DNA of 64,000 nt from an uncultured virus (IMG/VR IMGVR_UViG_3300034418_005550) (taxonomy: Duplodnaviria > Heunggongvirae > Uroviricota > Caudoviricetes). How positions within the stretch are numbered: the stretch's first letter is position 1; the number at the start of each line of letters is the position of its first letter. The stretch lies in IMG/VR virus record IMGVR_UViG_3300034418_005550. The stretch is one strand, 5' to 3'. This document shows, piece by piece, positions 1-64,000 of the stretch. The notes under the pieces were generated by a model. It saw nothing but the letters and a program-made list of their open reading frames with translations. It was not told the origin of the DNA and searched no databases. The position numbers and the translations under genes are program-made.

Positions 1-161
1 CTAGCATTTTCAGTATGTATTAATTCTAATTGTCCAAAAGTAGTCCATTTATTATCTGCTATAAGGTTGTTAATATCATTTGGATCAAACACACCTGTAT
101 TATTACCAAAACTTTGTGTTGGTTCTGCACCTTTATATCCATATTTCAAATCATCTGCCAT
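1..161 (-). CDS. Tail-associated paralog family protein, N-terminal part (partial)
   Basis: Starts MADDLKYGYKGAEPTQSFGNN, nearly identical to N-terminus of 33039-33689. Confidence 0.85.
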   Translation of the reverse strand, partial: MADDLKYGYKGAEPTQSFGNNTGVFDPNDINNLIADNKWTTFGQLELIHTENA

Positions 162-163
162 TG

Positions 164-676
164 TTATACCACCTTATATAAAGTAAATGTTCCACTTGCT
201 ATGTTTCCTGTTTGAAAACTTAAATTTACACCATCACAACTGCTAGTGCTTGTAAAAACTCCACCACCTTGATTTCCCTGTAAATTTCCTGCATTAGTTC
301 TTGTACTTTCTTCAACTGTAACAAAACTATATTCACTTGCATTATTGAAATTATATAAATACATTAATCCATTAGTGCTTTCATTAGCACCTGTTCCTGT
401 ATAAGAAAATATAAACCAATAAGATTGATTTGTGGAACTACCATTAGAAAATGTTGTATTTCCTTTCATTTGTTTATAAGCATAATCATAATTACTTGTG
501 CTATTTGGTGTTCCACTTTCAGTAACTCTAACTTGCACTAATTGTGTATCATTACTTGGAACTACATTATTCATAGCAACCATATAAACATCATCACTAT
601 CTATGCCTGTTAAGGTAACACTAGCAACTGCACTTGTTACTGTTTCTGTTGCTACTTGAATTAATTGTCCTGCCAT
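164..676 (-). CDS. Putative tail fibre/receptor-binding cassette protein
   Basis: 170 aa, beta-rich S/T/G/N, C-terminal GTFTLYKVV; homolog of 33692-34201; downstream of tail genes. Confidence 0.6.
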   Translation of the reverse strand: MAGQLIQVATETVTSAVASVTLTGIDSDDVYMVAMNNVVPSNDTQLVQVRVTESGTPNSTSNYDYAYKQMKGNTTFSNGSSTNQSYWFIFSYTGTGANESTNGLMYLYNFNNASEYSFVTVEESTRTNAGNLQGNQGGGVFTSTSSCDGVNLSFQTGNIASGTFTLYKVV

Positions 677-1197
677 TAGCTATCTACTCTCAATCCATAA
701 GTTCTTATAACACCACTAGCTATTGAATTAGCAGTTGCAAGTACATTGAAACCTGTCATTGAAGCAGTTTGTTTTAATACTGCAATACTTTTGTGTCCAT
801 AATATCCACCTGTTTGTGCTGAAGCCTGTGATAACAAAAAACTATAAGATGATGATGAATATGGATTGAAAATGTATGTTGTAACACTACTGCTCTCTGG
901 TGTTAAATCAAGATATGAAATAAGCTCTGTTCTTGTTGTATTAGTTTCTCTATTTTCACTAAAACTTGCACCACTATCTAACTGTAAAGTAGCACTATCA
1001 TAATTACTTGCTGACACAACACTTCCACTTGCATTTATAAATCTATATCTAAGTTGTGCAACTGATGATGAATTTAAACTTGCATTATTAATTGTTACTT
1101 GATATATATCAAAATCTGCTGAAAATACATCTGTTATATCAACACTTGCAACATCAGAAGTTATTTCAGTTTCATTAATTAATCTTAGGTTACTCAT
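676..1197 (-). CDS. Putative tail fibre/receptor-binding cassette protein
   Basis: 173 aa paralog; homolog of 34201-34725. Confidence 0.6.
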   Translation of the reverse strand: MSNLRLINETEITSDVASVDITDVFSADFDIYQVTINNASLNSSSVAQLRYRFINASGSVVSASNYDSATLQLDSGASFSENRETNTTRTELISYLDLTPESSSVTTYIFNPYSSSSYSFLLSQASAQTGGYYGHKSIAVLKQTASMTGFNVLATANSIASGVIRTYGLRVDS

Positions 1198-1808
1198 ATC
1201 TGTTTTACTCCATAAAGTTTTATAAAACCTTGATTTAAAAAATTGTAAGTTCCATTATAAAATTTTAAAGCATTAATTGTTTCAGCAGTTTTATATACTC
1301 CACCACCAAATCTAAAAGCATTTGCAAAATAAGCGTGTAAATTAAAAAAAGTATATTTGCTAGAATTTCCTGCATTATACATATACATATAACCAGAATA
1401 TGGAGTATTTTGAACATTTTGCATTATTCTATCTAAACTGTCATAATTTAATCTTGTTACTTCAGAAAAACTGCCTGTAGTTCCACAACTTTGGTAAGCA
1501 GTATCATAAACACTTCCACTTTCATAAGTAGAGCCATTGTCATTTGATACCCTTACTCTTACTGTATCTCCAGCAGTAGTCCACTCAATATTAGACCATT
1601 GAAATAAATGAACATCATATTTACTTTCTTGTAAGTTTGTAAATTCTATAGTAGTTGTACTTCCATTAGGAATTTGTGTATCAATAAGTTCTAAGCTACC
1701 ACCAAGTTTTCCTTGTGATTGAAGTTCAGCTACATCAGTAATAGAAAAGACACCACTATTAGATACAGTTTGATTAGGTTGATTTTGTCCTAGATAACCA
1801 TAAGGCAT
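1194..1808 (-). CDS. Putative tail fibre/receptor-binding cassette protein
   Basis: 204 aa; first ~43 aa identical to 34722-35330. Confidence 0.6.
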   Translation of the reverse strand: MPYGYLGQNQPNQTVSNSGVFSITDVAELQSQGKLGGSLELIDTQIPNGSTTTIEFTNLQESKYDVHLFQWSNIEWTTAGDTVRVRVSNDNGSTYESGSVYDTAYQSCGTTGSFSEVTRLNYDSLDRIMQNVQNTPYSGYMYMYNAGNSSKYTFFNLHAYFANAFRFGGGVYKTAETINALKFYNGTYNFLNQGFIKLYGVKQI

Positions 1809-1818
1809 TTGAACTCCT

Positions 1819-2148
1819 TTAGGTTATTTCTAAAATACTTGCAAACGCCTGTAAATCGCCAGACGCATTACCGCCTGTCAAATCAATCTTATCGCCATTT
1901 TCTAAAAATAATTTAGAAGTTCCTGCTAACTCAATTGTGCTATCTGCTGGAACTGAAATAGTATAAGCAATTTTTGCACTACCAGAAGTTCCGTCAATAA
2001 CATCAGCAGTAATTGTATCATCGGTAGCACCATCAACATTTGTTATTCTAAGTGTTACAACTATTCCAGATCCTCCACTTGAATTTGTATATAATGTTTG
2101 AGCAGATGATGTGACATCTAAATATGCATTTTTGTAAGCCTCAGCCAT
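1819..2148 (-). CDS. Virion tail-associated protein
   Basis: 109 aa, nearly identical to 35341-35670. Confidence 0.6.
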   Translation of the reverse strand: MAEAYKNAYLDVTSSAQTLYTNSSGGSGIVVTLRITNVDGATDDTITADVIDGTSGSAKIAYTISVPADSTIELAGTSKLFLENGDKIDLTGGNASGDLQAFASILEIT

Positions 2149-2158
2149 TTTTTCCTCT

Positions 2159-2608
2159 CTATCCTAAAGCCAATATTAGTCCAACAGTTGCCCCTGCGGG
2201 TGCTAAATTTGCAATATCTTGAGCTGTTGTTTTCTTAATATTATTAGAATCTGATATGTCCCCTATAATAACTTCATCGCCACCCGCTACAGTTACAGAA
2301 GTTTGAGAATTGACATCAACTGCTAAAGATACCGCACCAGAAGTTCCTCCACCAGATAAGCCTGCACCTGCTGTAATTCCTGTAATATCGCCCTCGCCAA
2401 TAAAATTTGCCCAAGAAGATCCATTGTAAAATTGTAAATCGTTTGAATCTTTTAGATAACAAAACATGCCTTCTTCAGCAGAAGTGACAGCTGCGTCTCT
2501 GGCGGTAGAGTCGTCAAAAACCATGACTACTTGCTCTTGTATGTAATTATTGAAGTCTGAGGCATTAACCAGATCGCCTGTGCTCCAAACTTTAAAACCT
2601 GCTCCCAT
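2159..2608 (-). CDS. Minor tail/fibre adaptor protein
   Basis: GDITGITAGAGLSGGG fibre-like motif; follows distal tail gene; homolog 35681-36133. Confidence 0.6.
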   Translation of the reverse strand: MGAGFKVWSTGDLVNASDFNNYIQEQVVMVFDDSTARDAAVTSAEEGMFCYLKDSNDLQFYNGSSWANFIGEGDITGITAGAGLSGGGTSGAVSLAVDVNSQTSVTVAGGDEVIIGDISDSNNIKKTTAQDIANLAPAGATVGLILALG

Positions 2609-2630
2609 ATTATTAATTGCTCCTTTTTGT

Positions 2631-3899
2631 CTAAGTATAAACCAATCTTGTGCCTTCGCCCAACTTTGCTTGTCCTAATACCCAACCTGCTGAACCTGCA
2701 GGGCTAAGTGTTAAATTCCAATTCCAAGTTTGTGTGCTTGCATTTACATTATGGCTTATTGATTCAATCCATAATTCATCAGTATAGTCAGAAGAATCTG
2801 GATTGACTACTTTGACCAATATTCTGTCACCGAAGTTTAAATCAAGAGCTTTAGGCCATATATTGACATCTTCTCGTGGATTAATTTTTAAGCTATCAAT
2901 TCTAACAATAGGCAAAGCAGTTTCGCTAATTTTTTGTTCAATAATACTTAAGACATCAGAATCATTTACATTGATAGTCGATTGAGTTGAGGCTATTGGT
3001 CTGTATCTAGTTATAGAATTTGCGTCAGAAACAAATTGAGATGAGCCACCAGATCTAGTCCATTCGTAAATATTAATAACCTCATTTAAGTCAAAAGATG
3101 AAACAACATCTTGATAAGGCAAATATGTTCCGTCATTACTAAAAGACGCTTGAACATTTACAGCTTTAGTGTTTGATAATCTATAATCACGATTTCTAAA
3201 TATTGCCGTTCCGTCTGGATTCATAAAAAATTGGGCATTCTCAGCTTTTTCTACTTCTCTTAATAATGTAAGAACATCAGAAGTTTTTGTTGATTGAGTT
3301 TGAACATTTACAGTTCCAGTATTTATATTACGAAGAGATGAGGGGAATTGTATTTGGTCTAATAATCTTGTAATTCTTGCACTAGATAATTCTTCTTCAT
3401 CTTCATATCCCATTACAGTTGATATACCTATTTCAGAAAAACCACCCCTGCCTAATCTCCACCCAGATGAATTTAAAGTGATTGAGTTAAATATTTTAAA
3501 AGCATCGACACAATTAAAACGAACAACTGAATCTGCACCAATTGCAGGATAAGATACAGGGATAGTATCAAGAAAACCATAAAACAAATCATATGTAGTT
3601 GAATCATAAGTTGCTTTTATTCTTACTACCTTATGAGGTTGAATTTTAGTAATACCATTTACATTGTCATAATAAGGTGAAGAAGTATTGTTAGGATTAA
3701 ATCGATTGTCTGCATTTGATAATAATATTTGTGCAGTTCCTCCAACGAATTGTCCTAATTCATTTGCTCTTCCCCTTTTTGTAGTAAATTGTCTTACATA
3801 AGTTGATACATCTGTAAAAGTTATTGAGCTGTCGAATGGATCAGAATCAAAACCAATTTCAACAGTTAAATCAACATTGGAATCAAAAGCAACACTCAT
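2631..3899 (-). CDS. Minor tail protein (distal tail/baseplate hub-like)
   Basis: 422 aa directly after tape measure; homolog 36144-37412. Confidence 0.7.
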   Translation of the reverse strand: MSVAFDSNVDLTVEIGFDSDPFDSSITFTDVSTYVRQFTTKRGRANELGQFVGGTAQILLSNADNRFNPNNTSSPYYDNVNGITKIQPHKVVRIKATYDSTTYDLFYGFLDTIPVSYPAIGADSVVRFNCVDAFKIFNSITLNSSGWRLGRGGFSEIGISTVMGYEDEEELSSARITRLLDQIQFPSSLRNINTGTVNVQTQSTKTSDVLTLLREVEKAENAQFFMNPDGTAIFRNRDYRLSNTKAVNVQASFSNDGTYLPYQDVVSSFDLNEVINIYEWTRSGGSSQFVSDANSITRYRPIASTQSTINVNDSDVLSIIEQKISETALPIVRIDSLKINPREDVNIWPKALDLNFGDRILVKVVNPDSSDYTDELWIESISHNVNASTQTWNWNLTLSPAGSAGWVLGQAKLGEGTRLVYT

Positions 3900-6385
3900 T
3901 AAAAAGCCACATTAATTCCACGCCTTGCACCTTCTTGAAGTGCTTTAGCTACTGCCTCTTCAATATCAGTTCCACTTGCTAAGGCTGCACCTACATTAAC
4001 TGTAACCAAATTTGTATTATTATATCTTGCTAATCCACCGCCAATGTCTGTAAAAGTACCTCTTGTTGGAACTTCTGCACCACCACTTGGTGGAAATTTT
4101 AATCCGCCACCAGATCCGCCACCAGATCCGCCACCACTTGAAGGAATACTTGGGGCTGATACGCCTACACGACTTTGCTTAGCAAACATTTCATCATACA
4201 TTTTGTTTATCTTTCCAATTTCGATTCCAGTTATTTGAGCCATTTTTTTAATAGCGTCTTCATAGCCTTTTGTTCCCTCACCGAAACTGGCTAGAGCTTT
4301 TGTTAATTGTTCTTGTGCTATTGCTTGTTCAAGTGTATTTCTAAAACTTTGTTCTGATACTTTGTTCAATTCTTTTTGAGCCTCAGTGACTCTATCTATA
4401 GCCTCAGTTCTTAAGTCTTCAGCTCTTGTTAAATCTTTTTCAGCTTGTTCTACAGCTCTTAATGCGTCTTTTTCTTCTCTGGATAACGCTGTAGATTCTT
4501 CTATCAATTTTGCTAACTCTTGTTGAGCTAGTTGTAGCTCTAGTTTTTGGATCGTGGAGAGTTCTTCTTGTTCTTGTAAAGCTCTTATTGTTTCTTTTTG
4601 TCGCTCTATTGCTAACTGTTCTTCTAATGTAACTTTTGCCCCTATACCTTGAACACTTGCTAGATGTTGTTTTGCTTTATCTAAATTCTCTGTAGCTTTT
4701 TCTACTTGTTCTTCAGCTTTAATTTGTTTTTCTAGTGCTTTATTTCTTTTATTTTCTGCGTTATTGACTCTGTCTTGAATAGATTGCATTTTATCAAGTG
4801 CATTCATTACTGACTGCAATCCGCCTAGTAATCCGTCTTCATATGCTTGTGCAGTTTCAAGTGCTTCTTTTGCGTTTTCATCTAAGGCGATTGCGTTTTG
4901 GTCAAGTAAAGAAGTTAATTGTGAAACTGTGTAATTTGTTCCATCTAAAATTTCGTCAAGTGATAAAGTTGAATCCACCAGATCTTCTGTTTTTTTACCT
5001 ACAAAACCTGTATAATATTCTTGCAATTTATAAGCATTAGTAAGTCGTTCTGCTTTTTCTGCAGCCTCTTCATATTTATCATTACTTTTTCCAATAGCCT
5101 TAAATAATTTACTTAAGCCTGTAACCACTAATGAAATACCTGGAAATAAAGCAAAAGACAATATTTTTGCAACTGTTTTTAATTTTACGCCCATTATTTC
5201 AATTGGTGCATTTGCACTATTTAATCTATTTCTAAAATTTTGTATTCTTTCAACAGATGTAGTTAAATTTGAAACCAAATTTTTAAGAAAAGGCATTAAT
5301 TCTTCGCCTAATGTTATTGCTAAATTTTGTAAATTATTTCTAAGTAGTTGTGTCTGTGCTTTAAAACTTTCAAGTTGTTTTTCTGCAATAGCTTGTGTAG
5401 TTCCGCCTGCTCTTCTTAATTCATGTTCATAATTACGGATCTGGTCTGTCGAACCACTTAAAATCTTTACTGCGTCTGCTACACCACGATTAAGTCCTAA
5501 TTGATCCAAAGTCGCAGCTTTCATTTCATCTGACATTGGCCCCAAAACTCTATCAAGTTCTTCAACTATATCAGCAACATTCTTCATCTTGCCTTCTGAA
5601 TCGAACATTTGAAGTCCTAGCGCAGCAAATGCCTCACTATTTTTTGCGGTAGCTCTTGGAATATCTCGAAGAACTTGGTTAAGTTTTTCACCACCCTCAG
5701 CACCTTTAACACCCCTATCAGCGAATGCTGCAAGAACGGCTACACCCTCTTCTACATCTTTATTAACAACCTTTAAAGCTGCACCTGCTTTAGTAGTTAA
5801 AGCCTCAGCAAATTGTTGAACACTTGCGTTTGCTAAAGTGTTAGCTTTTACAAGAACATCTGTAACTCTTGTTAATCCCATGAGGTTTTCTCTTGCGTCT
5901 TTTGAAGTTAAACCTAAAGCTGATTGAGCGTCAGTTGCTAAGTCGGTAGCTGTAGCCATGTCGAACATACCTGCTTGGGCAAAGGCAGCAACTTGGGGCA
6001 AAGCTGCAATAGATTGTTCTGCGTCTAAACCTGCAGACGCTAAGAAGAAGAACGCCTCAGCTGATTGGTCAGCAGAAATTGTAGTTTCAGTTGCTACTTG
6101 TCTTGCCGCCATAGCCATTTGCTCTTGCTGAAGAGTAGTAGTTTTCATGATTGCAAGAGATTGCGTCATCTTGTCTTCAAATTCAGTAAATGCTTGAACA
6201 GATTCTATAACGCCTTTTGCTAAAGCAAGAACTGCACCTGCTGCGACAGCTGCACCAACTTTTGCAAAATTTGCTAGTTTAGTTCCTGCAAGTTTTCCGC
6301 TTTTACCTAATGTCTCAAGCTGACCTCTAGCTACATTTGCCCCTTTTGTAGCTATCCTAATTATTAAGTCTGCACCTGCTCCCAT
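3899..6385 (-). CDS. Tail tape measure protein (TP901-family core)
   Basis: 828 aa, Ala-rich, FEDKM...SAEAFFFLASAGLDA motifs, coiled coil. Confidence 0.93.
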   Translation of the reverse strand: MGAGADLIIRIATKGANVARGQLETLGKSGKLAGTKLANFAKVGAAVAAGAVLALAKGVIESVQAFTEFEDKMTQSLAIMKTTTLQQEQMAMAARQVATETTISADQSAEAFFFLASAGLDAEQSIAALPQVAAFAQAGMFDMATATDLATDAQSALGLTSKDARENLMGLTRVTDVLVKANTLANASVQQFAEALTTKAGAALKVVNKDVEEGVAVLAAFADRGVKGAEGGEKLNQVLRDIPRATAKNSEAFAALGLQMFDSEGKMKNVADIVEELDRVLGPMSDEMKAATLDQLGLNRGVADAVKILSGSTDQIRNYEHELRRAGGTTQAIAEKQLESFKAQTQLLRNNLQNLAITLGEELMPFLKNLVSNLTTSVERIQNFRNRLNSANAPIEIMGVKLKTVAKILSFALFPGISLVVTGLSKLFKAIGKSNDKYEEAAEKAERLTNAYKLQEYYTGFVGKKTEDLVDSTLSLDEILDGTNYTVSQLTSLLDQNAIALDENAKEALETAQAYEDGLLGGLQSVMNALDKMQSIQDRVNNAENKRNKALEKQIKAEEQVEKATENLDKAKQHLASVQGIGAKVTLEEQLAIERQKETIRALQEQEELSTIQKLELQLAQQELAKLIEESTALSREEKDALRAVEQAEKDLTRAEDLRTEAIDRVTEAQKELNKVSEQSFRNTLEQAIAQEQLTKALASFGEGTKGYEDAIKKMAQITGIEIGKINKMYDEMFAKQSRVGVSAPSIPSSGGGSGGGSGGGLKFPPSGGAEVPTRGTFTDIGGGLARYNNTNLVTVNVGAALASGTDIEEAVAKALQEGARRGINVAF

Positions 6386-6577
6386 TTATCTTGTCCTTTT
6401 TTTGCTTTCAGCGTCTGCTATTGCTATTGCTTTATTTCGTTCTTCTTGTTCCCAAAGGTAAAAAGTTGCCCATTGGTTGAACTCTTTTAATGACATAGTA
6501 GCTTGTAATTCACCTACTGTCATGCATAAGTCCCTAGCTAGTCTAAAGCGGAAGGCAAGATCTGGATTATTCTTGAA
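6386..6577 (-). CDS. Tail assembly chaperone C-terminal frame (gpGT-like, probable frameshift product)
   Basis: Missing from ORF track; FKNNPDLAFRFRLARDLCMTVGELQATMS...W matches 39758-39946. Confidence 0.8.
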   Translation of the reverse strand, partial: FKNNPDLAFRFRLARDLCMTVGELQATMSLKEFNQWATFYLWEQEERNKAIAIADAESKKRTR

Positions 6578-6908
6578 ACTCGTCAGACATTAAAGTCTGG
6601 TCATCATCTCCAATCCCATTTAAGTTTGATATTTCAATAAATAGCCTGTCGATGATTTGAGCGTCCAGATCGTATAATTTTTCGATTGCCTCATCATCTA
6701 GCTTTGGATCTATAACGCTCACTTGCAATAGAGCTTTTTGATAATCAAAAGCGTCTTTTGATTCATCTTGAGTTATACGAGCCAAATCGATTTGCATTTT
6801 TTTTGTTAAACCACGAATGACAACTTTTGCGTTCCATTCTTTTATAACAACTTCTTTTGTTTCAACATTAGGAAGTTTTCCTAAGTTGTCTATATTTAAA
6901 ATGTCCAT
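6567..6908 (-). CDS. Tail assembly chaperone (gpG-like)
   Basis: Between tail tube gene and TMP; homolog 39936-40277. Confidence 0.8.
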   Translation of the reverse strand: MDILNIDNLGKLPNVETKEVVIKEWNAKVVIRGLTKKMQIDLARITQDESKDAFDYQKALLQVSVIDPKLDDEAIEKLYDLDAQIIDRLFIEISNLNGIGDDDQTLMSDEFQE

Positions 6909-6927
6909 ATGCGTCCTTTATGAATTA

Positions 6928-7338
6928 TTAGTGTGTGCCTCTTGTGACAGCACCGCTTACTTGAAAATCTGCGGAATATGCAACTACATCGCCTACAGGT
7001 GAACTTTGAGCGTAGCTTGTCAAAATACATTCGCCTGTATATTTGATATTGCCGCCTGTTGTTCCCTCTGGTGAGTATTCAAAAGATAGAGTTGCGGATT
7101 GTCCAACGACAGCTCCCAAAATTCCATCTATTGTGCTGTCCCAAAGTCCTGCTATTGCTATTGTTGCGTCCTTAAGTCCAACAATATAAGTTTTATTGCC
7201 GTCCCCAAGTACAGTTGTTTCAGCAACATCTGCAGTTTCTGGGAAATCCACAGAATTAATGTATGACGATATGTCAGTAAGTGTTCCACCAGAATCGTCT
7301 AGTTTAAAAACACTGTCCTTACCATGTGTAAATGCCAT
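6928..7338 (-). CDS. Major tail (tube) protein
   Basis: 136 aa, ETTVLGD..KTYIVGLKDAT motif, position before chaperone. Confidence 0.8.
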   Translation of the reverse strand: MAFTHGKDSVFKLDDSGGTLTDISSYINSVDFPETADVAETTVLGDGNKTYIVGLKDATIAIAGLWDSTIDGILGAVVGQSATLSFEYSPEGTTGGNIKYTGECILTSYAQSSPVGDVVAYSADFQVSGAVTRGTH

Positions 7339-7358
7339 ATATTGCTCCTATTCTTCTA

Positions 7359-8069
7359 TTACTTGTTTCTTCCAAAGCCTACAATAGCAGAAAAACTTGG
7401 TGTTGTTCCGCCAATAGTAGCCTCAACTTTTAGATATCTGTTTACAGTAGTTCCCTCAGCTACATATTTTATTTCACTTGTAGTCGAAGTGGCTTGTGTA
7501 AATGTTACCAAATCTACATAAGTGACATCATCAGCTGAATGAGTTATTTTAATATCAGCTGTAGGGGAAGTTCCAGACGCAGCAGATACTATTAAAAAAC
7601 CTGCTCCACCGTCAGCGGTTGAAGAGCTGTTATCTCTAGCAGTTCCACTTGTTGTTGAAGTATAAGTTGCACTCTCTAAGATATCGCCATCATATAAACC
7701 ATTATCACTTTGAATATCAATAGAAGTAGCAACTACATCGCCAACTGGAGAGCTAACACCATAATTTGTAATGTTTCCATTTTGAAATCTAACTTTATCG
7801 GTAGCGTCAGTTCCCTCAACGCCAATTAATAAAAGACAATCAGCACCGCCTAAAAGTGGTTGTATAGTTGCGTCAGCTGTTGCGTCAAAAAATCCTGTAA
7901 GTGAAACAGTTCCGTCTTTGTTACCAACTATGTATGTTTTATTTGAGTTTCCAAATGTAGTTGTTTCTGCAATGTCAGCGGATCTGGTCGAATCAGCTGA
8001 ATTAAAATAACTTGAAAAATCTGTTTCGTTTAAATATATTTTTGTATCTTTACCATGCACAAAGGCCAT
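7359..8069 (-). CDS. Tail tube paralog with C-terminal extension
   Basis: N-terminal ~125 aa paralogous to 6928-7338 (MAFxHGKD...SSPVGDVV) plus ~110 aa beta-rich domain. Confidence 0.7.
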   Translation of the reverse strand: MAFVHGKDTKIYLNETDFSSYFNSADSTRSADIAETTTFGNSNKTYIVGNKDGTVSLTGFFDATADATIQPLLGGADCLLLIGVEGTDATDKVRFQNGNITNYGVSSPVGDVVATSIDIQSDNGLYDGDILESATYTSTTSGTARDNSSSTADGGAGFLIVSAASGTSPTADIKITHSADDVTYVDLVTFTQATSTTSEIKYVAEGTTVNRYLKVEATIGGTTPSFSAIVGFGRNK

Positions 8070-8143
8070 TATCTTTTACCACCATTCCTGCGTCTGCCTC
8101 TTCTTCTATTATTACTACCACCAGTTGATCCATACTTAGGCAT
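8069..8143 (-). CDS. 24-aa Arg/Gly-rich micropeptide MPKYGSTGGSNNRRRGRRRNGGKR
   Basis: TAATG-coupled at both ends; positional homolog at 41445-41516. Confidence 0.7.
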   Translation of the reverse strand: MPKYGSTGGSNNRRRGRRRNGGKR

Positions 8144-8358
8144 TATTCTTCCTCAAATTCTGTATCAGTGTCTTCTACTTTTACATTAACACTCTCTTGC
8201 AATTTTTTCTCTTTATAGGCTTTTGTAATTTCTACAATTATCTTTTGTTTCACTAACCATTCCAATGACTCTTTAGGAATGTCACTTTTATTAATAGTGT
8301 CACCTGCAATAAATTCTTTTTTCTTAATTTTTATTCCTGTTAAAACTTCATAAGCCAT
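8143..8358 (-). CDS. Small conserved morphogenesis-region protein
   Basis: DIPKES..WL motif shared with 41516-41683. Confidence 0.75.
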   Translation of the reverse strand: MAYEVLTGIKIKKKEFIAGDTINKSDIPKESLEWLVKQKIIVEITKAYKEKKLQESVNVKVEDTDTEFEEE

Positions 8359-8765
8359 TACGCTAAAACCTCCACTATGAATTCTACACCAAGATAATCA
8401 ATATTGTTTATATTATACACGCCATAATTACTTGCTGATAATACTCTAACAGATTGAGCTTGTCCATTCAATGTTAAGTCAGATTCTATTTGAGCTTTTA
8501 CAGAACTTGCCCCGCTTGAAATCAAATATCCGTCTAAAGTGTTTTGGCTATCTTGTGCGTCCACTCTACCTACATAAAGATAAACTGGAATTTCATATCT
8601 ATCTACACCCCTTTGCATAGTTGCGTCATAGCTTACACGATCCATTACGCCTACAACAGCTGTAGGTGGTTCAACCGAATCTGGAACATATTGATATACA
8701 CTAAGGCTTGTAATATTTGAAAGATTATTTCCAATTTCATTTCTTATGTTTGTTAAGTTCGCCAT
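8358..8765 (-). CDS. Putative tail terminator/completion protein
   Basis: Synteny; homolog 41683-42090. Confidence 0.6.
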   Translation of the reverse strand: MANLTNIRNEIGNNLSNITSLSVYQYVPDSVEPPTAVVGVMDRVSYDATMQRGVDRYEIPVYLYVGRVDAQDSQNTLDGYLISSGASSVKAQIESDLTLNGQAQSVRVLSASNYGVYNINNIDYLGVEFIVEVLA

Positions 8766-8774
8766 TCCAGATCC

Positions 8775-9293
8775 TTATTGTTTGACTGTCATTCTACCAA
8801 CTTTCCATTTGGTTTCAATCGCAATTGCAGCTCCTGCAAGAAGTGCTTTTTTTTCTGCCTCACTATCTCTAATAGCAATTTTAAAAAATGGTATAAGTGG
8901 TGTTCCTTTACGCCCTATGGCTTGTTGAACTGCATAAGGGCTTATGCCGTGGTCATCTGACCAATCTCTTAGAGCTTTAATAGGTGGATAGTGTGGCTTA
9001 CTTCTTGACCATGGTTCTTTTAGTTTAACTTTTTGGTCATAATATCCATGAACATAAAGTGCGTAAGGGCTTCGACTATACAAATCAATTCCCTCAACAA
9101 AACCTGCTGTCTTTACCATATCGAATGTAATAGAGCCACGAAGATTGCCTCGCCAACTAGGTGCAGCTTTTTTTGCAGCGACAGTAATAGTTTGCCCATA
9201 AGCTGAAAAGAAATTACGAAGAGCTACACCTGCTAAGGCGTTGAGCTCCATTCTTTTTCTGAATTGATTTCCGCCAGATATTGTGTTGGCCAT
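8775..9293 (-). CDS. Neck protein (HK97 gp10-like)
   Basis: AP...G.LR.SI, YALYVHG and PFF..A motifs. Confidence 0.7.
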   Translation of the reverse strand: MANTISGGNQFRKRMELNALAGVALRNFFSAYGQTITVAAKKAAPSWRGNLRGSITFDMVKTAGFVEGIDLYSRSPYALYVHGYYDQKVKLKEPWSRSKPHYPPIKALRDWSDDHGISPYAVQQAIGRKGTPLIPFFKIAIRDSEAEKKALLAGAAIAIETKWKVGRMTVKQ

Positions 9294-9919
9294 TATAATC
9301 TATGAACTACTAAATCTTCAATTAATTGTTTAGCGTCTGGATCAAATTTAGTAAATATTTCTATTTGCCCAGTTTGTTCATTTCCTAATACATTAAATGG
9401 TGCGTCTTTGCGTTTAAAAAATCTTAATGATTGAATTAATGCAGCTTGAGTTACAGCTTGAGGAATAGCTGACCAACCCCATTTAGCAGTTATTTTTACA
9501 TTCTTTTGTATTAATGGATCAAATCTTTCAGACGATCTGGTTGGAAGTATTCTTAATTCAGTATAAGGTTTGTAATAAGTATTGCCGTCAGCAATATAAT
9601 TTATTTCAGGATTTACAGGAATCAAAATGAAATCTGTATCTAATGTTAAAGTCGTGTCGTAAGTTCCATTATCAGTTGTATCTAATTCGACAACTAAACC
9701 TGTTGTAGTCGAGAGATCTGGAATCTCCAAGTAGAACTCATTTACAGGGCGAAAATATTTAATTTGTGCTGTAGTATCTTGAAAGAATCTTCTTCCAGTA
9801 TATTGGTCAATTAATCTGCAAGCTGCGTTGATAGCATTGTCAATATTATTATCTTGAGCTGTTCCACTTAAACCGATGTAGCCTTTTAAATCATCTTTAT
9901 CAATATATTGACCAGCCAT
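9293..9919 (-). CDS. Head-tail connector/adaptor
   Basis: I.AA.RLIDQYTGRRF and WGWSAIP..V..A motifs; homolog 43228-43860. Confidence 0.8.
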   Translation of the reverse strand: MAGQYIDKDDLKGYIGLSGTAQDNNIDNAINAACRLIDQYTGRRFFQDTTAQIKYFRPVNEFYLEIPDLSTTTGLVVELDTTDNGTYDTTLTLDTDFILIPVNPEINYIADGNTYYKPYTELRILPTRSSERFDPLIQKNVKITAKWGWSAIPQAVTQAALIQSLRFFKRKDAPFNVLGNEQTGQIEIFTKFDPDAKQLIEDLVVHRL

Positions 9920-9926
9920 TTAAAAC

Positions 9927-10121
9927 CTACTTGGCTTTGTTTTCTTTAGGTGCTTTTGCCTTTTTTCCTAAACCCCATTCTTTAGCTTGTATATCAGATA
10001 TTTCTTCACCTGCTCTAGCTACTAAAGAAACAGATTGACCTGCGAACTCTTTTGGATGTCCGTCAGATTCTACATATTTGTCATCTTTTTTATATAAATC
10101 TTTTTTTAATTTGTAAGCCAT
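9927..10121 (-). CDS. Small Lys-rich protein after MCP
   Basis: Probable start MAYKLKK after AAGGA; homolog 43868-44065 (RAG.EISD.QAK.W, ENKAK). Confidence 0.7.
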   Translation of the reverse strand: MAYKLKKDLYKKDDKYVESDGHPKEFAGQSVSLVARAGEEISDIQAKEWGLGKKAKAPKENKAK

Positions 10122-10139
10122 TTTTCCTTTTTCCTTTGA

Positions 10140-10184
10140 GTTCTGTTTCTCACTCGATCCATAAGACGAGTGAGAAAACAAAAC
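10140..10184 (-). promoter_or_regulatory. Conserved stem-loop downstream of MCP
   Basis: TTCTCACTCG/CGAGTGAGAA stem; equivalent at 44077-44127. Confidence 0.6.
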
Positions 10185-10198
10185 CATAATTACTAACT

Positions 10199-11446
10199 TT
10201 AGAAGTTTGTAATTGAACAGAAAGCAGTTGCTCGATAGATTGCGAAACCTAAGCGCATATTTGCTTTCATCATTACTTTATCTTTTGTAAAGAAGTCATC
10301 ATGTGAATCAGACATTGAAACATCCATGCCTTCTCTACTTACAATGTGTGCAGCTAAACCGCCACCGAATACACCGACAAGAGCTGTTCCTGCGGATATT
10401 GCGGTTGTTGGTACAACTGGAACACCCCACATACTAGCTGTAGGTGCACCATTGAACATTCCGTTTCCAATGAATAATGGTTGTAAAGCACCTGAAGTTG
10501 TAACAGCGTTTACTTCTGTAACAACATCATACCAATCAGATGGGTGCATAAGTATTGCGTCTGGCTCTAAGAATGCATCTTTTCTGATTTCAGTAATTGC
10601 TTGATAGATCTGGCCAATTCTCTTAAGATTTCCTGCGAATGAGGAATAATCAAAAGTATTGATTCCAGATTTGTTTAATACACCACGAATATTTGGTGCA
10701 GTTCCATTACCATTCAAGAGTTCGCTGTCAAGTCTTAGCTGTAACATTGTTCTTAATCTTGAATCTAAATAACCATTTACAGTTGCAACATCTGCTAAAA
10801 GCTCTTCAGTTACAGGAATAGAAACACCGAATTTTCTTATTTCTTCTGTGTTCTCTGTAAATGCTAGAGCTGATTCACCGAATGCGTTGCCTTCGGCTAC
10901 TTCTGCAGCGTTGTTTGTAAAGGTTGTTTCTTCCAAATACTTGTATTGATATTGGTCAGTTGTAATAACTGAGAACAAATCAACAACAGTATTAGGATTT
11001 CTCAATGCAGTTGGGACAATTAAATCATCTCTAACTACTGCAGGTGGATAACCAGTTTCTGTTAAAAGAGTTTTTCTTTCAAGAATTGGATTCCACTTAA
11101 TCTCAGAAGTTACATTAAGCATTCCGTCATTTTTATATGCTTGGTATGCTTTTGATTCCATTACCATATCTGCTAATGATTTTCTTGTGATTTTCTTTTC
11201 TTCTTCATGAATTGGAAGAGATTTTACTTCAGCACCTTTTTCAAGTTCAACTTCATTTTCAGCTTTTTGCTTTTCGAAAACTTGTTGCTCTCTTATTTCT
11301 GCTGAAAGGCTTTCAAGTTCTTCATTTCTTTTTGCCCATTCTTCTTTTTGTTCTGCTGACATATCAGAAAAATTGACATCTGCAAAGTTCTTTGCCTCTT
11401 CTCTTAATTCTTGAAGTTTAGATTGTTTTGCTTTTAAATCACTCAT
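10199..11446 (-). CDS. Major capsid protein, HK97 fold
   Basis: N-terminal coiled-coil delta domain; VAEG, ELLAD, LLNGNG, HPSDW motifs. Confidence 0.95.
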   Translation of the reverse strand: MSDLKAKQSKLQELREEAKNFADVNFSDMSAEQKEEWAKRNEELESLSAEIREQQVFEKQKAENEVELEKGAEVKSLPIHEEEKKITRKSLADMVMESKAYQAYKNDGMLNVTSEIKWNPILERKTLLTETGYPPAVVRDDLIVPTALRNPNTVVDLFSVITTDQYQYKYLEETTFTNNAAEVAEGNAFGESALAFTENTEEIRKFGVSIPVTEELLADVATVNGYLDSRLRTMLQLRLDSELLNGNGTAPNIRGVLNKSGINTFDYSSFAGNLKRIGQIYQAITEIRKDAFLEPDAILMHPSDWYDVVTEVNAVTTSGALQPLFIGNGMFNGAPTASMWGVPVVPTTAISAGTALVGVFGGGLAAHIVSREGMDVSMSDSHDDFFTKDKVMMKANMRLGFAIYRATAFCSITNF

Positions 11447-11458
11447 AACCTTTGCTCC

Positions 11459-12274
11459 TTAAATTAAATCTGAACTCTCATCTAACAATCTGCTAGTTTC
11501 CCTAAACAAATCATTGATTTCAAGTTCATTATCTATTACTTCGTTCCTATCACTCGCCACCCTTAACATAGTGTCTAAGTCTTGGTGCATATCTTCTAAT
11601 GCGTCTTTTAGTTTTTCGATTGCGTCCGCTGACGAATCTGATAGGTTTTTATCTTTGCTTAAGCGTAAAGAAGTCAGCTCTTTACATCTTCCCAGAAGTG
11701 AAGTCATCTTGATAAGCAAGTTATCCACTTCTTCTACAAAACTCATTCCGCTTTTTTTTGAATCTTCTTTGACTTCTTCGTCCAGATCCTTTTGCGTTTG
11801 TTCTTTAATTCCTACTGTGTGTGTATTTTGATTAGCACCTACAAGAACTGGGCTTACTTCCCACACTTTGACATCTTTTAAAAATCTTACTTCTTGTTCC
11901 TCGCCATTACTTTTTGTAAACATTCCTTTTTCAGAATCATGAACTTCAAAACCGAATGACCATTGTTGTAAATCATCCATAGCTTTTACAGTTTCGTAAG
12001 CCTCACGCCCTGCCTCTGTATTCATATTGAACTTGCCTTCAAAGGTAGCTTTGTCATTATCTTGAACAATTTTTCCTTTACCTATAATGTGTTTCCAATC
12101 GTGTCCCCACACCATTACTACACCTTTGTCGCCATACCCACTTCTTATGGATCTAGGTAACACGACATCGTTGTCTGAATCTACTTCATTAAATACAGAA
12201 AAAACTGCTTTGACTTGTCCTGTTTCTTCGTTGAATGATAATAAGTCTTTACCTTTGTATTCTTTTTTGTCCAA
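11459..12274 (-). CDS. Prohead protease (HK97/S78 family)
   Basis: WGHD, WSFGF, WEVSPVLVGAN motifs. Confidence 0.93.
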   Translation of the reverse strand: MDKKEYKGKDLLSFNEETGQVKAVFSVFNEVDSDNDVVLPRSIRSGYGDKGVVMVWGHDWKHIIGKGKIVQDNDKATFEGKFNMNTEAGREAYETVKAMDDLQQWSFGFEVHDSEKGMFTKSNGEEQEVRFLKDVKVWEVSPVLVGANQNTHTVGIKEQTQKDLDEEVKEDSKKSGMSFVEEVDNLLIKMTSLLGRCKELTSLRLSKDKNLSDSSADAIEKLKDALEDMHQDLDTMLRVASDRNEVIDNELEINDLFRETSRLLDESSDLI

Positions 12275-12279
12275 TTTCT

Positions 12280-13908
12280 TTAAATCCTTTTTTCGTTATA
12301 GTTTAAAAAACATCTACAATTTACAGTTAGATCTGGTGTTGCTCCCAAAGAGCTATCACCTGGATATGCTAACTTCATACCATCATAGTCAAATAATTTC
12401 TGCTCGTCTATCTCTGTTCCGTCTAAGATAACATGAGCGTCACGAACTTTGCCGTCCCTTTGACTAATCCATTCTTTAGTGTAGAGCAAACCGCTAGACT
12501 TTGCACCAACTAAACGCCCATAATTTGCAATCTTATTTGTTTCAGTTCTCGCTATTGTTAAAGCTCTTGTAAGATTTTTTTGACTAAGAACTTTACGCAC
12601 TTTATCAGCGACAAAGTTTTGCAATCTACTGCCTGTATAGTTTAGCTCAAAAGCCTCATCAACTGCACTTAAAAAACTATTTTTAAATCTTGTCTTAGAA
12701 GTTTTGGCCATATTTGGTATCATCTCTTCAATAAGTCCTGCTAAATATTCTGCTGCCTCTTTATTTTGTCTGAGGTTTGTTAATGGAAATTTACTTGGAT
12801 CGATGAGCCTTATAAAAAAACCTTGTGTCAATAATTCTTCTTCACTTCTTTTTTGTTCTATTCTTACTGTTGTTATTTCTTTAGTTAGATCTGGGAGCAT
12901 TAAATCAATTTGATAATATGCAAAGTCATTAGCTATTGCAATGTAATAATCATAAAGAGAAGATTTCCAAGTGTCCATGTTTGTATCAATAGCTTGATTA
13001 ACGATAGCCTCAAGTCCTAACTCATTGGGCATGTATCTATTTAGTAATTGAAATATTTTCATATCTTGTGTTTGCAATAAATCAAAATATAATTCTTTAA
13101 CAGCTTGTTCCCAATTACCTACAAATCTGTCGTGTTCTTTCCAGAGTATATCTTTTACACTTTCACTTCTAAATTTATTTGTTCTGTAATCCCATTCTTC
13201 TTGTCTTAATATATTTTTTCTGCGGACTAACTCAGCTGCACTGTCTGCTTTTTCATCTCTCTTATTCATAGCCCTAACAAGTTTTTGGCTCCAAGTTTTT
13301 CCTGCCTCACCGCCCCACAAAGCCCAAGCGATTCTGCCGTTGCTTGGATAGCCTTTTTCTCCAGGTCGCCAACCCTCAGCCTTTTTATCTACTTCATGTC
13401 TAGGAAAATATTTTGCAATATGTCTAGTTTTTTCTGAACCTGCAACAGTATTATTTAAAATATATCTAGCCGAATTTAAACCTACATCAGTTCCGCCACG
13501 CCCAAATTCTTTTCGCCAATCTAAACCCCGCTTGGCTTCTTCTTTAGCACCTTTTGGAATTGTAAAATCTAAATCATCATATAAACTTTTAAAACTTTTT
13601 TTGCTTGATAATGGATGAGCTCTTGGAAGTAAATCCAAATCAAATCGTCCAGATCTAAACCTCAAATTTCTAAGAGCATACAAGAAGGCATTAACACGAG
13701 CATAAGCCCATTGGTCTTCACTATTTACACTTGGTCTTACTGAACTTGGATTAGTTCTGTATGCACCTACACCCCTACGAAAAACTGCACCGAGCATTCC
13801 AAGAGTTGCTCTTTTTCTTGGATCATCGCCCCACTTCTCGTTGTGCTCATCTACTTTTTTTTGTAATGCAGCTTTTACTCTATCTGTAAGTTGCTTACTC
13901 TCTATCAT
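12280..13908 (-). CDS. MuF-like minor head protein with N-terminal accessory domains
   Basis: IARTE, KEW....D..VR..H, PGD...NCRC motifs. Confidence 0.88.
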   Translation of the reverse strand: MIESKQLTDRVKAALQKKVDEHNEKWGDDPRKRATLGMLGAVFRRGVGAYRTNPSSVRPSVNSEDQWAYARVNAFLYALRNLRFRSGRFDLDLLPRAHPLSSKKSFKSLYDDLDFTIPKGAKEEAKRGLDWRKEFGRGGTDVGLNSARYILNNTVAGSEKTRHIAKYFPRHEVDKKAEGWRPGEKGYPSNGRIAWALWGGEAGKTWSQKLVRAMNKRDEKADSAAELVRRKNILRQEEWDYRTNKFRSESVKDILWKEHDRFVGNWEQAVKELYFDLLQTQDMKIFQLLNRYMPNELGLEAIVNQAIDTNMDTWKSSLYDYYIAIANDFAYYQIDLMLPDLTKEITTVRIEQKRSEEELLTQGFFIRLIDPSKFPLTNLRQNKEAAEYLAGLIEEMIPNMAKTSKTRFKNSFLSAVDEAFELNYTGSRLQNFVADKVRKVLSQKNLTRALTIARTETNKIANYGRLVGAKSSGLLYTKEWISQRDGKVRDAHVILDGTEIDEQKLFDYDGMKLAYPGDSSLGATPDLTVNCRCFLNYNEKRI

Positions 13909-15568
13909 CTTTTATGCGTTCTTCATATTCTTCGTGAGTTGAACAAGGCATATAAATGAGGTTGCCGTCTTTATCGTGAGTATGAGTTCCGCTACAACCT
14001 AATTCTTCAGCTCGTTCTCTTGCCTCTTCTTGCGTAGTGAATTCGTCTTGACCTACCATAGCCTTTGGCTCATCAGCAAATCTCTCTATTTGTCTAAGTC
14101 TTGCCTCAGCTAATTCTCTACTAGGATAACAACCCATATTCTTTCCAGACTCTTCAGCTATTACGCAAAACTCTCCATCAATTTCTCTTACTACTTTTAA
14201 ATTAACTACAATATTATTTAAGATTTTTTCATCATCTTCTATTTCTATCTCTTCAACTTCTTCAACTTCTTTTGGTTCTTCTTTAGGCATTGGCTCTTCA
14301 ATAGATAAATTTGCAGGTGTAACTAATTTGTTAGCGTCTAAATAATATACATCTTGTTTATCGTTTGTAGGTAAGCCTACTTGTTCTCTGGCCTCAGCTA
14401 CAGTAATCCAACCACCCTGCACACCTATATTAAGCCTATTGAAAAGCTCGTCCATATCTTGTTGTAAAGCTCTTACATTTGAATAATCATAGTAAGCAGT
14501 TATCTCTTCTGTTTCTTCATAATCTTTTAATAAAAGTTGTTGTGTTAATTCTTCCCCTACTTGTTTCCATAAAGGAATTAATTTATTTTCTGTAAAAAAT
14601 TCTCTAAGAGTTTCAGCATTGGAATATGTTGCTCGTTCAAGTCCAGATCCTAAACCTGCAAGAATTGCAGGAACACCCAAGACAGCTGATATTCTCTCTT
14701 CTGGTACACGCCTTAAAGTTCCTATGTCTAATTCAGTAGGGCTAAAAGCCATTTTTTCAACTTTCATAGCACCTGTAACTACAAGCGGTTTCCCTTTATT
14801 TTTTCCTGCAGTTTTTTGTTGATAAGTTCTTGCTATTTGTTCTGCCTCTTCTGGTGTAGGTGAGTATTCAGTTCTAGGTGTTATTAATACACTAGGAACA
14901 CCGCTATTTGCAAGAAGAGCTGTAGCCAATTGCCCTGCAGATTCATCGCCATAAATTTCTCTTAATACTGACCTTAAAGGTGCAAAACCTTTTTTATGAT
15001 TATTTGGATCTAAGCCTAAACGAATGTGAACAATATCTTCTGGCCTAATTATAAATTTTTGATTATTGGTTTCATATTCATAGAATGTTATTAAATCTTC
15101 TTTAGTTCCCTGCGGTTTTACTTCTTCAGGCATTAAAGGATATAAAGCAACAACCTGTCCTGCGTTATTCTTTTGTTTAAGCAAGTAAGCGTCCCCAGAT
15201 ACATGCATAGCATTTATAATATATTGCTGTATAATGTCGCCACTCATGTATGGATTTGGTCGGCGCATAAGTTTAGTTAGTGGATGATTAAGAACATCTT
15301 GCTCATATCCCTCACTATCATATTTCTTAACACTAAGTTGAGCCTCACTAAAAGATGTTCCTAGAACTTGTAAACAAGCAACTACTGCGGAATTACTTGC
15401 ACCATTTCCCATTGTGCTTATATCCCAAGCACCAGATCTGTTGTTATAACCTTGAATAAAATTTAAGTTGTTATAAAGTGAATCTTCATCTCTAAAAGTG
15501 TTCAATCTTTTTTCTTCTGTATTATCTCTGTTAAAAATTATATCTGTAAATCTTTTTCTTTCAGCCAT
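13895..15568 (-). CDS. Portal protein (HK97 family) with C-terminal accessory modules
   Basis: RPNPYMS, GDAY, I..VLGVP, TYSNAE, T..EAR motifs. Confidence 0.95.
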   Translation of the reverse strand: MAERKRFTDIIFNRDNTEEKRLNTFRDEDSLYNNLNFIQGYNNRSGAWDISTMGNGASNSAVVACLQVLGTSFSEAQLSVKKYDSEGYEQDVLNHPLTKLMRRPNPYMSGDIIQQYIINAMHVSGDAYLLKQKNNAGQVVALYPLMPEEVKPQGTKEDLITFYEYETNNQKFIIRPEDIVHIRLGLDPNNHKKGFAPLRSVLREIYGDESAGQLATALLANSGVPSVLITPRTEYSPTPEEAEQIARTYQQKTAGKNKGKPLVVTGAMKVEKMAFSPTELDIGTLRRVPEERISAVLGVPAILAGLGSGLERATYSNAETLREFFTENKLIPLWKQVGEELTQQLLLKDYEETEEITAYYDYSNVRALQQDMDELFNRLNIGVQGGWITVAEAREQVGLPTNDKQDVYYLDANKLVTPANLSIEEPMPKEEPKEVEEVEEIEIEDDEKILNNIVVNLKVVREIDGEFCVIAEESGKNMGCYPSRELAEARLRQIERFADEPKAMVGQDEFTTQEEARERAEELGCSGTHTHDKDGNLIYMPCSTHEEYEERIKDDRE

Positions 15569-15587
15569 TCCTTTTCCATTCTTCCTA

Positions 15588-15639
15588 GCTTGACAGCTGA
15601 ATTAGACGCACCCAATAAATTGGAATCCAGCTCCCAAGC
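15588..15639 (-). promoter_or_regulatory. Candidate structured RNA element between terL and portal
   Basis: Long stem enclosing a mini-hairpin followed by TGCGT; same architecture at 49207-49262. Confidence 0.5.
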
Positions 15640-15642
15640 AAC

Positions 15643-16893
15643 TCAATAAGCTGTAAACTTCTTTTGGTTTTGAATTAACAAAACCGCATAAGCTAATGCA
15701 TCAACTTGGTCATCATGCTCACCCACAGGGAATGTCAATAACTCTCGCTGTAAATCAGCATACCATAAACTTTGCTCATTGAACCACACTTTACCAGATT
15801 CCATACGAGCAGCAAGAGGCAAAGCCCTTGACACCTTATCTCTGTCAGCCCTTAGTTCTTTAACAGGTAAGCCCTCACGCCTAGCTATTTGCACCATTGA
15901 TAGTTGAAAACCTGTTTTCTCTATATAAAAAGCCTCAGGCATTTCTCTATCATTTATGTCTTTCATTATAGGGATAATGTCGGGGGCTTCAACTCTTCGC
16001 CTCAATAAATCTAAAATAATAAAATTGTTATTAGGTGTTACTGCAACAGTTGCTATAACAGTAAAGTCAGCAGTTGTCTTAGTGCTCGCAGCTAAATCAA
16101 CAGTGCAGTATTTCCTACACTCACTTAATTGCACTTCTTCATTATCTAATATGTAATATTGATTAATAGTTTCGTTTCCAGTTTCGTCATATTCTTTGCG
16201 TTCTTCGGTTTCGTAGAATCTAGCCCATTGACTTTTAAATATTGATCCAAACTCTGTAAATTCTGCTAAATATTCTTGACTAAAAACTAATGAACCTAAT
16301 TCTTCTTTAGCCCCCTCAATTTCTTCTTTTGGTATGTAAGGATTATCAAAAGTTGTAAATCTGAAAACTGACCAATTATCTAAACTATCAGCTCTCATTG
16401 TTAGCTCATGAAACCAAGTGCCCATTCCATTTGGTGTAGAAATAAATATGGCCTGCCCTTGTCTATCAGTAAGAGTCGGTCTTATAACTTCCCAAACATC
16501 TTTTTTCATGAAAGCTACTTCATCAAGTATTACTAAGTCAAGCCCTGCACCTCTCAATCGATCTGGATTATCGCCAGACTTACATTGAATAAATCCACCA
16601 CCATTAAACTCTATACGCTTTTCAACTTCTCTAATATGAGTATTAGGGATTTGGTTAGCAAAATGTTTAAACTCTCTGTAAGAATCTTGCGTCATATTGT
16701 AAGTAGGTGCTATAAACCATACCCTACCGCCATTAATAGCAGTTTTAATTGCGTATAATATTGATAGCCTAGTCTTACCAAATCTTCTTCCTGCGACAAT
16801 GACTTTAAATCTATTTGGATCTTTTATAACTTTTATTTGATTTTTATGTAATTTTGGAAGTTCTATTAAATCGGTTTCGTAAGTTTCGGCCAT
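15643..16893 (-). CDS. terL: Terminase large subunit
   Basis: AGRRFGKT Walker A, VILDE Walker B, ISTP, HDDQVDA nuclease motif. Confidence 0.96.
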   Translation of the reverse strand: MAETYETDLIELPKLHKNQIKVIKDPNRFKVIVAGRRFGKTRLSILYAIKTAINGGRVWFIAPTYNMTQDSYREFKHFANQIPNTHIREVEKRIEFNGGGFIQCKSGDNPDRLRGAGLDLVILDEVAFMKKDVWEVIRPTLTDRQGQAIFISTPNGMGTWFHELTMRADSLDNWSVFRFTTFDNPYIPKEEIEGAKEELGSLVFSQEYLAEFTEFGSIFKSQWARFYETEERKEYDETGNETINQYYILDNEEVQLSECRKYCTVDLAASTKTTADFTVIATVAVTPNNNFIILDLLRRRVEAPDIIPIMKDINDREMPEAFYIEKTGFQLSMVQIARREGLPVKELRADRDKVSRALPLAARMESGKVWFNEQSLWYADLQRELLTFPVGEHDDQVDALAYAVLLIQNQKKFTAY

Positions 16894-17396
16894 TATTCAT
16901 CTACATCTTCCTCAATATCATCTGACCATTTGACTTTTATTTTTCTTAATCCACCTGCTTGTATTCCTAAAGTTGATTCTGGTTCTCCATGTAAAGTTCT
17001 TTCACCTCTTATACCTGAATCTAATAAAGCCAATGCCTCTTTTGCGTCTAATTGTTCTGGTCTTATATTTCTAATTTTTTCAAAACCTTTTGTTTGCTTT
17101 ACTACTTCAAATGTTAAGTGGCGTTCTCTCATTTGTTTTAGTTTTTCTTTATTCTCGATCTGGTAAATTCTGTCTTGTTCTATATCAAATTCTTCACAGC
17201 GTTTTACCCAATTATATTTAGATGACCACCTTTTTAATTGAGCTAAAATTGTATTTTCTTTGCGTCCAGTTTCTTCGGCATACATCTTGGCTACTTTGGG
17301 CAGACTTCTTGTATATCCTAAATCACGATAAAGTCCAAAAGCATTGAAAGCTTTTTGCGTTTCGTTCTTTAACCTATCCCAACTATTCTCATTCAT
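16893..17396 (-). CDS. terS: Terminase small subunit (putative)
   Basis: Directly upstream of terL; ET.KAF.AF..Y, RWS.KYNW..R motifs. Confidence 0.7.
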   Translation of the reverse strand: MNENSWDRLKNETQKAFNAFGLYRDLGYTRSLPKVAKMYAEETGRKENTILAQLKRWSSKYNWVKRCEEFDIEQDRIYQIENKEKLKQMRERHLTFEVVKQTKGFEKIRNIRPEQLDAKEALALLDSGIRGERTLHGEPESTLGIQAGGLRKIKVKWSDDIEEDVDE

Positions 17397-17398
17397 AA

Positions 17399-17959
17399 TT
17401 AATCCCAACTAGGTGAGAAATCATTGTTCTCTTTAAATTTTTTAATATGTTCAACATTCTTCCCTGCTCCGCCACTCTCTGCTAGTTCTTTAATAAGTTC
17501 AATAGAGCCTGCCTCATATAATCTTCTTATCTCTTCATCTTCCATTCCTAACAACTTATTTAACTTGTCATTGTCTAGCTTATGGTCATCTTTTAATTTT
17601 TGCATTATTACAGCCATTGGTCTTACGCCATGCTGACCCCTAGCTCTGTTATGTCTAATAGTAGCCATTATTTGTTCATCTTCCCCAATTTCTTTTAAAA
17701 CTACTACAGGAACAAGTCCGCCTGTTAATTCTTTAATTTCTTTATGACCCGAAACTGTCCACCTGTGGAATCCATCAACAATTTCTTTTGATTCTCTTAT
17801 CACTATTGGTTGTGTCCAACCACTATTTAAAATTGATTCTTTTAACAGCTTTAACTCTGGCGGAGCAACTTTGTTTGGATTGTATGTATTTGAGAACAGC
17901 TCTTCTCTATCAATCCATTGAACATCGCTAATTGGTTGATTCTTGTAATTCTTTGTCAT
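17399..17959 (-). CDS. ParB/Srx-domain protein, IbrB/YbdM-like
   Basis: NTYNPNKVAPPELKLL, GWTQPIV, IVDGFHR, ATIRHNRARGQH; start set at MTKNY. Confidence 0.88.
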   Translation of the reverse strand: MTKNYKNQPISDVQWIDREELFSNTYNPNKVAPPELKLLKESILNSGWTQPIVIRESKEIVDGFHRWTVSGHKEIKELTGGLVPVVVLKEIGEDEQIMATIRHNRARGQHGVRPMAVIMQKLKDDHKLDNDKLNKLLGMEDEEIRRLYEAGSIELIKELAESGGAGKNVEHIKKFKENNDFSPSWD

Positions 17960-19133
17960 ACCTTGCCTTCCTTTTATTCCATTCTTCCAGATCCCTATGT
18001 TTTGTAATTGCTTTAGGCATTCTTCTGCCCTTAGTATTTCCACGAATAGCTACTTTTAAAATCATATCCCAGTTTAAACCTGTATCTGGATGTATAGCTT
18101 TATGCAATATTGGATCACTTGTTTTGCTATAATGCGCATTCATCCACCTTTGAATGTTTGTTATAATTTCTAATTGCATTTGTGGTTTATGCTTTTGAAC
18201 TTGCGTTAAAATAAATTCTTCCCATTCCATTTCTGCAGGTTTTTCGATTGTCTTATTAAATCCATAAAGTTCTGTAGTTGAGTATCTAGCTGCAGTTCTT
18301 GCACCATCAACTCTATCCACCATTTTTTCCCAAACATCTGGATAACATAAAGGAAAACGCCACAACTTTTGCATAGGCTCTTCGCCAAAAGGTGGTGCTA
18401 TTCTTTGAGCTGAGGGGGATATTCCCGCCATTTGTTCTAGTTCGTAGCATTCGTTAGTGTCCCAACCATACTTTATTGGAGCCGTCCAAATATCTGCAGT
18501 TGTCCAATCATAAATAGGCAATACCTTTCCACCACTTGCGCCCTTATCTTGAAAAGGAATTATGTAATTGAATTCTCGCATTTCTGCCGCCCTGCTTGAA
18601 ACTTGTAAAAATCTTGATAAAGATTCGTCAGCTCTTATTCCCATTACTCGCCCCACAGTTCCATATTTTTTTGTCGGTCTTGATAAAGCGTCAAGATCTG
18701 GAATCATTAACCTGCTATTTGGATCGTCAGAATTATAGCCCTCAATCTTAGATATTCCCTCAACTGGTTTTGGTCTTACCCACAAATCTTTTTCTTCTTC
18801 TGCCCATGGAAACCAATAAGGTTGTTTAGTTGAGCAAGCGTTCCTATGTTTAATTGGAACAGTGAACCAATCCATATCAATTTCTTCTAAGTTATAAACA
18901 CGCCTTACATAATGTTCAGTTTCATAAGGGATAGCTTCTTCGTCCCAAAAATAAACATTTAAAGGTAATTTATTTAAGTGTTTTGCAACTTCTAATGTAA
19001 TGTTTAATACAGCTGTAGAGTCTTTTCCACCGCTAAAGCCTACCGAGATTGTATCAAATAATTTGAATGCTTGTTCAACTCTCTCTAAAGCTCTTGTATA
19101 AACATCAACTGTAGTATATAATTTTTTGCCCAT
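17928..19133 (-). CDS. PP-loop/PAPS-reductase family protein, IbrA/YbdN (DUF3440)-like
   Basis: VGFSGGKDS PP-loop, DEEA, GIRADESLSR, PIYDWTTADIW. Confidence 0.9.
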   Translation of the reverse strand: MGKKLYTTVDVYTRALERVEQAFKLFDTISVGFSGGKDSTAVLNITLEVAKHLNKLPLNVYFWDEEAIPYETEHYVRRVYNLEEIDMDWFTVPIKHRNACSTKQPYWFPWAEEEKDLWVRPKPVEGISKIEGYNSDDPNSRLMIPDLDALSRPTKKYGTVGRVMGIRADESLSRFLQVSSRAAEMREFNYIIPFQDKGASGGKVLPIYDWTTADIWTAPIKYGWDTNECYELEQMAGISPSAQRIAPPFGEEPMQKLWRFPLCYPDVWEKMVDRVDGARTAARYSTTELYGFNKTIEKPAEMEWEEFILTQVQKHKPQMQLEIITNIQRWMNAHYSKTSDPILHKAIHPDTGLNWDMILKVAIRGNTKGRRMPKAITKHRDLEEWNKRKARYDKELQESTN

Positions 19134-20529
19134 TATCACTACTTAGATATGTAATCAAACCTGGAAGAAAACAAGTAATACATGTTCCTATCCACATCAA
19201 ACTAGAACTTACATCAGTAAATCTTCCGAGCATATAAACAGGCAAGCCGATAGCAAGCCCTGCAAGTATTCCCCAAAACATTCCTTTTTCACTTGGCTTA
19301 ACATTTTTATTTTCAAGTCCAATGATTGTTAATAATGTTGGTATAAGTGTTCCTGCTCTTAAAGTTCCATAAAATAAAAACAAATAAACTATTTCCATAT
19401 TAGGAATATTTGCAACTAATAAGCCAAAAACTACCAAAACTATCATGCCTTTTTTTGCATTACTTACTACTTCGCCCTCATTAGTTGTCAAGTCTTCACC
19501 TACTAGAGAAGATATTGAACACAAACAAGAATCTAATGTAGAGATTAGCCCAGATAAAAGAGCAATTAAAAATGGTATAGCTGTCCATTGAGGTAAAGTA
19601 GCTAATACTATTTCAACATTTACAAGTTGGTTAGAGTCTGGAACAAATCCAGATCCTGCCGCTACAAAACCAAAAACTGACATAAGAATTGGAACAACAC
19701 CAAATATAGCTGCACCTTTTAAGAATGCTGTTTTTACTTGGTTTTGTTCTGTAGCATATGCTCGTTGCCAAAAAGATTGGTCACCGAATGAGCCAGATAA
19801 TAAACCGATTGTTACTGAAATTCCAAAACTAAAAAAAATACTACCGCCTACACCACTAAACATATTTGTAGCCTCACCTGCAAATCCATTTAGTCCAGAT
19901 CTAAAAGTATCAAAGCCAACAACACTTAGAATCCATGGAACAAGAACAAAAGCAACACCGCCTATTATGGCCATTTGCAAATAATCTGTTCTTACTGACG
20001 CACCTAAACCTGCATTATAAGAATAAGCAACGGCAATTAAAGCCATTGCAAAAGTAATAGCTGTGAAATTAATTCCAGTTAAAGATTGCACTACAGCTCC
20101 ACCTGCTAATAACTGCACGGCAAAAGAACATATTGAAAGAGCTGATAATGATACTATATAAATTTTTTGAACTCTTTTTGAATGCATTTTTTCCATTGTG
20201 CTTGACAATGTAAATGCTTTTTTGTATTTATTTCTAACCTTTTGTCCTAAATAAGCAAATAAAACTAATGTCAATATATTGGGAACAGTAAAATAAAATA
20301 CACCTATCCAACCATTGTTATAAGCCTGCTGACTTGCAACAAAAAGTGCAGGTGCCCAAATCCAAGTCGCAGCGATTGAAAAACCTGCCTCAGTTGAGTT
20401 AAGTTTTCTGTTAGCTACTAAATAAGATTCTTTTGTATTAGCTTTAATTTTATAAGTTGTAGCAATTCCTATTGCTAAGGCTGCATATAAAGCTATAAAA
20501 ATCCAACCTTGTAATTGACTAAATATCAT
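19105..20529 (-). CDS. Sodium:solute symporter (SSS) family transporter
   Basis: Many TM helices; YLVANR, SIAATWIWA, GL.ASV.TD..Q, DQSFWQRAYA, STLDS motifs. Confidence 0.9.
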   Translation of the reverse strand: MIFSQLQGWIFIALYAALAIGIATTYKIKANTKESYLVANRKLNSTEAGFSIAATWIWAPALFVASQQAYNNGWIGVFYFTVPNILTLVLFAYLGQKVRNKYKKAFTLSSTMEKMHSKRVQKIYIVSLSALSICSFAVQLLAGGAVVQSLTGINFTAITFAMALIAVAYSYNAGLGASVRTDYLQMAIIGGVAFVLVPWILSVVGFDTFRSGLNGFAGEATNMFSGVGGSIFFSFGISVTIGLLSGSFGDQSFWQRAYATEQNQVKTAFLKGAAIFGVVPILMSVFGFVAAGSGFVPDSNQLVNVEIVLATLPQWTAIPFLIALLSGLISTLDSCLCSISSLVGEDLTTNEGEVVSNAKKGMIVLVVFGLLVANIPNMEIVYLFLFYGTLRAGTLIPTLLTIIGLENKNVKPSEKGMFWGILAGLAIGLPVYMLGRFTDVSSSLMWIGTCITCFLPGLITYLSSDNGQKIIYYS

Positions 20530-21184
20530 TTTGTTCTTTCCAATCTACGCATAGATCCACTAAAGCATTGACACTGTTTCCAGTTGAATAAATATCTTTA
20601 GCTTTATTAATTGCGTCCATAATTTTTTCCCTTTGTTCTTTTGTGACAGCGTAGTTCAACTTATAATAAGTTTCACCTGTTTCACTTTGCCCCAAGAATT
20701 CAGGTTGCTCCGTATTTAAAGTGCTGATGTAATCTGCAAAAACTGATTTAGAATCTAATTTCAATGTTTCGTTTTTAACAATTCTTTCCAGATCGTCTAA
20801 GTCATCAAGATTAAAACCTGTTCCAACTAAACTTTTTTCAGTTTTAGTGAGTTCAGTTAATTGCTCAACCAATGCAGGATAATCATAATCAGCTAAATCA
20901 TTTGCTCGATTATCTATCAAAACAATTCTCTTGGCTGTGTCTTCATCTACATCAACATAAGTTACAGCAATTTTATCCCACTTTAAATGTAGTGCAGCTT
21001 GATAGGTATGATTACCTGCAAGAATTTGCATAGTTCTTTTGTTTACAACTATAGGGCGATATTGCCCATTCTCTTCAAGTGATGTTACAATCGCCCCTAC
21101 ATCGCCCTGCCTTGTATTGTCGGGATATTCAGTAAGCTCTTTAACATCAACGAGCATATTTTTTAAATTGGGTGCTATATTCAT
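20519..21184 (-). CDS. ParB N-terminal domain protein
   Basis: YPDNTRQGDVGAI, ILAGNHT, IVLIDNR; N-domain homologous to 55035-56210. Confidence 0.85.
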   Translation of the reverse strand: MNIAPNLKNMLVDVKELTEYPDNTRQGDVGAIVTSLEENGQYRPIVVNKRTMQILAGNHTYQAALHLKWDKIAVTYVDVDEDTAKRIVLIDNRANDLADYDYPALVEQLTELTKTEKSLVGTGFNLDDLDDLERIVKNETLKLDSKSVFADYISTLNTEQPEFLGQSETGETYYKLNYAVTKEQREKIMDAINKAKDIYSTGNSVNALVDLCVDWKEQNDI

Positions 21185-21201
21185 ATGCTCAAATTATACA
21201 T

Positions 21202-21239
21202 AAAAAAACCGCAAATCAAATCAATTTGCGGTTTTTTTT
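21202..21239. terminator. Bidirectional intrinsic terminator
   Basis: A-run ACCGCAAAT...ATTTGCGGT T-run. Confidence 0.8.
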
Positions 21240-21245
21240 AATTAA

Positions 21246-21707
21246 TTAAGCTATTTTATGGTCAAAAAACAATCCACTTAAACCAATTAGCTCTTTTTCT
21301 GCAAAGTCTGTCCAATGTCCTGTTTCTGTTTTATCAGCACCATTTTGAGAACCATTTTCATAATCTCTCTTTTGAACGAAAAGTGCATAACCATTGTTAT
21401 GTCTTAATGATAATGTGTAATGATACTCAGTATCAGAATGACTTTTGAATTCTTCACCTTTTGCCCAAAAATCACTATGGATTTTTCCAAAAGCGTTAAG
21501 TTCAAATCCAAAAACCTTTTCATCCGCATTAGTAAAAGTAACAAAGTCTTTTAAAAACCCTTTAGAATTGTTAAAGCCCCTTGCATATAATACAAATTCC
21601 ATTAATGCTTGACCTAATCCACCTTTGACATATCCATCATGGTGCTTATAAATTGAAACACTTCCTTCACTTAATGTTTCAATATTTATTGTTGCTCTTG
21701 TACTCAT
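21246..21707 (-). CDS. Hypothetical phage protein (early, own promoter)
   Basis: MSTRA..I...IY.H.DGY N-terminus; upstream TATAAT and AAGGGG RBS. Confidence 0.75.
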   Translation of the reverse strand: MSTRATINIETLSEGSVSIYKHHDGYVKGGLGQALMEFVLYARGFNNSKGFLKDFVTFTNADEKVFGFELNAFGKIHSDFWAKGEEFKSHSDTEYHYTLSLRHNNGYALFVQKRDYENGSQNGADKTETGHWTDFAEKELIGLSGLFFDHKIA

Positions 21708-21843
21708 TTTTAGATTCCCCTTTCAATATTTTCTCGAATCATAAACTCATTATATAATATATAAATTATATATACAAGCAAAAAAACCTTTTTTTTATTG
21801 ATTTTTTATTAGGCTAGATAGTGAGTTGTCTGATTACAAAGCT

Positions 21844-21866
21844 CTTAAATCGGCTCAAAATGGCCT
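21844..21866 (+). repeat. 23-bp inverted repeat, copy 1
   Basis: CTTAAATCGGCTCAAAATGGCCT; exact reverse complement at 29463-29485. Confidence 0.85.
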
Positions 21867-21868
21867 GT

Positions 21869-22357
21869 TTATTCGTCTAAATCTTCATTCCATGTGGTTA
21901 TAAGAGCTGTAACTATATTTACTATCTCATCAAGTTCTGCAATCACTAAACCATTTGAAGTGCCGTCTGGCATTGCAACAAACATAAATGGTCGGCTGTC
22001 CCCTATTCTTTTATTGCTATCTGATTGTTCTTTTGCTTGATTGTATTTTGTCCAGATCGTCTTAACTTGCGCACCTGCTTTAACTTCTACACGAATATTT
22101 CCGCCCCAGTTTTCTTCATGTCCCATTCTGGATCTAAACTTAGCGTCTGGAATCATTAATTTTTTTCTTGCAAGGTTTTGTTTTCTTCTGCCTTTGTTTT
22201 TATTTTTTAAACCACGCTTTTGGTTTTCTGTCCAGTTGTCTTTTTTCTTTACAGTTTTTTGTCCCATACCTTGCAAACCGCGTTCATCGTGCTTGCGTCT
22301 TTTCCAATCTGAATAAGTTTCATCTTCTCTTATATCAAATTCTTTTTTTGTAGCCAT
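21869..22357 (-). CDS. Conserved phage protein, possible PD-(D/E)XK resolvase-like nuclease
   Basis: RVEVKAG motif; close homolog 51043-51516. Confidence 0.5.
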   Translation of the reverse strand: MATKKEFDIREDETYSDWKRRKHDERGLQGMGQKTVKKKDNWTENQKRGLKNKNKGRRKQNLARKKLMIPDAKFRSRMGHEENWGGNIRVEVKAGAQVKTIWTKYNQAKEQSDSNKRIGDSRPFMFVAMPDGTSNGLVIAELDEIVNIVTALITTWNEDLDE

Positions 22358-22512
22358 TTCCATACCATTCTGTTTAGTAGATGATTTTTAATCCAAGCCC
22401 CGCATACCATACATTCTAATGTAATCCAATTCATATGACCTACAACAAAAGTGTTATAACAATCCCAACAAATTATGTAGGTGTTTTCAAAATATATTTC
22501 TTGTTCTTCCAT
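22330..22512 (-). CDS. Small Zn-ribbon protein
   Basis: CWDC...CMVC. Confidence 0.5.
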   Translation of the reverse strand: MEEQEIYFENTYIICWDCYNTFVVGHMNWITLECMVCGAWIKNHLLNRMVWKWLQKKNLI

Positions 22513-22584
22513 AAATTCAGTTTAATGCAAGTAAGTGGCGGTTGGGCTGCAATCCGCCACTTATTGCGCTACTGCGTCAAGTAG

Positions 22585-23034
22585 CTACCCTGTTGGTTTT
22601 TGCTCTATTGGTTTAGGCTTGTCTGAATCTACTTGAGCTTGTAAAACTTTTTCTAACCAATATGGATTGTCGCCTGTCCATAGGTGTAAGCCTAGCCCTA
22701 GATTTCTTGCACATCTTTTAAAAGCGTCTGACTCTGCTTTTTTGAGTAAGTCGCCATTGTTATCTTTTGTATTGATTGTATTTGCACTTCCAGATCCTTG
22801 AACTGCATATGTTTGGTCATCAACAACTACTTGTAATTCCCCAATACAACCACTTACTTGTCCATTAGGTTCATAAATTATTTCCTTAATTGACCAATCA
22901 TAATTCCCGCAGACTTCCAAAAGTCTTTGAGCAATAGTTCCAAAGGGCACATAATCTTCTTCCCCATGTGCTTTTTTGATTTGCTTGATAAAGTCTTTTG
23001 GAAAAACTTTAGCAAGTGCTAATTTTTGTTTCAC
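22585..23034 (-). CDS. Rad52/Sak-like single-strand annealing protein
   Basis: LKKAESDAFKRCARNLGLGLHLW. Confidence 0.8.
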   Translation of the reverse strand: MKQKLALAKVFPKDFIKQIKKAHGEEDYVPFGTIAQRLLEVCGNYDWSIKEIIYEPNGQVSGCIGELQVVVDDQTYAVQGSGSANTINTKDNNGDLLKKAESDAFKRCARNLGLGLHLWTGDNPYWLEKVLQAQVDSDKPKPIEQKPTG

Positions 23035-23152
23035 TTTTTCCCCTTTTTCTTTTTCTTTAATTCATTAAAAGATTCTTTGACATCTTCTATTGAATTTATA
23101 TCAACTATATTTTTTTCTACAGTATTGCCGTCAATGTCCATAAATGTAATTT

Positions 23153-23356
23153 TCATATTCCAACCTTTCCTATAATTGCAACTTCACCTGCAGTGTGTTC
23201 TATCATTTTTGAATTTAAGACAATCATTTTCTTTTGTAAGCTATCCATTTTATGTAAAGCCTCCAATGCCTCAACCATTCTTTTATTTACTTCTTCCAAT
23301 TTCTCAACAGATTTTTCCAGATCGTTGATTTTTTGTAAGAGTTCTTCTTTATTCAT
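23153..23356 (-). CDS. Hypothetical coiled-coil protein
   Basis: Coupled ORF in early operon. Confidence 0.55.
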   Translation of the reverse strand: MNKEELLQKINDLEKSVEKLEEVNKRMVEALEALHKMDSLQKKMIVLNSKMIEHTAGEVAIIGKVGI

Positions 23357-23537
23357 TGTTCTCTCTTCCATTCAACCATTCGGCAATAGTATCTTTTGCC
23401 CACAATGGATTACCACTAACAACAGCGTCTTCTTCTGGAAGTTTCCCGTCACTTCTATATTGTCTGACAGTTTGTTCTTTTAATCCAGTTGCCATTGCTA
23501 TTTCTTGAATACCAAATATGTTTTCCCAATTAATCAT
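23349..23537 (-). CDS. Small HTH DNA-binding protein (AlpA/excisionase-like)
   Basis: GIQEIA..TG...TVRQY...GKLP...G.PLW; homolog 57600-57791. Confidence 0.75.
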   Translation of the reverse strand: MINWENIFGIQEIAMATGLKEQTVRQYRSDGKLPEEDAVVSGNPLWAKDTIAEWLNGRENNE

Positions 23538-23733
23538 TTTTAATCTCGAACATATTATCAGTTGTTATTTCTTCACCTTTATTCAATCGATCCATAAAAT
23601 CAACATTTGGTTTTTGTTCATATTCAAAACCAAACATTTTTGCTAGTTTTACTGCTACTTCACCGAGAAGAGCACCAATAGCAATTATTGAAATAAAAGC
23701 AAAAGCAATATAAATAACGCTTACATCATTCAT
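23530..23733 (-). CDS. Hypothetical membrane protein
   Basis: N-terminal hydrophobic helix. Confidence 0.55.
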   Translation of the reverse strand: MNDVSVIYIAFAFISIIAIGALLGEVAVKLAKMFGFEYEQKPNVDFMDRLNKGEEITTDNMFEIKND

Positions 23734-23923
23734 AGTTGTTCCCTTTCCAAATTACTTATACTTGTGCTTCAATATGTGAAACGCATAAATCACAATGAGG
23801 ATAACTTGCACTGCCTAATTCAATAGGCGGTTCATTATCTTGCATTAATTCTTTACACATGTCACATCTGTAAATAAATAATTCTTTCATAATATATACA
23901 TTATATAAGATACATGCGATATA

Positions 23924-24679
23924 TTAAGCATATATTTTTTGTTCTTCTTGACAGTAATAACAAACATGTAATTGATATTTAGCATGTTCATAACCGCTAT
24001 CACGGAATTTATGGCCATCTGTTTTACAGTCCCAGATCTTTTCAGTTTTTGCTTTTTCTTCTACTCTTCTTAATATTTGACCAAAGTTGCTTGCAATAGC
24101 AGTAGGTGTTATATCAATATCTTTCCAGTTAGTCTTATACCAATCTGATACAGCTCTAACTTCTTCTGTAGTTGCGTTCACTTCTCTTAATTGTTTAGTA
24201 GCTTTTTGTAATCTTCCTAGCTCATTCTTTGGAGCTCTGTTCCAATCTATCCCACAACAATTTGCAATCTCTTCAAATAATAAATCTCTTCTTCTTTTGG
24301 TTTTCTTAATATGGTTTTCTTTGAGCGACTCTGCAGGGGCTACCCTAGTGTCGTCTGTGTCGCTACCCCTAGCGACTGACATGTCCCTACCCTCAAAACG
24401 ATTAAGAAAATATTGATTTACTTTATTACTGCCGTCAGCTTTTTTCTCTCTAAATACTTTTATTGCTTTTATAGTTTCCAGATCCTTAATTGCTCTATCA
24501 ACAGACTTAACAGAACAGCCTGCTCTTTTTGCAATAGTGGATCGTGAGGGATAACACTTCCCCTCACTATCAGCAAAACCACAAAGAACTGAATATATTA
24601 CTTTGCTTTTATCAGATATTTCAGATTCTAAAACCCACCGAGCGACTATGTTAAATTTAACATCAGTTTCAAAATGCAT
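23924..24679 (-). CDS. Replication initiator with N-terminal HTH
   Basis: ISDKSKVIY..L, CYPSRSTIAK..GCS..SVDRAIK.L, NQY; internal repeats; homolog 56207-56959. Confidence 0.8.
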   Translation of the reverse strand: MHFETDVKFNIVARWVLESEISDKSKVIYSVLCGFADSEGKCYPSRSTIAKRAGCSVKSVDRAIKDLETIKAIKVFREKKADGSNKVNQYFLNRFEGRDMSVARGSDTDDTRVAPAESLKENHIKKTKRRRDLLFEEIANCCGIDWNRAPKNELGRLQKATKQLREVNATTEEVRAVSDWYKTNWKDIDITPTAIASNFGQILRRVEEKAKTEKIWDCKTDGHKFRDSGYEHAKYQLHVCYYCQEEQKIYA

Positions 24680-24847
24680 ACAACCCCTTTCATCATCTTT
24701 TAAAACATTCAGAACAAATTGAAAGCCCTAAAAACTCGCCTTTGGTTTTTTGATAGTGCCGTTCTGAACCACCATAAATCATACTTGCACAGCTGTAACA
24801 AGAATGAAACTCAACACAAATACAAGTTGTAAATTCTTCACCTTTAT

Positions 24848-25126
24848 TCATAAATTCAATTTTAGTTCTTCACCAGGTTTAGCAATTAATTGATAATACG
24901 CACCATCACCTTTTTGATTATCAACAACATCAATAATATAACCACGCTTACGCAATTTATGAACTGAACTTGATAACCTGCTTATGTAAAGTTCATATAC
25001 AATTTCTTTTGTTGATAGTGGTTTTTCTTTTTTGAATCTCTCTAAAGCCCAAATTAATTTATCTTCATGAGTCTTTAAAGAGCTAGGCAAAATGCATTCC
25101 CTAAAGCTGTAAGGTATAAACGCCAT
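24848..25126 (-). CDS. Winged-helix DNA-binding protein
   Basis: ISRLSSSVHKLRKRGYII. Confidence 0.6.
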   Translation of the reverse strand: MAFIPYSFRECILPSSLKTHEDKLIWALERFKKEKPLSTKEIVYELYISRLSSSVHKLRKRGYIIDVVDNQKGDGAYYQLIAKPGEELKLNL

Positions 25127-25175
25127 TATTCCTCCTCAGCTTGTCCTTGTAAAAAATAAAAATAATCTTCTTCCA

Positions 25176-25487
25176 TTATTCTTCCCCCAATTCACTTTTC
25201 CAACACTTGTTACATAACATAAAGTCATCAGACTCTAACGGAAAAAAACCAATTTTACTACAAAAAGCACACATAAACCAACGAGGTTCAGCGGTGTCAT
25301 TTCTTGTAAGTAAATTAGTAAAGTATTTTTGTAGTGATTCTTTATCTACTTTTACTTCAATTTTATTTCCATTAAGATCTGGTAATTGAATTATCAATTT
25401 GTTCTCCAATCTTTTTTTATAATTATAACAAAACAATAAAACTGAATGGGCTATAATGAAAACATCTTTATTCATTACATCGTGCAA
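25176..25487 (-). CDS. Hypothetical Zn-finger protein (start uncertain)
   Basis: CAFC...CNKC at C-terminus. Confidence 0.45.
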   Translation of the reverse strand: MHDVMNKDVFIIAHSVLLFCYNYKKRLENKLIIQLPDLNGNKIEVKVDKESLQKYFTNLLTRNDTAEPRWFMCAFCSKIGFFPLESDDFMLCNKCWKSELGEE

Positions 25488-25517
25488 ACGAGTGGTCAGA
25501 ATCTAATTAGTTGTTCT

Positions 25518-26162
25518 CTAATCTTCTGACCATTGTTCGGCCATAGCTTGAGCAACACCTTTAAAAAATACACTTCGCAATTTACTGCGTTCTTCACTAG
25601 GCGGCAAGTTCCATTTACTTGAACGGATATGTTTTGGAAGTTTCATTATTTCTTCTGTTCGGTCATTTGTTTTTTCTAATTTTGGTAAATTTTTTAACCA
25701 TAAAAAAGTTCTTTTTGATTCTAAGTCGCCAAACTCATAAGGTTGAATTATTTGGTCTGCCTCTTTTATATAAGTTGTAATTAATGAGTTAGGATTTTCA
25801 ACGCAAATTTTTGGAATAGGTGCGTCCATTAAGAGCTTTACAAAAGCTAAAGCCTCAAACATTTTTTTTCTACGATCTGGGTAATTTGGGTGTTCTCTTC
25901 TCAAATCTCTTTGTAAGTGCATATCTCTTGGATCATAAAGTGCCCAACTTCCGCTAATAGCAAGATAAGTGCAAGGTGGATGAGCTATCATCAAATCCCA
26001 ACCATCATATAAAATGTCTTTTACATCACCTACATAATGTGTAGCAAGTCCGCCAAAATCACTTTCAGTTTCAAGTAAATCACAACTTACAGCGTCATGA
26101 CCAAGTTTTAAAAATTCATCTCTAACGATTCCTGAATATTCACATGCAACTAAAACTCTCAT
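25518..26162 (-). CDS. Phage C5-cytosine DNA methyltransferase-like protein
   Basis: VLVACEYSG motif I variant, DLMIAHPPC motif IV, VENP motif VI, G.A.AMAEQW end. Confidence 0.75.
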   Translation of the reverse strand: MRVLVACEYSGIVRDEFLKLGHDAVSCDLLETESDFGGLATHYVGDVKDILYDGWDLMIAHPPCTYLAISGSWALYDPRDMHLQRDLRREHPNYPDRRKKMFEALAFVKLLMDAPIPKICVENPNSLITTYIKEADQIIQPYEFGDLESKRTFLWLKNLPKLEKTNDRTEEIMKLPKHIRSSKWNLPPSEERSKLRSVFFKGVAQAMAEQWSED

Positions 26163-26707
26163 TCTTCAGCTTTCCATAACTCATTCCAATTATTATTGTT
26201 CCAACATTCCTTACTAGGTGTCCATGGTTTCCAATAATTATTTCTTGAATGAATATCTTGAACTAAAATTTTACTAATTAAAAAATTGTAGTAAGGAACA
26301 AATTGCACTTTATTTAGTCTATAGAGATTTGGATAATTTGAAATCAATATTCTTCTTAAACTTAATGGAATGTTTTCAACTGGAATATTATTGTAAGTTA
26401 AAACATAAGAATTAAATTTAGGCAAGTCATATTCTGTTGCTACCCAATTCCAAGTGCTAGGTATAACTTGAAATAAACCACTATCATTATTTCCTTTGTT
26501 AAGTGCAAAAGTTTTTCCCCTAGATTCGCACCACGAAACTTTTACAGCTCTCTCTATATTATGAGTTTCAAAATGCTCAACATAATCTTTTGAATATTGA
26601 ATAACATTTGTTGGTAAATAATTATTACATTCTTTTACTTTTAAAATGTCATCTTCTTTTAATGGATCTTGAAGACTAGCAAAGAATAAAATACATTCAA
26701 CAATCAT
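26159..26707 (-). CDS. Lytic transglycosylase (SLT-like)
   Basis: WCES catalytic Glu, DSGLFQV..STW. Confidence 0.8.
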   Translation of the reverse strand: MIVECILFFASLQDPLKEDDILKVKECNNYLPTNVIQYSKDYVEHFETHNIERAVKVSWCESRGKTFALNKGNNDSGLFQVIPSTWNWVATEYDLPKFNSYVLTYNNIPVENIPLSLRRILISNYPNLYRLNKVQFVPYYNFLISKILVQDIHSRNNYWKPWTPSKECWNNNNWNELWKAEE

Positions 26708-26839
26708 ATAAGAAAAGGCTGACTAGGTTTGTTACACGACAGGGGAATCATATATGAAGAACTAATCAGCCTTAAACTTGTTTTAATCATAATGATTATT
26801 TTACATTATAAAAGTGATAAAACCATGTAGAATTGAATA

Positions 26840-27493
26840 ATGGTAAATGCCATAGATTTTAAAAATAGTTTTGTTGCCTTTTCTGGAGGCAAAGATAGTG
26901 TGGCTGTATCAAAATATGTAAGAGAAGAATTAGGTTTATCATTACCTCATGTCGCAGTAATAAATCATGAACTAGATTATGAAGAACATATTGATTATAT
27001 AAGAGATTATTGCGATGATAATAAAATAGAATTGCACTTCCAGATCCTTAAAAATCGTGGCCTAGATTATGTAATACATAATCCAAAATATATATTCCCT
27101 TTTGATTCAAAAGTAAAAGGTGATTGGTTTAGAAAATTTCAACAATATGGAATTAAAAAATTTGCAAAAGACAATAATTATTCAACAATAATTTATGGCC
27201 GAAGAATAGCAGACGGCAATAATATTAAATCAGAATATTATAAAACAGCTGATAATCTTTTTCATTATTTTCCTTTAAGGATCTGGAGCAACGAGCATAC
27301 AAATTATTACATATCAAAGGAAGAGCTGTCGCCTATATATGAAACAGAATTAGGTAAAAGGCGTGGAACACACACTATCAATATTGCTAATGAATATAAT
27401 GGAACAGATGAAATTGGGCTTGAATTAGTAAAATCAATTAGTCCAGATAAAGCAAAAATTGTTGAAGAGCTTTTAAAAATTAAATATAAATAA
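26840..27493 (+). CDS. PP-loop/PAPS-reductase family protein
   Basis: VAFSGGKDS, IYGRRIAD, PLRIWS. Confidence 0.8.
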   Translation: MVNAIDFKNSFVAFSGGKDSVAVSKYVREELGLSLPHVAVINHELDYEEHIDYIRDYCDDNKIELHFQILKNRGLDYVIHNPKYIFPFDSKVKGDWFRKFQQYGIKKFAKDNNYSTIIYGRRIADGNNIKSEYYKTADNLFHYFPLRIWSNEHTNYYISKEELSPIYETELGKRRGTHTINIANEYNGTDEIGLELVKSISPDKAKIVEELLKIKYK

Positions 27494-27544
27494 TTACACT
27501 TTTTTATATATATTCTATATAATGGATTGTATGAAAGGGGAATT

Positions 27545-27742
27545 ATGAAAGTAATTACAGCAGTAGAAATTGATTGCATTAATCCAAATTGTAATGATGA
27601 TTGTTGCTATGAAGACAAACAACATTTTAATTTAGTTTATGTAATTAATAATGAAGTAGAAGAATATAACTGTGACAATTGTGGAGCAGTTTTACCTATT
27701 GACAAAGAGTTAATAGAACAATTAAAAAGGGGGCATGAATAA
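27545..27742 (+). CDS. Small Cys-rich hypothetical protein
   Basis: GGGGG RBS, upstream TATAAT; CINPNC...CDNC. Confidence 0.6.
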   Translation: MKVITAVEIDCINPNCNDDCCYEDKQHFNLVYVINNEVEEYNCDNCGAVLPIDKELIEQLKRGHE

Positions 27743-28002
27743 TGTTAGCTATAAACTCAACTTTTAATGAAGTTGAAATGGATGTAAAAGCAGGAATAAA
27801 AGTTAATGCTGTAGCAGCATTAAATTATGTTCTTGAATTGGAAGGTGAAATATGTTCGTTAGACAGAACATTTACTTCTAATTTAAGGCATTGTGTTTAT
27901 ATATTAAAAGAGAGAACTGCTAAAGAAATTTACAAAGAAGAATGTAAATGTGGTGGCTCGAATAGAAAACATAGTAAATATGTTTATGATTGGGCTAGTT
28001 AG
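27742..28002 (+). CDS. Hypothetical protein
   Basis: TAATG-coupled ORF followed by terminator. Confidence 0.6.
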   Translation: MLAINSTFNEVEMDVKAGIKVNAVAALNYVLELEGEICSLDRTFTSNLRHCVYILKERTAKEIYKEECKCGGSNRKHSKYVYDWAS

Positions 28003-28014
28003 TTAAATAAAATT

Positions 28015-28050
28015 CAGCCTATCAATTAATTTTGGTAGGCTGTTTTTTTT
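28015..28050 (+). terminator. Intrinsic terminator
   Basis: CAGCCTATCAA...TTGGTAGGCTG + T8. Confidence 0.75.
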
Positions 28051-28183
28051 CATCCAAATTGATTTCTATTGGTTCAGTAAGGTGAAAAATTCCTTTTGGA
28101 AGTTCTCTTATCTCTACTGAATCATTATCTGTATGAATGACACTAACTTTGTAGCCTGTGTTATCAATAGCAATAACTTTCAT
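28022..28183 (-). CDS. Small hypothetical protein
   Basis: 53 aa MKVIAIDNTG...KGIFHL; positional homolog 63758-63895. Confidence 0.55.
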   Translation of the reverse strand: MKVIAIDNTGYKVSVIHTDNDSVEIRELPKGIFHLTEPIEINLDEKKQPTKIN

Positions 28184-28222
28184 ACTAAAAATTATACATA
28201 ATATATATAATTATGTCTATAT

Positions 28223-29410
28223 TTATAACAATTCTAAGTTTGCCCAACCTTTTTCATTTATTGTAAAAGTGAGAACTGCAGGGTGGCTCCAAAGTCCAGA
28301 TCTCTCTGTAAAGTCAAGTGATTTGTCTAAGCTAGGTGCTTGAAACCAAGCTCTATTGCCTTGATACTTACTTCTGAAATGATGATAATGACCTGTAATA
28401 AGAATCTCACATTCACCTGCAGGAAGATGTCCATACATTTGACCTTTCCACCAATTTTCTATTTTTGCCTCAGCGTTAGATCCACCGCCACTTGACATAT
28501 GGCCGTGTGTCCAACCTACTGTTCTATTTTTAATTGTCATAACTTGATGAAAGCCTTTTGGTATTTCAACTTTTACATTTTTATAACGATCTGGATTGGC
28601 GTTCATAATTTCTTCACATATTTGCAAGTGCATTGTGTCTGAATTATCTAATCTATTAGTAAGAACTTGTCCTTTACCACTTCTTGTCATCTCTCCATGA
28701 TTACCTGGTGCTCCCGCCAAAACAATTTTGTCTGCTAAAGGCAAAAAAGTATCTACTGTTTTCATAATCATTGACCTAGCTAATGCGTATTGCTCAATCA
28801 ATGTGAGAGAAACATTAAAAGGTTGGCTGTCGAAAAAATTTTGCGAACAGTTTTCTGTCAAGTCGCCTAATCCAACTATATAAATTTCATCAATTTGATT
28901 TCCCAACTTCCTTAAATCTTTTATTCTATTTACTGCGTCTTGTAGTGCTATATCATATCTATTAATTGTATTTGTAACACCGAAATCAACTTTGCCTAAT
29001 TGCCAATCAGCCATAAAAAACATAAAAGCTGTATCACCGCCATAAGTTTTTTCTTTTATTGGTAATTTTTTTTCTACTCTTTTTAAAAGTTCAGTGACAT
29101 ATTTATCCCTTAATGGATTTTTTCTGCGGACTATTCCTTTGAATGCATAAAATGTTTCAATTCTGCCGCCTTTGAGTTGAACATTCCAACTGGAAGTTTT
29201 AACTGCCCCCTCAATCGTGTAAAGTTTTGGATCATATCCCCAACTTTTTAATATCTCATCAAATTTATTTGCATAATTTGGGTCAGTTCCAACATGTGTA
29301 ATTTCCCCAGATCCTAATTCTTCATCAATTTCTATTTCTGGTTTCCAACCATGTTTATAAAAATTGTTGCCCCATTCTTGTTTAGGTGCGTGTTTATTTT
29401 TTTTGGTCAT
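28223..29410 (-). CDS. Calcineurin-like metallophosphoesterase (Mre11/SbcD-like)
   Basis: ADWQ, GLGD, PGNH, THGH, TGHYHH motifs. Confidence 0.85.
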   Translation of the reverse strand: MTKKNKHAPKQEWGNNFYKHGWKPEIEIDEELGSGEITHVGTDPNYANKFDEILKSWGYDPKLYTIEGAVKTSSWNVQLKGGRIETFYAFKGIVRRKNPLRDKYVTELLKRVEKKLPIKEKTYGGDTAFMFFMADWQLGKVDFGVTNTINRYDIALQDAVNRIKDLRKLGNQIDEIYIVGLGDLTENCSQNFFDSQPFNVSLTLIEQYALARSMIMKTVDTFLPLADKIVLAGAPGNHGEMTRSGKGQVLTNRLDNSDTMHLQICEEIMNANPDRYKNVKVEIPKGFHQVMTIKNRTVGWTHGHMSSGGGSNAEAKIENWWKGQMYGHLPAGECEILITGHYHHFRSKYQGNRAWFQAPSLDKSLDFTERSGLWSHPAVLTFTINEKGWANLELL

Positions 29411-29462
29411 TTATTGGCCAATCTTTCATTAGTCATAATATTAGTGCATATTTGATAAAAAA

Positions 29463-29485
29463 AGGCCATTTTGAGCCGATTTAAG
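29463..29485 (-). repeat. 23-bp inverted repeat, copy 2
   Basis: Reverse complement of 21844-21866. Confidence 0.85.
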
Positions 29486-29672
29486 CGATTTTATTTTGTC
29501 CGCCTAACTACTAGGCGTGGCTGTAAAATATCGTTAAAAACGCTCTATGACGCTCTCAGCTAGTTTTAATTAGTAATTTAGTCATAGAAGTAAGCTATTA
29601 TGAAATCAGTATAAGTTAATTATGAAAGGTGACTTTCAATCTTTAACTTTGTGCTACTTCATCACAGATAAT

Positions 29673-29706
29673 GAAAAAGGCAGACAATGGACACTCTGCC
29701 TTTTTC
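29673..29706. terminator. Intrinsic terminator ending phage B late operon
   Basis: GAAAAAGGCAGA...TCTGCCTTTTTC perfect 12-bp inverted repeat. Confidence 0.8.
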
Positions 29707-29727
29707 TACATTAAAATTGTTATTAAA

Positions 29728-30081
29728 TTAACCAAATATACCAATAAATGTTCTATCTGCAAGTTCTGAAGAATTAGTCCTAACTCTTAAATATCCATCA
29801 GATAAAAAATCAAAATCATTCAAAAAAACTAAACCGTCAGCAGTATGTTGTATGTCTTGAGTTATTCCTGTAATATTTGTAAAGTTATACCAAAATGAAT
29901 TGTCAATACTGAACTGTAATTGAAACTTATTACTTGTTAAAACACTAGGCATAATTAAAGCTCTTAATTTACTACCTTGCATATCAAAGCTATTACTATT
30001 TTGGTCGTCTGTTGCAATTGTAATTGTCATATTCTCTGTATAGTTTTTAAGCCGACTATATGGCTCTGTTGGTTGTACCAT
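29728..30081 (-). CDS. Hypothetical protein, possibly virion beta-sandwich
   Basis: 117 aa ORF with AAGGA RBS. Confidence 0.6.
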   Translation of the reverse strand: MVQPTEPYSRLKNYTENMTITIATDDQNSNSFDMQGSKLRALIMPSVLTSNKFQLQFSIDNSFWYNFTNITGITQDIQHTADGLVFLNDFDFLSDGYLRVRTNSSELADRTFIGIFG

Positions 30082-30109
30082 TTTTATTATCCTTTATTTT
30101 TATATTATT

Positions 30110-30295
30110 TTACATTAAAACATTGACCAAAGTCGCAATAGAAATTCCTGCAATTATCCAACCATAGATTTCAGCTCTTGTTGGTCTTGTATTTATATCT
30201 TTTTGTAATTCATCTAATTTGTTAAAAATCTTTTCTATATCTAGCATAATTCTTTCTGTCATTTCCTTTTGTGTATATCCGTTATTTTCACTCAT
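30110..30295 (-). CDS. Small membrane-anchored lysis-region protein
   Basis: Coiled coil plus C-terminal TM helix. Confidence 0.6.
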   Translation of the reverse strand: MSENNGYTQKEMTERIMLDIEKIFNKLDELQKDINTRPTRAEIYGWIIAGISIATLVNVLM

Positions 30296-30525
30296 TATTT
30301 TCACAATTTTCACTACCATGTTCACAATTACAAATTTGAACAAATGAACCGTCAGGATTTTTAGTTACTAAACACATTATGGTAAATCATCCTCTTGAAT
30401 AGGCGTAATCCAATCCCATTCTTTATCCCAATCTTTTTGAATAGATGAACTTGTTATTCTTTTAATAAAATTACTAATTTCTTTTAAAAAAAATCCTAGT
30501 AAAAATCCAATTATATAATCCATAT

Positions 30526-30720
30526 TTAACCACTTATTTTAAATAATAACTCACTAAATAAACTTTCTTGCATATCTAAATCTTTTTCTAATATGCGTAG
30601 TTGCGTCATCATTGAACTATGAGCTATTTGCAATTCCTCTATTGTATTAAATAACCAACCAATAACGCCTATTAAAGCAGTTATTAATATTGGCATAAGC
30701 ATTTTAAAATCTATTTTCAT
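30526..30720 (-). CDS. Small membrane protein, lysis region
   Basis: N-terminal TM plus coiled coil. Confidence 0.55.
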   Translation of the reverse strand: MKIDFKMLMPILITALIGVIGWLFNTIEELQIAHSSMMTQLRILEKDLDMQESLFSELLFKISG

Positions 30721-30938
30721 GAATTATCAAAAGTTTGTTTTGGCTTATATTGTTCTAATGCATGTTGTATTACTGTAATAAAACTAGATAAAAAAGCTAC
30801 GCCTAACAATTGAACCATATCTGCGTCTATAATTCCTGAACTATTTGCTAAATATAATGATATTGCAGATTGTAGTCCTGTTCTAAAAGCTTTTGAAAAC
30901 ATAAATTTCCAATATGCTTTCCAATTACTTTTTTTCAT
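30717..30938 (-). CDS. Putative holin
   Basis: 73 aa, two TM segments, KAFRT..Q.A motif reminiscent of r1t-type holins. Confidence 0.6.
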   Translation of the reverse strand: MKKSNWKAYWKFMFSKAFRTGLQSAISLYLANSSGIIDADMVQLLGVAFLSSFITVIQHALEQYKPKQTFDNS

Positions 30939-31071
30939 TTATTCCTCCTCAGGTTTAAATATTTGTGTCTGCTTTTTATTATACAAAGGACATTTTTTGT
31001 TCGCACATAATAGATAGCCATTTTTAATAATATATTTAATTTTGCATTTATGACAGAGCATTAAAACTCCT

Positions 31072-31671
31072 TTAGATTATATTTTTGCCTTTAACTAAAG
31101 CTAATAAAATGCCTAATTGTCCTGATATATGAGATAATTTTTCATCTTGATTATCAATTAATTTTTGCATTTCTGAAATATTTATAACATGGTCTTTTGC
31201 TTTATTATCTGGTCCTAAATTGATTTTAGATATATTAATAGTTACCTTACTACCTTGTAATAAAACTGCTGATACTTTTCTATACATTTGTTCATATGCT
31301 TTTCTAGATTTACCTACCATGCCGTCTTTACTTAAATCTAAATCTTGTTGTGTATTTCCAACTAATATACAACCTGAAGTATGTTCATCTGTATTACCAG
31401 AGTGTATTAATATATATTCAAATTCAGGTACATCTTGTAGCCATAACATACCATAATGAGCATTTTTATATCTTTCAGAATATCTTTGATGAAAACCACC
31501 TACTTTTCTAAATTTAATTTCATAAGAGCCCTCTGGAATGCAAGTTTCATGCATAACTTTAACTGCTTGGTATTGGTCTTCTAATGTATAACACTCAAAT
31601 TTTCCGTCAATAAATAACAAGCCATTTGTTGCGTCATTGCCAAATTGTGTCCTAATAAGGTCTATTTGCAT
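31072..31671 (-). CDS. Putative endolysin (DUF5675, L,D-transpeptidase-like)
   Basis: CYTLED, CIPEGSY, ILIHSGNT..HTSGCILVG. Confidence 0.75.
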   Translation of the reverse strand: MQIDLIRTQFGNDATNGLLFIDGKFECYTLEDQYQAVKVMHETCIPEGSYEIKFRKVGGFHQRYSERYKNAHYGMLWLQDVPEFEYILIHSGNTDEHTSGCILVGNTQQDLDLSKDGMVGKSRKAYEQMYRKVSAVLLQGSKVTINISKINLGPDNKAKDHVINISEMQKLIDNQDEKLSHISGQLGILLALVKGKNII

Positions 31672-31973
31672 TATTCAGGTTTTGGATTATCAGCTTTAAC
31701 TTGTGCTATGTGGTCTGCCCAAGTGGTTGTTCCATTAACAGAATCCCAATATTGCATATCAAGTTGGTCTGCTATTGAACCATAAGCCTCTTGCCTAGCT
31801 TGAATATAACCAAACTGTTGGTCGTTCCACATAGAATTAGCTTTATCAATAATTGCTTGGTCATAATCAGCTTGTGAAAATTCCAATCTCTCATTATTAA
31901 CTTGCTTGTACATTGGTTTAGCGTCCTCAACTTCTTGAGTTGCTATAACTGTTAGTTCTTCTAATGTTGCCAT
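31671..31973 (-). CDS. Conserved tail-associated small protein
   Basis: Y..AR..AY.SIADQLDMQYWD..NGTTTW..HI..VK...PK. Confidence 0.65.
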   Translation of the reverse strand: MATLEELTVIATQEVEDAKPMYKQVNNERLEFSQADYDQAIIDKANSMWNDQQFGYIQARQEAYGSIADQLDMQYWDSVNGTTTWADHIAQVKADNPKPE

Positions 31974-32005
31974 ATCTCTCCTATCTTACTATATATTTCT
32001 TATAC

Positions 32006-32521
32006 TTACTTCTTTAAACCATATAATGTGAAAGTTCCTTCAGTTATATTTCCACTAGAATAAAATAAATGTACTCCATCTGTGGCTTGTGCAACTGTCA
32101 AAACTTCTCCACCCTGCCTACCCTGTAATGCAGGTGAGTGTTCTAAAAAACTTGTTTCAGTTGTGATAAATGAGTATTCACTAGCATTGTTAAAATTAAA
32201 TAAATAGTGAACTCCATTGAATTGTTCCCCTGTTCCTGTTCCTGTATTTCCAATATTAAACTGATTTAAATTTGTATAAGAACTATTGTTAAAAGTTGTA
32301 TTTGCTCTTAATACTTTTGCTGCACCATCATAATTTGCTGAAGTATCAGGTGTTCCTGAAACTGTTAATCTTATTCTTAAACCTACTGCATCAGTATCAG
32401 CAACAACATTATTATATTTCAACATATACACATCATAAGTGCTATCAATACCTGTTAAAGTAACACTTGCTACTGATGATGTAACTATTTCTTCATCTAT
32501 TTTTATTAAGCTACCTGCCAT
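32006..32521 (-). CDS. Tail cassette paralog
   Basis: Paralog of 164-676 and 33692-34201 (VASVTLTGIDS, YLFNFNNASEYSF). Confidence 0.6.
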   Translation of the reverse strand: MAGSLIKIDEEIVTSSVASVTLTGIDSTYDVYMLKYNNVVADTDAVGLRIRLTVSGTPDTSANYDGAAKVLRANTTFNNSSYTNLNQFNIGNTGTGTGEQFNGVHYLFNFNNASEYSFITTETSFLEHSPALQGRQGGEVLTVAQATDGVHLFYSSGNITEGTFTLYGLKK

Positions 32522-33039
32522 TATTTAACTCCATATACTTTAACTGTTAAATCAAAACTGTCAGCACTAGCAAAAAAATGAATACCTGTTATTTGTTCTG
32601 CTGATTTATGAACTCCAATGCTTTTATAACCAAGTAATCTATTGGATGTTCCTGTTCCTGCTGATTGCCAATTTGCAAAAGTATAACTTGAACTGTCATT
32701 AGGATTATAAATATTCATACTTACACCACCTTCTGTATCTGCTGCTTCATATCTAATTGTGTATAAAAAATCAGTAGCATTTGTAGTTTTAAATTGTTCA
32801 AATACATCATAACTTCTCATACTGAGAGTTGCATAATCATATTCAGTTGCAGATATAACACTACCTACATTATCAATAAATCTAGTTTGCACCACTCTAC
32901 CACCACTTGCTTGAAGTCCATTTAACTTTGAAATTAATACTTGATACACATCATAATCAGCACTAAAACAATCTGTTACTGATAAAGAAGTAACAGAAGT
33001 TCCTGTTTCAGATTTTATAAATTCTAAATTAGTAGCCAT
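32521..33039 (-). CDS. Tail cassette paralog
   Basis: Paralog of 676-1197 type (FSADYDVY, YNP..SSSYTF). Confidence 0.6.
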   Translation of the reverse strand: MATNLEFIKSETGTSVTSLSVTDCFSADYDVYQVLISKLNGLQASGGRVVQTRFIDNVGSVISATEYDYATLSMRSYDVFEQFKTTNATDFLYTIRYEAADTEGGVSMNIYNPNDSSSYTFANWQSAGTGTSNRLLGYKSIGVHKSAEQITGIHFFASADSFDLTVKVYGVK

Positions 33040-33689
33040 TATGAATACCTTATTCCATATAGACTTGCTTGTAAATTTGCTATATTATTTCCTGTTGGTA
33101 TAAATAATTTTATTTGATTAATTGTACTTGCCTGTGGTAAAACACCACTACCAAATTCCATAGTAAAATCACTAGATGAATAATAAATTCCTGTTGTGTG
33201 TATAGTTGTAAAACTATATTTACTGCTATCCCCTAAATTATAACAATATATGTAACCACTATCAGAATTTCCTGTTGTTGTTCCAACATTAATTCCTAAT
33301 CTTATATGATTATCAGCAGTTGTTCTTACTTCTGCTACTGCACCACTTGCTTTATTACTTTGATTTGCATATTGATAAACAGAAGCAGTTTCTTCAACAC
33401 CATTTTCAAAAAATCTAAGTCCCAATCTATCAGCACTTGTTACAGGTTGAAAATTATTATATGTTAAAAAATGCACATTATAAGTGCTTTCTTGTATGTC
33501 ACTAAAAATCATACTTGGAGTAGATGAAGTAATACTTTGAGTTTCAATTAATTCTAATTGTCCAAAAGAAGTCCATTTATTATCTGCTATAAGGTTGTTA
33601 ATATCATTAGGGTCAAACACACCTGTATTATTACCAAAACTTTGTGTTGGTTCTGCACCTTTATATCCATATTTCAAATCATCTGCCAT
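33039..33689 (-). CDS. Tail cassette paralog
   Basis: Paralog of 1194-1808 type (LELIETQ, YNLGDSSKYSF). Confidence 0.6.
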   Translation of the reverse strand: MADDLKYGYKGAEPTQSFGNNTGVFDPNDINNLIADNKWTSFGQLELIETQSITSSTPSMIFSDIQESTYNVHFLTYNNFQPVTSADRLGLRFFENGVEETASVYQYANQSNKASGAVAEVRTTADNHIRLGINVGTTTGNSDSGYIYCYNLGDSSKYSFTTIHTTGIYYSSSDFTMEFGSGVLPQASTINQIKLFIPTGNNIANLQASLYGIRYS

Positions 33690-33691
33690 TG

Positions 33692-34201
33692 TTATACCAC
33701 CTTATATAAAGTAAATGTTCCACTATTTATGTTGCCACTAGAATAGAAAAACTGTATTCCATCACAAGCCTGTGCAACTGTATGCACCATACCACCTTGA
33801 TATGCTTTTAAATTTGGTGCATTGTTTAAGCCTGTACTTTCAAAAGTCATAAATGAATATTCACTTGCATTGTTAAAGTTAAACAAATAAATAATCCAAT
33901 TCATTTGTTCACTTGTGCCTGTACCACCATTGCCTAAAGTTGGTTGTGCTGAATTTTGTATTCCTGTTTTCTCAAAAGTAGCACTTGCATCTAAACCAAA
34001 TCTTGCAAAATCATAATTAGAAGTAGTATCAGGTGTGCCACTTGTGGTAAATCTAATATTATAGTTACAAACATCTACACTTGATGTTGAATTATTTACT
34101 GCCACCATATAAACATCATCACTATCTATGCCTGTAAGGGTTACACTTGGTGTTGCTACTGTAACTGTTGCAGTATTTACTTGAATTAATTGTCCTGCCA
34201 T
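33692..34201 (-). CDS. Tail cassette paralog
   Basis: Ortholog of 164-676. Confidence 0.6.
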   Translation of the reverse strand: MAGQLIQVNTATVTVATPSVTLTGIDSDDVYMVAVNNSTSSVDVCNYNIRFTTSGTPDTTSNYDFARFGLDASATFEKTGIQNSAQPTLGNGGTGTSEQMNWIIYLFNFNNASEYSFMTFESTGLNNAPNLKAYQGGMVHTVAQACDGIQFFYSSGNINSGTFTLYKVV

Positions 34202-34725
34202 TAGCTATCTACTCTCAATCCATAAGTTTTTATTTCCCAATCAGGTGTTCCATTGTTATTAAGCCAAAAATTTAAACCTGTCATACTGTTAGTTGATTTT
34301 TCTACACCAATATATTTTCTTGCTCTGTAGTAATTAGCAGAACTAAAATGTTGTGATGATTGCCCAAGCATAAATGTATAACTACTAGATGAAAAAGGAT
34401 TAAATAAATACATAACAAAATTACCACCATCATCAGTTTGTAAATCTGCTTGTGTTAGATTAGGAAAATATGATGTATTAGTAAATCTAACTTCATTAAA
34501 AGTTGTATAAGAGTTCATATCTAAACCTGCCCAATCATAAGTAGAAGTAGAAACAACACTACCACTAGCATTTATAAGTCTTGCATTAATGTTGTCATTT
34601 TGTGTTCCTTCATCAACTAAAACTGTAAATTTATAAATATCAAAATCTGCTGAAAATATATTTGTTATATTTACTTGTGATGAATTAGTAGCAGAAGTTT
34701 CATTAATTAATCTTAGGTTACTCAT
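34201..34725 (-). CDS. Tail cassette paralog
   Basis: Ortholog of 676-1197. Confidence 0.6.
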   Translation of the reverse strand: MSNLRLINETSATNSSQVNITNIFSADFDIYKFTVLVDEGTQNDNINARLINASGSVVSTSTYDWAGLDMNSYTTFNEVRFTNTSYFPNLTQADLQTDDGGNFVMYLFNPFSSSSYTFMLGQSSQHFSSANYYRARKYIGVEKSTNSMTGLNFWLNNNGTPDWEIKTYGLRVDS

Positions 34726-35330
34726 ATCTGTTTTACTCCATAGAGTTTTACTGTTCCACTATCTAAGGAATATACATCATAAACTCTTATTGCATTTACT
34801 GTATTTGCAGTTGGATAGACACCACCACCAAATTGCATAGCAGTATTGTCAGCAATACTTTGAAATGTGTTAAAAGAATATTTTGATGAATTGTTTAAAT
34901 TATATAAATATACATAACCACTTGTTTTTACAGTTGAATAGGAATATCCTATTCTAATTCCACTTTCACTTGTACTTCTTAACTCACTAAAAGTACCATT
35001 TGCAAAACCCTGTTGATAAGCATTTTGATAGCCACTTGATACATAAGAACTTCCACCATCAGTTGAATATCTAATACTAAATAAAGAAACACCTGCAACA
35101 GTATGAGAAAGTCCATCAAAAGTTAAATAATGTACATCATAATTTTCACCTTTTATAGAAGTAAAATCTATATAAGATACACCACTTGAATAAGTTTGTT
35201 CCTCAATAAGTTCTAAACTACCACCAAGTTTTCCTTGTGATTGAAGTTCAGCTACATCAGTAATAGAAAAGACACCACTATTAGATACAGTTTGATTAGG
35301 TTGATTTTGTCCTAGATAACCATAAGGCAT
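34722..35330 (-). CDS. Tail cassette paralog
   Basis: Ortholog of 1194-1808. Confidence 0.6.
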   Translation of the reverse strand: MPYGYLGQNQPNQTVSNSGVFSITDVAELQSQGKLGGSLELIEEQTYSSGVSYIDFTSIKGENYDVHYLTFDGLSHTVAGVSLFSIRYSTDGGSSYVSSGYQNAYQQGFANGTFSELRSTSESGIRIGYSYSTVKTSGYVYLYNLNNSSKYSFNTFQSIADNTAMQFGGGVYPTANTVNAIRVYDVYSLDSGTVKLYGVKQI

Positions 35331-35340
35331 AATTACTCCT

Positions 35341-35670
35341 TTAGGTTATTTCTAAAATACTTGCAAACGCCTCTAAATCGCCTGACGCATTACCACCAGT
35401 CAAATCAATTTTATCGCCATTTTCTAAAAATAATTTAGAAGTTCCTGCTAACTCAATTGTGCTATCTGCTGGAACTGAAATTGTGTATGCAATTCTTGCA
35501 TTACCAGAAGTTCCGTCAATAACATCAGCAGTAATTGTATCGTCTGTAGCTCCGTCCACATTTGTAATTCTTAAGGTTACAACAATACCTGTTCCACCAC
35601 TTGAATTGGTGTATAAGGTTTGTGCAGATGAAGTTACATCTAAGTATGCGTTTTTATATGCTTCAGCCAT
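35341..35670 (-). CDS. Virion tail-associated protein
   Basis: Ortholog of 1819-2148. Confidence 0.6.
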   Translation of the reverse strand: MAEAYKNAYLDVTSSAQTLYTNSSGGTGIVVTLRITNVDGATDDTITADVIDGTSGNARIAYTISVPADSTIELAGTSKLFLENGDKIDLTGGNASGDLEAFASILEIT

Positions 35671-35680
35671 TTATTTTCCT

Positions 35681-36133
35681 TTATCCTAACGCCAATATTA
35701 GTCCAACTGTTGCTCCAGCAGGTGCTAAATTAGCAATATCTTGTGCAGTAGTTTTTTTAATGTTGTTACTATCATCAACATCAGCTACTAAAACCTCGTC
35801 GCCACCTGCAACTGTAGTGCTAGATTGTCCATTTACATCAACATTTAAAGTTACTGCTCCAGAACTTCCACCACCAGACATTCCATTACCTGCATTAACT
35901 GCAGTAATATCGCCCTCGCCAATAAAACTGCCCCAAGTAGAGCCGTTGTAATAGGTTAATGTGTCAGTATCTTTTAAAAATGCAAACATGCCTTCTGTAG
36001 GCGAAGTTACTGCACTATCTCTTGCAGAACTGTCGTCAAATACCATAACAACTTGTTCTTGTATGTAAGTATTAAAATCAGAGGCATTTACTAAATCTCC
36101 TGTAGTCCAAGTCTTAAAACCTGCTCCTGCCAT
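35681..36133 (-). CDS. Minor tail/fibre adaptor protein
   Basis: Ortholog of 2159-2608. Confidence 0.6.
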   Translation of the reverse strand: MAGAGFKTWTTGDLVNASDFNTYIQEQVVMVFDDSSARDSAVTSPTEGMFAFLKDTDTLTYYNGSTWGSFIGEGDITAVNAGNGMSGGGSSGAVTLNVDVNGQSSTTVAGGDEVLVADVDDSNNIKKTTAQDIANLAPAGATVGLILALG

Positions 36134-36143
36134 TTATATTCTC

Positions 36144-37412
36144 CTATTCATATGCAAATCTAGTTCCTATACCTAGTTTAGCTTGTCCAAGTACCCAACC
36201 GCTAGAACTTGCAGGACTTAATGTTAAGTTCCAGTTCCAAGATTGAGTACTAGCATTAACTGTATGTTGAATACTTTCTATCCATAATTCATCAGTATAG
36301 CTAGAAGTATCTGGATTAACTATTTTAACAGATATTCTATCTCCAAATTCTAATCCTAATGCTTTTTCCCAAATATTTACATCTTCTCTTGGATTAATTT
36401 TTAAACTATCTATTCTAACAATAGGTAATGCAGTTTCAGCGATTTTTTGTTCTATTAATGATAAAACATCTAAATCAGAAACATTTATAGTACTTTCAAC
36501 ACTTGCTATTGGTCTATATCTTTGCACCGAATTAGCGTCTGATACAAATTGTGTATTACCACCACTTCTAGTCCATTGATAAACATTTCTTACTTCATGA
36601 GTATCAAACGAAGTTATAACATCTGTATAAGGTAAATTAGTTCCGTCATTAGAAAAAGTAGCTTGAACTGTTGTAGCATTTGTATTAGCCAATCTATAAT
36701 TTCTATTTCTAAATACTGCTTTTCCGTCTTTACCAATAAAGAATTGAGCATTTTCTGCTTTTTCGCAATCTCTTATTGCAGTCAATATATCATTATCTGA
36801 ATTTGTTTGTGATTGTACTTCATTAGTTCCAATTTGTATATCTCTTAATGAACTTGGAAACTGTAATTGGTCTAATAATCTACTAACTCTAATACTTGAT
36901 AATTCTTGTTCATCTTCATAACCTAATACTGTTGATATTCCTATTTCTGAAAATCCACCTCTACCTAATCTCCAACCTGCTGAACTTAAAGTTTGTGAGT
37001 TAAATATCTTAAAGGCATCAACACAATTGAAAACTACTGTGCTATCTGCACCTAACGCAGGATAGCTTACAGGTATCATATCTAAAAAACCATAAAATAT
37101 TGGATAAGTAGTTGAATCATATTCAGCAGTTATTTTTATAACTTTATAAGGTTGTATTTTTGTTATAGAATTTCCAGTATCATAATAAGGACTAGAAGTA
37201 TTATTTGGATTAAATCTGTTATCTGCATTAGATAATAAAATACTTGCAGTTCCACCAACAAACTGTCCTAATTCATTCTGCCTACCTCGTTTAGTTGTAA
37301 ATTGTCTTACATAAGCAGATATATCAGTAAATGTAATAGAACTATCAAATGGATTACTATCAAATCCTACTTCAACTGTTATATTTACATTATTATCAAA
37401 TGCAACTGACAT
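36144..37412 (-). CDS. Minor tail protein (distal tail/hub-like)
   Basis: Ortholog of 2631-3899. Confidence 0.7.
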   Translation of the reverse strand: MSVAFDNNVNITVEVGFDSNPFDSSITFTDISAYVRQFTTKRGRQNELGQFVGGTASILLSNADNRFNPNNTSSPYYDTGNSITKIQPYKVIKITAEYDSTTYPIFYGFLDMIPVSYPALGADSTVVFNCVDAFKIFNSQTLSSAGWRLGRGGFSEIGISTVLGYEDEQELSSIRVSRLLDQLQFPSSLRDIQIGTNEVQSQTNSDNDILTAIRDCEKAENAQFFIGKDGKAVFRNRNYRLANTNATTVQATFSNDGTNLPYTDVITSFDTHEVRNVYQWTRSGGNTQFVSDANSVQRYRPIASVESTINVSDLDVLSLIEQKIAETALPIVRIDSLKINPREDVNIWEKALGLEFGDRISVKIVNPDTSSYTDELWIESIQHTVNASTQSWNWNLTLSPASSSGWVLGQAKLGIGTRFAYE

Positions 37413-39757
37413 TAGAACGCCACATTAATTCCACGCCTTGCTCCCTCTTGTAAGGCTCTTGCTACTGCTTCTTCTATATCTTGAGGAGTTCCTAATAGTG
37501 CTTGAGGATTTACTGTAATAATATTTGTATTACCATATCTTGCTAAACCGCCTCCAACATCTGTAAAACCACCTTTTGGTACTTCTGCACCACCACTTGC
37601 AGGAAACTTAACTCCTCCTGTCTGAGGGCTTGTAGGAACACTAGGAGTACTTGTAAATGGACTTATTTTTTTACCTGACATATTAAATATAGATTGAAAA
37701 CTAGCTTTTAGTTTATCTAAATCTCCACCAACATTAGCAACCATTTGTCTTATGCCTTCTTCTAATGCACCAATTGCCTGAGCGTCAGCGATAGCGTCAT
37801 CTAATTCTTTTTTAGCAATAGCCATAGCTAATAAATTTTCAGTTGAATTAGCAGTAGCTTTTGCTAAATCTTCTTGTGCTTGACGATATTCTTCTTGAGC
37901 CTTTTTAATTTTTTCTTGTTGTTTTTCTAAATCATCTAAAGCTCTTTGATACTCTCTTTGTGCTTGCTCTTCGGCTTGAGTTGCAGAAGTACTATCTTTA
38001 ATTAATTCAGTTAATCGTTGTTGAGCAACTTGTAATTCAAGATTTTGTACTTTACTTCTATCTTCTACTTCTAATAATTTTTGTATAGCTTCTTTTTGAC
38101 GCTCAATAGCTAATTGTTCTTCAGCAGTAACTTCTTTAGATTTTTCTTTTTCTTTATTTAATTGTTCAAGTGCATAATCTCGTCTAGAAATAATGCCTTT
38201 TTCAGCGTTCATTTCCTTATTAAGATTTTTTAATGCTTTCTTTTCTTCGTTTTCTAAATCAGTAATATTTTCTTTAATCTTGTTCATCTTTTGATAAGCA
38301 CTATAAACTTTATTTAATGCTCCTAAAGACTCTTCTTCTCTAGTTTTAGCTAATTCTTCTTCTGCGTCTATTTCATCTTGAGTAGTATCAACAACTTCCT
38401 CTTTACTTTTTCGTAAATCGGTTAAACCTGCAATATAGCTTTCTACTGCGTCCCTTTCATCGTCATGAGATTTTTCTAAATCTTTAGTAACTTGAACTAA
38501 TCTTTTTACTCTTACAATGCCGTCTGCATATTCACGACTAACTGTTCTTAATTCATAAGAATATTGTTTTATTGGCTCTCTTTCAGCTACTGCTTTCCTA
38601 TAATCAATAATGCTTTGGATTAATCTATCAAACAAACCAACAGTTTGTCTTGCAGTTCCCTCGAAATCTTTTCCTATATCAGTTAATAAAATATTCCATT
38701 TATTTGATAAAATATCTAATTCGGCTTGTAAAGTATCTAATTGTTTATTTGCAACTTCTTCAGTTGTTCCACCTGCGTCCCTTAGAGCTTCTTCATATTC
38801 TCTTATTTGGTCAGTAGTTCCAGATAAAATCTTAACCGCGTCAGCAACACCTCTATTTAAACCTAATTGGTCTAAAGTACTAGCCTTTAATTCATCAGAC
38901 ATTGGTCCTAATACTGCGTCTAATTCTTCAATAATATCTGCAACATTTTTCATATTGCCCTCTGCGTCAAACATTTGAAGTCCTAGTTTTGCAAATTCTT
39001 CTGAATTCTTAGCAGTAGCTCTTGGTATATCTCTTAAAACTTGGTTTAACTTATCGCCTGCCTCTGCACCTTTTACACCTCTATCAGCAAAAACTGCTAA
39101 AACTGCAACACCTTCTTCAATATCTTTATTAACAACTTTTAAGGCTGCACCTGCTTTTGTAGTTAATGCCTCTGAAAATTGTTGAACACTTGCATTTGCT
39201 AATGTGTTAGCTTTTACCAAAACATCTGTAACTCGTGTTAAGTTTTGCATATTTTGTTGAGCGTCTTGAACTGTAAGTCCTAAAGCTGATTGTGCGTCAG
39301 TTGCTAAGTCAGTAGCAGTTGCCATATCAAACATACCTGCTTGTGCAAATTTTGCTACTTGAGGTAGTGCATTAATAGATTGTTCTGCGTCTAAACCTGC
39401 TGATGCTAAGAAGAAAAATGCCTCTGCTGATTGATTAGCTGATATTGTAGTTGTACTTGCTACTTCTTGAGCAGCCCTTACCATAGCCTCTTGTTCTTGA
39501 ACTGTTGTGTTCATAATTGCAAGAGATTGTGTCATCTTGCTATCAAATTCAGTAAAGGCTTGGACTGCTTCAGTTACACCTTTTGCTAATGCAATAAAAC
39601 CTACTGCAGTAACACCTGCAGTTATTTTTCCTAATTTACCTAAATGCTTACCAGTAGTGCCAGAAGTTGCACCAAGTTTTTTCATTTGTGCAGAGGCTAA
39701 ATCTGCACCTTTTGTAGCAATCCTAATTATTAGGTCTGCACCTGCACCTAAAGCCAT
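37412..39757 (-). CDS. Tail tape measure protein
   Basis: 781 aa, TP901-type core shared with 3899-6385. Confidence 0.93.
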   Translation of the reverse strand: MALGAGADLIIRIATKGADLASAQMKKLGATSGTTGKHLGKLGKITAGVTAVGFIALAKGVTEAVQAFTEFDSKMTQSLAIMNTTVQEQEAMVRAAQEVASTTTISANQSAEAFFFLASAGLDAEQSINALPQVAKFAQAGMFDMATATDLATDAQSALGLTVQDAQQNMQNLTRVTDVLVKANTLANASVQQFSEALTTKAGAALKVVNKDIEEGVAVLAVFADRGVKGAEAGDKLNQVLRDIPRATAKNSEEFAKLGLQMFDAEGNMKNVADIIEELDAVLGPMSDELKASTLDQLGLNRGVADAVKILSGTTDQIREYEEALRDAGGTTEEVANKQLDTLQAELDILSNKWNILLTDIGKDFEGTARQTVGLFDRLIQSIIDYRKAVAEREPIKQYSYELRTVSREYADGIVRVKRLVQVTKDLEKSHDDERDAVESYIAGLTDLRKSKEEVVDTTQDEIDAEEELAKTREEESLGALNKVYSAYQKMNKIKENITDLENEEKKALKNLNKEMNAEKGIISRRDYALEQLNKEKEKSKEVTAEEQLAIERQKEAIQKLLEVEDRSKVQNLELQVAQQRLTELIKDSTSATQAEEQAQREYQRALDDLEKQQEKIKKAQEEYRQAQEDLAKATANSTENLLAMAIAKKELDDAIADAQAIGALEEGIRQMVANVGGDLDKLKASFQSIFNMSGKKISPFTSTPSVPTSPQTGGVKFPASGGAEVPKGGFTDVGGGLARYGNTNIITVNPQALLGTPQDIEEAVARALQEGARRGINVAF

Positions 39758-39946
39758 TTATCTTCTCCTCTTACTTTCGGCTTGTTGTAAAGCTATTGCT
39801 TTATTTTTCTCTTTTTGCTCCCATAGGTAAAAAGTAGCCCATTGAGTATATTCGTATGAACTCATTGTAGCTTGTAAATTAGCCACAGTCATTCCTAAAT
39901 CTCTAGCTAAGCGAAAAGTAAATGCTAATTCAGGATTAGTCTTGAA
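39758..39946 (-). CDS. Tail assembly chaperone C-terminal frame (probable frameshift product)
   Basis: FKTNPELAFTFRLARDLGMTV..., homologous to 6386-6577. Confidence 0.8.
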   Translation of the reverse strand, partial: FKTNPELAFTFRLARDLGMTVANLQATMSSYEYTQWATFYLWEQKEKNKAIALQQAESKRRR

Positions 39947-40277
39947 AGTCCTCGGCAATTTCTGCCTGAACCTCCTCAGTTGCTCCGTTCATTTCAGATA
40001 TTTCAATAAATATTCTATCAATTACTGTTGCGTTCTTTTCATACAGTAATTCAATCATTTCATCATCTAATTGAGGTTCAATTACACTAGCTTTAAGTAA
40101 TTCTTTTTGATAATCAAAAGCGTCTTTACTTTCATCACTTGCAATTCGTGCTAACTCTACTTGTACTTTTTTACTAATACCTTTTACTCTGATTTTTGCG
40201 TCCCATTCAGGTATTTCAATTTCCTTTTCTGGAACATCAGCAATAGTATTTAATATTGTTTTATTTAGATAGTCCAT
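39936..40277 (-). CDS. Tail assembly chaperone
   Basis: Ortholog of 6567-6908. Confidence 0.8.
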   Translation of the reverse strand: MDYLNKTILNTIADVPEKEIEIPEWDAKIRVKGISKKVQVELARIASDESKDAFDYQKELLKASVIEPQLDDEMIELLYEKNATVIDRIFIEISEMNGATEEVQAEIAEDFQD

Positions 40278-40300
40278 TATGCGTCCTTTATAAAAGTATC

Positions 40301-40711
40301 TTAGTTAGTTCCTCGAGTTACTGCACCAGTTACTTGAAGTTCTGCAGTATAAGATACTACATCTGCTACAGGACTATTTTTTGTATATCCAGTACAAATT
40401 GCTTCGCCTGAATATAGAACAGTTCCGCCTGCAGTTCCCTCTGGTGAATACTCAAAAGAAAGTGTTGCACTTTGACCAATAACTGCACCAAAAATTCCAT
40501 CTACTGTGCTATCCCATAGACCAGTAACTGAAATAGTTGCGTCTTTCAATCCAACAATATATGTCTTATTTGTTGCACCTAGAACCGAAGTTTCGGCTAT
40601 ATCTGCAGTTTGTGGAAAGTCCACATTATTAACATAAGAGCTTATATCAGTTAGAGTTCCGCTATCGTTGTCTAACTTAAATACGCTGTCTTTTCCATGT
40701 ACGAATGCCAT
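40301..40711 (-). CDS. Major tail (tube) protein
   Basis: Ortholog of 6928-7338. Confidence 0.8.
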   Translation of the reverse strand: MAFVHGKDSVFKLDNDSGTLTDISSYVNNVDFPQTADIAETSVLGATNKTYIVGLKDATISVTGLWDSTVDGIFGAVIGQSATLSFEYSPEGTAGGTVLYSGEAICTGYTKNSPVADVVSYTAELQVTGAVTRGTN

Positions 40712-40728
40712 TTCTTTTTATTCTCCTC

Positions 40729-41445
40729 TTAATTAATTCTTCCAAAACCTACAATAGCAGAAAAGCTAGGAGTAGTCCCACTAACAGTAAAAGAAACTTT
40801 TAAGTATCTATTAACTGTTGTACCTTTTGCTACTGATTTATATTCAGAAGTACTTGTTGTTGCTTGTGTAAATGTTACTAAATTTGTATAAGTTATATCA
40901 TCAGCAGAATGTTTTATAACTACATCTAAAGTTGGTGTAGTACCGCTTGCAGAAGTAACTAATAAAAAAGCACCACCACCATTAGTAGTAGAACTTCCAT
41001 TATCTCTTGCAGTTCCGTCAGCAGTTGCAGTTATAGTATCATTTTCTAAAATTAAACCATTTAACATACCGCCGTCAGCTTGTATTTCTAATGAAGTAGC
41101 TACAACATCTCCTACAGGACTTGATACGCCATAATTAGTTATATTTGCATTTGCAAAAAATACTTTATCGGTTGCACTTACTCCACTTGCACCATTAACA
41201 AATACAAAATCATTTCCGCCTAATAGTGGTTGCAATACTGCGTCTGAAGTAGCGTCAAAAAATCCTGCTAATGAAGATGTTCCGTCTTTTTGTCCGCCTA
41301 TATAAGTCTTTGCATCTCCAGTAACACCAAAAGTTGTTGTTTCAGCAACATCTGCAGTCATTGAAGTATCTGCACTATTAAAATATTGAGAATAGTCATT
41401 TTGATTAATATAAATCTTTGTATCTTTACCATGAACGAAAGCCAT
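40729..41445 (-). CDS. Tail tube paralog with C-terminal extension
   Basis: Ortholog of 7359-8069. Confidence 0.7.
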   Translation of the reverse strand: MAFVHGKDTKIYINQNDYSQYFNSADTSMTADVAETTTFGVTGDAKTYIGGQKDGTSSLAGFFDATSDAVLQPLLGGNDFVFVNGASGVSATDKVFFANANITNYGVSSPVGDVVATSLEIQADGGMLNGLILENDTITATADGTARDNGSSTTNGGGAFLLVTSASGTTPTLDVVIKHSADDITYTNLVTFTQATTSTSEYKSVAKGTTVNRYLKVSFTVSGTTPSFSAIVGFGRIN

Positions 41446-41516
41446 TATCTACGACCTCCACCTCTACGAGTTGTACTTCTTCTTCTAGTTCCAGAACTAC
41501 TTCCGTACTTTCCCAT
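41445..41516 (-). CDS. 23-aa Arg/Gly-rich micropeptide MGKYGSSSGTRRRSTTRRGGGRR
   Basis: TAATG-coupled at both ends; homolog 8069-8143. Confidence 0.7.
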   Translation of the reverse strand: MGKYGSSSGTRRRSTTRRGGGRR

Positions 41517-41683
41517 TATTCTTCTTCTTCCTTTATTTGTTTTTTAGCTAATGCAGTTGCTTTCATAATTAAGCCTTGCTCTAATAACCATTTTACACTT
41601 TTTTTAGGTATGTCGTTCACAATACTACCTGCCATATGTGTTTTTCCATTGTATTCTAATTCTTCGTTTAAAATATAATCCAT
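41516..41683 (-). CDS. Small conserved morphogenesis-region protein (55 aa)
   Basis: Not in ORF track; MDYILNEE...DIPKKSVKWLL, homolog of 8143-8358. Confidence 0.75.
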   Translation of the reverse strand: MDYILNEELEYNGKTHMAGSIVNDIPKKSVKWLLEQGLIMKATALAKKQIKEEEE

Positions 41684-42090
41684 TATGCAATTACCTCTAC
41701 GCTAAATTGTACTCCAATATAGTCTATGTTATTAACATTATACACGCCATAATCAGTTGCGTCAGTAACTCTAACAGATTGAGCCTCACTATTCAAAGTA
41801 GTATCGCTTTCAATTTGAGCTTTTATAGAATTAGCACCAGAACTTTGTAAGTAACTATCTAAACTTTCTTGGCTTAATTGAGCGTCAACTCTTGATATAT
41901 AAACTAATACCGGAATTGTATAAACATCTGAACCTCTAGCCATTGTTGAATCATATTCAATTCTTTCTACAACACCAACAACTGCAGTAGGAGGTTCTAC
42001 CATGTCAGGAACATATTTATAAATATTTAAACCAGTAATAGAAGATAAATTATTTCCTATTTCGTTTCTTATATTTGTTAAACTTGCCAT
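41683..42090 (-). CDS. Putative tail terminator/completion protein
   Basis: Ortholog of 8358-8765. Confidence 0.6.
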   Translation of the reverse strand: MASLTNIRNEIGNNLSSITGLNIYKYVPDMVEPPTAVVGVVERIEYDSTMARGSDVYTIPVLVYISRVDAQLSQESLDSYLQSSGANSIKAQIESDTTLNSEAQSVRVTDATDYGVYNVNNIDYIGVQFSVEVIA

Positions 42091-42608
42091 TATCTTGCTC
42101 TCATTCTACCACTTCGCCATAAGACAGTAATTGCTTTTCCTGCCTCACGCAATAAAGCGTTTCTTTGTCTAGTAGTATCTCTAATAGCCATTTTTATAAA
42201 TGGAATAATAGGAGTTCCTTTTTTACCAATAGCTTGTTGTACTACATAAGGATTAATATCGTGCCTTTTAGCCCAACCCTCTAATGCTTTTATTGGTGGA
42301 TAATGAGGCTTACTTCTACTAAATGGTGGAGATAATCTATAATTTTTATCTTTAAAGCCATGAACATAAGTACTATGTGGTGCTCGTGAATAAATATCAA
42401 CGCCATTAGGTAATCTACCTACATCAGCTAATCTTTTGAAACCTATACCTTTTTTTAAATCTCCTAAATCTTCTGGTGCTAATTGTTTAGCTCTATCTGC
42501 AACTAAAGCACCCGTAAGGTCCATATATCTTCTTAATGGAAAGTAAGTTAAGTTATGCATATCTATTCTTTTTCTTAACTTATTTGCACCAATTACTCTT
42601 ATTTGCAT
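42090..42608 (-). CDS. Neck protein (HK97 gp10-like)
   Basis: Ortholog of 8775-9293. Confidence 0.7.
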   Translation of the reverse strand: MQIRVIGANKLRKRIDMHNLTYFPLRRYMDLTGALVADRAKQLAPEDLGDLKKGIGFKRLADVGRLPNGVDIYSRAPHSTYVHGFKDKNYRLSPPFSRSKPHYPPIKALEGWAKRHDINPYVVQQAIGKKGTPIIPFIKMAIRDTTRQRNALLREAGKAITVLWRSGRMRAR

Positions 42609-42677
42609 TTGTCCTACTTCTTTGAGATAATATGATTTTTAGAGTTTTCTTCTAAAAAACTCTTTATTTATGCTCTA

Positions 42678-42730
42678 ACTACCATGAGATTGCCCTCTCT
42701 CGTTAGTAAAAATCATTCTGGTACTAAGTG
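42678..42730 (-). repeat. Phage B dispersed ~55-bp repeat, copy 1
   Basis: Reverse complement CACTTAGTACCAGAATGATTTTTACTAACGAGAGAGGGCAATCTCATGGTAG aligns with other copies. Confidence 0.65.
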
Positions 42731-42790
42731 TAACACATAGAATTACCATAGATATTGAGTAAATTTTTTAAGATTTTTTTTAAAAAGAAG

Positions 42791-42847
42791 TTGGTTTATC
42801 GAGAACACAAGCATAATATATAAGTATGTTAGATAATAAAAAAGGAG
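42791..42847 (+). promoter_or_regulatory. Phage B early-type promoter and leader
   Basis: TTGGTT..CGAGAACA..CATAAT, then ATGTTAGATAATAA-AAAGGAG leader shared with 54136-54194 and 58616-58668. Confidence 0.6.
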
Positions 42848-42852
42848 TTAAA

Positions 42853-43227
42853 ATGACATATTATCAAAGAGTAAAAGCATTTAGAGATAACCAACAAGTA
42901 TTATTAGATGATTTCTTAGCAGAAGTTGTTGCTACAGGTATTATTACAAAATCAACTGATAATAATTCTACTAACAGAAATAAAGTTTATTTTCAATTTA
43001 TTGCTAATAAATTTAATAAAAAAACTGTAAATAGTTTCAAAGACCATATTGTTAAATTAGAAGAAAAATTAGCTAAAGCTGATAATGAAATGGAAAAAGA
43101 TTTATATAAAGAAATAATTTTAGAAACTCAATACAATGTGCGTTTTTGGAATATTGCAAAACCATTATTTGAAGCTGATAGAAAATTAGAGCAAGTTAAA
43201 TATTTTGCAAGTAAAAATAATAGATAA
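42853..43227 (+). CDS. Moron-like hypothetical protein inserted antisense in morphogenesis operon
   Basis: Own promoter and AGGAG RBS; absent at equivalent site of phage A. Confidence 0.75.
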   Translation: MTYYQRVKAFRDNQQVLLDDFLAEVVATGIITKSTDNNSTNRNKVYFQFIANKFNKKTVNSFKDHIVKLEEKLAKADNEMEKDLYKEIILETQYNVRFWNIAKPLFEADRKLEQVKYFASKNNR

Positions 43228-43860
43228 TTATAAAACTTGTCCTGTAAGAGATAATCTACGATAACCTTTTAGCATTTCTTTTGCGTCAGGGTCAAACTTA
43301 TTAAATAGTTCTACTGTACCTGTACTTTCGTTTCCAAATACATTAAATGGTGTATCTTTTCTTTTCCATATTCTTGTAGCTTGTATTACGCAAGCCTCAA
43401 CAACTGCGTCTGGTACTGCAGTCCAGCCCCAAAGTCCTGTTATCTTAATATTTTTATTTATTAATGGCTCAAATCTTTCTGATGAACGAGTTTCCAATAT
43501 TCTCATTTCAGTAAAAGGATGATAATTAGTTCCTTTTTCTAGTATTGGATTAAGTGGTCTTAGATAAAAATCTGTATCTAATGTAAGTGTTGTATCATAA
43601 GTTCCATCATCTGTTGTATCTAGTTCTACTGTTAGCGAAGTAGTAGTACTAAGGTCAGGAATGTCAATGAATACAGTACTAATAGGATTAAAGTATTTAA
43701 CTGTTGCTGATTCATCTTGATAAAACCTCCTTTGGCAATATCTATCGATTAATCTAGAACTTGCGTCAATTGCTCTATCAATATTGTCATCTTGAGCAGT
43801 TCCAGATAAACCTAGCCTAGCTTTAAATTCAGTCTTATCTACATACTGCTCGTGAGCCAT
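43228..43860 (-). CDS. Head-tail connector/adaptor
   Basis: Ortholog of 9293-9919. Confidence 0.8.
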   Translation of the reverse strand: MAHEQYVDKTEFKARLGLSGTAQDDNIDRAIDASSRLIDRYCQRRFYQDESATVKYFNPISTVFIDIPDLSTTTSLTVELDTTDDGTYDTTLTLDTDFYLRPLNPILEKGTNYHPFTEMRILETRSSERFEPLINKNIKITGLWGWTAVPDAVVEACVIQATRIWKRKDTPFNVFGNESTGTVELFNKFDPDAKEMLKGYRRLSLTGQVL

Positions 43861-43867
43861 TTAAAAC

Positions 43868-44065
43868 CTACTTAGCTTTATTTTCTACTGGTTCTTTAGC
43901 TTTTGTTGATTTAGTTGGTTTCCATTTTTTAGCTTGTAGGTCAGATATTTCTTTTCCTGCTCTTACAAGTAATTTACCTTTAGCCCAACCTTTTGGCAAT
44001 CCGCCATTAACACCTTCAGCGATTTCGCCCTCTTCGTTTTGCCATAAATCTTTTTTAACTATCAT
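43868..44065 (-). CDS. Small Lys-rich protein after MCP
   Basis: AGGAG RBS before MIVKKD; ortholog of 9927-10121. Confidence 0.7.
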   Translation of the reverse strand: MIVKKDLWQNEEGEIAEGVNGGLPKGWAKGKLLVRAGKEISDLQAKKWKPTKSTKAKEPVENKAK

Positions 44066-44076
44066 TTTTTCTCCTT

Positions 44077-44127
44077 TAGCTTGTCCCTCACTCCTCTTTA
44101 TATAAGAAGAGTGAGAAACTAAAGCCA
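44077..44127 (-). promoter_or_regulatory. Conserved stem-loop downstream of MCP
   Basis: TTTCTCACTCTTCT/AGAGGAGTGAGGGA stem with G-U pairs. Confidence 0.6.
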
Positions 44128-44141
44128 TAATTACCTTTTAA

Positions 44142-45392
44142 TTAAAAGTTAGTAATTGAACAGAAAGCAGTTGGACGATAGATTGCGAAACCTAATCGTA
44201 AGCTAGCTTTCATCATTACTTTATCTTTTGTAAAGAAATCTGAGTGGCTATCTGACATAGCAACATCAATTCCTTGTCTAGTAATAATATGTGCTGAAAC
44301 ACCACCGCCGAAGTTTCCGACTAATGCTGTTCCTGCTGAAATTGCAGTTGTTGGTACAACTGGAACTCCCCAAAGACTTGCTTGAGGTGCACCATTGAAC
44401 ATACCTGCTCCCATAAATAATGGGTTCAAAGCACCAGAAGTTGTAACTGCGTTTACTTCTGTAACAATGTCATACCAATCACTTGGGTGCATTAATATTG
44501 CGTCAGGCTCTACGAAAGCATCTTTTCTGATTTCAGTAATTGCTTGATAAACTTGACCAATTCTCTTCAAATTTCCTGCGAATGCAGAATAATCGAAAGT
44601 ATTGATACCTGATTTGTTTAATACACCTTCAATATTTGGTGCAGAACCGTCACCGTTCAATAATTCAGAATCTAGTCTAAGGTTAAGCATTGTTCTTAAT
44701 CTTGAGTCTAGATATCCTTGTACTGCTGTAACATCTGCTAATAATTCTTCTGTAACTGGAATAGAAACACCGAATTTTCTTATTTCTTCAGTTCTTTCAG
44801 TCATAGCTAGAGCTGATTCTCCAAAAGCGCTTGCCTCTGCTACTTCAGCTGCGTTATTTGTGAAAGTTGTTTCTTCCAAATACTTGTATTGATATTGGTC
44901 TGTTTGTAATACAGAGAACAAATCAATAACACTATTAGGATTTCTTAAAGCAGTAGGAACGATAAGGTCAGAACGTACAACTCGTGGTGGATAGGCAGAG
45001 CCCTCATCAACGAGTGTCTTTGATTCTAAAATTGGGTTCCATTTTACTTCTGAAGTAACATTTTTCATTCCATCATTAATGAAAGATTGAACTGCTTTAC
45101 TCTCATGAAATTTTTGTGCAACAGTTTTATTATCTTCTGCTACTTCTTCATGAATAGGTAAAGCTTTTACTTCTTTTCCAGCTTCAACTTCAACCTCAAG
45201 TCTTTCAACTTGTGATTTATATTCTTGTTGTTCTTTAACTGTTTTTGCTAATGTTTCCATTTCTTCGTTTCTTTGTACCCAAGCTTCTTTTTGCTCGTGT
45301 GTCATTTCTTCGAAGTTATGAGTTTTAGCCTCTGTTAAAGCAGCCTCTCGAAGTTCTTGGAGCCTTTTTTTATTGACTTCTAATTCAGCCAT
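44142..45392 (-). CDS. Major capsid protein, HK97 fold
   Basis: Ortholog of 10199-11446. Confidence 0.95.
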   Translation of the reverse strand: MAELEVNKKRLQELREAALTEAKTHNFEEMTHEQKEAWVQRNEEMETLAKTVKEQQEYKSQVERLEVEVEAGKEVKALPIHEEVAEDNKTVAQKFHESKAVQSFINDGMKNVTSEVKWNPILESKTLVDEGSAYPPRVVRSDLIVPTALRNPNSVIDLFSVLQTDQYQYKYLEETTFTNNAAEVAEASAFGESALAMTERTEEIRKFGVSIPVTEELLADVTAVQGYLDSRLRTMLNLRLDSELLNGDGSAPNIEGVLNKSGINTFDYSAFAGNLKRIGQVYQAITEIRKDAFVEPDAILMHPSDWYDIVTEVNAVTTSGALNPLFMGAGMFNGAPQASLWGVPVVPTTAISAGTALVGNFGGGVSAHIITRQGIDVAMSDSHSDFFTKDKVMMKASLRLGFAIYRPTAFCSITNF

Positions 45393-45401
45393 TTTTATCT
45401 C

Positions 45402-46376
45402 CTATATTTCCGAAGTTTCTGCCAAGATACGCATTGTATCTGCAAAAACCTCATTTGCTTTTACTCTATTGTCCTTAACTTCTTCTGACAAACCTGCGTT
45501 CAATAAGTCATCAATGTCTTGAAAGATTGCGTTCAATTTTTCTTGCAATTCCATTAATGCGTCAGCAGAACTAGGACTTAGTTTTTTGTCTTTCTCTAAG
45601 CGTAAGGCAGTAAGCTCCTTAGCTCTAGTTAATACTGTAAAAACATCATTTAGAGATGTTTCTACTTCTTCAACGAAAGTTTGACCACTTTCATTTGAAA
45701 CCTCTTTACTTTTAGCCATTTCATATTCATTATGTGTAGAACATGGCATATAAATTAAATTTCCGTCTTCATCTTCGTGTGTATGAGTTCCAGAACATTC
45801 TAATTCTTCTGCTCTATCTCTTGCCTCATCTAAAGTAGTAAATTCATCTGTACCTACTTCAGCTTTTAAATCTTTTTCATCAGCTTTTTCTTTAGCTTTT
45901 TCTTTATTTGCTTTAATAGCCATTGTGTAAGTTTCTTGATTAGCACCTACTAATACTGGACTTACTTCCCATACTTTTACATCTTTTAAATATCTTACTT
46001 CTTGACTTTCGCCACTATCTTTTGTAAATGTTCCTACTTCTGAATCTAATACTTCAAAACCAAAAGACCATTGTTGTAAATCTCCCATAGCTTTAACTGT
46101 TTCATAAGCTTCTTTTCCTGCGTCTGTATTCATATTAAATTCGCCTACAAACTTAGCGTTATTATCATCTTGTACGATTTTTCCTTTACCAATTGGCTTA
46201 GCCCAATCATGAGCCCAAACCATTGTTACGCCTTTTTCTCCATAGCCACTTCTAATTGACTTTGGTACGACTACATCATTATCGCTATCTATTGTATTAA
46301 ATACGCTAAAAACTGCTTCAACTTTTCCCTCTACATCGCTTGGGATAATTGACTCAATTGTTTTAAACTCTTTCAT
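45402..46376 (-). CDS. Prohead protease with inserted Cys/His module
   Basis: WAHD, WSFGF, WEVSPVLVGAN motifs. Confidence 0.93.
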   Translation of the reverse strand: MKEFKTIESIIPSDVEGKVEAVFSVFNTIDSDNDVVVPKSIRSGYGEKGVTMVWAHDWAKPIGKGKIVQDDNNAKFVGEFNMNTDAGKEAYETVKAMGDLQQWSFGFEVLDSEVGTFTKDSGESQEVRYLKDVKVWEVSPVLVGANQETYTMAIKANKEKAKEKADEKDLKAEVGTDEFTTLDEARDRAEELECSGTHTHEDEDGNLIYMPCSTHNEYEMAKSKEVSNESGQTFVEEVETSLNDVFTVLTRAKELTALRLEKDKKLSPSSADALMELQEKLNAIFQDIDDLLNAGLSEEVKDNRVKANEVFADTMRILAETSEI

Positions 46377-47713
46377 CTGCGTCTTCTATTCCTTTTTCTA
46401 TGGTATATTGTATCACATCTGCAATTGACAACAAGGTTTGCAGGAGCACCAAAAGAGCTATCGCCAGGATATTTCATCTTGTATCCTCCTACTGTGAACA
46501 ATTGCTCATAATTTACTCTAGCATTATCAACTGCTCTATGTGGGTCTCGAACTAAATTATCTCTACGAGTAATCCATTGTTTTTCTACTGGAACACCACT
46601 TCTTTTTACTGCTTGTTCTTTTCCAAATTGTGCTAAGACTTGTGCCTCTGTTCTTGCAATAGTATTACTTCTTCCTAATCTTTGTAATCCAAATCTATTG
46701 CTTACTTCAGATTGAACATAATCTGCTAAATCTTGTCCTATTAAACCTAATTCACTTCCTTTATCAAATCCTACTCTTAATGCAACATTTAATCTTTTCT
46801 TAGTTGTCTTAGCTAATTCAGGCATAATTGTATCTAATCTATTAGTAACAAATTCTATTGCCTCTTTATTTCTTGTCATAGGCTCAATAGGAAAAACTGT
46901 ATTTGAGTTTCTTAATCTAAAAAATCCACCTGTAATAACTTCCATACGAGGTTTTCTTTGTCTTCCTGCAATAATATCTTCATCTCTATTTTTAATTTGT
47001 TCTGGTAATAAAGTTTCTATTTGTGCATAAGCAAAGTCAGTCATTAATGATAAATACATTTCATATAAATCTGCTTTCCAATCTGCAGTTATCTTATCAA
47101 TAATTAAACTTGCACCTGCTCCAATACCAATAATTGTTGGTGGATTATTCTTAAAATAAGTATTTATTTCTCTTTCTAAATTTTTAAATAATTGAAAATA
47201 TTCTAAAGTTAATTGATAGTCCCATTTAGATAATAAAGCGTCATATTGTTTCCATAAAATAGTTTTAGTTTCTTCACTTTCAAATTCTCCTGCAAATATT
47301 TCATCATTTAAGTCTAAAATTGCATTTCTTCTTTTTATTAACTCTAGAGCAGATGATACTTTTTCATCTCTTGCATTCATTGCCCTTACTAACTTTTGGC
47401 TCCAACTTCTTCCTGCGTTTCCTCCCCATAAAGCCCAAGCTATTCTTCCATTACTTGGATAGCCATCTTCTCCTGGTGACCAACCTTGACCTGCTTTATC
47501 ACTTTCGTGTCTTGGAAAATATTTAGCAATATGTCTTACTTTTTCTGCACCTGCAGTTGTATTATTTAAAATATATCTTGCTGAATTCCTACCAACAGAA
47601 GTACCACCTCTGCCATATTCTTTTACCCAATCTAGACCTCTCCTAGCTTCTTCTTTAGCACCTTTAGGAATTGTAAAATCTAAATCGTCGTAAGGTCCTT
47701 TAAAATTCTCCAC
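46373..47713 (-). CDS. MuF-like minor head protein
   Basis: IARTE, KQW...D..VR..H, PGD...NCRC. Confidence 0.88.
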   Translation of the reverse strand: MENFKGPYDDLDFTIPKGAKEEARRGLDWVKEYGRGGTSVGRNSARYILNNTTAGAEKVRHIAKYFPRHESDKAGQGWSPGEDGYPSNGRIAWALWGGNAGRSWSQKLVRAMNARDEKVSSALELIKRRNAILDLNDEIFAGEFESEETKTILWKQYDALLSKWDYQLTLEYFQLFKNLEREINTYFKNNPPTIIGIGAGASLIIDKITADWKADLYEMYLSLMTDFAYAQIETLLPEQIKNRDEDIIAGRQRKPRMEVITGGFFRLRNSNTVFPIEPMTRNKEAIEFVTNRLDTIMPELAKTTKKRLNVALRVGFDKGSELGLIGQDLADYVQSEVSNRFGLQRLGRSNTIARTEAQVLAQFGKEQAVKRSGVPVEKQWITRRDNLVRDPHRAVDNARVNYEQLFTVGGYKMKYPGDSSFGAPANLVVNCRCDTIYHRKRNRRRR

Positions 47714-49196
47714 TATAAGCGTTCTCTCCGAATCTATGTATTTGTTCTAATCTAGCTTTTGCTAATTCTTCAGTAGGATAACAACCTAGAAGTCTATTTG
47801 TATCTTCTGAATAAACACAATACTCGCCATTTTCTTCTCTAATTACTTTTATTTCTAAATCATTTTCAAAACTAGATAATTCAATAACTTCTTGATTTGG
47901 TATTTCTTGTACTGCAGTAAATGTTCCTAATTCATCTTTTGGAACTGCTACTTTATTATTAGGCATTAAATAAACATCATCATTTTCATCTGTATCTAAT
48001 CCTATTGCTCTTCTTGCCTCGCCAATAGTCATTATTCCTGCATTAACACCAACTGCTAATCTTCTATACATATCATCTTCATCTTGCTGTAACGCTCTTA
48101 CATCTGAAAAGTCATAATAAGCCTCTTGATATTGTTCTGTATGAAAATCTACATTTAATAATTGATGAGTTAATTCTTGTCCTATCATTCTCCATAATGG
48201 TATTAATTTATTTTCAGTAAAATACTCTCTTAATTGTTTTGCATTAGAATAAGTTGCTCTATCTAATCCTGCACCTAATCCTGCTAATATTGCAGGTACT
48301 CCTAATACTGCTGATATTCTTTCTTCTGATATATGTCTTAATTTTCCTATATCTAATTCACTTGGACTAAATGACATTTTTTCTACAGACATAGCACCAC
48401 TAAGTACTAAAGGCATTCCTTTGTTTTGACCTGCTACTTTTTGTTGATAAGTTTTTACAATTTGTTCAGCTTCTTCACTAGTTGGTCCATATCCGTCCTT
48501 TGGACTAATAATTACACTTGGAACACCGCTATTAGCTAATAATGCAGTTGCTAATTGACCTGCTGATTCATCGCCATATATTTCTCTTAATACTGACTTT
48601 AAAGGACTAAAACCTCTTTTATGATTAGTTGGGTCTAATCCTAATCGTAAATGTATAATATCTTCTTTCATTATGATTGTTAAGCCGTTCTTTTCAGTTT
48701 CATATTCATAATGAGTTATCAAATCTTCTTTAGTACCTTTTGGAGTTACTAAGTTAGGCATTAAAGGATAAAGTGCTACTACTTGTCCTGATTCATTCTT
48801 TTGTTTTAATAAATAGGCATCTCCAAATACATGCATAGCATTTATTATGTATTGTTGTATTACATCTCCTGACATATAAGGATTAGGTCTTTTCATCAAT
48901 ATTTCAAATGGATGATTATAAATAACTTCCATTTCATTATCTTGGTTATAAGTTTTAACTAATAAAGAGGCTTCAGAAAATGAAACTCCTAAAGTTTGTA
49001 AACATGCAACAACTGCTGAATTAGATTGTCCATTACCAATATTATTAACATCAAATTCTCCTGCACGCGTATTAAAGCCCCATATAAAACTGTTTTGTCC
49101 GTATATTCCTACATCATCTCTAAAAAAATTATAATATTTTTCTTCTTGATTATTTCTTCCAAATATTATTTCGCTTAATTTTCTTCTCTCTGCCAT
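47700..49196 (-). CDS. Portal protein (HK97 family)
   Basis: Ortholog of 13895-15568. Confidence 0.95.
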   Translation of the reverse strand: MAERRKLSEIIFGRNNQEEKYYNFFRDDVGIYGQNSFIWGFNTRAGEFDVNNIGNGQSNSAVVACLQTLGVSFSEASLLVKTYNQDNEMEVIYNHPFEILMKRPNPYMSGDVIQQYIINAMHVFGDAYLLKQKNESGQVVALYPLMPNLVTPKGTKEDLITHYEYETEKNGLTIIMKEDIIHLRLGLDPTNHKRGFSPLKSVLREIYGDESAGQLATALLANSGVPSVIISPKDGYGPTSEEAEQIVKTYQQKVAGQNKGMPLVLSGAMSVEKMSFSPSELDIGKLRHISEERISAVLGVPAILAGLGAGLDRATYSNAKQLREYFTENKLIPLWRMIGQELTHQLLNVDFHTEQYQEAYYDFSDVRALQQDEDDMYRRLAVGVNAGIMTIGEARRAIGLDTDENDDVYLMPNNKVAVPKDELGTFTAVQEIPNQEVIELSSFENDLEIKVIREENGEYCVYSEDTNRLLGCYPTEELAKARLEQIHRFGENAYSGEF

Positions 49197-49206
49197 TTTT
49201 ACTCCT

Positions 49207-49262
49207 TAGTGGTTTTGATAGTAAGTGAACGCAACCCTAAGGTCTTACTATCGCCACCACTA
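49207..49262 (-). promoter_or_regulatory. Candidate structured RNA element between terL and portal
   Basis: TAGTGGT..GATAGTAAG / CTTACTATC..ACCACTA stem enclosing CC-TTA-GG and TGCGT. Confidence 0.55.
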
Positions 49263-50504
49263 CTAATATGCTTTATATCCAGTAGTGCCAATTGTTTCAG
49301 TTATTGCATAAGCTAATGCGTCCACTTGGTCATCATGCTCTCCAACAGGAAACTGTAACAACTCTCTTTCCAAATCAGAATACCATAAAGCATTACGATT
49401 AAAAAACACTTGTGCGCTTTCCATTTTAGCACCTAAAGGCAACGCTCTGCTGAATTTATCCTTATCTGGAGTTAATGGCTTAACTGGTAAGCCCTCTCTT
49501 TGAGCCATTTGTATTAATGCTAGTTGATATCCTGCTTTTTCTATACCTACATATGCAGGTTTAAATTCATTATAGACTTTCCATAATAAAGGTAATATAT
49601 CAGGTGCTTCTAATCTTGCTTTTTTAACATCGAGTACCAATAAGTCATTATCTTTTGTTTTACCAACTGTAACAATAGCAGTAAAGTCTGCACTTTCTTT
49701 GGTACTTGTAGCCAAATCCACAGTCGTAATAATTTGAATTTCATCTTTCGCAATTTTTTTCTCATTGATAAGAAAATAATCTCTATTGATTTCATAACCT
49801 ATCTTATCATATTCTTTTTCAGTAATACTTTCATAATAATGAAACCAATCAGGTTTTATTAATCCTTGCCCACTTTCAACAAATTGAGCCTCATATTCTT
49901 GGCTAAATAAAAAACTTCCTATTTCTTCTTTAGCACTTAGTAACTCTTCTTTTGGTATAAATGGATTAGTATTTGTATGATATTGCCAAAAATTCCAATC
50001 TTTATTAGTTTCTGCTCTTTCTACTAATCTTGAAAACCAGTTAAAGCCTCTTGGTGTTGATATAAATAAAGCATGTCCTTGTTTTTCTGTTAATGTTGGT
50101 CTTATTACTTCTGCCCATATTTCTTCTTTAATATAAGCGCACTCATCTAAAACTACAAAATCTAAACCTGCACCTCTTAACCTTTGAGGATTATCTCCTG
50201 ACTTTATTTGGAGGCTACCTTTAGCAAATGTTATTAATTTTTGAGCCTCAAGTATTTCACAAGGCAAGTCTGCAACTATTTGTCTAAATTCTCTCCAACC
50301 CTCCATAGCCATAGGATAAGTTGGAGCTATCCACCAAACACGACCGCCTTGAAGTGCATATTTAATAGCCATTGCTATTCCAAGTCTTGTTTTGCCCCAA
50401 CGCCTACCTGCAACTACAATTTTAAATCTTGTATTATCGTTTAATATCTCCTGCTGTTTTTCATGCAAGTCAGGAAGTTCAATAGTTAATTCTGGTCTGA
50501 CCAT
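49263..50504 (-). CDS. terL: Terminase large subunit
   Basis: AGRRWGKT, VVLDE, ISTP, HDDQVDA. Confidence 0.96.
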   Translation of the reverse strand: MVRPELTIELPDLHEKQQEILNDNTRFKIVVAGRRWGKTRLGIAMAIKYALQGGRVWWIAPTYPMAMEGWREFRQIVADLPCEILEAQKLITFAKGSLQIKSGDNPQRLRGAGLDFVVLDECAYIKEEIWAEVIRPTLTEKQGHALFISTPRGFNWFSRLVERAETNKDWNFWQYHTNTNPFIPKEELLSAKEEIGSFLFSQEYEAQFVESGQGLIKPDWFHYYESITEKEYDKIGYEINRDYFLINEKKIAKDEIQIITTVDLATSTKESADFTAIVTVGKTKDNDLLVLDVKKARLEAPDILPLLWKVYNEFKPAYVGIEKAGYQLALIQMAQREGLPVKPLTPDKDKFSRALPLGAKMESAQVFFNRNALWYSDLERELLQFPVGEHDDQVDALAYAITETIGTTGYKAY

Positions 50505-50896
50505 TTTAATTTAATTGTTAATGGTTCGTTTTCTTCTTCTCCTGTAAGCTTTAATCTATCAACTCGTCCAAATTCTTCAGGAAAACGCCTTTCTAAAAAC
50601 CAAGCGTCTGCTTGCCATTTGCCCTCAGTACTAGCTTTATCAATTCTGCCTAATCTCCTCATTACATTTTCAGCATTAGCTTTATTTACTTCTTTAACAA
50701 ATTTAATTAATAATTCATTTTTTTGAGATTTTCTTTTTGGATTAGCGATTAAATCTTCGCCCTCTTTTCTCCAACGCCTAAATGTTTCATAACTTATACC
50801 TAAATGCCCACAAGTCATTGAATAAGAAAGCCCAAGTTTAATTCTTGTGGAGAATTCTTCTATTAATGTATCAGTTAATTTAGTTGGTCTAGCCAT
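50486..50896 (-). CDS. terS: Terminase small subunit (putative, HTH type)
   Basis: MARPTKLT, GIS..TF.RW, WQA.AWFLERR.P.EFG; upstream of terL. Confidence 0.75.
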   Translation of the reverse strand: MARPTKLTDTLIEEFSTRIKLGLSYSMTCGHLGISYETFRRWRKEGEDLIANPKRKSQKNELLIKFVKEVNKANAENVMRRLGRIDKASTEGKWQADAWFLERRFPEEFGRVDRLKLTGEEENEPLTIKLKWSDQN

Positions 50897-50992
50897 AATG
50901 CGTTCTCCTAAATTGTATCATATTTCTTTTTTTTATACACACAAAACACATTTTACTACATAATCATTGAATTTTCAGTCCTTATAGTTGTT

Positions 50993-51043
50993 CCAGAATG
51001 CTTTTTACTACCGAGAGAACAAAAGGTCAGGTATGTTTTTCTC
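50993..51043 (+). repeat. Phage B dispersed repeat, copy 2
   Basis: CCAGAATGCTTTTTACTACCGAGAGAACAAAAGGTCAGGTATG; 23 bp identical to 54985-55007. Confidence 0.8.
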
Positions 51044-51516
51044 TATGTTTCGTTGTTCCAAGTTTCTAACAACGCGATTATTACATCTTCTAACTTATCT
51101 AGTTCAATAATTGCTAAACCATTTGAAGTTCCATCAGGCATAGCTACAAACATAAATGGTCTGCTATCTCCTATTCTTGTATTTGAATCACTTTGTTCTT
51201 TTGCTTTTAAATATTTAGTCCAAATAGTTTGAATTTGTTTTCCTGCTTTAACTTCTACTCTTACTTCGCCTTGCCAACTTTCCTCATTGCCCATTTGTCC
51301 TCTAAATTTTGTATCAGGAATGCGTAGCTTTTTACGAGCTAAATTTTGCTTTCTGCGACCTTTTTGTTTATTTCTAAGTCCTCTTTTTTGATTTTCAGAC
51401 CAATTATCTCTTTTTTTAACTGTTTTTTGTCCCATGCCTTGAGTTCCACTCTCGGCTCTTTTTCTAGCTTTAAACTCTGAAAAAGTTTCGTCTTCTCTCC
51501 AACCCTCAATTGACAT
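51043..51516 (-). CDS. Conserved phage protein, possible resolvase-like nuclease
   Basis: Ortholog of 21869-22357. Confidence 0.5.
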   Translation of the reverse strand: MSIEGWREDETFSEFKARKRAESGTQGMGQKTVKKRDNWSENQKRGLRNKQKGRRKQNLARKKLRIPDTKFRGQMGNEESWQGEVRVEVKAGKQIQTIWTKYLKAKEQSDSNTRIGDSRPFMFVAMPDGTSNGLAIIELDKLEDVIIALLETWNNET

Positions 51517-51829
51517 AACAATGAACACATTTATCTTGTTGTGCTTCAATTGGCTCAATTATTGTAGAACAATTCTGACAAACTAATAAATCTAAACTTG
51601 CTTTTAATTTACCAACTTGTGCTATTGCTAAATTACTTTCTTCTTGTAGAGCTTTTGTAAATGGAATAATATCTTCTGCTTTTAATAATATTGGTGCAGG
51701 ATGAGGTAAAGCCCAAATATAAATGCTTACTTGTCCGTCATTATATCCTTTGCCTATTGCAATTTCGTTACCAAATACATCTTCAAATATAACTTGGTTA
51801 TCATCTTCTTCGTTCCAATGCCCACTCAT
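51506..51829 (-). CDS. Hypothetical protein with C-terminal Zn ribbon
   Basis: CQNC...CVHC. Confidence 0.55.
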   Translation of the reverse strand: MSGHWNEEDDNQVIFEDVFGNEIAIGKGYNDGQVSIYIWALPHPAPILLKAEDIIPFTKALQEESNLAIAQVGKLKASLDLLVCQNCSTIIEPIEAQQDKCVHCYVN

Positions 51830-52103
51830 AATAATATGCCTTATGTTTTCTTTCTTTCATTGTACACTCTTCTTCAAGACAAGTTAGAGTTTCTATTGGC
51901 AGTCCTGTCTTTCGTGCATTATAAACAACATCTCTTATATTTGTACTATGATATGAGCAAATAAATTTACCGCTAGTTAATTCATTTAATAGTTTAGTTC
52001 TACTAATTGTTGGTATATTATTCTTGCTCTTTTTTTGCTTTTGCTTTTTTGAATTTACCTTTGTTGAGTTTATCATGTAAAACCATTTCTCCTGTTGCGT
52101 CAT
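51801..52103 (-). CDS. Hypothetical protein
   Basis: Overlapping ORF in early operon. Confidence 0.45.
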   Translation of the reverse strand: MTQQEKWFYMINSTKVNSKKQKQKKSKNNIPTISRTKLLNELTSGKFICSYHSTNIRDVVYNARKTGLPIETLTCLEEECTMKERKHKAYYYEWALERRR

Positions 52104-52521
52104 AATATTGTGATAGAAATCTTGCTAATTGATATTCGCTTTTAAATCTCATAAAGCCTTGCCAATTATCTTTTAGTTCTTTGCTCTTTAAATTTCTAAA
52201 AACAATTCTATGCTCATCTGTTACTTCTTTATCCATACAACATTGACAAAGTCCAAACTCATCTGCCATTGTTCTATCTTTTTTAATTATGTTAAAAAAA
52301 CATTCCATACAAAGTGCATTATTATTATTTAAACAAAAAATTGACATTTGTATCTCTTGTTCATCAAATATTTGAATATTTTTATTACAAAAATCACATA
52401 ACCAATCAATTGGACTAATTGGAATTGTAGAAGTTTCATTATCTGTAACTATTGAAATATGACTTCCTGTATTAGTTCTATGCTGAATTGGATTTTCATA
52501 AATAACAAATTGCTCTTTCAT
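52018..52521 (-). CDS. Hypothetical Cys-rich protein
   Basis: CDFC, CMEC, CQCC. Confidence 0.6.
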   Translation of the reverse strand: MKEQFVIYENPIQHRTNTGSHISIVTDNETSTIPISPIDWLCDFCNKNIQIFDEQEIQMSIFCLNNNNALCMECFFNIIKKDRTMADEFGLCQCCMDKEVTDEHRIVFRNLKSKELKDNWQGFMRFKSEYQLARFLSQYYDATGEMVLHDKLNKGKFKKAKAKKEQE

Positions 52522-52997
52522 AATTCTTCCTTTAATTCATTTATAAATTCATCCATATCATCTCTATTAACTAACTTATCGTTCCATTTAACACCGTCAG
52601 GCGTTTCATTTTTAAATCTTATAACTTCACTATGACTTGAGTTAAAAACTTTACAAATAAAGTTATAATAATTTGAACTTCTTTTTGCTAACTTATATAA
52701 ACATTCTTCATTACCAATCCAAAGTGCAACATTCCAAGTTTCATAATTTTTCCAACCATTGTGGTCATTTATTCTATACATAGCAACTCTGCCTGTATGA
52801 TTATGACTTGTTTTATCACAAACATCACTTTCAATATTCCAACCTCTTTTTCTCAAATCAGTTATTCTTTGAGAGTAAGTTGGAATAAATTCCTTTTGGA
52901 ACTCTACTCCACAAATCCAACCACCATTAACAATTAACTTTGAAAGAACTCTTTCAACTTGTGGTCTTGGTTTTGTATCTAATATTTCTCCACTCAT
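52518..52997 (-). CDS. Winged-helix domain fused to NGWKNYETW-type domain
   Basis: YSQRITDLRKRGWNI; NGWKNYETWNVALWI...TPDGVKW. Confidence 0.65.
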   Translation of the reverse strand: MSGEILDTKPRPQVERVLSKLIVNGGWICGVEFQKEFIPTYSQRITDLRKRGWNIESDVCDKTSHNHTGRVAMYRINDHNGWKNYETWNVALWIGNEECLYKLAKRSSNYYNFICKVFNSSHSEVIRFKNETPDGVKWNDKLVNRDDMDEFINELKEEL

Positions 52998-53021
52998 TAT
53001 TATCTCCTTTTTTCTTTTAGT

Positions 53022-54131
53022 TTAATATCTAGCACTTGCTACTTTCTTAGTTAAATGATTGTTAAATCTTGCAACCATTCTCGTAGTTCCAGTAGCACAT
53101 TGCTTGACACTTTTAGCACCTTTAAGCATAACTTCATTAGTTACACCACAATCTTTTAGACATTGTTCGGTATGATTAAATATTCCTAACCAATGGACAT
53201 CTCTTAGTTTATATTCTTCTATTAATTTAATTTGCATTTCATGTCCTAAAAATCTTCCAACAAGCATTAATAATTGACTTGTGAAATATTCATCGTGGTC
53301 GTTATTACAACCTGCACCTTGATGAGCAAGTTCGTGCAATAAAGTTAAATCAGTTGCCCACTTTTTCAATATAATTCTTCCGCCCCAAGTGTAATAAGAT
53401 GAGCCTTCATAACTATTAACTAATTCTATATTTATATTTTTATCGAAATATTTCTTATAAAAGAAGTCGCTAAATATTTTAGTCTTAACATTTTTACGAA
53501 CTATCTTTTCTAGTTCTTCAGTAGATAGTTTATTTTCGTTCTTAACATTTTTATATGCATATTTATTCTTTAGTAACTTTTCGTTCCAAGTTTCATTATT
53601 TTCTAATATTGGTTTAGATATTTCTAAATTCAATTCATATGTATTTGCATAATATTGATTACCTGCTTTATCGAAATATCTTCTTCTTCTTGGTGTCATA
53701 CATCCCATGTACATGTGCCACTCATATCCTTGCTCATTAGGATAAAGTTTGGAATATTTTTCTGCTAACTTCCAAAAGGTTTCAAATATTTCTAAGTCCT
53801 TTTCAAATTTAGGGGCAGGTGGTGGATTTTTATAATCATTAAAATGGTAATCATATTGATTAAATTTATATTCTAATTTTTCATCAATTATATATTCCAT
53901 TTTAGGAAAGCCCCAACTATCCCTACTTATTCCGTCACTTGGTTCTATAAACTCCCCATTATCGAAAACTACTTTTTCAATAACTCCATTTGCGCCAATT
54001 ATAAAAGTTCTTTTTCTTAAAACTTTTTTCTCAAGATTATTAGAATTAAATTTTCTAACATCAGGCATAATGTCAAAAGTTTTTGGCATAGCCCATTCGG
54101 AACGATAAACTGCTTTTTTCTGATTTACCAT
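53022..54131 (-). CDS. Early protein with C-terminal HExxH (SprT-like) metalloprotease motif
   Basis: TLLHELAH...DHDEYF; own promoter. Confidence 0.65.
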   Translation of the reverse strand: MVNQKKAVYRSEWAMPKTFDIMPDVRKFNSNNLEKKVLRKRTFIIGANGVIEKVVFDNGEFIEPSDGISRDSWGFPKMEYIIDEKLEYKFNQYDYHFNDYKNPPPAPKFEKDLEIFETFWKLAEKYSKLYPNEQGYEWHMYMGCMTPRRRRYFDKAGNQYYANTYELNLEISKPILENNETWNEKLLKNKYAYKNVKNENKLSTEELEKIVRKNVKTKIFSDFFYKKYFDKNINIELVNSYEGSSYYTWGGRIILKKWATDLTLLHELAHQGAGCNNDHDEYFTSQLLMLVGRFLGHEMQIKLIEEYKLRDVHWLGIFNHTEQCLKDCGVTNEVMLKGAKSVKQCATGTTRMVARFNNHLTKKVASARY

Positions 54132-54135
54132 ATTA

Positions 54136-54194
54136 ACTCCTTTTTATTATCTAACATATAAGATAATTATATACCTGTTATCGAGATATACCAA
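54136..54194 (-). promoter_or_regulatory. Sigma70-type early promoter plus conserved leader
   Basis: TTGGTA-17nt-TATAAT followed by ATGTTAGATAATAAAAAGGAG. Confidence 0.7.
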
Positions 54195-54439
54195 CTTTAA
54201 ATTTTAAAAGTTTCTTTTAAATTAAAATTTTTTATTATCCTTTCTCTGATTTTTTCTCTATTAGCTTTCCACCAGTTATGAGTTTTAACTTGTTCTTCTA
54301 AATTTTTTAAATTAGCCATATCTTTTTTTACCTCCATTTGCTACTCTGTCATCAGTTGGTCTTTTCAAACCACGATACATTCCACCTTTTTTAGATTTCA
54401 TTTTTCTTCTTTGTGCTCTATTTACCATATCCTTTTCCT

Positions 54440-54862
54440 TTATATATCTATTTTTGAATTACCTCTCTGCAATAATCCTTTATCTTTCATTTCTACAACA
54501 TCTTTTATTTTCATACCATGAATAGTTTTTGGATTAGGATTTCTTTTATCATTTAATCTGCTTTCTAAAGTATGTCTAATTTTTGTTCTTGGTGTTTCTA
54601 TATTATTTAATTTTCTTTTAGCCATATCGTTTTTAATTTTTTTTGAAATATCTTCTTTTTTAGTTCTTCTTCTTTTAGCATTTTTAGCTTTTTGTTTAGC
54701 CCTAGATTTATCATTAGTCCAATAAACTACTGTTGCAGATGATATATTATAATTGTCTGCTATTTCTTGAACTGTAAAACCTAATGACCTAAATTCACGC
54801 ATATCATTAACATCACTTTGATTTACTTTATATCTATTATCTGTCATATTATCTAACTTCAT
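54440..54862 (-). CDS. HTH DNA-binding protein
   Basis: GFTVQEIADNYNISSATVVYW. Confidence 0.65.
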   Translation of the reverse strand: MKLDNMTDNRYKVNQSDVNDMREFRSLGFTVQEIADNYNISSATVVYWTNDKSRAKQKAKNAKRRRTKKEDISKKIKNDMAKRKLNNIETPRTKIRHTLESRLNDKRNPNPKTIHGMKIKDVVEMKDKGLLQRGNSKIDI

Positions 54863-54957
54863 AATTTGGATTATATAATAAAACTATATCTATTCCAGAA
54901 CACTTTATAACTTTGTTCTCAAATCTTAACGCTCTGCAACTAAGTTATATCTCGGCA

Positions 54958-55017
54958 CAGTTATACCAGAGAGATTTCTCCTAACGAGAGAACAAAAGGT
55001 CAGGTATCTTTTTTCTC
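54958..55017 (+). repeat. Phage B dispersed repeat, copy 3
   Basis: CAGTTATACCAGAGAGATTTCTCCTAACGAGAGAACAAAAGGTCAGGTATC. Confidence 0.8.
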
Positions 55018-55034
55018 CATAATCATTGAGGTTT

Positions 55035-56210
55035 TTATTCTTCTTCGTCTTTTCCTAAGATTTCATTAACTTTTTGAGCTACATTATTAAGACTTAAAAG
55101 TACTGCAAATGTCTTATGACTTAGAATTGAGCCTCTAGGAAAGCCAATTTTTTCTAAATCAGTTAATGTTCCGTCTGGTAAAGTAAATTGTCCCCAATCA
55201 GAAACTTTATTAATGTAATTGTTATCTAAACTAATTACATCATCTCCTAATAGTTCTAAATATTGCAATTGTAGTTTCCAACTACCACCTAATAAATGAA
55301 CTTTTCTTCCTTTAAATGCCTCCCAAGGCACTTCTGTTCCACCATAAGAAGTTGGTACTGAAAATCCTAAAACATAATCTTCAGGTATTTTATCAATGCA
55401 ATTATATTTTGGAATTATTATCATATTTTCTGTATGAGGTGCAATATCATCTGCAAACTCCATAATTTGTTCAAATGTATAATATTCGCAATCATTTGCT
55501 CTACATTGGTCTGAACTCATAACATCTCTAGTAGTTGCATATTTAGGTTTAAAATGTTTTACTGCAGTTAAATGTTTTTCGTGATTATAGTCTTTCCAAT
55601 CATTATCAATAAATTGTATTTCATGGTGCCATAAAAATCTTTCTGCAACTTCTGGCTTATTTACATATCGAATACTTTCAGTTGAAATTGAGCCACATAA
55701 CCAACCAAATTCTTTTGCAATAAATGAACTTGGGTCTAAAGGTGTATAAGAATAAATTAAATCTATCGGTAAATTTCTAGCTACTCTTTTTCCTTTTGGT
55801 TTTTTATTTATTCCTAAATCTAAAGGCTCTGCAATTTCTTTTAATAATGCGTCTAAATCATCATCATCAAATCCAGTTCCATTCAACCCACTATCTTGTG
55901 CAACTTCTTTTAATAATTCTGCTAAATCATTATCGTTATAACTTGCTAAGTCAGAAATTCTATTATCAGCTAAAACTATTTTTTTAGCAGTTTTATCATC
56001 TACATCTACATATTCAACATTAACTTCGTCATAACCTAACATCTCCATAGCCATAACTGTATGATTACCTGCTAAAATTTCATTATTATTTTTATTTACT
56101 ACTACAGAACGAAACTGTCCTAGTTCTTTTATGCTATTTGCAATAGCTCCTACATCTCCTTGACGAGCATTTTTAGGATAATATTTTAGTTCACTTATTT
56201 TAATTTTCAT
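55035..56210 (-). CDS. ParB domain fused to putative TGT/DpdA-like base-exchange domain
   Basis: N-terminal ParB (ILAGNHT, IVLADNR); C-terminal FIDND...KVHLLGGS...VISLDNN resembling TGT-family barrel end. Confidence 0.6.
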   Translation of the reverse strand: MKIKISELKYYPKNARQGDVGAIANSIKELGQFRSVVVNKNNNEILAGNHTVMAMEMLGYDEVNVEYVDVDDKTAKKIVLADNRISDLASYNDNDLAELLKEVAQDSGLNGTGFDDDDLDALLKEIAEPLDLGINKKPKGKRVARNLPIDLIYSYTPLDPSSFIAKEFGWLCGSISTESIRYVNKPEVAERFLWHHEIQFIDNDWKDYNHEKHLTAVKHFKPKYATTRDVMSSDQCRANDCEYYTFEQIMEFADDIAPHTENMIIIPKYNCIDKIPEDYVLGFSVPTSYGGTEVPWEAFKGRKVHLLGGSWKLQLQYLELLGDDVISLDNNYINKVSDWGQFTLPDGTLTDLEKIGFPRGSILSHKTFAVLLSLNNVAQKVNEILGKDEEE

Positions 56211-56959
56211 TTTTTACTCTTTTCTATTCTACAATATTGACAAATAAATATCAGCTCTAAATCAATCCAATTATGACCTACTTCATCACAACTTTTTCTC
56301 TTTTTTGGTTGTTTAGCTATTTTACCTAAAATATTACTAAAGTTATTAGCAATACCATTAGGTGTAATATCAATATTTTTCCAATTTGTTTTATACCAAA
56401 TAGATACTTTTTTAATTTCTTCAACAGTTGCGTTTATTTCTTTTAATTCTTTTGTAGCTTTTTGAACTCTGCCTAATTCTCCTCTTGTTGCTTTAGTCCA
56501 ATCTATGCCACATTGATTACATATTTCTTCAAATATTAAATCTCTTTTTCTTACCTTTGTTATATTGGTTTTTGTTCTATTGGTTATTGTTAGGTCATTA
56601 TCGAGGACAACAGGGGTGTCTTTATCAGTACTACTAGGGGTGTCTTTATCTATGAATACAGGGCTAATTGTTCTTAATGTATATAAATTACTTTGATTAG
56701 CTCCATTATCTTTTGGTGGTCTATTTTGTACTGAAACTGCTTTAATATCTATTAACTCTTTTAAAACTCTATCAATTGAACTTTTAGAACAATTCATATT
56801 TTTTGCTAATGTTGCTCTACTTGGAAAGCATTTATTTGTATCTCTATCTGCATACTTCCATAAATTACCATAAAGAACTTTTGCTTTATCTGAAATATTT
56901 GATAATAAAATCCATTCAGGAATAATGATAAATTTATTATCAATATCTAATTTATCCAT
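56207..56959 (-). CDS. Replication initiator with N-terminal HTH
   Basis: Ortholog of 23924-24679; start set at MDKLDID after AGGAG. Confidence 0.8.
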   Translation of the reverse strand: MDKLDIDNKFIIIPEWILLSNISDKAKVLYGNLWKYADRDTNKCFPSRATLAKNMNCSKSSIDRVLKELIDIKAVSVQNRPPKDNGANQSNLYTLRTISPVFIDKDTPSSTDKDTPVVLDNDLTITNRTKTNITKVRKRDLIFEEICNQCGIDWTKATRGELGRVQKATKELKEINATVEEIKKVSIWYKTNWKNIDITPNGIANNFSNILGKIAKQPKKRKSCDEVGHNWIDLELIFICQYCRIEKSKK

Positions 56960-57006
56960 TTTTATAACTCCTATATCGTCAATAATTACAAGCTTTTCAG
57001 TCTTAA

Positions 57007-57063
57007 CACTTATACCAGAGAAATATCTCCTCTTGTCTGAGGGCAACCTCAGGTATGTTTTTT
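57007..57063 (+). repeat. Phage B dispersed repeat, copy 4 (degenerate)
   Basis: CACTTATACCAGAGA...GAGGGCAACCTCAGGTATGTTTTT. Confidence 0.6.
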
Positions 57064-57075
57064 CACTAAATAAAT

Positions 57076-57112
57076 AAAAATGGGCTAAAACCTAAGTCCT
57101 AGCCCATTTTTT
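57076..57112. terminator. Bidirectional intrinsic terminator
   Basis: AAAAATGGGCTA...TAGCCCATTTTT. Confidence 0.75.
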
Positions 57113-57136
57113 AGTACGATACAGGGATTATATGTA

Positions 57137-57607
57137 CTATTCTTCTTCAGTGTCTGAACTTACTTGTTCATCTGATTTTAATATATCGTGTAAGATAAAA
57201 TCTTCGTTTGCATACAAATGTAATGCAACTCCTAATTTCATACAAACTCTTTTAAAGCCGTCTGCTTCAGCTACTTTTAATCTTTCTGCGTCTGAATTCC
57301 AATTAAATGGATGTTCGCAAACTCCAGTACTTTCTTTTGTAACTTTTACTCCATTTATTTCAACTGTAAGCCTATAAGTGCAACCAACTAATACTTGTTT
57401 AGTTTCTTGCGTTTTAGGATTAGTTAAAGTTTCTTTCAAATGATAAGGAATGCTTTCATCAAAGTTACCAAATAATGCAATCATTTTTTGCCTTACCATA
57501 GAGTGTTCTACATAATTACCATATTTGCCTTTTGGTGGAGATTTAACTGCACCTTTGCCAAAAGGTTTTGATAATTCTGCATATATTGCTCTTGTTTCTT
57601 TATCCAT
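57137..57607 (-). CDS. Rad52/Sak-like single-strand annealing protein
   Basis: LKVAEADGFKRVCMKLGVALHLY. Confidence 0.78.
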   Translation of the reverse strand: MDKETRAIYAELSKPFGKGAVKSPPKGKYGNYVEHSMVRQKMIALFGNFDESIPYHLKETLTNPKTQETKQVLVGCTYRLTVEINGVKVTKESTGVCEHPFNWNSDAERLKVAEADGFKRVCMKLGVALHLYANEDFILHDILKSDEQVSSDTEEE

Positions 57608-57791
57608 TTTTATTACCTTTCATACTTACTACATCACTTGCTATCCATAAAGGACTTTTACCAACTAAGGTAAAAGGTTTAGGTAGCTTGTTATTATATT
57701 TCCACATCCAAACTGTATTTATTTGGACTTGATAATAATCTGCAATTTCTTTTACAGACCAATAAATGCTCCAAAAGTCTTTTTCTGTCAT
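57600..57791 (-). CDS. Small HTH DNA-binding protein
   Basis: SVKEIA.Y.QV..NTV..W...KLPKP...G.SPLW. Confidence 0.72.
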   Translation of the reverse strand: MTEKDFWSIYWSVKEIADYYQVQINTVWMWKYNNKLPKPFTLVGKSPLWIASDVVSMKGNKNG

Positions 57792-57793
57792 AA

Positions 57794-57985
57794 TTAGTCC
57801 TTTATTTCTAGTTCTTTAATTTTAGCCATAGAATTTTTATAATTTAAGTCAGCTATATGATATTTCATATCTTGTTTTGCCTGCCTAATTATTATTTCAT
57901 TTAGTCTTAGCAATTGTAAATTATTAAGGAAAAGTACAATTAATATACCTCCTAATAATAAAGTGCTAATATCTACTCCGAACAT
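57794..57985 (-). CDS. Hypothetical membrane protein
   Basis: N-terminal TM; GGAGG RBS. Confidence 0.55.
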   Translation of the reverse strand: MFGVDISTLLLGGILIVLFLNNLQLLRLNEIIIRQAKQDMKYHIADLNYKNSMAKIKELEIKD

Positions 57986-57986
57986 A

Positions 57987-58190
57987 TTATCCTCCTACTT
58001 TTCTTTTACTTACATATTTCATAAAGTTACAGCCGTCAAAAGTTGCTCTGCCCCATGCAGTACTTTCTGCATATTGAAAGCCTTTATCAGTTACTATATC
58101 GGTATAAAATAAATCTCCTACTTTTTCTGCTTTTTGGTAATAAAAAATATATCTCCAAGTGTGTTTAGTTTTTACAATTTTTGGGTACAT
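57987..58190 (-). CDS. Hypothetical protein
   Basis: ORF in early operon. Confidence 0.5.
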   Translation of the reverse strand: MYPKIVKTKHTWRYIFYYQKAEKVGDLFYTDIVTDKGFQYAESTAWGRATFDGCNFMKYVSKRKVGG

Positions 58191-58353
58191 AATTACTTCC
58201 AAACTATTGGAACATCTTTTTGATATTCTTCAGTCCATAATTCTATTTCAGTTTTCTTTTCTTTATAAAATATTTCAAAAATAGCTAATGGTAAAAGAAT
58301 TAATGATATTAGAAACATAATATTTAAAAACCAATATAAAAATTCTATATTCA

Positions 58354-58611
58354 TTATTTATTACCTCTAACTCTCTTAATTGCTTTTGCATTATGATTAA
58401 GTCCAATATTTGCATTATCTCCAATTTCAGTTAAATTAATATAACTTGTAATAATTGGATTAGTTAATTGAATAACTCTATCTGAACTAACAACATGAGT
58501 AAGTTGAATACTTTTACTACCTACACAGTCATCAATATCTAAATCATAACCAACATATTCTTTGCCAAATATTAGGTTATCATTTTCTTCTATTGCCTTA
58601 TATATTTTCAT
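58354..58611 (-). CDS. Hypothetical early protein
   Basis: Preceded by conserved promoter/leader TTAGATAATAAGGAG. Confidence 0.6.
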   Translation of the reverse strand: MKIYKAIEENDNLIFGKEYVGYDLDIDDCVGSKSIQLTHVVSSDRVIQLTNPIITSYINLTEIGDNANIGLNHNAKAIKRVRGNK

Positions 58612-58845
58612 ATATCTCCTTATTATCTAATATAAGATAATTATATAACCATTTTAGAATATAACAAACTACTATTTTAAAAAAAATAAAGCCCATAATT
58701 ATTACTAATTACAGGCTCTATTTAGTCCATGAAAGAAAACGAATAAATAATTTACTCAGAACAACAACCACATTGTCTTAAATATGTAAAGCATTCCTTT
58801 CTTTTATTATTGTTTAACTAATTATATATTAATAAGAAGATAAAT

Positions 58846-59385
58846 TTATTTAACTAATGATAAAAATTCGTTTCTAGTTTCGCTTTCTTCTCTAAATACT
58901 CCACGCATAACTGAAGTAATCATTTGTCCGTCAGTCTTAATTCCTCTTGCAACCATACATAGATGGGTTCCTATTCCATAAACTGCTACATCATATGTAT
59001 TTACTAAATCTCTAACTTCATTTGCAATATCAGAAACTAGTTTTTCTTGTAGTTGTAATTTATGTGCGTGTTTATGTGCTATTCTAGCAAATTTAGATAA
59101 TCCTAAAACTTTATCTCTAGTTATATAACCAATTGCTATTTCTGAACTAAACGGCATTAAATGATGTTCACATAAAGACCAAACTTTTATTCCTTTAACT
59201 ATAACCATTTGGTCTGCTTTTACTGCTTCAAAAGTTGTTCCAATTTTTCCTGCGTCATAATCTATAAACTCTTTCCAAAACTTTGCAACTCTTTTTGGTG
59301 TTTCTAATAATCCATCTCTATTTGGGTCTTCTCCAATTTCAATTAATAATTCTTTTATTAATTTTTCTATTTTTTCTTGTTGCAT
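58846..59385 (-). CDS. folE: GTP cyclohydrolase I
   Basis: GL.ETPKRVAK, SLCEHHLMPF, GLSKFARI, LQLQE, HLCMVARG. Confidence 0.96.
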   Translation of the reverse strand: MQQEKIEKLIKELLIEIGEDPNRDGLLETPKRVAKFWKEFIDYDAGKIGTTFEAVKADQMVIVKGIKVWSLCEHHLMPFSSEIAIGYITRDKVLGLSKFARIAHKHAHKLQLQEKLVSDIANEVRDLVNTYDVAVYGIGTHLCMVARGIKTDGQMITSVMRGVFREESETRNEFLSLVK

Positions 59386-60119
59386 TATTTACCTCTTTCA
59401 TCTGACCATAACAAGACATGCAATCTTGGAGATAAGTTATATCCTCTTTTTAGTATTTCATCTGATAGTTGCACCATATTTATAAAATGGTATTTATTAT
59501 TTTTGCCTTCAGGCATTATATAAACATTTTTTAAATCGTTTTCTTTTACTATTTCATCTACTTCAAATAAGTCATCTATTTCTTGTACTACAAATTTAAA
59601 AGCATAGTTTTGCGAATATTGCATATATTGTTCTAATACTTTTGGTTTAATAGTTTTTTCTTTTGGCATACCTGCATTTGATAATTTAGGACTAATATTA
59701 AAGTAATCTATAACATCAAAAAACTCATCATTTTTAGCTAATATTGTTCCATTTGTTTCAATTTCAATAACAAATCCTTTTTGTCTTAGATTTTTCATTA
59801 CATGAAATAATTTACTTTGTTGGCTCATTGGTTCGCCACCAGTAAAAACAATATGACTTCCAAAAGGTAAATTAAGGCTCATTATTTGTCCTACTACTTG
59901 CTCAACTGTAAAGCCAATAGTTTCTTTTTTAGGGTCATACTTAACTCCATTTTTACCTTTCCAGTCCCAAGTGTATGGAGTATCGCACCAATCACAAGTT
60001 AAATTGCAACCACTAACACGAATAAATGCACTAATCTTTCCAATAGTTTGCCCCTCGCCTTGAAATGTAGGTCCAAAAATTTCATTTATTCTAATTAAAG
60101 GTAAAGTTTTAGTATTCAT
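59385..60119 (-). CDS. queE: 7-carboxy-7-deazaguanine synthase (radical SAM)
   Basis: TFQGEG, GCNLTCDWCDT, FTGGEP, IETNGT, ISPK, SPRLH. Confidence 0.95.
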   Translation of the reverse strand: MNTKTLPLIRINEIFGPTFQGEGQTIGKISAFIRVSGCNLTCDWCDTPYTWDWKGKNGVKYDPKKETIGFTVEQVVGQIMSLNLPFGSHIVFTGGEPMSQQSKLFHVMKNLRQKGFVIEIETNGTILAKNDEFFDVIDYFNISPKLSNAGMPKEKTIKPKVLEQYMQYSQNYAFKFVVQEIDDLFEVDEIVKENDLKNVYIMPEGKNNKYHFINMVQLSDEILKRGYNLSPRLHVLLWSDERGK

Positions 60120-60486
60120 AATAACTTGCAATAGTTTTATCAGTTTCTTTTACACTTACTTTATTTAAAATATCTTTTTCTCCATATATTTCAATAAACA
60201 TTGCTTCAAATTCTTTATAAAAATGTTTAGCCATTTTTTCAGCAGTAGGATTAAAGTTTAAAACATCGTTTAAATGCCTATGGTCTAATTTATTATCTAT
60301 ATATTCTTTAATAAAATTTAATTCTCCATAGTCAATTATGAAACCAACTTCATCTAATCTCATAGATATTAACTCAACAATTACTACATAATTATGTCCA
60401 TGCAACCTAGCACATTGGTGTTCTTTTGGTAAATTAAGTAATTGATGACTTGCAGAAAAAGTAAATTCTTTAGCTATTGAGTACAT
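60109..60486 (-). CDS. queD: 6-carboxy-5,6,7,8-tetrahydropterin synthase
   Basis: FSASH, CARLHGHNY, LDH..LN, PTAE, ET. Confidence 0.95.
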   Translation of the reverse strand: MYSIAKEFTFSASHQLLNLPKEHQCARLHGHNYVVIVELISMRLDEVGFIIDYGELNFIKEYIDNKLDHRHLNDVLNFNPTAEKMAKHFYKEFEAMFIEIYGEKDILNKVSVKETDKTIASYYEY

Positions 60487-60514
60487 TTCTTACAACCTTT
60501 CAATGTTTATGGTC

Positions 60515-60560
60515 AAAAAAGACCTGTGAGCTTTTGTTCTCTCGGTAGGAAAAAGCATTC
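60515..60560 (-). repeat. Phage B dispersed repeat, copy 5, between queC and queD
   Basis: Reverse complement GAATGCTTTTTCCTACCGAGAGAACAAAAG matches 50996-51025 with one mismatch. Confidence 0.8.
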
Positions 60561-60574
60561 ATTGGGTAGTAGCC

Positions 60575-61357
60575 CTACTTATTCTCTTGAAATTCTTGTT
60601 GTAATTTAAGAGCGTTTTCTAAGACTTCGTCCCAACCTCCTACATACTCAACTGGGTCTTGTGTTCCTAATTGCCAAAAAGCTAATATTCGTTCAACATC
60701 AGAGCCAGTTTTTCCACTAGCTCTTCCTTTTTCATCAGGTGCATAACTTGTATTAGTATTTTTTAGAACTGTATTAAAGTCTAAATTTAACTTAACGCAG
60801 TTTGCGTCAGTATCTTGCAATATAGTAAATTTATCTCCATTTAAGTAAGGAAGTTTTAAACTTACTAAATCACTATCCCAATTGCCTACTTTAAAAGCAT
60901 TCATTGCCTCTACATAAAATTCAGGTCTGCAATCAGGATAAATTGCGTGGTCGCCACTATGAACTCCAAGTCCAATATCTACTTGGCAATTTTCTTTTGT
61001 TGCTATTGATAATGCATAACCTGCAATCATAGAAAAGAAAATCATATTTCTATTTGGAACTACTGTAAGTTTCATATTTTCTTGCTCATAAAAGCCCTCT
61101 GGCACATCAGTATCGCTACTAACTAATGCAGAGTTATATAAATTACCTATTTGAGATACATCTAATACTGTATGTTCTACTTCATAGCCATTTTCTTTTA
61201 AATAAGCTAAATTATCAGATAATCTTTCTAATTCAAGTTTATGTTTTTGTCCATAATCAAAACTTAATGCAGAAACTTTATAATCATTTGCTAAAAAATT
61301 AATTAAAAGTCCTGTACTATCCATGCCTCCACTAAGGCTTAATACTGCTCTTTTCAT
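60575..61357 (-). CDS. queC: 7-cyano-7-deazaguanine (preQ0) synthase
   Basis: SGGMDST, FDYGQKH..E, VPNRN, YPDCRPEF. Confidence 0.93.
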   Translation of the reverse strand: MKRAVLSLSGGMDSTGLLINFLANDYKVSALSFDYGQKHKLELERLSDNLAYLKENGYEVEHTVLDVSQIGNLYNSALVSSDTDVPEGFYEQENMKLTVVPNRNMIFFSMIAGYALSIATKENCQVDIGLGVHSGDHAIYPDCRPEFYVEAMNAFKVGNWDSDLVSLKLPYLNGDKFTILQDTDANCVKLNLDFNTVLKNTNTSYAPDEKGRASGKTGSDVERILAFWQLGTQDPVEYVGGWDEVLENALKLQQEFQENK

Positions 61358-61752
61358 TATTTCTCCAAATATCCTACTGAAGTAGTTTCAATTCCACCTC
61401 TTTTAGATTGTTTATTAGTTACTTTTATCCATTTAGGCTCTAAAGTATCAAATAATTTTTGTGCAATATCACTTGCTAATGCCTCGCAAAAATGTCCTAC
61501 TTCTCTAAATGTCCATAAATATAGCTTTAATGATTTACTTTCAATACATAATTCATCAGGCTGATATTCAATAGTTAATTCTCCAAAGTCAGGTTGTCCT
61601 GTCATTGGACATAAACTTGTCAATTCATCAGTCCAAAATTTTACTGTTTGAGTATTTTTTGGTGCAGGAAAAGTTTCAAGTTGGTCTAATGGATTTCTTG
61701 TCTTTTTTCCTAATATAGTTAGGTCTTTAGTATATTCTGGCTCATGTGCCAT
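61357..61752 (-). CDS. queF: NADPH-dependent preQ0 reductase (type I)
   Basis: TSLCPMTGQPDF, QueF motif ESKSLKLY, RGGI. Confidence 0.92.
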   Translation of the reverse strand: MAHEPEYTKDLTILGKKTRNPLDQLETFPAPKNTQTVKFWTDELTSLCPMTGQPDFGELTIEYQPDELCIESKSLKLYLWTFREVGHFCEALASDIAQKLFDTLEPKWIKVTNKQSKRGGIETTSVGYLEK

Positions 61753-61757
61753 TTTGT

Positions 61758-61792
61758 CCTCCTAGTTTTGTTTAAGGTTTTCTAGTACTTGA
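61758..61792 (-). promoter_or_regulatory. Candidate preQ1 class I riboswitch overlapping queF RBS
   Basis: UCAAG UACUAGAAAAC CUU AAACAAAACUAG GAGG-ACAAA-AUG: short P1, U..CUAG..C loop, A-rich tail, CUAG/CUAG pseudoknot into SD. Confidence 0.6.
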
Positions 61793-61823
61793 GATAAGGT
61801 TAGCAGGTATAAAAAATTTGTCT

Positions 61824-61851
61824 ATTATATAATCTGTTCTCGCTATAACAA
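61824..61851 (-). promoter_or_regulatory. Promoter of que operon
   Basis: TTGTTA-16nt (contains CGAGAACA)-TATAAT. Confidence 0.6.
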
Positions 61852-61866
61852 CTAAAATAAAAAAAA

Positions 61867-61895
61867 CTTAGAACAAAAAGTAGAAAAAGTATAAT
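61867..61895 (+). promoter_or_regulatory. Putative promoter of the large ncRNA
   Basis: Perfect TATAAT at 61890-61895 in A-rich context; -35 weak. Confidence 0.45.
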
Positions 61896-61899
61896 ATAG

Positions 61900-62855
61900 G
61901 TTTATTATATTTTTTATAAGGTTATGGTTAGCCTTAAAAAATAGCAACCGAGTAGAGCGAGAGCTAACCCAAGTAAAATTGGTAGGTAAGAAATTAGAAA
62001 TTCAACCTTGATGAAGACTTAAACAGAGAGCTTTTGTGAGCATAAACTAGTACCTGAAAATGAAACTTGGGGAGGTAATTAGCCCACTTGTTAAGAAGTA
62101 AAGCAAGAAGTAAGAAGTAAGGTAGGCGTATTGACTACAGGATTGAGAATTTCCATTAAAAAATAATTTAAAGTAGGATTGGTATAAACTTAACTAGCCA
62201 AAAATCTAGAGTATGCTCTCACAAAAGCTCTTTGTAACTGAGTTCTTATGGATATGAGTAGTTGTTTGGCAAGTAGTTCAGGAATGTACCTGCCTTTAGT
62301 TGAAATACTTTAGGGCTACGCTATAAAGCATATATTGATTCGAAGCAATATGAACTACTTAAAACTTATAAACCATTTAGTAACCAATCCTGAAATACGG
62401 CATGTCGAAAAATGTTAGATAAGTAATTTAAGTAAGCAAACAGATACGCTCATATCCGTAAGGACTTAGTTAATTTGAGAGATTAAAGATATAGGTTGTG
62501 AAGGTAACTTCTCATTTGGGAAGCTTCATCTCAGGTGGTCGTAGCGTAATGCACGAGCCATATACTGAAAGGTATATAAGCCTGAAGGAATAACTTGCAG
62601 TACAATATCCTTTTAGGTTAGTTGTGGAGTGTGGTGGGTTGTTAATTTAATCAAAGTGGTTTTGACAAATTACTTTGAACTTTAACTGTAAGCAAGATTG
62701 TCATTATTTAGCCTGTATCTTTAATCTCTTAATTTAGATTTATAACTCCCAATAGGGTAGAATAGATGATATATTCACTGATAACTCCGTGATTATTATC
62801 TAACATACGAGAAGACTTTAAGGACTGGCAACAGTCTTTAAGGTCTTCTTTTTTT
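61900..62855 (+). ncRNA. Large (~900-950 nt) highly structured non-coding RNA, GOLLD/ROOL-like scale, family unassigned
   Basis: No ORF of 60 aa or more in 1.1 kb; helices 62024-62044/62212-62234, 62235-62259/62448-62472, 62476-62498/62709-62731, 62271-62280/62351-62360; substitutions are G-U on + strand; GNRA loops; terminator. Confidence 0.85.
62809..62855 (+). terminator. Intrinsic terminator of ncRNA
   Basis: 19-bp stem, GCAA tetraloop, U-run. Confidence 0.85.
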
Positions 62856-63345
62856 ACATTGGTGTAGGTTTTACAATATATCTTTCTTGAGTTTTAGGTA
62901 ATGGTGCTAATTTTTTAGTGATTATATTCCAATAAGTAAAAGGTAAGCCAGTTTTTGATATTCCATGCCACCTGTAGCCTAATTTTTCATAAAATTTAAT
63001 ACTTGGTTTATTTGCAAAAAACCTTAATAACATTACATAATTTTCTTTCATATCTTCTTCTAACATTTTCATCATTTCTGCACCAATATTTTTACCTCTA
63101 TATTGTTCTAATACGAAAAAATGTCTTAAAGTACAATGTCTTGGTTCTCTTTTTGTATAAGAAATAAACATAAAACCTTTATCTTCTAAGCTAAAAACTT
63201 TAGAACTTTCTTTATCCCATTGTTTTTCAACTCGCCAATCATACAAAGCATTTTTTAAATGACTTTTAGAACTTAAACTACCACCTTTTGTATGTTCTAT
63301 TTCTTTTAATAATTTTTCCATTTCTTTTTCAGTTTTTATTATCAT
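62854..63345 (-). CDS. GNAT-family acetyltransferase
   Basis: FFVLEQYRGKNIG motif A, N..SIKFYEKLGY motif B; start uncertain. Confidence 0.85.
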   Translation of the reverse strand: MIIKTEKEMEKLLKEIEHTKGGSLSSKSHLKNALYDWRVEKQWDKESSKVFSLEDKGFMFISYTKREPRHCTLRHFFVLEQYRGKNIGAEMMKMLEEDMKENYVMLLRFFANKPSIKFYEKLGYRWHGISKTGLPFTYWNIITKKLAPLPKTQERYIVKPTPM

Positions 63346-63745
63346 AGTCCCAACACTTTCTACTTGCGTTCCAATGGTGTAAGCCGTCATTAATCATTAA
63401 CCATTTAGCTACTTTTGTAGCTACTATTTTATTAAATGGAGTAGTTGTTATTTTTAATTTAGGTTTTAACCAAGCCCAAGTTTTATCATTAAATTGAAAT
63501 AATCCTCTATCAGTTGTACCATTTTTATTGTAATTTATAGCGTTTTCTCTGCCAGAACTTTCACAATAAATAATTAGTAAAGGTATTAAAGCTTTATCTA
63601 AACCAAATTCATCAACTATTAATTCAATATGTTCTTCTACTGCACTAACTTTATATTGTATTTCTCTGCATTCAATATATTCATTTAAAGTATCAGGAGT
63701 TAAAAAAGGGTAAGGTATAGCACAAGCGATTATTAACTCTAACAT
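63329..63745 (-). CDS. Lytic transglycosylase (SLT-like)
   Basis: YCESSG, N.NGTTDRGLFQFN..TW; homolog of 26159-26707. Confidence 0.82.
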   Translation of the reverse strand: MLELIIACAIPYPFLTPDTLNEYIECREIQYKVSAVEEHIELIVDEFGLDKALIPLLIIYCESSGRENAINYNKNGTTDRGLFQFNDKTWAWLKPKLKITTTPFNKIVATKVAKWLMINDGLHHWNASRKCWDYDNKN

Positions 63746-63757
63746 TTTTGTATTTTT

Positions 63758-63895
63758 TTAGCTTTTTGTAAGTTGCTCAATTAAATGTACGCCTTTTCTC
63801 ATAGGCTCCATTGTAATATCTTCTCCACTTTTAAAAATAAATTGAGGAGTATCTCCTGTATATTCAATTGCGTGCAACTTTTTTAATTCTGCCAT
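63758..63895 (-). CDS. Small hypothetical protein
   Basis: 45 aa, positional homolog of 28022-28183. Confidence 0.5.
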   Translation of the reverse strand: MAELKKLHAIEYTGDTPQFIFKSGEDITMEPMRKGVHLIEQLTKS

Positions 63896-63926
63896 ACATA
63901 TAAGTATAGTATATTTTTAGCTATAT

Positions 63927-64000
63927 TTACAATAATTCTAAATTTGCCCAACCTTTTTCATTTATTGTAAATGTTAATACTGCAGGGTGGCTCCATAGTC
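63927..64000 (-). CDS. Metallophosphoesterase, C-terminal end (partial)
   Basis: LWSHPAVLTFTINEKGWANLELL, same as end of 28223-29410. Confidence 0.85.
   Translation of the reverse strand, partial: LWSHPAVLTFTINEKGWANLELL

Follow-up and report, generated by a model that had tools for sequence, protein, structure and literature searches.

The avoidance of restriction sites by phage genomes is a known phenomenon, and GAT(mC) and GG(mC)C carry the methyl group at positions that block Sau3AI- and HaeIII-type enzymes. Among chlorovirus enzymes with short sites, M.CviPII methylates the first C of CCD. Orphan short-site C5-methyltransferases of phages include GpC enzymes (PMC8256090). PT motifs include GpsATC and CpsCA (PMC12914056), PT marks repress the translocation-coupled nicking by DndFGH, with 10-15% of sites marked (PMC11662687), and host IscS may supply the cysteine desulfurase for PT (PMC10853773). 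Other known systems are Mom of phage Mu, a GNAT using Gly-tRNA that places 6-NcmdA at SAS (PMC13219725), and CmoA-CmoX-CmoY, which hypermodifies cytosine by carboxymethylation and in which CmoX carries the motif SPPC (PMC12783734).

The window analysed here, a 64,000-nucleotide stretch of an uncultured virus of the Caudoviricetes, begins with an aquatic phage (phage A) which resembles each of these systems in part. With the orphan enzymes it shares a C5 fold, the lack of a partner endonuclease and a putative three-base site that would shield overlapping restriction sites, although its enzyme has only 214 aa, is closest in fold to the DNMT3 catalytic domain and would act at CCA. With SspABCD (CpsCA) and DndABCDE-DndFGH/DndI it shares a PP-loop/PAPS-reductase-family enzyme beside ParB-family genes and the words CCA, GATC and GGCC, and even spacing of sites would pay off against a reader that sparse marks can disarm; unlike these systems, the module is phage-borne and includes a solute symporter, and the CCA rule does not follow its distribution. 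The likeness to Mom lies in a post-replicative, context-limited mark, putative in phage A, and its first mapping by restriction sensitivity, whereas the motif in phage A is CA/CCA; no GNAT/Mom homolog was found among the A proteins scanned, the sole GNAT being that of phage B. As in CmoA-CmoX-CmoY, a C5-fold enzyme, AMP-forming enzymes and ParB genes occur on one phage; however, the motif is HPPC, and the PP-loop genes persist in a lineage without the methyltransferase. CmoA can come from the host, and no Cx-SAM synthase matched among the 18 larger non-structural A proteins covered. Neither TET nor glycosyltransferase was found in phage A. Plain avoidance fits the majority of relatives, in which GATC and GGCC are wholly lost, but not phage A, where shielded copies are enriched, conserved, replaced after loss and evenly spaced. 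Taken with a relative that lost the small methylase gene and keeps both words under a shifted rule, this pattern points to two chemical shields and to a host system that rewards marked sites at regular places. The literature search, with subscription papers, REBASE and supplements outside it, returned no report of evenly spaced shielded GATC in phages, of a specificity for the methyltransferase family or of a DNA product of IbrAB.

The window and its candidate modification genes

Two phages, A followed by B, have been joined into a chimera in the window. Phage A extends to at least 30720, the limit to which A contigs L014 and L015 match, and from 29701 onward the window matches record G001 at 99%. 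Read depth in runs X3 and X5 is flat at ~22x to ~29.7 kb and erratic beyond. The 7-deazaguanine (Dpd) genes FolE, QueC-F and DUF6610 belong to phage B only, and calling DUF6610 DpdA-like is a guess; ParB2 of phage A shares 53% identity with the ParB portion of phage B's ParB-DUF6610 fusion. The host search turned up neither prophage nor host contig; capsid matches of 28-33%, many of them to actinobacterial phages, give a weak lead.

Table 1. Positions of the site series and genes discussed in the text.
Feature	Coordinates	Strand	Remarks
Series 1, 39 CCAGATC/GATCTGG	2069..29313	.	mean gap 717, longest 1316
Series 2, 27 TGGATC/GATCCA	83..29233	.	mean gap 1121, longest 2337
Series 3, 19 TGGCC/GGCCA	2854..29467	.	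mean gap 1478
IbrB-type ParB_N protein	17399..17968	-	ORF call runs to 18043
IbrA-type PP-loop adenylating enzyme	17928..19139	-	PAPS_reduct + DUF3440; candidate writer of second mark
Sodium:solute symporter (SSS)	19105..20529	-	possible importer of a small co-substrate
Second ParB_N protein (ParB2)	20519..21184	-	
Minimal orphan C5-cytosine methyltransferase, 214 aa	25518..26162	-	PHROG 757; HPPC and ENP motifs; candidate writer of 5mC at first C of CCA
Second, small PP-loop protein, 217 aa	26840..27493	+	alternative candidate writer of second mark
A-to-B switch stretch	29701..30720	.	common to both phages
7-deazaguanine gene set (ParB-DUF6610, FolE, QueE, QueD, QueC, QueF) and GNAT	55035..63390	-	phage B

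The sequence-only reading had called the orphan gene methyltransferase-like, and structure bears this out: the predicted model (pLDDT 93.7) has C5 enzymes as all of its best Foldseek and VIA matches, with Z scores of 12.7 to DNMT3A/3B, 11.1 to CmoX and 10.8 to M.HhaI (rmsd 3.5-4.2 across 181-188 residues). The catalytic PC, EN and R motifs are conserved, P62 P63 C64 and E122 N123 P124 being invariant in 76 sequences and K150/R151/T152 standing at motif VIII. R196 of the C-terminal motif is likewise invariant and may correspond to N304 of M.HhaI, a position at which a CmoX enzyme should have Arg and DNMT3A too has one. Next to the gene lie one that is SLT-like and one of 103 aa without nuclease match, and no cognate endonuclease adjoins it. 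At least 8000 homologs exist; PDB sequence searches gave no match, nor did a profile search of records G002-G005, which included no positive record as control, and tblastn recovers the gene where it is present.

The PAPS_reduct + DUF3440 protein adjoins a ParB_N protein, the arrangement that defines an IbrA/IbrB module, and the order ParB-SSS-IbrA-IbrB is repeated in the distant phage L151. IbrA aligns with DndC/SspD/BrxP models over 24-50 residues only, at the PP-loop motif, and scores 17 bits against TIGR03183 (cut-off 290), so that it does not classify as DndC or SspD. The small PP-loop protein had no PADLOC match.

GATC and GGCC contexts in phage A and its relatives

Phage A carries 66 GATC (83-29310) and 19 GGCC sites (2854-29464), where the sequence-only reading had counted about 65 and 19 by eye and seen no exception to two contexts for the former and one for the latter. 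The exact count agrees: 39 GATC lie in CCAGATC/GATCTGG, 27 in TGGATC/GATCCA and none elsewhere, and 19/19 GGCC are TGGCC/GGCCA. Its wording that sites overlap or abut CCA/TGG holds on one side only, as in CCAGATC: no GATC has CCA directly after it as its context (0 vs 1.2 expected; not significant). Phage B, as it had also stated, has neither tetramer in 29701-64000.

The codon-preserving check that it had proposed, with 200 shuffles of 33 ORFs, gave 49.0+/-5.7 off-rule GATC in coding DNA (minimum 30) against 0 observed. Off-rule GGCC number 0 vs 5.7+/-2.3, a value of 0 being also reached by some shuffles; the GGCC rule by itself is weaker than the GATC rule, with p=6e-6 for the whole segment against background. 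GATC as such is not depleted (60 vs 62.8 in codon shuffles), whereas CCAGATC is enriched ~11-fold (37 vs 3.4) and TGGATC is enriched as well (23 vs 10.6).

Among 75 related loci, many of them redundant, 54 are without GATC and 51 contain neither word, which supports avoidance as the default in the family. The earlier claim of host restriction thus stands as far as avoidance goes, the restricting enzymes themselves being putative. Across lineages A1, A2, A4, A5 and A6, which have common ancestry, the rule of phage A (rule A) covers 160/162 GATC and 48/48 GGCC. The methyltransferase is present in A1, A2, A4 and A5 (79-86% to A1), with its locus uncovered in A6, and the small PP-loop gene in A1-A4, with its locus uncovered in A5 and A6.

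The sixth lineage, A3, keeps the IbrAB-SSS module and the second PP-loop gene, whereas in 2 assemblies the methyltransferase gene is cleanly deleted and its two flanking genes are unchanged in kind. TGGATC-only sites number 0/100 in A3 vs 48/162 in the other lineages; its GGCC are TGGGCCA/TGGCCCA in 10/10 cases, with plain GGCCA absent. Because these contexts disappear where the gene is missing, GATCCA and GGCCA track the methyltransferase, one of the two outcomes that the sequence-only reading had proposed to test for; this is shown once, through one independent loss, and in a lineage that additionally gained a beta-class methyltransferase (L008:83-829), which alone could produce the A3 rule. 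In A3, 100/100 GATC have A or TG directly behind them on one of the two strands, a rule shifted by one base. Of 57 aligned A1 cores, 27 occupy the same position in A3 with flanks obeying the A3 rule, and the CAGATC series survives the loss of the gene. A3 was never the outgroup in two trees, both weakly supported.

Rule A was not found to be a general trait of either family, occurring at 0/38 loci with methyltransferase homologs of 41-62% and at 0/79 IbrA loci. An A3-like excess in L035, L041 and L050 was put aside as mostly base composition.

A footprint at CA/TG steps reaches beyond CCA in A1 and A2. Over A1, A2 and A3 it amounts to 82/84 for GTAAC, 149/162 for GACC and 43/43 for GAACC, against 191/317, 327/453 and 45/62 in phage B and unmodified relatives; the distant IbrA+SSS phage L151 lacks it (GTAAC 22/32). 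The word CATCC-A was set aside, since Trp-Met codons possibly force it. Signs of cytosine methylation in base changes were not seen: C/T polymorphisms are not in excess before CA (3/771 vs 36/3597 in other contexts, with few polymorphisms), and third-position C before CA or TGG is not clearly reduced. Methyltransferase-bearing lineages contain 1 GGNCC in 74 kb; an A directly after GGNCC does not rescue the word, although the putative mark would then land on the protective base.

Even spacing and turnover of the shielded sites

CCAGATC and TGGATC are two independent evenly spaced series. The gap CV is 0.46 in both, a value matched by 0/1e6 random sets for Series 1 and by 17/1e6 for Series 2; it is 0.56 (p=0.007) for Series 3 and 0.94-1.23 for control 4-mers (n=7). 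CAGATC is more even still in A2 (0.36) and A3 (0.29). The union of both arms has a CV equal to or above that of shifted controls in 4/5 tests (in A1, 0.83 vs 0.68), no pairing between the two GATC series was seen (p=0.29), and no strand polarity is needed, both orientations being intermixed. In one test, the distance from GGCC to CCAGATC was 144 vs 272 bp expected (p=0.007).

CCAGATC is realised in all six frames with the use of rare codons (e.g. 7/22 chances vs 0.2 expected), and the base following a Series 1 site is never A. It is retained in A2 at 18/29 aligned places against a background of 0.38, and 10/23 new sites are no more than 200 bp away from one that was lost (3.7 expected), a window picked after the distances had been seen. 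Retention of GGCC (10/23 vs background 0.48) is not above background, and that of TGGATC in A4 is 1/6. Shielded sites are thus gained and kept, each class being spaced every 0.7-1.5 kb. Pure shielding predicts neither enrichment nor even spacing, and therefore simple tolerance of the sites is insufficient: the earlier shielding account keeps its support from avoidance, fold and gene link but had overlooked these two properties.

Candidate marks and rival explanations

The explanation that we favour, at slightly less than an even chance, combines 5mC at CCA, a PP-loop mark at CA/TG and selection favouring marked GATC at regular distances. The host community would cut unmodified GATC and GGCC, for which reason most relatives erase both words, and phage A would bear two context-limited marks. 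The orphan enzyme may methylate the first C of CCA to give GAT(mC)CA and GG(mC)CA. A second, bulkier mark at CA/TG steps, to which the footprint points, would come from a PP-loop enzyme, which may be the small PP-loop protein or else IbrA, working together with IbrB/ParB and a solute taken up from outside, and would shield the sites it touches, CA-GATC included. Where the methyltransferase is present, sites would be usable as CCAGATC, whose extra C might mean that both marks are required or that the C of CTGG is methylated too. The spacing is most likely caused by a scanning host factor that stands down at marked GATC/GGCC, in the way described for PT-sensing DndFGH/DndI, in which case a marked site is needed within reach everywhere on the phage DNA. 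Two points sit uneasily with this. Marking of CA steps in A would be expected to shield GATCA, as happens in A3, but GATCA is not shielded, which would require a host difference; and a mark on the A of CA should protect CATG, which A3 avoids (2 vs 41).

A bolder form, tentative and on balance unlikely, takes the marks as 'passports' forged by the phage, self-written on subsets of GATC/GGCC every 0.7-1.5 kb and calming a scanning nuclease, DndFGH/DndI-like or of another kind, that is never far from a marked site. If so, the IbrAB-symporter module would be an uncharacterised DNA-adduct pathway at CA steps, the 214-aa enzyme a CCA-specific C5-methyltransferase, and gap length a report of scanner range. 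The preferred two-mark explanation yields inexpensive and specific predictions for two unassigned phage gene families: the minimal methyltransferase, which is very common, would act at CCA, and the IbrAB-symporter module, or else the small PP-loop protein close to it, would make an adduct at CA steps. Selection can lead phages to retain restriction sites and to set them at even distances, the reverse of the usual logic of avoidance, and this points to a host defence reading mark density.

That one enzyme and one mark explain everything, as the sequence-only reading had proposed, now seems doubtful. The methyltransferase would hit C in CCA and CTGG, a degenerate two-strand site, making both arms GAT(mC), and the beta-class enzyme of A3 would independently mark C in CA and CTG. 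Both arms do put C at GATC position 4 and both altered once the gene was lost; M.BatI is a precedent for a degenerate one-and-two-strand C5 enzyme (PMC8936443), and short-site phage enzymes are known (PMC8256090). Yet one mark predicts an even union rather than even arms, the opposite of A1; CAGATC persists without the methyltransferase, most evenly in A3; and A follows CAGATC in 1/120 cases but TGGATC in 11/27 in A1. Rather improbable is a PP-loop module acting alone, writing a PT-like backbone or base adduct at CCA in A and CA in A3, with a coincidental loss of the methyltransferase. The two rules are indeed parallel (CCA/CTGG vs CA/CTG), the module occurs in every lineage with the locus covered, CCA, GATC and GGCC are PT motifs, and ParB2 has 28 private changes in A3 vs 5-6. 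However, IbrA is 94-95% identical across A1, A2 and A3 with 9-11 private changes each, and the CpsCA alternative raised earlier does not by itself account for the CCA rule because A3, with 95% identical IbrA, lacks the CCA rule; A4, whose ParB2 start has diverged like that of A3 (78/95 vs 79/95), keeps rule A, which weakens ParB2 as specificity switch; the CA footprints beyond CCA in A1 and A2 do not fit; and no DndD/SspC-type ATPase, SspB-type nickase, DndE or desulfurase turned up in the scan of 18 non-structural A proteins.

Slightly less probable again are marks that host methylases, or a Dnd/Ssp-like system preferring certain flanks, would write on these 6-7-mers during infection, the phage genes being bystanders and the phage providing substrate sites only. 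A distant 7-deazaguanine phage of the family (L122, L239) also has TGGATC at even distances, so that the need for spaced sites does not hinge on the enzymes of A, and 5/43 distant IbrA loci have other evenly spaced subsets; against this, the allowed contexts shift with phage gene content, and such a mark would vanish after growth in a writer-less host. Hardly credible is an origin without marks, in which the pattern is what is left once many longer sites have been avoided, with codon funnelling in addition. Many words are avoided in these genomes, some allowed words are inflated several-fold, and Asp-Pro is funnelled into GATCCA (13/14), but rare codons are chosen despite free alternatives, even spacing and nearby replacement would be unexpected, and rules in which either flank suffices are unlike simple recognition sites. 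Codon forcing was rejected outright, as phage B and the 54/75 relatives encode similar kinds of proteins without GATC.

Context of GATC and GGCC sites in phage A

Counted over the whole 64-kb window, phage A harbours 66 GATC and 19 GGCC sites, all located between positions 83 and 29467. Every GATC is found either as CCAGATC/GATCTGG (39) or as TGGATC/GATCCA (27), with no site in any other context, and GGCC occurs as TGGCC/GGCCA in 19 of 19 cases. The sequence-only reading, according to which all GATC and GGCC of phage A lie beside CCA/TGG and phage B is devoid of both tetramers, is therefore borne out on both points. It also survived the k-mer context count that it had proposed: codon-preserving shuffles of the 33 ORFs (n=200) led to an expectation of 49.0 ± 5.7 coding GATC sites outside the allowed contexts (lowest shuffle, 30), and none was observed. 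The GGCC rule alone is weaker (0 exceptions versus 5.7 ± 2.3, zero being reached in some shuffles as well), with p=6e-6 against the whole-segment background. The pattern of phage A is real and not an artefact.

The window is a chimeric join made within a 1-kb stretch common to phages A and B, since the remainder matches G001 (the phage B record), independent phage A contigs track the window up to 30720 and diverge beyond, and read depth in two runs is even (∼22x) until ∼29.7 kb and erratic afterwards. Past the join, the true lysis and tail genes of phage A carry on differently (contigs L014 and L015).

Adjoining its terminase genes, phage A encodes IbrA, IbrB, a sodium:solute symporter (SSS) and a second ParB protein (ParB2), and it also carries an orphan methyltransferase gene and a small PP-loop gene. 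The predicted structure of the methyltransferase displays a C5 fold, with DNMT3 as the nearest match. IbrA has a PAPS-reductase/FAD-synthase fold, and the DndC/SspD models matched it at the PP-loop only. The symporter has one match in 50,697 annotated phage records. Phage B codes for FolE, QueC-F, a ParB-DUF6610 fusion, possibly DpdA-like, and GNAT, the preQ set being full, yet GATC and GGCC are erased; no word protected by its mark was found when 4- and 5-letter words were compared with codon shuffles.

Coordinates of features in the window and in related loci
Feature	Record	Coordinates	Strand	Remark
Stretch bridged by single contigs	window	21612-28460		
Orphan C5 methyltransferase gene	window	25518-26162	-	
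Small PP-loop gene	window	26840-27493	+	
Sequence common to phage A and phage B	window	29701-30720		contains the join
Match to G001	window	29701-33031		99%
Match to G001	window	34009-64000		identical
preQ gene set, ParB-DUF6610, GNAT	window	55035-63390		phage B
ParB-SSS-IbrA-IbrB	L151, distant phage	7950-11732		identical order, adjoining terminase genes
Beta-class DPPY methyltransferase	L008, lineage A3	83-829		just past metallophosphoesterase-like gene
Dam-like methyltransferase (PHROG 111)	L016, lineage A2	3104-3661		
DUF6610 domain	L122, 7-deazaguanine relative	6438-7661		66% identical
Two distinct short C5-methyltransferase-like genes	L020, family relative	354-1022; 1411-2052		

Distribution of the footprints among related lineages

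Six phage A lineages (A1, that of the window, to A6) at ∼80-84% nucleotide identity were compared, using IMG/VR and metagenome contigs with overlaps removed. The methyltransferase is encoded by A1, A2, A4 and A5 (79-86%), the locus lying outside the coverage of A6. In these five lineages, the GATC sites fit the rule of phage A in 66/66 (A1), 58/59 (A2), 19/20 (A4), 6/6 (A5) and 11/11 (A6) cases, and the GGCC sites in 48/48. A3 retains IbrA (95%), IbrB, the symporter, ParB2 and the small PP-loop gene, and in two assemblies it has no methyltransferase between the same two neighbours. All 100 of its GATC sites are followed on one strand by A (77) or TG (23), only 16 being compatible with the rule of phage A, and its GGCC is embedded in TGGGCCA/TGGCCCA in 10/10 cases. 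Of the 57 aligned A1 sites, 27 have their core in A3 too, flanked there by bases compatible with the rule of that lineage. In two small trees, A3 branches within the clade, but the support is weak.

As to whether the signature tracks the methyltransferase or the IbrAB-SSS module, the former is favoured by the lack of TGGATC-only sites in A3 (0 of 100, versus 48/162 in the other lineages). However, this is one loss only: A3 is a single natural knockout, confounded by a gained beta-class methyltransferase at another place. Among distant homologs, the rule was found in 0/38 methyltransferase loci and 0/79 IbrA loci, and the default across the family is absence, 54 of 75 loci being without any GATC. 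Lineage A2 carries an extra Dam-like enzyme, whose site is probably other than GATC, because the GATC sites of A2 still obey the rule.

When every 4- and 5-letter word was counted and set against codon shuffles, a second footprint emerged, alike in A1, A2 and A3, where certain words are kept almost only with T preceding G or A after C. When these three lineages are compared with phage B plus eight unmodified relatives, the flanked form accounts for 82/84 versus 191/317 GTAAC, 149/162 versus 327/453 GACC and 43/43 versus 45/62 GAACC; GCGC, GAGGC and GTAC show the same bias, and ∼20 other G...C words do not. A5 departs from it (GTAAC 1/4, a small sample), and it is absent in the distant IbrA- and SSS-encoding phage L151 (GTAAC 22/32). 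This CA footprint is independent of the C5 enzyme. Since the latter is dispensable, the shared PP-loop genes are candidate writers. The mark at CA may be bulky, as suggested by CCTC, which is likewise retained in A3 with CA one base farther out.

Enrichment, turnover and spacing of sites

Despite the few allowed contexts, the GATC total equals the shuffle expectation (60 versus 62.8). CCAGATC, which heads the over-represented 7-mers of both A1 and A2, exceeds codon-shuffle expectation in A1 (37 versus 3.4), A2 (26 versus 2.4) and A4 (12 versus 1.0); it occurs in all six frames, and rare codons are used for it despite free common alternatives. Its retention is above background (18/29 versus 0.38 in A2; 7/9 in A4), that of TGGATC is so in A2 (15/21) but not in A4 (1/6), and GGCC sites show no conservation above background. 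Of 23 new sites, 10 lie ≤200 bp from a lost one, versus 3.7 expected (p=0.002), the 200 bp threshold having been picked after seeing the data. GATC sites are thus selected for, or "wanted". GACGC/GACGCA is 3-4-fold over-represented alike in A1, A3, B and unmodified relatives. In three other family members (L134, L141, L131), GATC counts amount to 1.8-3 times those expected, and the contexts follow no strict rule.

In A1, CCAGATC is evenly spaced (gap CV 0.46, gaps reaching at most 1316; none of 1e6 random sets as even), as are TGGATC (CV 0.46; 17 of 1e6) and GGCC (CV 0.56, p=0.007), versus CV 0.94-1.23 for seven control words. Out of 2093 words screened, five had p<0.001, four of them within the GATC/GGCC series; a Markov control gave 1 of 2054. 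CAGATC is the top evenly spaced word in A2 (CV 0.36) and A3 (CV 0.29), and is followed by A in 1/120 cases. Taken together, the two GATC series were no more even than with shifted copies in four of five tests, hence the two represent separate demands. CACCTAC in A1 is likewise even (n=12, CV 0.27), perhaps owing to small n or multiple testing, and so is CTAAG in L141 (n=37, CV 0.52).

Evenly spaced GATC or GGCC subsets were detected in 3/6 other family loci, all of one 7-deazaguanine lineage, in 5/43 distant IbrA loci and in 0/20 methyltransferase-homolog loci. Given this recurrence in the 7-deazaguanine lineage and some distant IbrA loci, the demand for spaced sites looks host-imposed and untied to any single writer.

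Proposed marks and their possible reader

The context rules, the rule change upon gene loss, the enrichment and the even spacing are observed directly, and the reading that best accommodates them, though its probability falls slightly short of even, combines 5mC at CCA, a second mark at CA/TG and selection for regularly placed marked sites. The C5 enzyme would methylate the first C of CCA, a PP-loop enzyme would mark CA/TG steps, and a host reader would require a marked site within ∼1-2 kb. The 5mC positions that block Sau3AI and HaeIII coincide with the 5mC proposed here. Several observations count against this combined reading: no deamination signal was seen, a following A does not rescue GGNCC, GATCA is shielded in A3 and unshielded in A, CATG is avoided in A3, and the host search for phage A returned no prophage or host contig.

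It is rather doubtful, albeit conceivable, that the phage's own marks on spaced GATC/GGCC subsets serve as a "passport" holding off a scanning host nuclease. Nucleases held off by sparse marks are documented for DndFGH and DndI (PMC11662687, PMC12707154), and the known PT motifs include GpsATC and CpsCA (PMC12914056). The likeness is in working only: on the membership tests applied, the phage A genes do not qualify as Dnd/Ssp, and the system can be said to work like these, not to be one of them. Alternatively, the evenly spaced sites may be read as mismatch-repair-type signals or may act as decoys for two-site enzymes.

Context-limited anti-restriction marks are known from Mom (PMC13219725), GpC enzymes (PMC8256090), CmoX (PMC12783734) and M.BatI (PMC8936443; see also PMC10853773), and the accessible part of PMC11954522 contains no CCA motif. 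Mostly open papers, main texts only, yielded no report of an IbrAB product, of the specificity of this C5-methyltransferase family or of evenly spaced shielded GATC. The present case contributes a natural deletion splitting the footprint in two, independent site series inside one genome, and site turnover with replacement.

In the 7-deazaguanine relative (L122 and L239), GATC is nearly always GGATC (36/37), TGGATC is evenly spaced and GGCC is in surplus (31 versus 14), a third footprint that suggests DUF6610 variants differing in site. In the relative with two C5-methyltransferase-like genes, GATC is mostly GATCA (15/16).

Follow-up and report, generated by a model that had tools for sequence, protein, structure and literature searches.

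Phage A, an uncultured aquatic phage and the first of two phages in a 64-kb window (i.e., the whole stretch of DNA analysed here), retains GATC, a common restriction target, only inside two longer words, CCAGATC and TGGATC (66/66 sites of the window), both of which are over-represented and evenly spaced (Table 1). We propose, with a rough probability of 45%, that these are modified, shielded GATC sites kept as regularly spaced self marks against a host defence that scans DNA.

Composition of the window

The window is a chimera in which phage A is followed by phage B, a relative with no GATC and no GGCC. True A contigs (L098, L099) diverge from the window beyond about 30.7 kb and carry additional CCAGATC there. 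The distal tail region of A is probably an exchanged module. An assembly artefact was rejected as the source of the CCAGATC array, as independent contigs, 99.5-100% identical, have the same sites as A. Four assembled runs showed just 40 of the 951 differences, a number too small for a site-polymorphism test.

Table 1 Features of the 64-kb window
Feature	Coordinates	Strand	Remarks
Distal tail region without CCAGATC	1..2065		gap >2 kb; shares 86-95% identity with B over part of its length
CCAGATC array, 39 sites	2066..29313	both orientations (24 +, 15 -)	mean gap 717, CV 0.46, largest gap 1316
TGGATC array, 26 sites	2418..29233		27th site at 81; mean gap 1072, CV 0.43, largest gap 1994
GGCC, 19 sites	2854..29467		all 19 read GGCCA on one of the strands (P about 1e-5); evenness weak (p 0.011)
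ParB-like gene after IbrA-like gene	17399..17935	-	immediately upstream of the gene for the terminase small subunit; start set at internal ATG (ORF caller gives 18043)
PAPS-reductase + DUF3440 protein, IbrA-like	17928..19139	-	domain pair
Sodium:solute symporter inside cassette	19105..20529	-	PF00474
Second ParB-like gene of cassette	20519..21184	-
Short C5-cytosine DNA methyltransferase-like gene	25518..26162	-	phrog_757; PPC motif; C5 methyltransferase fold
Second PAPS-reductase/PP-loop gene	26840..27493	+	78% homolog in G006
Junction zone	29701..33031		99.3% identity to end of record G004 (phage B)
Phage B	34009..64000		99.997% identity to G004; 7-deazaguanine gene set; used as control

Over-representation and sequence context

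A preliminary description of the window reported about 39 copies of CCAGATC on both strands, against about two expected by base composition. Exactly 39 were counted, and the 11 positions it listed were all exact. Dinucleotide shuffles of the whole window gave an expectation of 2.86 (largest of 100, 8) and an order-2 Markov model 2.74, with CCAGATC the top-ranked heptamer of A. The description also rightly held CCAGATC to be commoner than the other CCAGATN words, of which positions 1-32000 contain 8 (A), 2 (G) and 4 (T); the base directly after CCAGATC is never A among the 39 sites. Its claim that homologous positions in B are altered applies to all 14 alignable sites of the 39, including GATCTGG at 9715, which reads GGTCAGG at 43653. 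The restriction to phage A that it described holds inside the window, where CCAGATC is absent from 29.4-64 kb, and fails outside it: the array is also present in a sister lineage, about 84% identical to A. The description mentioned neither the even spacing, whose ceiling is the most informative property of the array, nor TGGATC, the complete lack of GATC in B or the joining of two different phages in the window.

Coding demands do not account for the excess. Synonymous-codon shuffling predicted 3.26 +/- 1.74 coding sites (largest of 2000, 10) compared with 37 observed, an excess of about 11-fold that is independent of protein sequence. The coding sites are spread over all six frame/orientation classes (12, 8, 8, 4, 3, 2) and just 8/37 coding sites encode Pro-Asp, so that Pro-Asp or codon bias was rejected and the enrichment withstands the control for codon and dipeptide usage that the description had named. 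A one-site-per-gene rule was likewise discarded, since longer genes hold more sites (rho 0.69) and 10 of the 34 genes are without any.

TGGATC is 2.5-fold enriched and is never extended to TGGATCC. Every surviving GATC and GGCC of A is touched by CCA; the overlap of CCAGATC with CCA is unlike that of GATCCA and GGCCA. For GAAC, a third Dnd motif, 7 of 15 sequence sets, A among them, showed an enrichment of 1.3-1.5-fold, which is too weak to use.

Even spacing with both strands pooled

None of 20,000 random placements was as even as the pooled CCAGATC sites, and the word ranked first for evenness among 1029 words in A and among 1110 in the sister locus L084. Arrays specific to one orientation were rejected: taken singly, the strands show no significant evenness (p 0.05 and 0.54), and the minus-strand copies by themselves leave a 6,681-bp gap, whereas the pooled set is even at p <5e-5. 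Site decay under a 1,330-bp ceiling was simulated with four loss/gain settings, one of which returned a mean gap of 748 and a CV of 0.49. Exceptions to the ceiling are the tail-fibre region (positions 1-2065 of the window and 1-2115 of L098) and two further gaps, one of 1,754 bp in L098/L099 and one of 1,542 bp in the sister. The wider word CCNNATC tied for first among many gapped patterns, and its 25 extra sites fill gaps of A (P 0.00075), with no clear repeat of this filling in four sister loci (P 0.06, 0.78, 0.78, 0.04).

TGGATC does not act as a filler of CCAGATC gaps (P 0.68). A sub-array of TGGATCK, chosen post hoc from 735 words, has 16 sites with a CV of 0.25 and is partially repeated in L218 (11 sites, CV 0.35). 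Two separately even arrays would need two readers or two marks.

Turnover of sites between sister phages

Comparison with the sister (84% identical) found 18 sites common to both phages, with 11 of 29 lost and 8 new in the sister. The common sites alone would leave five gaps of 1.76-2.58 kb, which A and the sister fill with different sites (gap-filling test on the sum of squares, P 2.5e-5 for the sister and 0/40,000 for A). For six of the eight gains there is a loss within 200 bp (p 0.004 with local divergence matched), CCAGATC gains sit close to TGGATC losses (p 0.0009), and many gains and losses alter the encoded amino acids. It is therefore the spacing that is conserved and not the individual sites. 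Together with the excess that remains after codon shuffling, gap filling bears out the earlier argument that tolerance alone is insufficient and that a positive force acts.

GATC in related phages

Most relatives of A either lack GATC, have it in very large numbers, or carry similar arrays in which the flanks differ. Among loci with the capsid gene, 53 of 80 had no GATC at all, as had 63 of 80 among those with the phosphoesterase gene (both redundant sets). A modification gene was looked for in several zero-GATC relatives and none was found, suggesting that marks are not required everywhere. At the other extreme, G002 contains 454 GATC in 31.3 kb (in genes, 330 vs 116), with no modification gene among the ORFs scanned.

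Arrays with other flanks share a gap ceiling of 1.2-1.35 kb. In one lineage all 27 GATC in 18.2 kb fall in CGATCR (mean gap 665, largest 1331, P 1.4e-4), in L072/L060 GATC occurs mostly as TCGATC (largest gap 1240), and G006/L004 has an AGATC array (largest gap 1160), the word of G006 having been picked among 735 tested. The word differs among lineages with a common capsid and terminase module. The complete zero-GATC records G003 and G004 have no comparably even word, contiguous or gapped (best z -3.3 and -3.1, compared with -3.7 for CCAGATC; the gapped scan covered the 15-sequence set minus L112), and their best even patterns contain no GATC.

Candidate modification genes

The short C5-methyltransferase-like gene of A may encode the writer of GATCCA and GGCCA, the words that overlap CCA. 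Its family has at least 8,000 homologs, and a PDB sequence search with the protein gave no match. Homologs of 58-62% identity occur in L178-L183, which have neither a CCAGATC nor a TGGATC array, and one of 56% in L151, with zero GATC in 4.6 kb. A methyltransferase is present in all three array lineages with known early genes: the C5 type in A and the sister, and an N6/N4 type in G006, which lacks the C5-like gene of A, and in L313 (44% identical to each other). L313 combines the deazaguanine genes of B with the N6/N4 methyltransferase and has an array; in phage B, which is free of GATC, the genes scanned include no methyltransferase. The second word tracks this swap, being TGGATC with the C5 gene (A, sister) and TGATC with the N6/N4 gene (G006). 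The sister has an extra Dam-family gene, yet its pattern is not relaxed.

The PAPS-reductase + DUF3440 protein, which we take to be IbrA-like from this domain pair, is another candidate DNA-modification writer, and the CAGATC core is common to the two lineages that share its cassette. Against PADLOC it matched DndC (E 4.8e-6, residues 33-56) and SspD (E 0.0016), both weakly and over the first motif only; the scan, of 11 proteins, detected no dndCDE or sspBCD gene set. With the second PAPS-reductase/PP-loop gene as query, all six viral-contig loci found belonged to A or the sister lineage. The cassette was rejected as a sufficient cause, as CCAGATC is enriched in 0/44 distant symporter-cassette loci of at least 8 kb.

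Host

Searches of genome contigs with the capsid protein and with a phosphoesterase alignment gave no match, and no tRNAs were found in 11 loci. The closest named phage is at 33%, a WhiB-like pattern occurs only in the distant L252, and QueC homologs are of mixed taxonomy. An Actinomarinales host is only a guess from GC content, drawing on part of one account (PMC7771536).

Interpretation

According to the reading put forward at the outset, GATC would be dangerous in the hosts of this phage family, presumably through a GATC-cutting nuclease, and hence purged elsewhere. Phage A would retain only those GATC whose flanks permit chemical modification (i.e., shielding), and selection would keep such sites, in either orientation, at gaps of at most about 1.3 kb, in line with the observed spacing and turnover. 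A host anti-phage machine may load and travel along DNA until stopped or disarmed by a marked GATC, and would attack unmarked stretches longer than about 1.3 kb; it would resemble Dnd or DISARM, for which marks are self. We propose that the flank varies between lineages because the writer varies, and that the ceiling is constant because the reader belongs to the host. Several observations tell against this reading: the zero-GATC relatives in which no modification gene was found, the breaks in the ceiling, the two separately even arrays, the C5 homologs in loci without the arrays of A, and the unrelaxed pattern of the sister despite its extra Dam-family gene. Tentatively, the sites may amount to a genome-wide phage passport, with self-modified restriction sites at gaps below about 1.3 kb serving to pass a host defence that would measure how far apart the marks lie.

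If so, a single family would display three strategies against GATC-based pressure (none, very many, or spaced and shielded), and the ceiling would equal the scanning range of the host machine. Flanks of surviving sites would follow the phage's own writer and predict the specificity of uncharacterised phage enzymes; the IbrA-like cassette, for example, is predicted to use a CA/CCA context. How mark-sensing defences tell self when sites are partly marked is described as an open question in the portion of the literature consulted (PMC6435447), and the gap ceiling in phage genomes gives a testable number for self-recognition with partial marking.

A rather unlikely alternative, and the strongest, is a ratchet of methyl-directed mismatch repair, in which a phage methyltransferase marks some GATC sites, a MutH/Sau3AI-like nickase picks the strand within about 1 kb, and new sites are fixed only beyond the reach of others, giving a set point and even spacing through neutral or useful repair. 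It fits the GATC core, orientation independence, ceiling, gap filling and methyltransferase link, and the Elhai model of HIP1, in the sections consulted, predicts that sites saturate at roughly one per 1000 nt, that the word accumulating around a methyltransferase core is a longer one, and that a site acts from either side (PMC4390886). Repair should, however, protect the sites, and their conservation is barely above that of other heptamers (15/27 vs 10.7 expected, p 0.07; one-off variants 12/28), nor is four-fold-site divergence lower near them (Spearman 0.024, p 0.29; 1,894 sites, at short distances that give weak power). Moreover, the words are asymmetric, so that a mark on one strand informs one daughter duplex only, and MutH is restricted to some gammaproteobacteria according to the same part of that source (PMC4390886), a host that nothing here suggests. 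If the ratchet were true, this small, fast-evolving family would test the HIP1 model better than cyanobacterial chromosomes, because its word varies from one close relative to another and the sites gained and lost are traceable. On either reading, the flanks yield target predictions for the short C5-methyltransferase family and the IbrA/ParB/symporter cassette.

We consider it unlikely that the mark is written, or the site bound, by the host with the phage genes uninvolved. An orphan methyltransferase, a flank-preferring phosphorothioate writer or a nucleoid-type binding protein would then read CCAGATC and TGGATC, and the spacing would reflect protection by bound protein or host marks. The insufficiency of the cassette, the abundance of GATC in G002, which implies a GATC force without phage writers, and the distinct CCA overlap of CCAGATC all favour such a host factor. 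Against it stand the switch of the second word exactly with the phage methyltransferase and the CAGATC core of the cassette-sharing lineages, only two independent contrasts in all.

Among the causes proposed in the preliminary description, anti-defence and HIP1-like repair survive, whereas packaging and ParB binding find no support. A packaging, condensation or ParB-binding signal of the phage's own is very unlikely: two ParB-like genes adjoin the terminase genes and orientation independence is compatible with it, but B and G003 have homologous head, terminase and ParB-like genes with zero GATC, the array word varies across the common capsid/terminase module, G003 and G004 lack a comparably even word, and the purge of all other GATC is left unexplained. 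Chi sites and primase starts are both orientation-dependent, so the evenness seen only with strands pooled, together with the rapid change of word among relatives and the absence of a primase among 71 proteins scanned, largely refutes such signals despite a short, asymmetric, over-represented word, leaving them highly improbable. Shielding alone, codon bias or assembly artefact has next to no chance as a full explanation: shielding accounts for which GATC contexts survive and the window is chimeric, but the excess, even spacing and gap filling are unexplained and the sites occur in independent contigs.

Comparison with known systems

The literature searched, which left most subscription journals outside and does not establish absence from print, contained no account of phages with spaced GATC arrays and no report of phages evolving them against Dnd/Ssp. 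Chi sites and DNA uptake sequences are likewise over-represented short asymmetric words. Unlike the words of A, Chi is orientation-dependent, and uptake sequences belong to host genomes, with no purge of near words. Phages avoid restriction sites, and their own methyltransferases can shield the survivors. As in such avoidance, most relatives have purged GATC and GGCC, the sites that survive lie in fixed flanks and methyltransferase genes are present; avoidance with shielding would, however, leave survivors in random places and in numbers no higher than chance, and those of A are enriched and even.

The cited parts of work on phosphorothioation give GATC as a Dnd motif and CCA as an Ssp motif, with about one mark per kb in E. 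coli B7A (4,855 sites), only partial marking of GATC, and a DndFGH complex that translocates and nicks (PMC6435447, PMC10470545). The likeness to the scheme proposed for A lies in the motifs, partial marks and translocating complex, and A has two PAPS-reductase-family genes. However, A has no dnd or ssp gene set, and its DndC match is confined to one short segment. T1 gained no protection from Dam methylation against a Dnd system of the GATC type (PMC10470545, in the portion cited), which counts against the self-mark reading.

DISARM is similar in its helicase complex damped by methylated DNA and its asymmetric 6-bp methylation motifs (PMC9142583, 10.1101/2021.12.28.474362, the passages cited). 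As these describe it, DISARM restricts phage without its motif and methylated DNA reduces its ATPase (PMC9142583); more unmethylated motifs lead to more restriction by class 1 DISARM (10.1101/2021.12.28.474362), again counting against self marks. Its known motifs are not GATC words, and the descriptions drawn on contain no distance rule.

HIP1 (GCGATCGC) and the alternative HIPs of cyanobacteria are also hyper-abundant words with a GATC core, found in all frames and linked to a methyltransferase (PMC4390886, PMC5861425, as excerpted). The proposed set point near one per kb and the variation of the word by lineage, as given there, are further likenesses to A. In contrast, A is a phage with two arrays of non-palindromic words and other GATC purged. 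Its regularity takes the form of a ceiling on gaps at about 1.3 kb, whereas that described for HIP1 is a 10-90 kb periodicity, and its sites turn over quickly, while HIP1 sites are reported, in the same excerpts, to be conserved.

An evenly spaced word in phage A

Comparison with related records and contigs showed that the window is a chimera of two related tailed phages, A (left) and B, joined at 29701-34009 in a near-identical lysis/tail-end stretch common to both. True A contigs (L098, L099) diverge from the window at ~30.7 kb and show A's own continuation, with further CCAGATC. Because A is repeated at 99.5-100% in independent contigs, the sites are not assembly errors. The preliminary description had reported about 39 copies of CCAGATC on both strands of the A part, enriched over base composition; 39 were indeed counted (24 plus, 15 minus; span 2066-29313), with none in the remaining window, against a chance count of ~3 by dinucleotide shuffling or 2.74 under an order-2 Markov model, by which CCAGATC is the top heptamer of A. 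The excess also persisted under the codon and Pro-Asp control proposed there: holding protein sequences and codon use constant left 3.26 ± 1.74 coding copies expected (maximum 10 in 2000 shuffles), against 37 found; these use all six frame classes and encode Pro-Asp in only 8 cases. Copies per gene track gene length rather than gene number. Fourteen of the 39 sites could be aligned to phage B and every one is altered there, as had been noted.

Gaps between CCAGATC sites average 717 bp (CV 0.46; random 0.96) and reach at most 1,316 bp, a regularity matched by 0 of 20,000 random placements and ranking first among 1029 words in A and 1110 in L084, a locus of a sister lineage. This evenness requires both strands to be pooled: taken by themselves, the plus-strand copies give p 0.05 and the minus-strand copies, which leave one stretch of 6,681 bp empty, p 0.54. 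The remaining GATC sites of A are all TGGATC, with 27 copies in the window as a whole and 24 within genes, where 9.7 are expected. TGGATC, too, is evenly spaced (mean gap 1072, CV 0.43, largest 1994), with no tendency to fill CCAGATC gaps (P 0.68). Total GATC in A genes is at neutral expectation (61 versus 62-64), yet confined to these two words. Likewise, GGCC reads GGCCA on one strand in 19/19 cases (P 1e-5; sister 17/17); therefore, CCA contacts each surviving GATC and GGCC in A. The ceiling, the largest gap tolerated, is exceeded by >2 kb without CCAGATC in the distal tail region and by a 1,754-bp gap covering a stretch common to A and B, both of which look like recent exchange with GATC-free relatives.

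Locations of features in the window and in related loci
Location	Feature	Detail
Window 34009-64000	Phage B part	99.997% match to viral record G004
Window 29701-33031	Junction zone	99.3% match to end of G004
Window 1-2065; L098 1-2115	Distal tail region of A	No CCAGATC
Window 21838-21870; 29459-29491	Inverted intergenic elements	33-55 nt, 82-91% complementary
Window 50996-51040; 54975-55029; 60500-60560	Further shared inverted intergenic elements	Same class
Window 1-30500 (A); 30501-64000 (B)	GACGC/GACGCA	~4-9-fold over-represented, also in many relatives; A, 41 versus 14.9 after codon shuffling
Window 53022-63390; L313:1949-7651	Modification cassettes of B and L313	7-deazaguanine + ParB-DUF6610
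L091:5619-11336	Modification cassette of G003	Thymidine hypermodification (ADDT, P-loop kinase, amidoligase, TET/JBP)
L112:7043-8981	Modification cassette	TET-associated glycosyltransferase
L091:641-1717	Tryptophan-halogenase-family gene (G003)	Tail/lysis region
L177:3104-3661	Dam-family methyltransferase	Sister, not A
L178:2095-2832	Mom-family gene	Adjoins C5 homolog
L088:11557-13812	751-aa ORF (G002)	Between holin and phosphoesterase genes; leader, Thr/Pro-rich linker, long Glu/Ile-rich acidic region; no family match passes the threshold

The shared inverted intergenic elements are probably regulatory. ACGT is absent from A.

Turnover of sites between A and its sister

The description of CCAGATC as confined to phage A holds within the window and fails among relatives. 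In 21.4 kb aligned at 83.6% identity with the sister (L218, L219, L177, L102, L006), 18/29 sites are shared, 11 being specific to A and a further 8 to the sister; for TGGATC, 15/21 are shared, with 6 in A only and 8 in the sister only, and no other GATC occurs in the aligned part. With the shared CCAGATC sites alone, five gaps would measure 1.76-2.58 kb; lineage-specific sites fill these in both A and the sister (P 2.5e-5 and 0/40,000). Six of eight CCAGATC gains lie <200 bp from a loss (p 0.004, local divergence matched; TGGATC, p 0.05-0.09). Gains also fall close to TGGATC losses (p 0.0009; in one case a single GATC was converted from one word to the other, and in another the two lie 9 bp apart), which speaks against a clean two-array picture. 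Single sites are kept slightly above other heptamers (15/27 versus 10.7, p 0.07), and many of the changes alter amino acids. What is conserved between A and its sister is thus the spacing, not the individual sites. The sister's pattern is not relaxed despite its Dam-family gene.

GATC words in other relatives

Among capsid-gene and phosphoesterase loci (80 each, both sets redundant), 53 and 63, respectively, contain no GATC, and CCAGATC occurs in only six capsid-gene loci, each of which belongs to the A, sister or G006 lineage. In L016 and L027, relatives of B with zero GATC, CTAATTC exceeds expectation 4.5-6-fold (18 versus 2.9; 19 versus 4.2). G002 carries 454 GATC in 31.3 kb (330 in genes versus 116 expected), none of its scanned ORFs being a modification gene; its GATC-rich clade (L088, L089, with L026, L028-L034, L038) has 11-16 per kb, ~3-4 times expectation, and has lost nearly all CCAG, CTCC, CCTC, GAATC, GAAGC and GATGC.

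Three further lineages carry spaced words. GATC in L313 and L297 is CGATCR in 27/27 cases (mean gap 665, largest 1331, P 1.4e-4), and in L072/L060 YCGATC in 22/23, mostly TCGATC (mean 673, largest 1240). In G006/L004 (L096, L004) it is TGATC or CAGATC only, apart from a single GGATC-flanked variant class that is included in the count of these; CAGATC gaps average 1456 (CV 0.29; 879 to 2309), and AGATC, a word picked from 735, has a largest gap of 1160. There, GGCC is TGGCCCA or its complement in 10/10 cases, and GCGC is followed by A on one strand in 12/12. Across array lineages the largest gaps gather at 1.16-1.34 kb; one gap in the sister reaches 1,542 bp. When decay was simulated in a toy model with a 1,330-bp ceiling, a loss/gain of 3 yielded a mean of 748 and CV 0.49, and the three remaining settings yielded different values.

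Modification genes

Adjoining the terminase genes of A are genes for a ParB, a sodium:solute symporter, a PAPS-reductase/DUF3440 protein, which we take to be IbrA-like, and a second ParB. Elsewhere lie a second PAPS-reductase gene and a short methyltransferase gene (the C5 gene), whose predicted structure (pLDDT 92.8) resembles the C5-cytosine methyltransferases DNMT3A and M.HaeIII (E ~1e-6, TM 0.43-0.57). Phage B has 7-deazaguanine genes in place of A's set, and DNA-modification cassettes are swapped within the family; DUF6610 may occupy the place expected for a guanine-exchange enzyme. G006 has A's cassette and an N6/N4 methyltransferase, lacks the C5 gene, and keeps the CAGATC core while TGGATC becomes TGATC. 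L313 combines B-type deazaguanine genes with an N6/N4 methyltransferase 44% identical to that of G006. In the records of B and G003, each rated as complete, GATC is absent and none of the scanned ORFs is a methyltransferase. Exceptions to a methyltransferase-array link are L151, whose 4.6 kb contain a C5 homolog and zero GATC; L178-L183, where C5 homologs occur without CCAGATC/TGGATC arrays; and the sister, with its Dam-family gene and unrelaxed pattern.

Of 44 distant loci with the symporter cassette that span at least 8 kb, none showed CCAGATC enrichment. GATC is mostly TGATC in 5/10 tested, which may be mutually related (L238, 29/34; L242, 29/31; L246, 23/27; L258, 17/19; L266, 27/30); L047/L049, G005 and L112 also lean this way. 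This hints at a possible CA-context signature of the IbrA-like/symporter cassette.

Possible mechanisms

The established pattern comprises a GATC purge, two words, their excess, an orientation-free ceiling, gap-filling turnover and its repeat in three other lineages. GATC-cutting pressure may act on these phages, the surviving words would be chemically shielded, and some process would require a marked GATC within ~0.65 kb of every point. Our favoured reading (probability about 0.45), the anti-defence option of the preliminary description, is that a DNA-scanning host defence spares DNA once the mark is met. Dnd combines partial marking of GATC with translocation (PMC6435447, PMC10470545), and DISARM restricts phage lacking its motif and is damped by methylation (PMC9142583). 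Contrary to this reading, the same literature reports that Dam methylation does not protect T1 from GATC-type Dnd (PMC10470545) and that class 1 DISARM restriction rises with more unmethylated motifs (10.1101/2021.12.28.474362).

Repair bias, also proposed earlier, comes second and is rather unlikely: the ratchet of Elhai would build up the word towards a set point predicted near one per kb (PMC4390886), and much of the pattern fits, but it is somewhat weakened because sites turn over fast and, over the short distances available, which limit power, no divergence gradient near them was seen. A host-only writer (an enzyme placing the mark) or binding protein is improbable. The suggested packaging or ParB-binding signal deserves little credence, and a Chi or primase signal even less.

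Relation to known systems

The spaced-word pattern is real and well replicated, and goes beyond ordinary restriction-site avoidance. No description of spaced GATC arrays in phages was found in the literature searched, whose coverage excludes most subscription journals. A close likeness is HIP1, an abundant, spaced, GATC-cored and methylase-linked word (PMC5861425). A's words differ from it in being asymmetric and viral, with other GATC purged and sites labile, and do not belong to HIP1; the pattern is a departure within spaced methylation-linked words, HIP1-like but set apart.

Follow-up and report, generated by a model that had tools for sequence, protein, structure and literature searches.

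A Symporter-IbrA-IbrB Cassette Ahead of the Terminase Genes of a Freshwater Phage Likely Marks Phage DNA at CCA with a Small Molecule It Likely Imports

Introduction

In phosphorothioate systems built around DndC, SspD, BrxP or TdpC, a PP-loop enzyme of the PAPS-reductase type works with a ParB-like protein. Adjacent genes encode IbrA and IbrB (PHROG 2302 and 2159) of E. coli and phages, whose paralogues in E. coli K-12 are YbdN and YbdM. IbrA and IbrB are widespread and are often tallied as sulfur-metabolism genes; annotations give E. coli IbrAB a role in co-activating prophage genes, which is also described in PMC4541368. In the open papers searched, we found no biochemistry for any IbrA or IbrB member and no description of a cassette that joins them to a symporter. 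SspD, which has a PAPS-reductase domain, marks CCA on the DNA backbone (PMC12914056).

Phage 7-deazaguanine systems offer a precedent of a different chemistry, transglycosylase base exchange with GTP-derived precursors: the pre-terminase slot of Rosebush holds a proven dPreQ0 pathway, and some phages of this kind carry the precursor transporter YhhQ (PMC6884629). ParB proteins activate phage thymine dioxygenases (PMC13229309), and phage ParB domains are mostly fused to DNA methylases, while two proteins with the ParB fold, SerK and SbnI, act as kinases of small molecules (PMC12704722). A connection of ParB with packaging was proposed by Iyer et al. 2013, as relayed in PMC8256090.

The window analysed here is a 64,000-nucleotide stretch of DNA from an uncultured virus, in which genome A occupies positions 1..30500. 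Its cassette shares the two domains and their adjacency with E. coli and phage IbrA/IbrB (the annotated IbrA of PhiR5_2 is 27.5% identical across 98% of the window IbrA), and the order ParB-IbrA-IbrB-terminase is also found in mycobacteriophage Phlyer and Arthrobacter phage Salgado, but the cassette has in addition a dedicated symporter and a second PP-loop enzyme, PP2. Like that of Rosebush, it is headed by ParB and lies directly ahead of the terminase, and its importer may be compared with YhhQ; the enzymes of 7-deazaguanine synthesis and exchange, in contrast, are missing from it. Unlike the DndC, SspD, BrxP and TdpC systems, it is phage-borne, includes an importer and lacks conserved Fe-S cysteines. 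What is new is the CCA-bound GATC/GGCC rule of genome A.

Layout of the Cassette

ORF calls and profile searches confirmed four genes on the minus strand of genome A. The initial annotation had described them as overlapping and leading into terS/terL, and this is borne out by overlaps of 11, 29 and 32 nt (ParB1/SSS, SSS/IbrA and IbrA/IbrB) and by the terS start, 2 nt past the IbrB stop; terS and TerL overlap by 1 nt.

21185..21243, minus strand: hairpin and T-run, followed by TATAAT, 8 nt ahead of the ParB1 start codon (direct sequence reading)
20519..21184, minus strand: ParB1 (Pfam ParB_N, NCBIfam, PHROG 723; alignment A5)
19105..20529, minus strand: SSS, sodium:solute symporter (Pfam SSF PF00474; phrog_20720)
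17928..19133, minus strand, ATG at 19133: IbrA-like, IbrA/YbdN-family PP-loop enzyme (PAPS_reduct and DUF3440; phrog_2302, E 1e-75)
17399..17959, minus strand, ATG at 17959: IbrB-like, IbrB/YbdM-family ParB/Srx protein (ParB_N; phrog_2159, E 2e-56)
16893..17396, minus strand: TerS, next gene of the cassette unit (phrog_6299)
15643..16893, minus strand: TerL (Pfam Terminase_6N/6C)
26840..27493, plus strand: PP2, second, short, Cys-poor PP-loop enzyme (PAPS_reduct domain; TAGAAT 6 nt before the ATG)
25518..26162, minus strand: C5-type DNA methyltransferase-like gene, outside the cassette (phrog_757)

Both domains of the IbrA-like protein score over the profile cut-off, and the DGFHR and HNRARG motifs of the IbrB-like protein are intact. 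In ParB1 the GxxR motif is degenerate (GNHT) and a recognised HTH is absent; we predict that it acts as an activator or adaptor, and its architecture fits the ParB activators of thymine dioxygenases, although the Fe/2OG oxidation carried out by those dioxygenases is unlike the chemistry expected of the cassette. The hairpin with its T-run is likely the terminator of the upstream unit, with a compensatory change in the stem in the relative L004, and TATAAT is likely a leaderless promoter; neither was among the elements listed by a consensus scan, and the motif count in a promoter scan was no higher than in shuffled sequence. Contigs from RNA libraries overlap parts of SSS and ParB1; DNA carry-over is possible, so they were not used as evidence of expression.

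PP2 is a fifth cassette gene, overlooked in the initial annotation. It normally lies within the cassette elsewhere and is displaced in genome A by 5.6 kb to the opposite strand, a position repeated in the relative G002. The phage offers a minimal five-gene set for studying IbrA/IbrB.

The homology of ParB1 to a ParB domain fused to another domain in the sister genome B was recovered as claimed (53% identity over 115 aa to the N-terminus of the protein encoded at 55035-56210). The 'TGT-like' name given to the C-terminal domain was not confirmed: this domain is DUF6610, with no sequence match in the PDB, and only context, the FolE, QueE-like, QueD, QueC and QueF genes at 58846-61752, suggests such a name. 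The fusion gene lies about 4 kb from the terS of genome B and not immediately ahead of it. Genome B, like Rosebush, belongs with the phage 7-deazaguanine systems. The ParB-headed slot ahead of the terminase is occupied by a proven modification pathway in Rosebush, whereas Phlyer has IbrAB there.

The Symporter

Placement of the symporter, for which DUR3, PutP and choline transporters had been named as candidates, puts it between the DUR3 and CHT branches, with a pocket that fits the signature of neither urea nor choline transporters, in a family of its own (phrog_20720) tied to PP-loop ligases. Its best profile matches, DUR3 (E 5e-36) and CHT (E 9e-27), are also the closest solved transporters, and residue roles established for transporters of these types (PMC11840088, PMC13220886) were carried over by sequence alignment. 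With DUR3 urea/H+ symporters it shares the WxW motif and the TM6 Asp: W93, W95, D312 and the aromatic W338 of DUR3 align with W56, W58, D250 and F276, invariant in 37 sequences. With CHT Na+/choline symporters it shares the Na+ site (A54, T55 and Q185 correspond to Na+ ligands of sfCHT; D182 and S330/T331 are retained) and the Gln-Arg gate (R84, Q303 and R304 of CHT are kept as R41, Q255 and R256). It is unlike DUR3, however, in that all urea hydrogen-bond donors are replaced (T98, Y117, Q124, N305, Y315 and Y461 by A61, F80, T/C87, L243, F253 and F384); E402 of DUR3 becomes C/N335. It is unlike CHT in that two tryptophans of the choline cage (W99, W176, W298, W445) are missing: W56 and F384 keep their positions, while W176 is replaced by C/L134 and W298 by D250. 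The aromatic pocket (W56, W58, F80, D250, F253, W254, F276, F384) is identical in 21 phage and 16 cellular sequences.

Conservation of the Cassette and the Supply Slot

The initial annotation had named an SSS gene unlinked to IbrAB in other genomes as evidence against its reading; what was found is IbrA at 77 of 80 viral SSS loci, two of the three misses having less than 800 nt of flank, in a redundant set of loci that was chosen by SSS and consists mostly of gut prophages. The linkage of SSS, IbrA and IbrB exceeds chance by far. Loci with PP2 (n = 80) carry SSS at 73 and IbrA at 77, and only one of the 80 viral SSS loci (L063) has SSS alone; in the complete record G011, which has SSS-IbrA-IbrB, PP2 was not found. 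TerL lies at most 4 kb downstream at 84 of 88 loci, and the terminases behind the cassette are unrelated to one another. IbrAB is also found far from terminases, e.g., in CHPC1062 and PhiR5_2. Of the 223 cultured-phage records with IbrA-IbrB, 222 are free of any importer, so that the importer serves as an accessory module for supply and lies outside the core.

Among 270 IbrA loci, 180 have SSS only, 27 a bicupin only, none has both and 63 have neither. In the IbrA clade of the window, nearly every member has a supply gene, and SSS is scattered in at least three places among the cupin carriers. Other occupants of the slot are a second membrane protein (five loci; no match to this L157-type family in Pfam and NCBIfam searches), a glutaminase (L156, L256), an aminobutyraldehyde-dehydrogenase-like enzyme (L233) and a carboxynorspermidine-synthase-like enzyme (L257/L259), the last two being amine-pathway matches well under family cut-offs (344 vs 615 bits and 64 vs 800) at one and two loci, respectively. 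A TctC/Bug binding protein in L227/L228 fits a carboxylate equally well. SSS and the bicupin occur together in the CPR loci L095 and L104, so that they may act sequentially and not as alternatives. Gp4 of Salgado, considered as a possible transporter, proved not to be one.

The bicupin has a His-rich metal site and nearly invariant cysteines. Its best folds belong to the DUF861/ureidoglycine aminohydrolase group (Z 18-20), at an identity of 8-14% that is too remote for a reaction to be assigned; a sulfonamide-synthase cupin ranks far down the list. Its neighbours in 74 loci include IbrA (28), AsnB (11) and a CPR-type PP-loop enzyme (6). Cellular relatives of SSS come after AsnB-like ligases without the N-terminal (glutaminase) Cys in all six cases scanned, and in bacteria such amide ligases adjoin both the symporter and the bicupin.

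The PP-Loop Enzymes

The best folds for the IbrA model (pLDDT 79) are FAD synthase, CysD and PAPS reductase (Z 12-14), this branch ranking over TilS and GMP synthase. The PP-loop SGGKDS of this PAPS-reductase fold is invariant from S34 to D38, and nearly so at S39, in 28 sequences. There is no invariant Cys in alignments A2 or A3, the IbrA of L006 is without even the HxNC Cys, and the PP2 of the window has none of four part-conserved Cys columns. The absence of conserved Fe-S cysteines in IbrA argues against phosphorothioation and against a cysH role. CysH has a C-terminal catalytic Cys motif, and the C-termini of IbrA and PP2 are without it. The claimed kinship of IbrA to DndC/SspD holds for the shared PP-loop fold and for nothing beyond it. 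The DndC model match is confined to the PP-loop (E 0.002). DndC, SspD and TdpC chains are absent from the IbrA fold lists, which is uninformative on relatedness. The 14 window proteins and roughly 115 representatives of neighbouring genes that were scanned included neither a desulfurase nor a DndD/SspC-type ATPase; hosts can supply IscS. A complex prediction for IbrA and IbrB (score 0.12, mark 0.32) was counted neither for nor against.

The GATC/GGCC Footprint

On one strand or the other, each GATC in genome A is part of CCAGATC or GATCCA, and each GGCC is part of GGCCA. All 66 GATC sites touch CCA/TGG (39 CCAGATC and 27 GATCCA; expected 0.23 per site, p 4e-43), as do all 19 GGCC sites (expected 0.69, p 8e-4), and genome B has zero GATC and zero GGCC. 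A relaxed CA rule was obeyed at 54 of 54 sites out of sample in a relative, and CCAGATC is raised in G002 (12 vs 1.2 expected), which has no C5 methyltransferase. Such a footprint suggests that DNA is marked in the lineage of the window and, as restriction sites survive only where they touch CCA, CCA is likely where the cassette places its mark on the phage DNA.

The footprint is limited to this lineage and is not general among IbrA phages. It was not seen in G005, G010, G011, G013, G014, G016, G020, Phlyer, FCL-2 or CHPC1062, and among dereplicated IbrA loci of at least 9 kb it was found in one of 122, the window's own, in a test of low power; a generic scan gave no separation between IbrA-positive (1/122) and IbrA-negative (1/58) loci, both hits being the window's own phage. 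Proteins of the CCA and CA lineages differ by 10-28 lineage-specific changes each, so many that no single residue could be picked out as setting the specificity.

Proposed Mechanism and Alternatives

We give somewhat better than even odds to an importer-fed, ATP-dependent modification of phage DNA of predicted chemistry. The cassette would be a post-replicative modification system in which IbrA uses ATP to activate DNA at or beside CCA, and the attached group would be a small, likely nitrogen-bearing molecule brought in by the symporter. The genes form an overlapping unit with terS/terL, with PP2 as part of the module. The Na+-coupled symporter may import a small amine-type compound, which other phages likely make with the bicupin, either alone or together with glutaminase, aldehyde dehydrogenase or SDR. 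IbrA and/or PP2 would adenylate a phosphoryl oxygen, like their closest folds, with IbrB as a putative nucleotide-binding partner and ParB1 as a putative activator. In the favoured route, the DNA phosphate at CCA would be activated and the imported compound would then displace AMP; nearly as likely, the imported compound itself would be activated and transferred onto a base. Restriction-type words are kept only next to CCA, and the mark may shield them from host GATC/GGCC nucleases. The initial annotation had proposed a packaging-linked hypermodification system with an imported substrate. The conserved linkage, the pre-terminase slot and the footprint uphold the outline of this proposal; the nucleotide that would be modified, the substrate that would be imported, the choice between base and backbone, the coupling to packaging and a role of ParB as common adaptor are its predicted parts.

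It is possible, though on balance we consider it unlikely, that the cassette acts on DNA or on a nucleotide but the CCA/CA footprint is the work of lineage-specific methyltransferases. The CCA lineage (the window and L421) carries the C5 methyltransferase and the CA lineage (G002) an N6/N4 methyltransferase, the C5 gene being absent from G002 and G024, so that motif and methylase switch together; one modified position cannot explain both lineages unless their hosts' nucleases differ. Moreover, a CCA cytosine falls within the site in GATCCA and GGCCA, and other IbrA phages are without the rule. However, simple cytosine methylation normally would not protect a site with CCA wholly outside it, as in CCAGATC, the commonest context (39/66), and to cover CCAGATC/CAGATC, each of two unrelated methylases would need an additional specificity. 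In addition, 38 unrelated C5-family carriers (42-62% identity) obey the CCA rule at just 234 of 1321 GATC sites, none of them absolutely; no matching local enrichment was seen in the carriers examined once background was corrected. A search with the G002 methyltransferase returned only itself. An activated small molecule that the importer, a ParB/Srx kinase and a FAD-synthase-like adenylyltransferase would make, and that would decorate virion or host proteins or serve as a signal or an anti-defence nucleotide, is improbable: SerK and SbnI, the FMN adenylyltransferases among the best IbrA folds, the small-molecule or peptide ligase clusters around cellular SSS and bicupin relatives and the annotated co-activator role of E. 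coli IbrAB speak for it, while the position ahead of unrelated terminases, the proven DNA pathway in the Rosebush slot and the predominance of DNA-methylase fusions among phage ParB domains speak against it.

A sulfur mark, phosphorothioate or other, made from an imported cysteamine- or taurine-like compound with the terminase as the motor replacing DndD/SspC, seems more improbable still. Ssp systems have CCA as their motif and Dnd systems GATC/GGCC (PMC12914056), PAPS_reduct domains are present in IbrA and PP2, the bicupin has its metal site and cysteines, and a rhodanese gene precedes SSS in the CPR locus L130; but DndC requires a three-cysteine 4Fe-4S cluster (PMC10853773) of a kind that the cysteine content of IbrA and PP2 does not match, its model match is confined to the PP-loop, and glutaminases occupy the supply slot of two loci. 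Auxiliary metabolism, in which a urea/choline importer and a cysH-type sulfate-reduction enzyme feed the infected host, accords with the closest solved transporters and with the listing of IbrA as an auxiliary metabolic gene in PHROGs, but is largely refuted by the six replaced urea-binding residues, the two missing cage tryptophans, the absence of the CysH catalytic Cys and the near absence of SSS alone in phages, and we regard it as hardly credible.

If importer-fed DNA modification is correct, it would be unusual for a phage to bring in the substrate of its own DNA modification via a DUR3/CHT-like symporter; the symporter substrate should reveal the chemical group used, and protection of the predicted contexts CCAGATC, GATCCA and GGCCA from GATC/GGCC cutters gives a quick read-out. 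A narrower version, which we hold to be doubtful, makes IbrA-type enzymes sulfur-free counterparts of DndC/SspD that would adenylate the backbone at CCA, an amine, imported or made by the phage, displacing AMP to leave a phosphoramidate (P-N) mark. Such a non-sulfur mark would be new chemistry: phosphorothioate would be joined by another class of backbone modification, one put in place as packaging proceeds and encoded by the thousands of phages in which these genes now bear the label cysH. By estimate, about 6300 IMG/VR stretches match the IbrA/IbrB motifs, 253 of 601 checked being confirmed.

Gene layout and linkage of the cassette

Two small tailed-phage genomes, related to each other, lie in the 65.9-kb virus record whose first 64 kb the window covers: A (~1-30,500) and B (from ~31,000). 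The record may have arisen by joining two phages during assembly; the best-matching runs for the window are freshwater metagenomes. As initially annotated, the four cassette genes of genome A (ParB1, an SSS symporter, an IbrA-like PP-loop protein and an IbrB-like ParB) read on into terS and terL and share overlaps of 11, 29 and 32 nt. The unit is set apart from the upstream genes by a hairpin with a T-run, whose stem carries a compensatory change in a relative, L004, and by a TATAAT located 8 nt upstream of the first ATG. The fifth gene of the module lies elsewhere in the window:

26840-27493, strand opposite to the cassette: PP2, a second short PP-loop enzyme

ParB1 is indeed homologous to the ParB domain of the genome B protein encoded at 55035-56210 (53% identity), while the partner domain of the latter, taken for TGT-like in the initial annotation, is DUF6610 and is not demonstrably so. 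Genome B (31000-64000) encodes FolE, QueE-like, QueD, QueC and QueF proteins in addition to this fusion.

The expected linkage of symporter and IbrA was found in other viruses: 77 of 80 viral symporter loci contain IbrA, 72 ParB, 68 IbrB and 57 PP2, these loci being redundant (130 symporters collapse to 50 at 80% identity). Two of the three loci without IbrA have less than 800 nt of flank and the third, L063, has no enzyme genes between the symporter and terS; there, the symporter and a PP2 remnant are kept (L063:3703-5091). In L115, an insertion of ~3.5 kb splits PP2. Loci picked by PP2 (n=80) contain the symporter in 73 cases and IbrA in 77. Among cultured phages, IbrA occurs in 223 records and the symporter or PP2 in just one, which makes ParB-IbrA-IbrB the core of the cassette and the symporter a supply module. 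As to the suggested coupling to packaging, TerL, of unrelated types, lies no more than 4 kb downstream in 84 of the 88 loci with enough flank, but a strict link is opposed by CHPC1062 and PhiR5_2, in which IbrAB and the terminase are far apart. The window's cassette is a variant, with its own importer, of IbrA/IbrB, a known family for which our literature search found no biochemistry. New from the window are the interspersed occurrence of symporter and bicupin (a double-cupin protein) within one clade, the cellular partners that both share, and a motif that may be the target.

The supply slot and its cellular relatives

Symporter and bicupin never occur together in the sampled IbrA loci. Bicupin is present in 24 and the symporter in 2 of the 80 loci picked by IbrA; among all 270 IbrA loci, where sampling favours the symporter, 180 have only the symporter, 27 only bicupin and 63 neither. 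In the IbrA tree (FastTree, midpoint-rooted, 88 representatives, no support values shown), the window's clade is mostly bicupin-bearing and the symporter appears in at least three places. Elsewhere the slot holds a different membrane protein (5 loci), a glutaminase that keeps the N-terminal Cys (in L156 and L256), an SDR (in 11 metagenome loci) or a TctC protein (L227, L228). Two further occupants match amine pathways, with scores far under the family cut-offs: an aldehyde dehydrogenase whose nearest match is aminobutyraldehyde dehydrogenase (L233) and a carboxynorspermidine-synthase-like enzyme (L257, L259). One membrane family that takes the symporter's place in the cassette has a first motif like that of symporters and no match in Pfam:

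L157:3107-4108; also L173, L195, L201, L216, L293: membrane family of 313-361 aa

IbrA cassettes make up 32 of the 55 genome loci of the symporter, and 29 of these 32 have TerL. The remaining cellular symporters are often found downstream of an AsnB-like ligase whose glutaminase domain is without the N-terminal cysteine (6/6 scanned) that such a domain needs. One type of cellular operon comprises a Zn-ribbon protein, an optional TPR protein, this ligase and the symporter or bicupin:

L089:4815-9416; similar in L086, L087, L090, L091, L133: Zn-ribbon/AsnB-like cellular operon

Others follow a protein of the CPR group with a PP-loop motif; CPR clusters L093, L095, L097, L099 and L104 encode an unannotated PP-loop protein of ~365 aa. 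Bicupin (74 loci) is partnered by IbrA in 28, AsnB in 11 and CPR-type proteins in 6, and adjoins the symporter in L095, L104 and L357. That the same two supply genes accompany three different ATP-pyrophosphatases suggests that they deliver a nucleophile or its precursor. In L098 and L130, the symporter is flanked on one side by a rhodanese-domain gene and on the other by a gene for a short peptide (L098:9564-9827) that resembles a modified-peptide precursor.

The transporter pocket

The solved proteins closest to the symporter are DUR3 and bacterial CHT. By sequence alignment, with residue roles as described in PMC11840088 and PMC13220886, the symporter retains the Na+ ligands and gate of CHT and the WxW and TM6 aspartate of DUR3, but has lost six urea hydrogen-bond donors of DUR3 and two choline-cage tryptophans of CHT. 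A small protonated amine would fit such an aromatic pocket with a single aspartate. The Dur3 family is flexible in substrate, since yeast Dur3 is described as carrying polyamines and Candida Dur31 thiamine (PMC5997356).

The enzymes and related systems

The PP-loop is invariant in IbrA. The best folds for its model (pLDDT 79) are FAD synthase, the ATP sulfurylase CysD and PAPS reductases (Z 12-14, rmsd 3.2-5.2, 170-197 residues), with TilS and GMP synthase lower (Z 9-11.5). The former branch adenylates phosphoryl or sulfuryl oxygens. DndC is described as requiring three cluster cysteines (PMC10853773); in our alignments of IbrA and of PP2, no cysteine is invariant. The GxxR motif is intact in IbrB and not in ParB1; a ParB protein that activates a DNA enzyme of a phage is described as withstanding the loss of such residues (PMC13229309). 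By their annotations, Phlyer has ParB-IbrA-IbrB and Rosebush ParB-TGT-QueCDE-FolE ahead of the terminase, and dPreQ0 is described in Rosebush DNA (PMC6884629). We consider it likely that the cassette modifies DNA and, if it does, just as likely that the importer feeds it; a phosphoramidate backbone is an improbable candidate for the mark.

The CCA footprint

In genome A, GATC and GGCC are kept only where they touch CCA/TGG: all 66 GATC sites obey this rule (39 CCAGATC, 27 GATCCA) and all 19 GGCC sites read GGCCA. The control words AGCT, TGCA and CTAG touch CCA in 5/164, 13/179 and 2/73 cases; genome B has zero GATC and zero GGCC. The rule is kept in relatives at 79-86% nucleotide identity (23/23, 20/20, 22/22, 11/11 and 16/16), and in the sister lineage G002/G024 a looser form of it, CAGATC or GATCA, holds at 31/31 sites where it was derived and at 54/54 sites outside that sample (p 9e-9). 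SspD-type systems are also described as marking the backbone at CCA (PMC12914056).

The cassette is the more probable cause of this footprint, with serious caveats: methyltransferases are lineage-specific, and the CCA rule was sought in other IbrA phages and not found, apart from partial signals in G017 and G022. A C5 methyltransferase-like gene is present in the CCA lineage, and an N6/N4 methyltransferase in the CA lineage; unrelated carriers of the C5 family, just 42-62% identical, do not show the rule (234/1321 sites). The reading as a whole, an importer-fed, ATP-dependent DNA modification at or beside CCA, is narrowly favoured.

In G002, the N6/N4 methyltransferase (L399:12152-12898) is inserted where the window has none, and the window's C5-type gene is absent from its syntenic place. 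The cassette phage G022 (L410-L411) has GATC beside GGA/TCC in 30/32 cases, and the cassette phage G017 (L412-L413) AGCT beside GA/TC in 138/145. In Rosebush 1-9000 (L144), GGCC lies beside CCA/TGG in 116/155 cases and GATCA is enriched, which is perhaps the footprint of its 7-deazaguanine mark.
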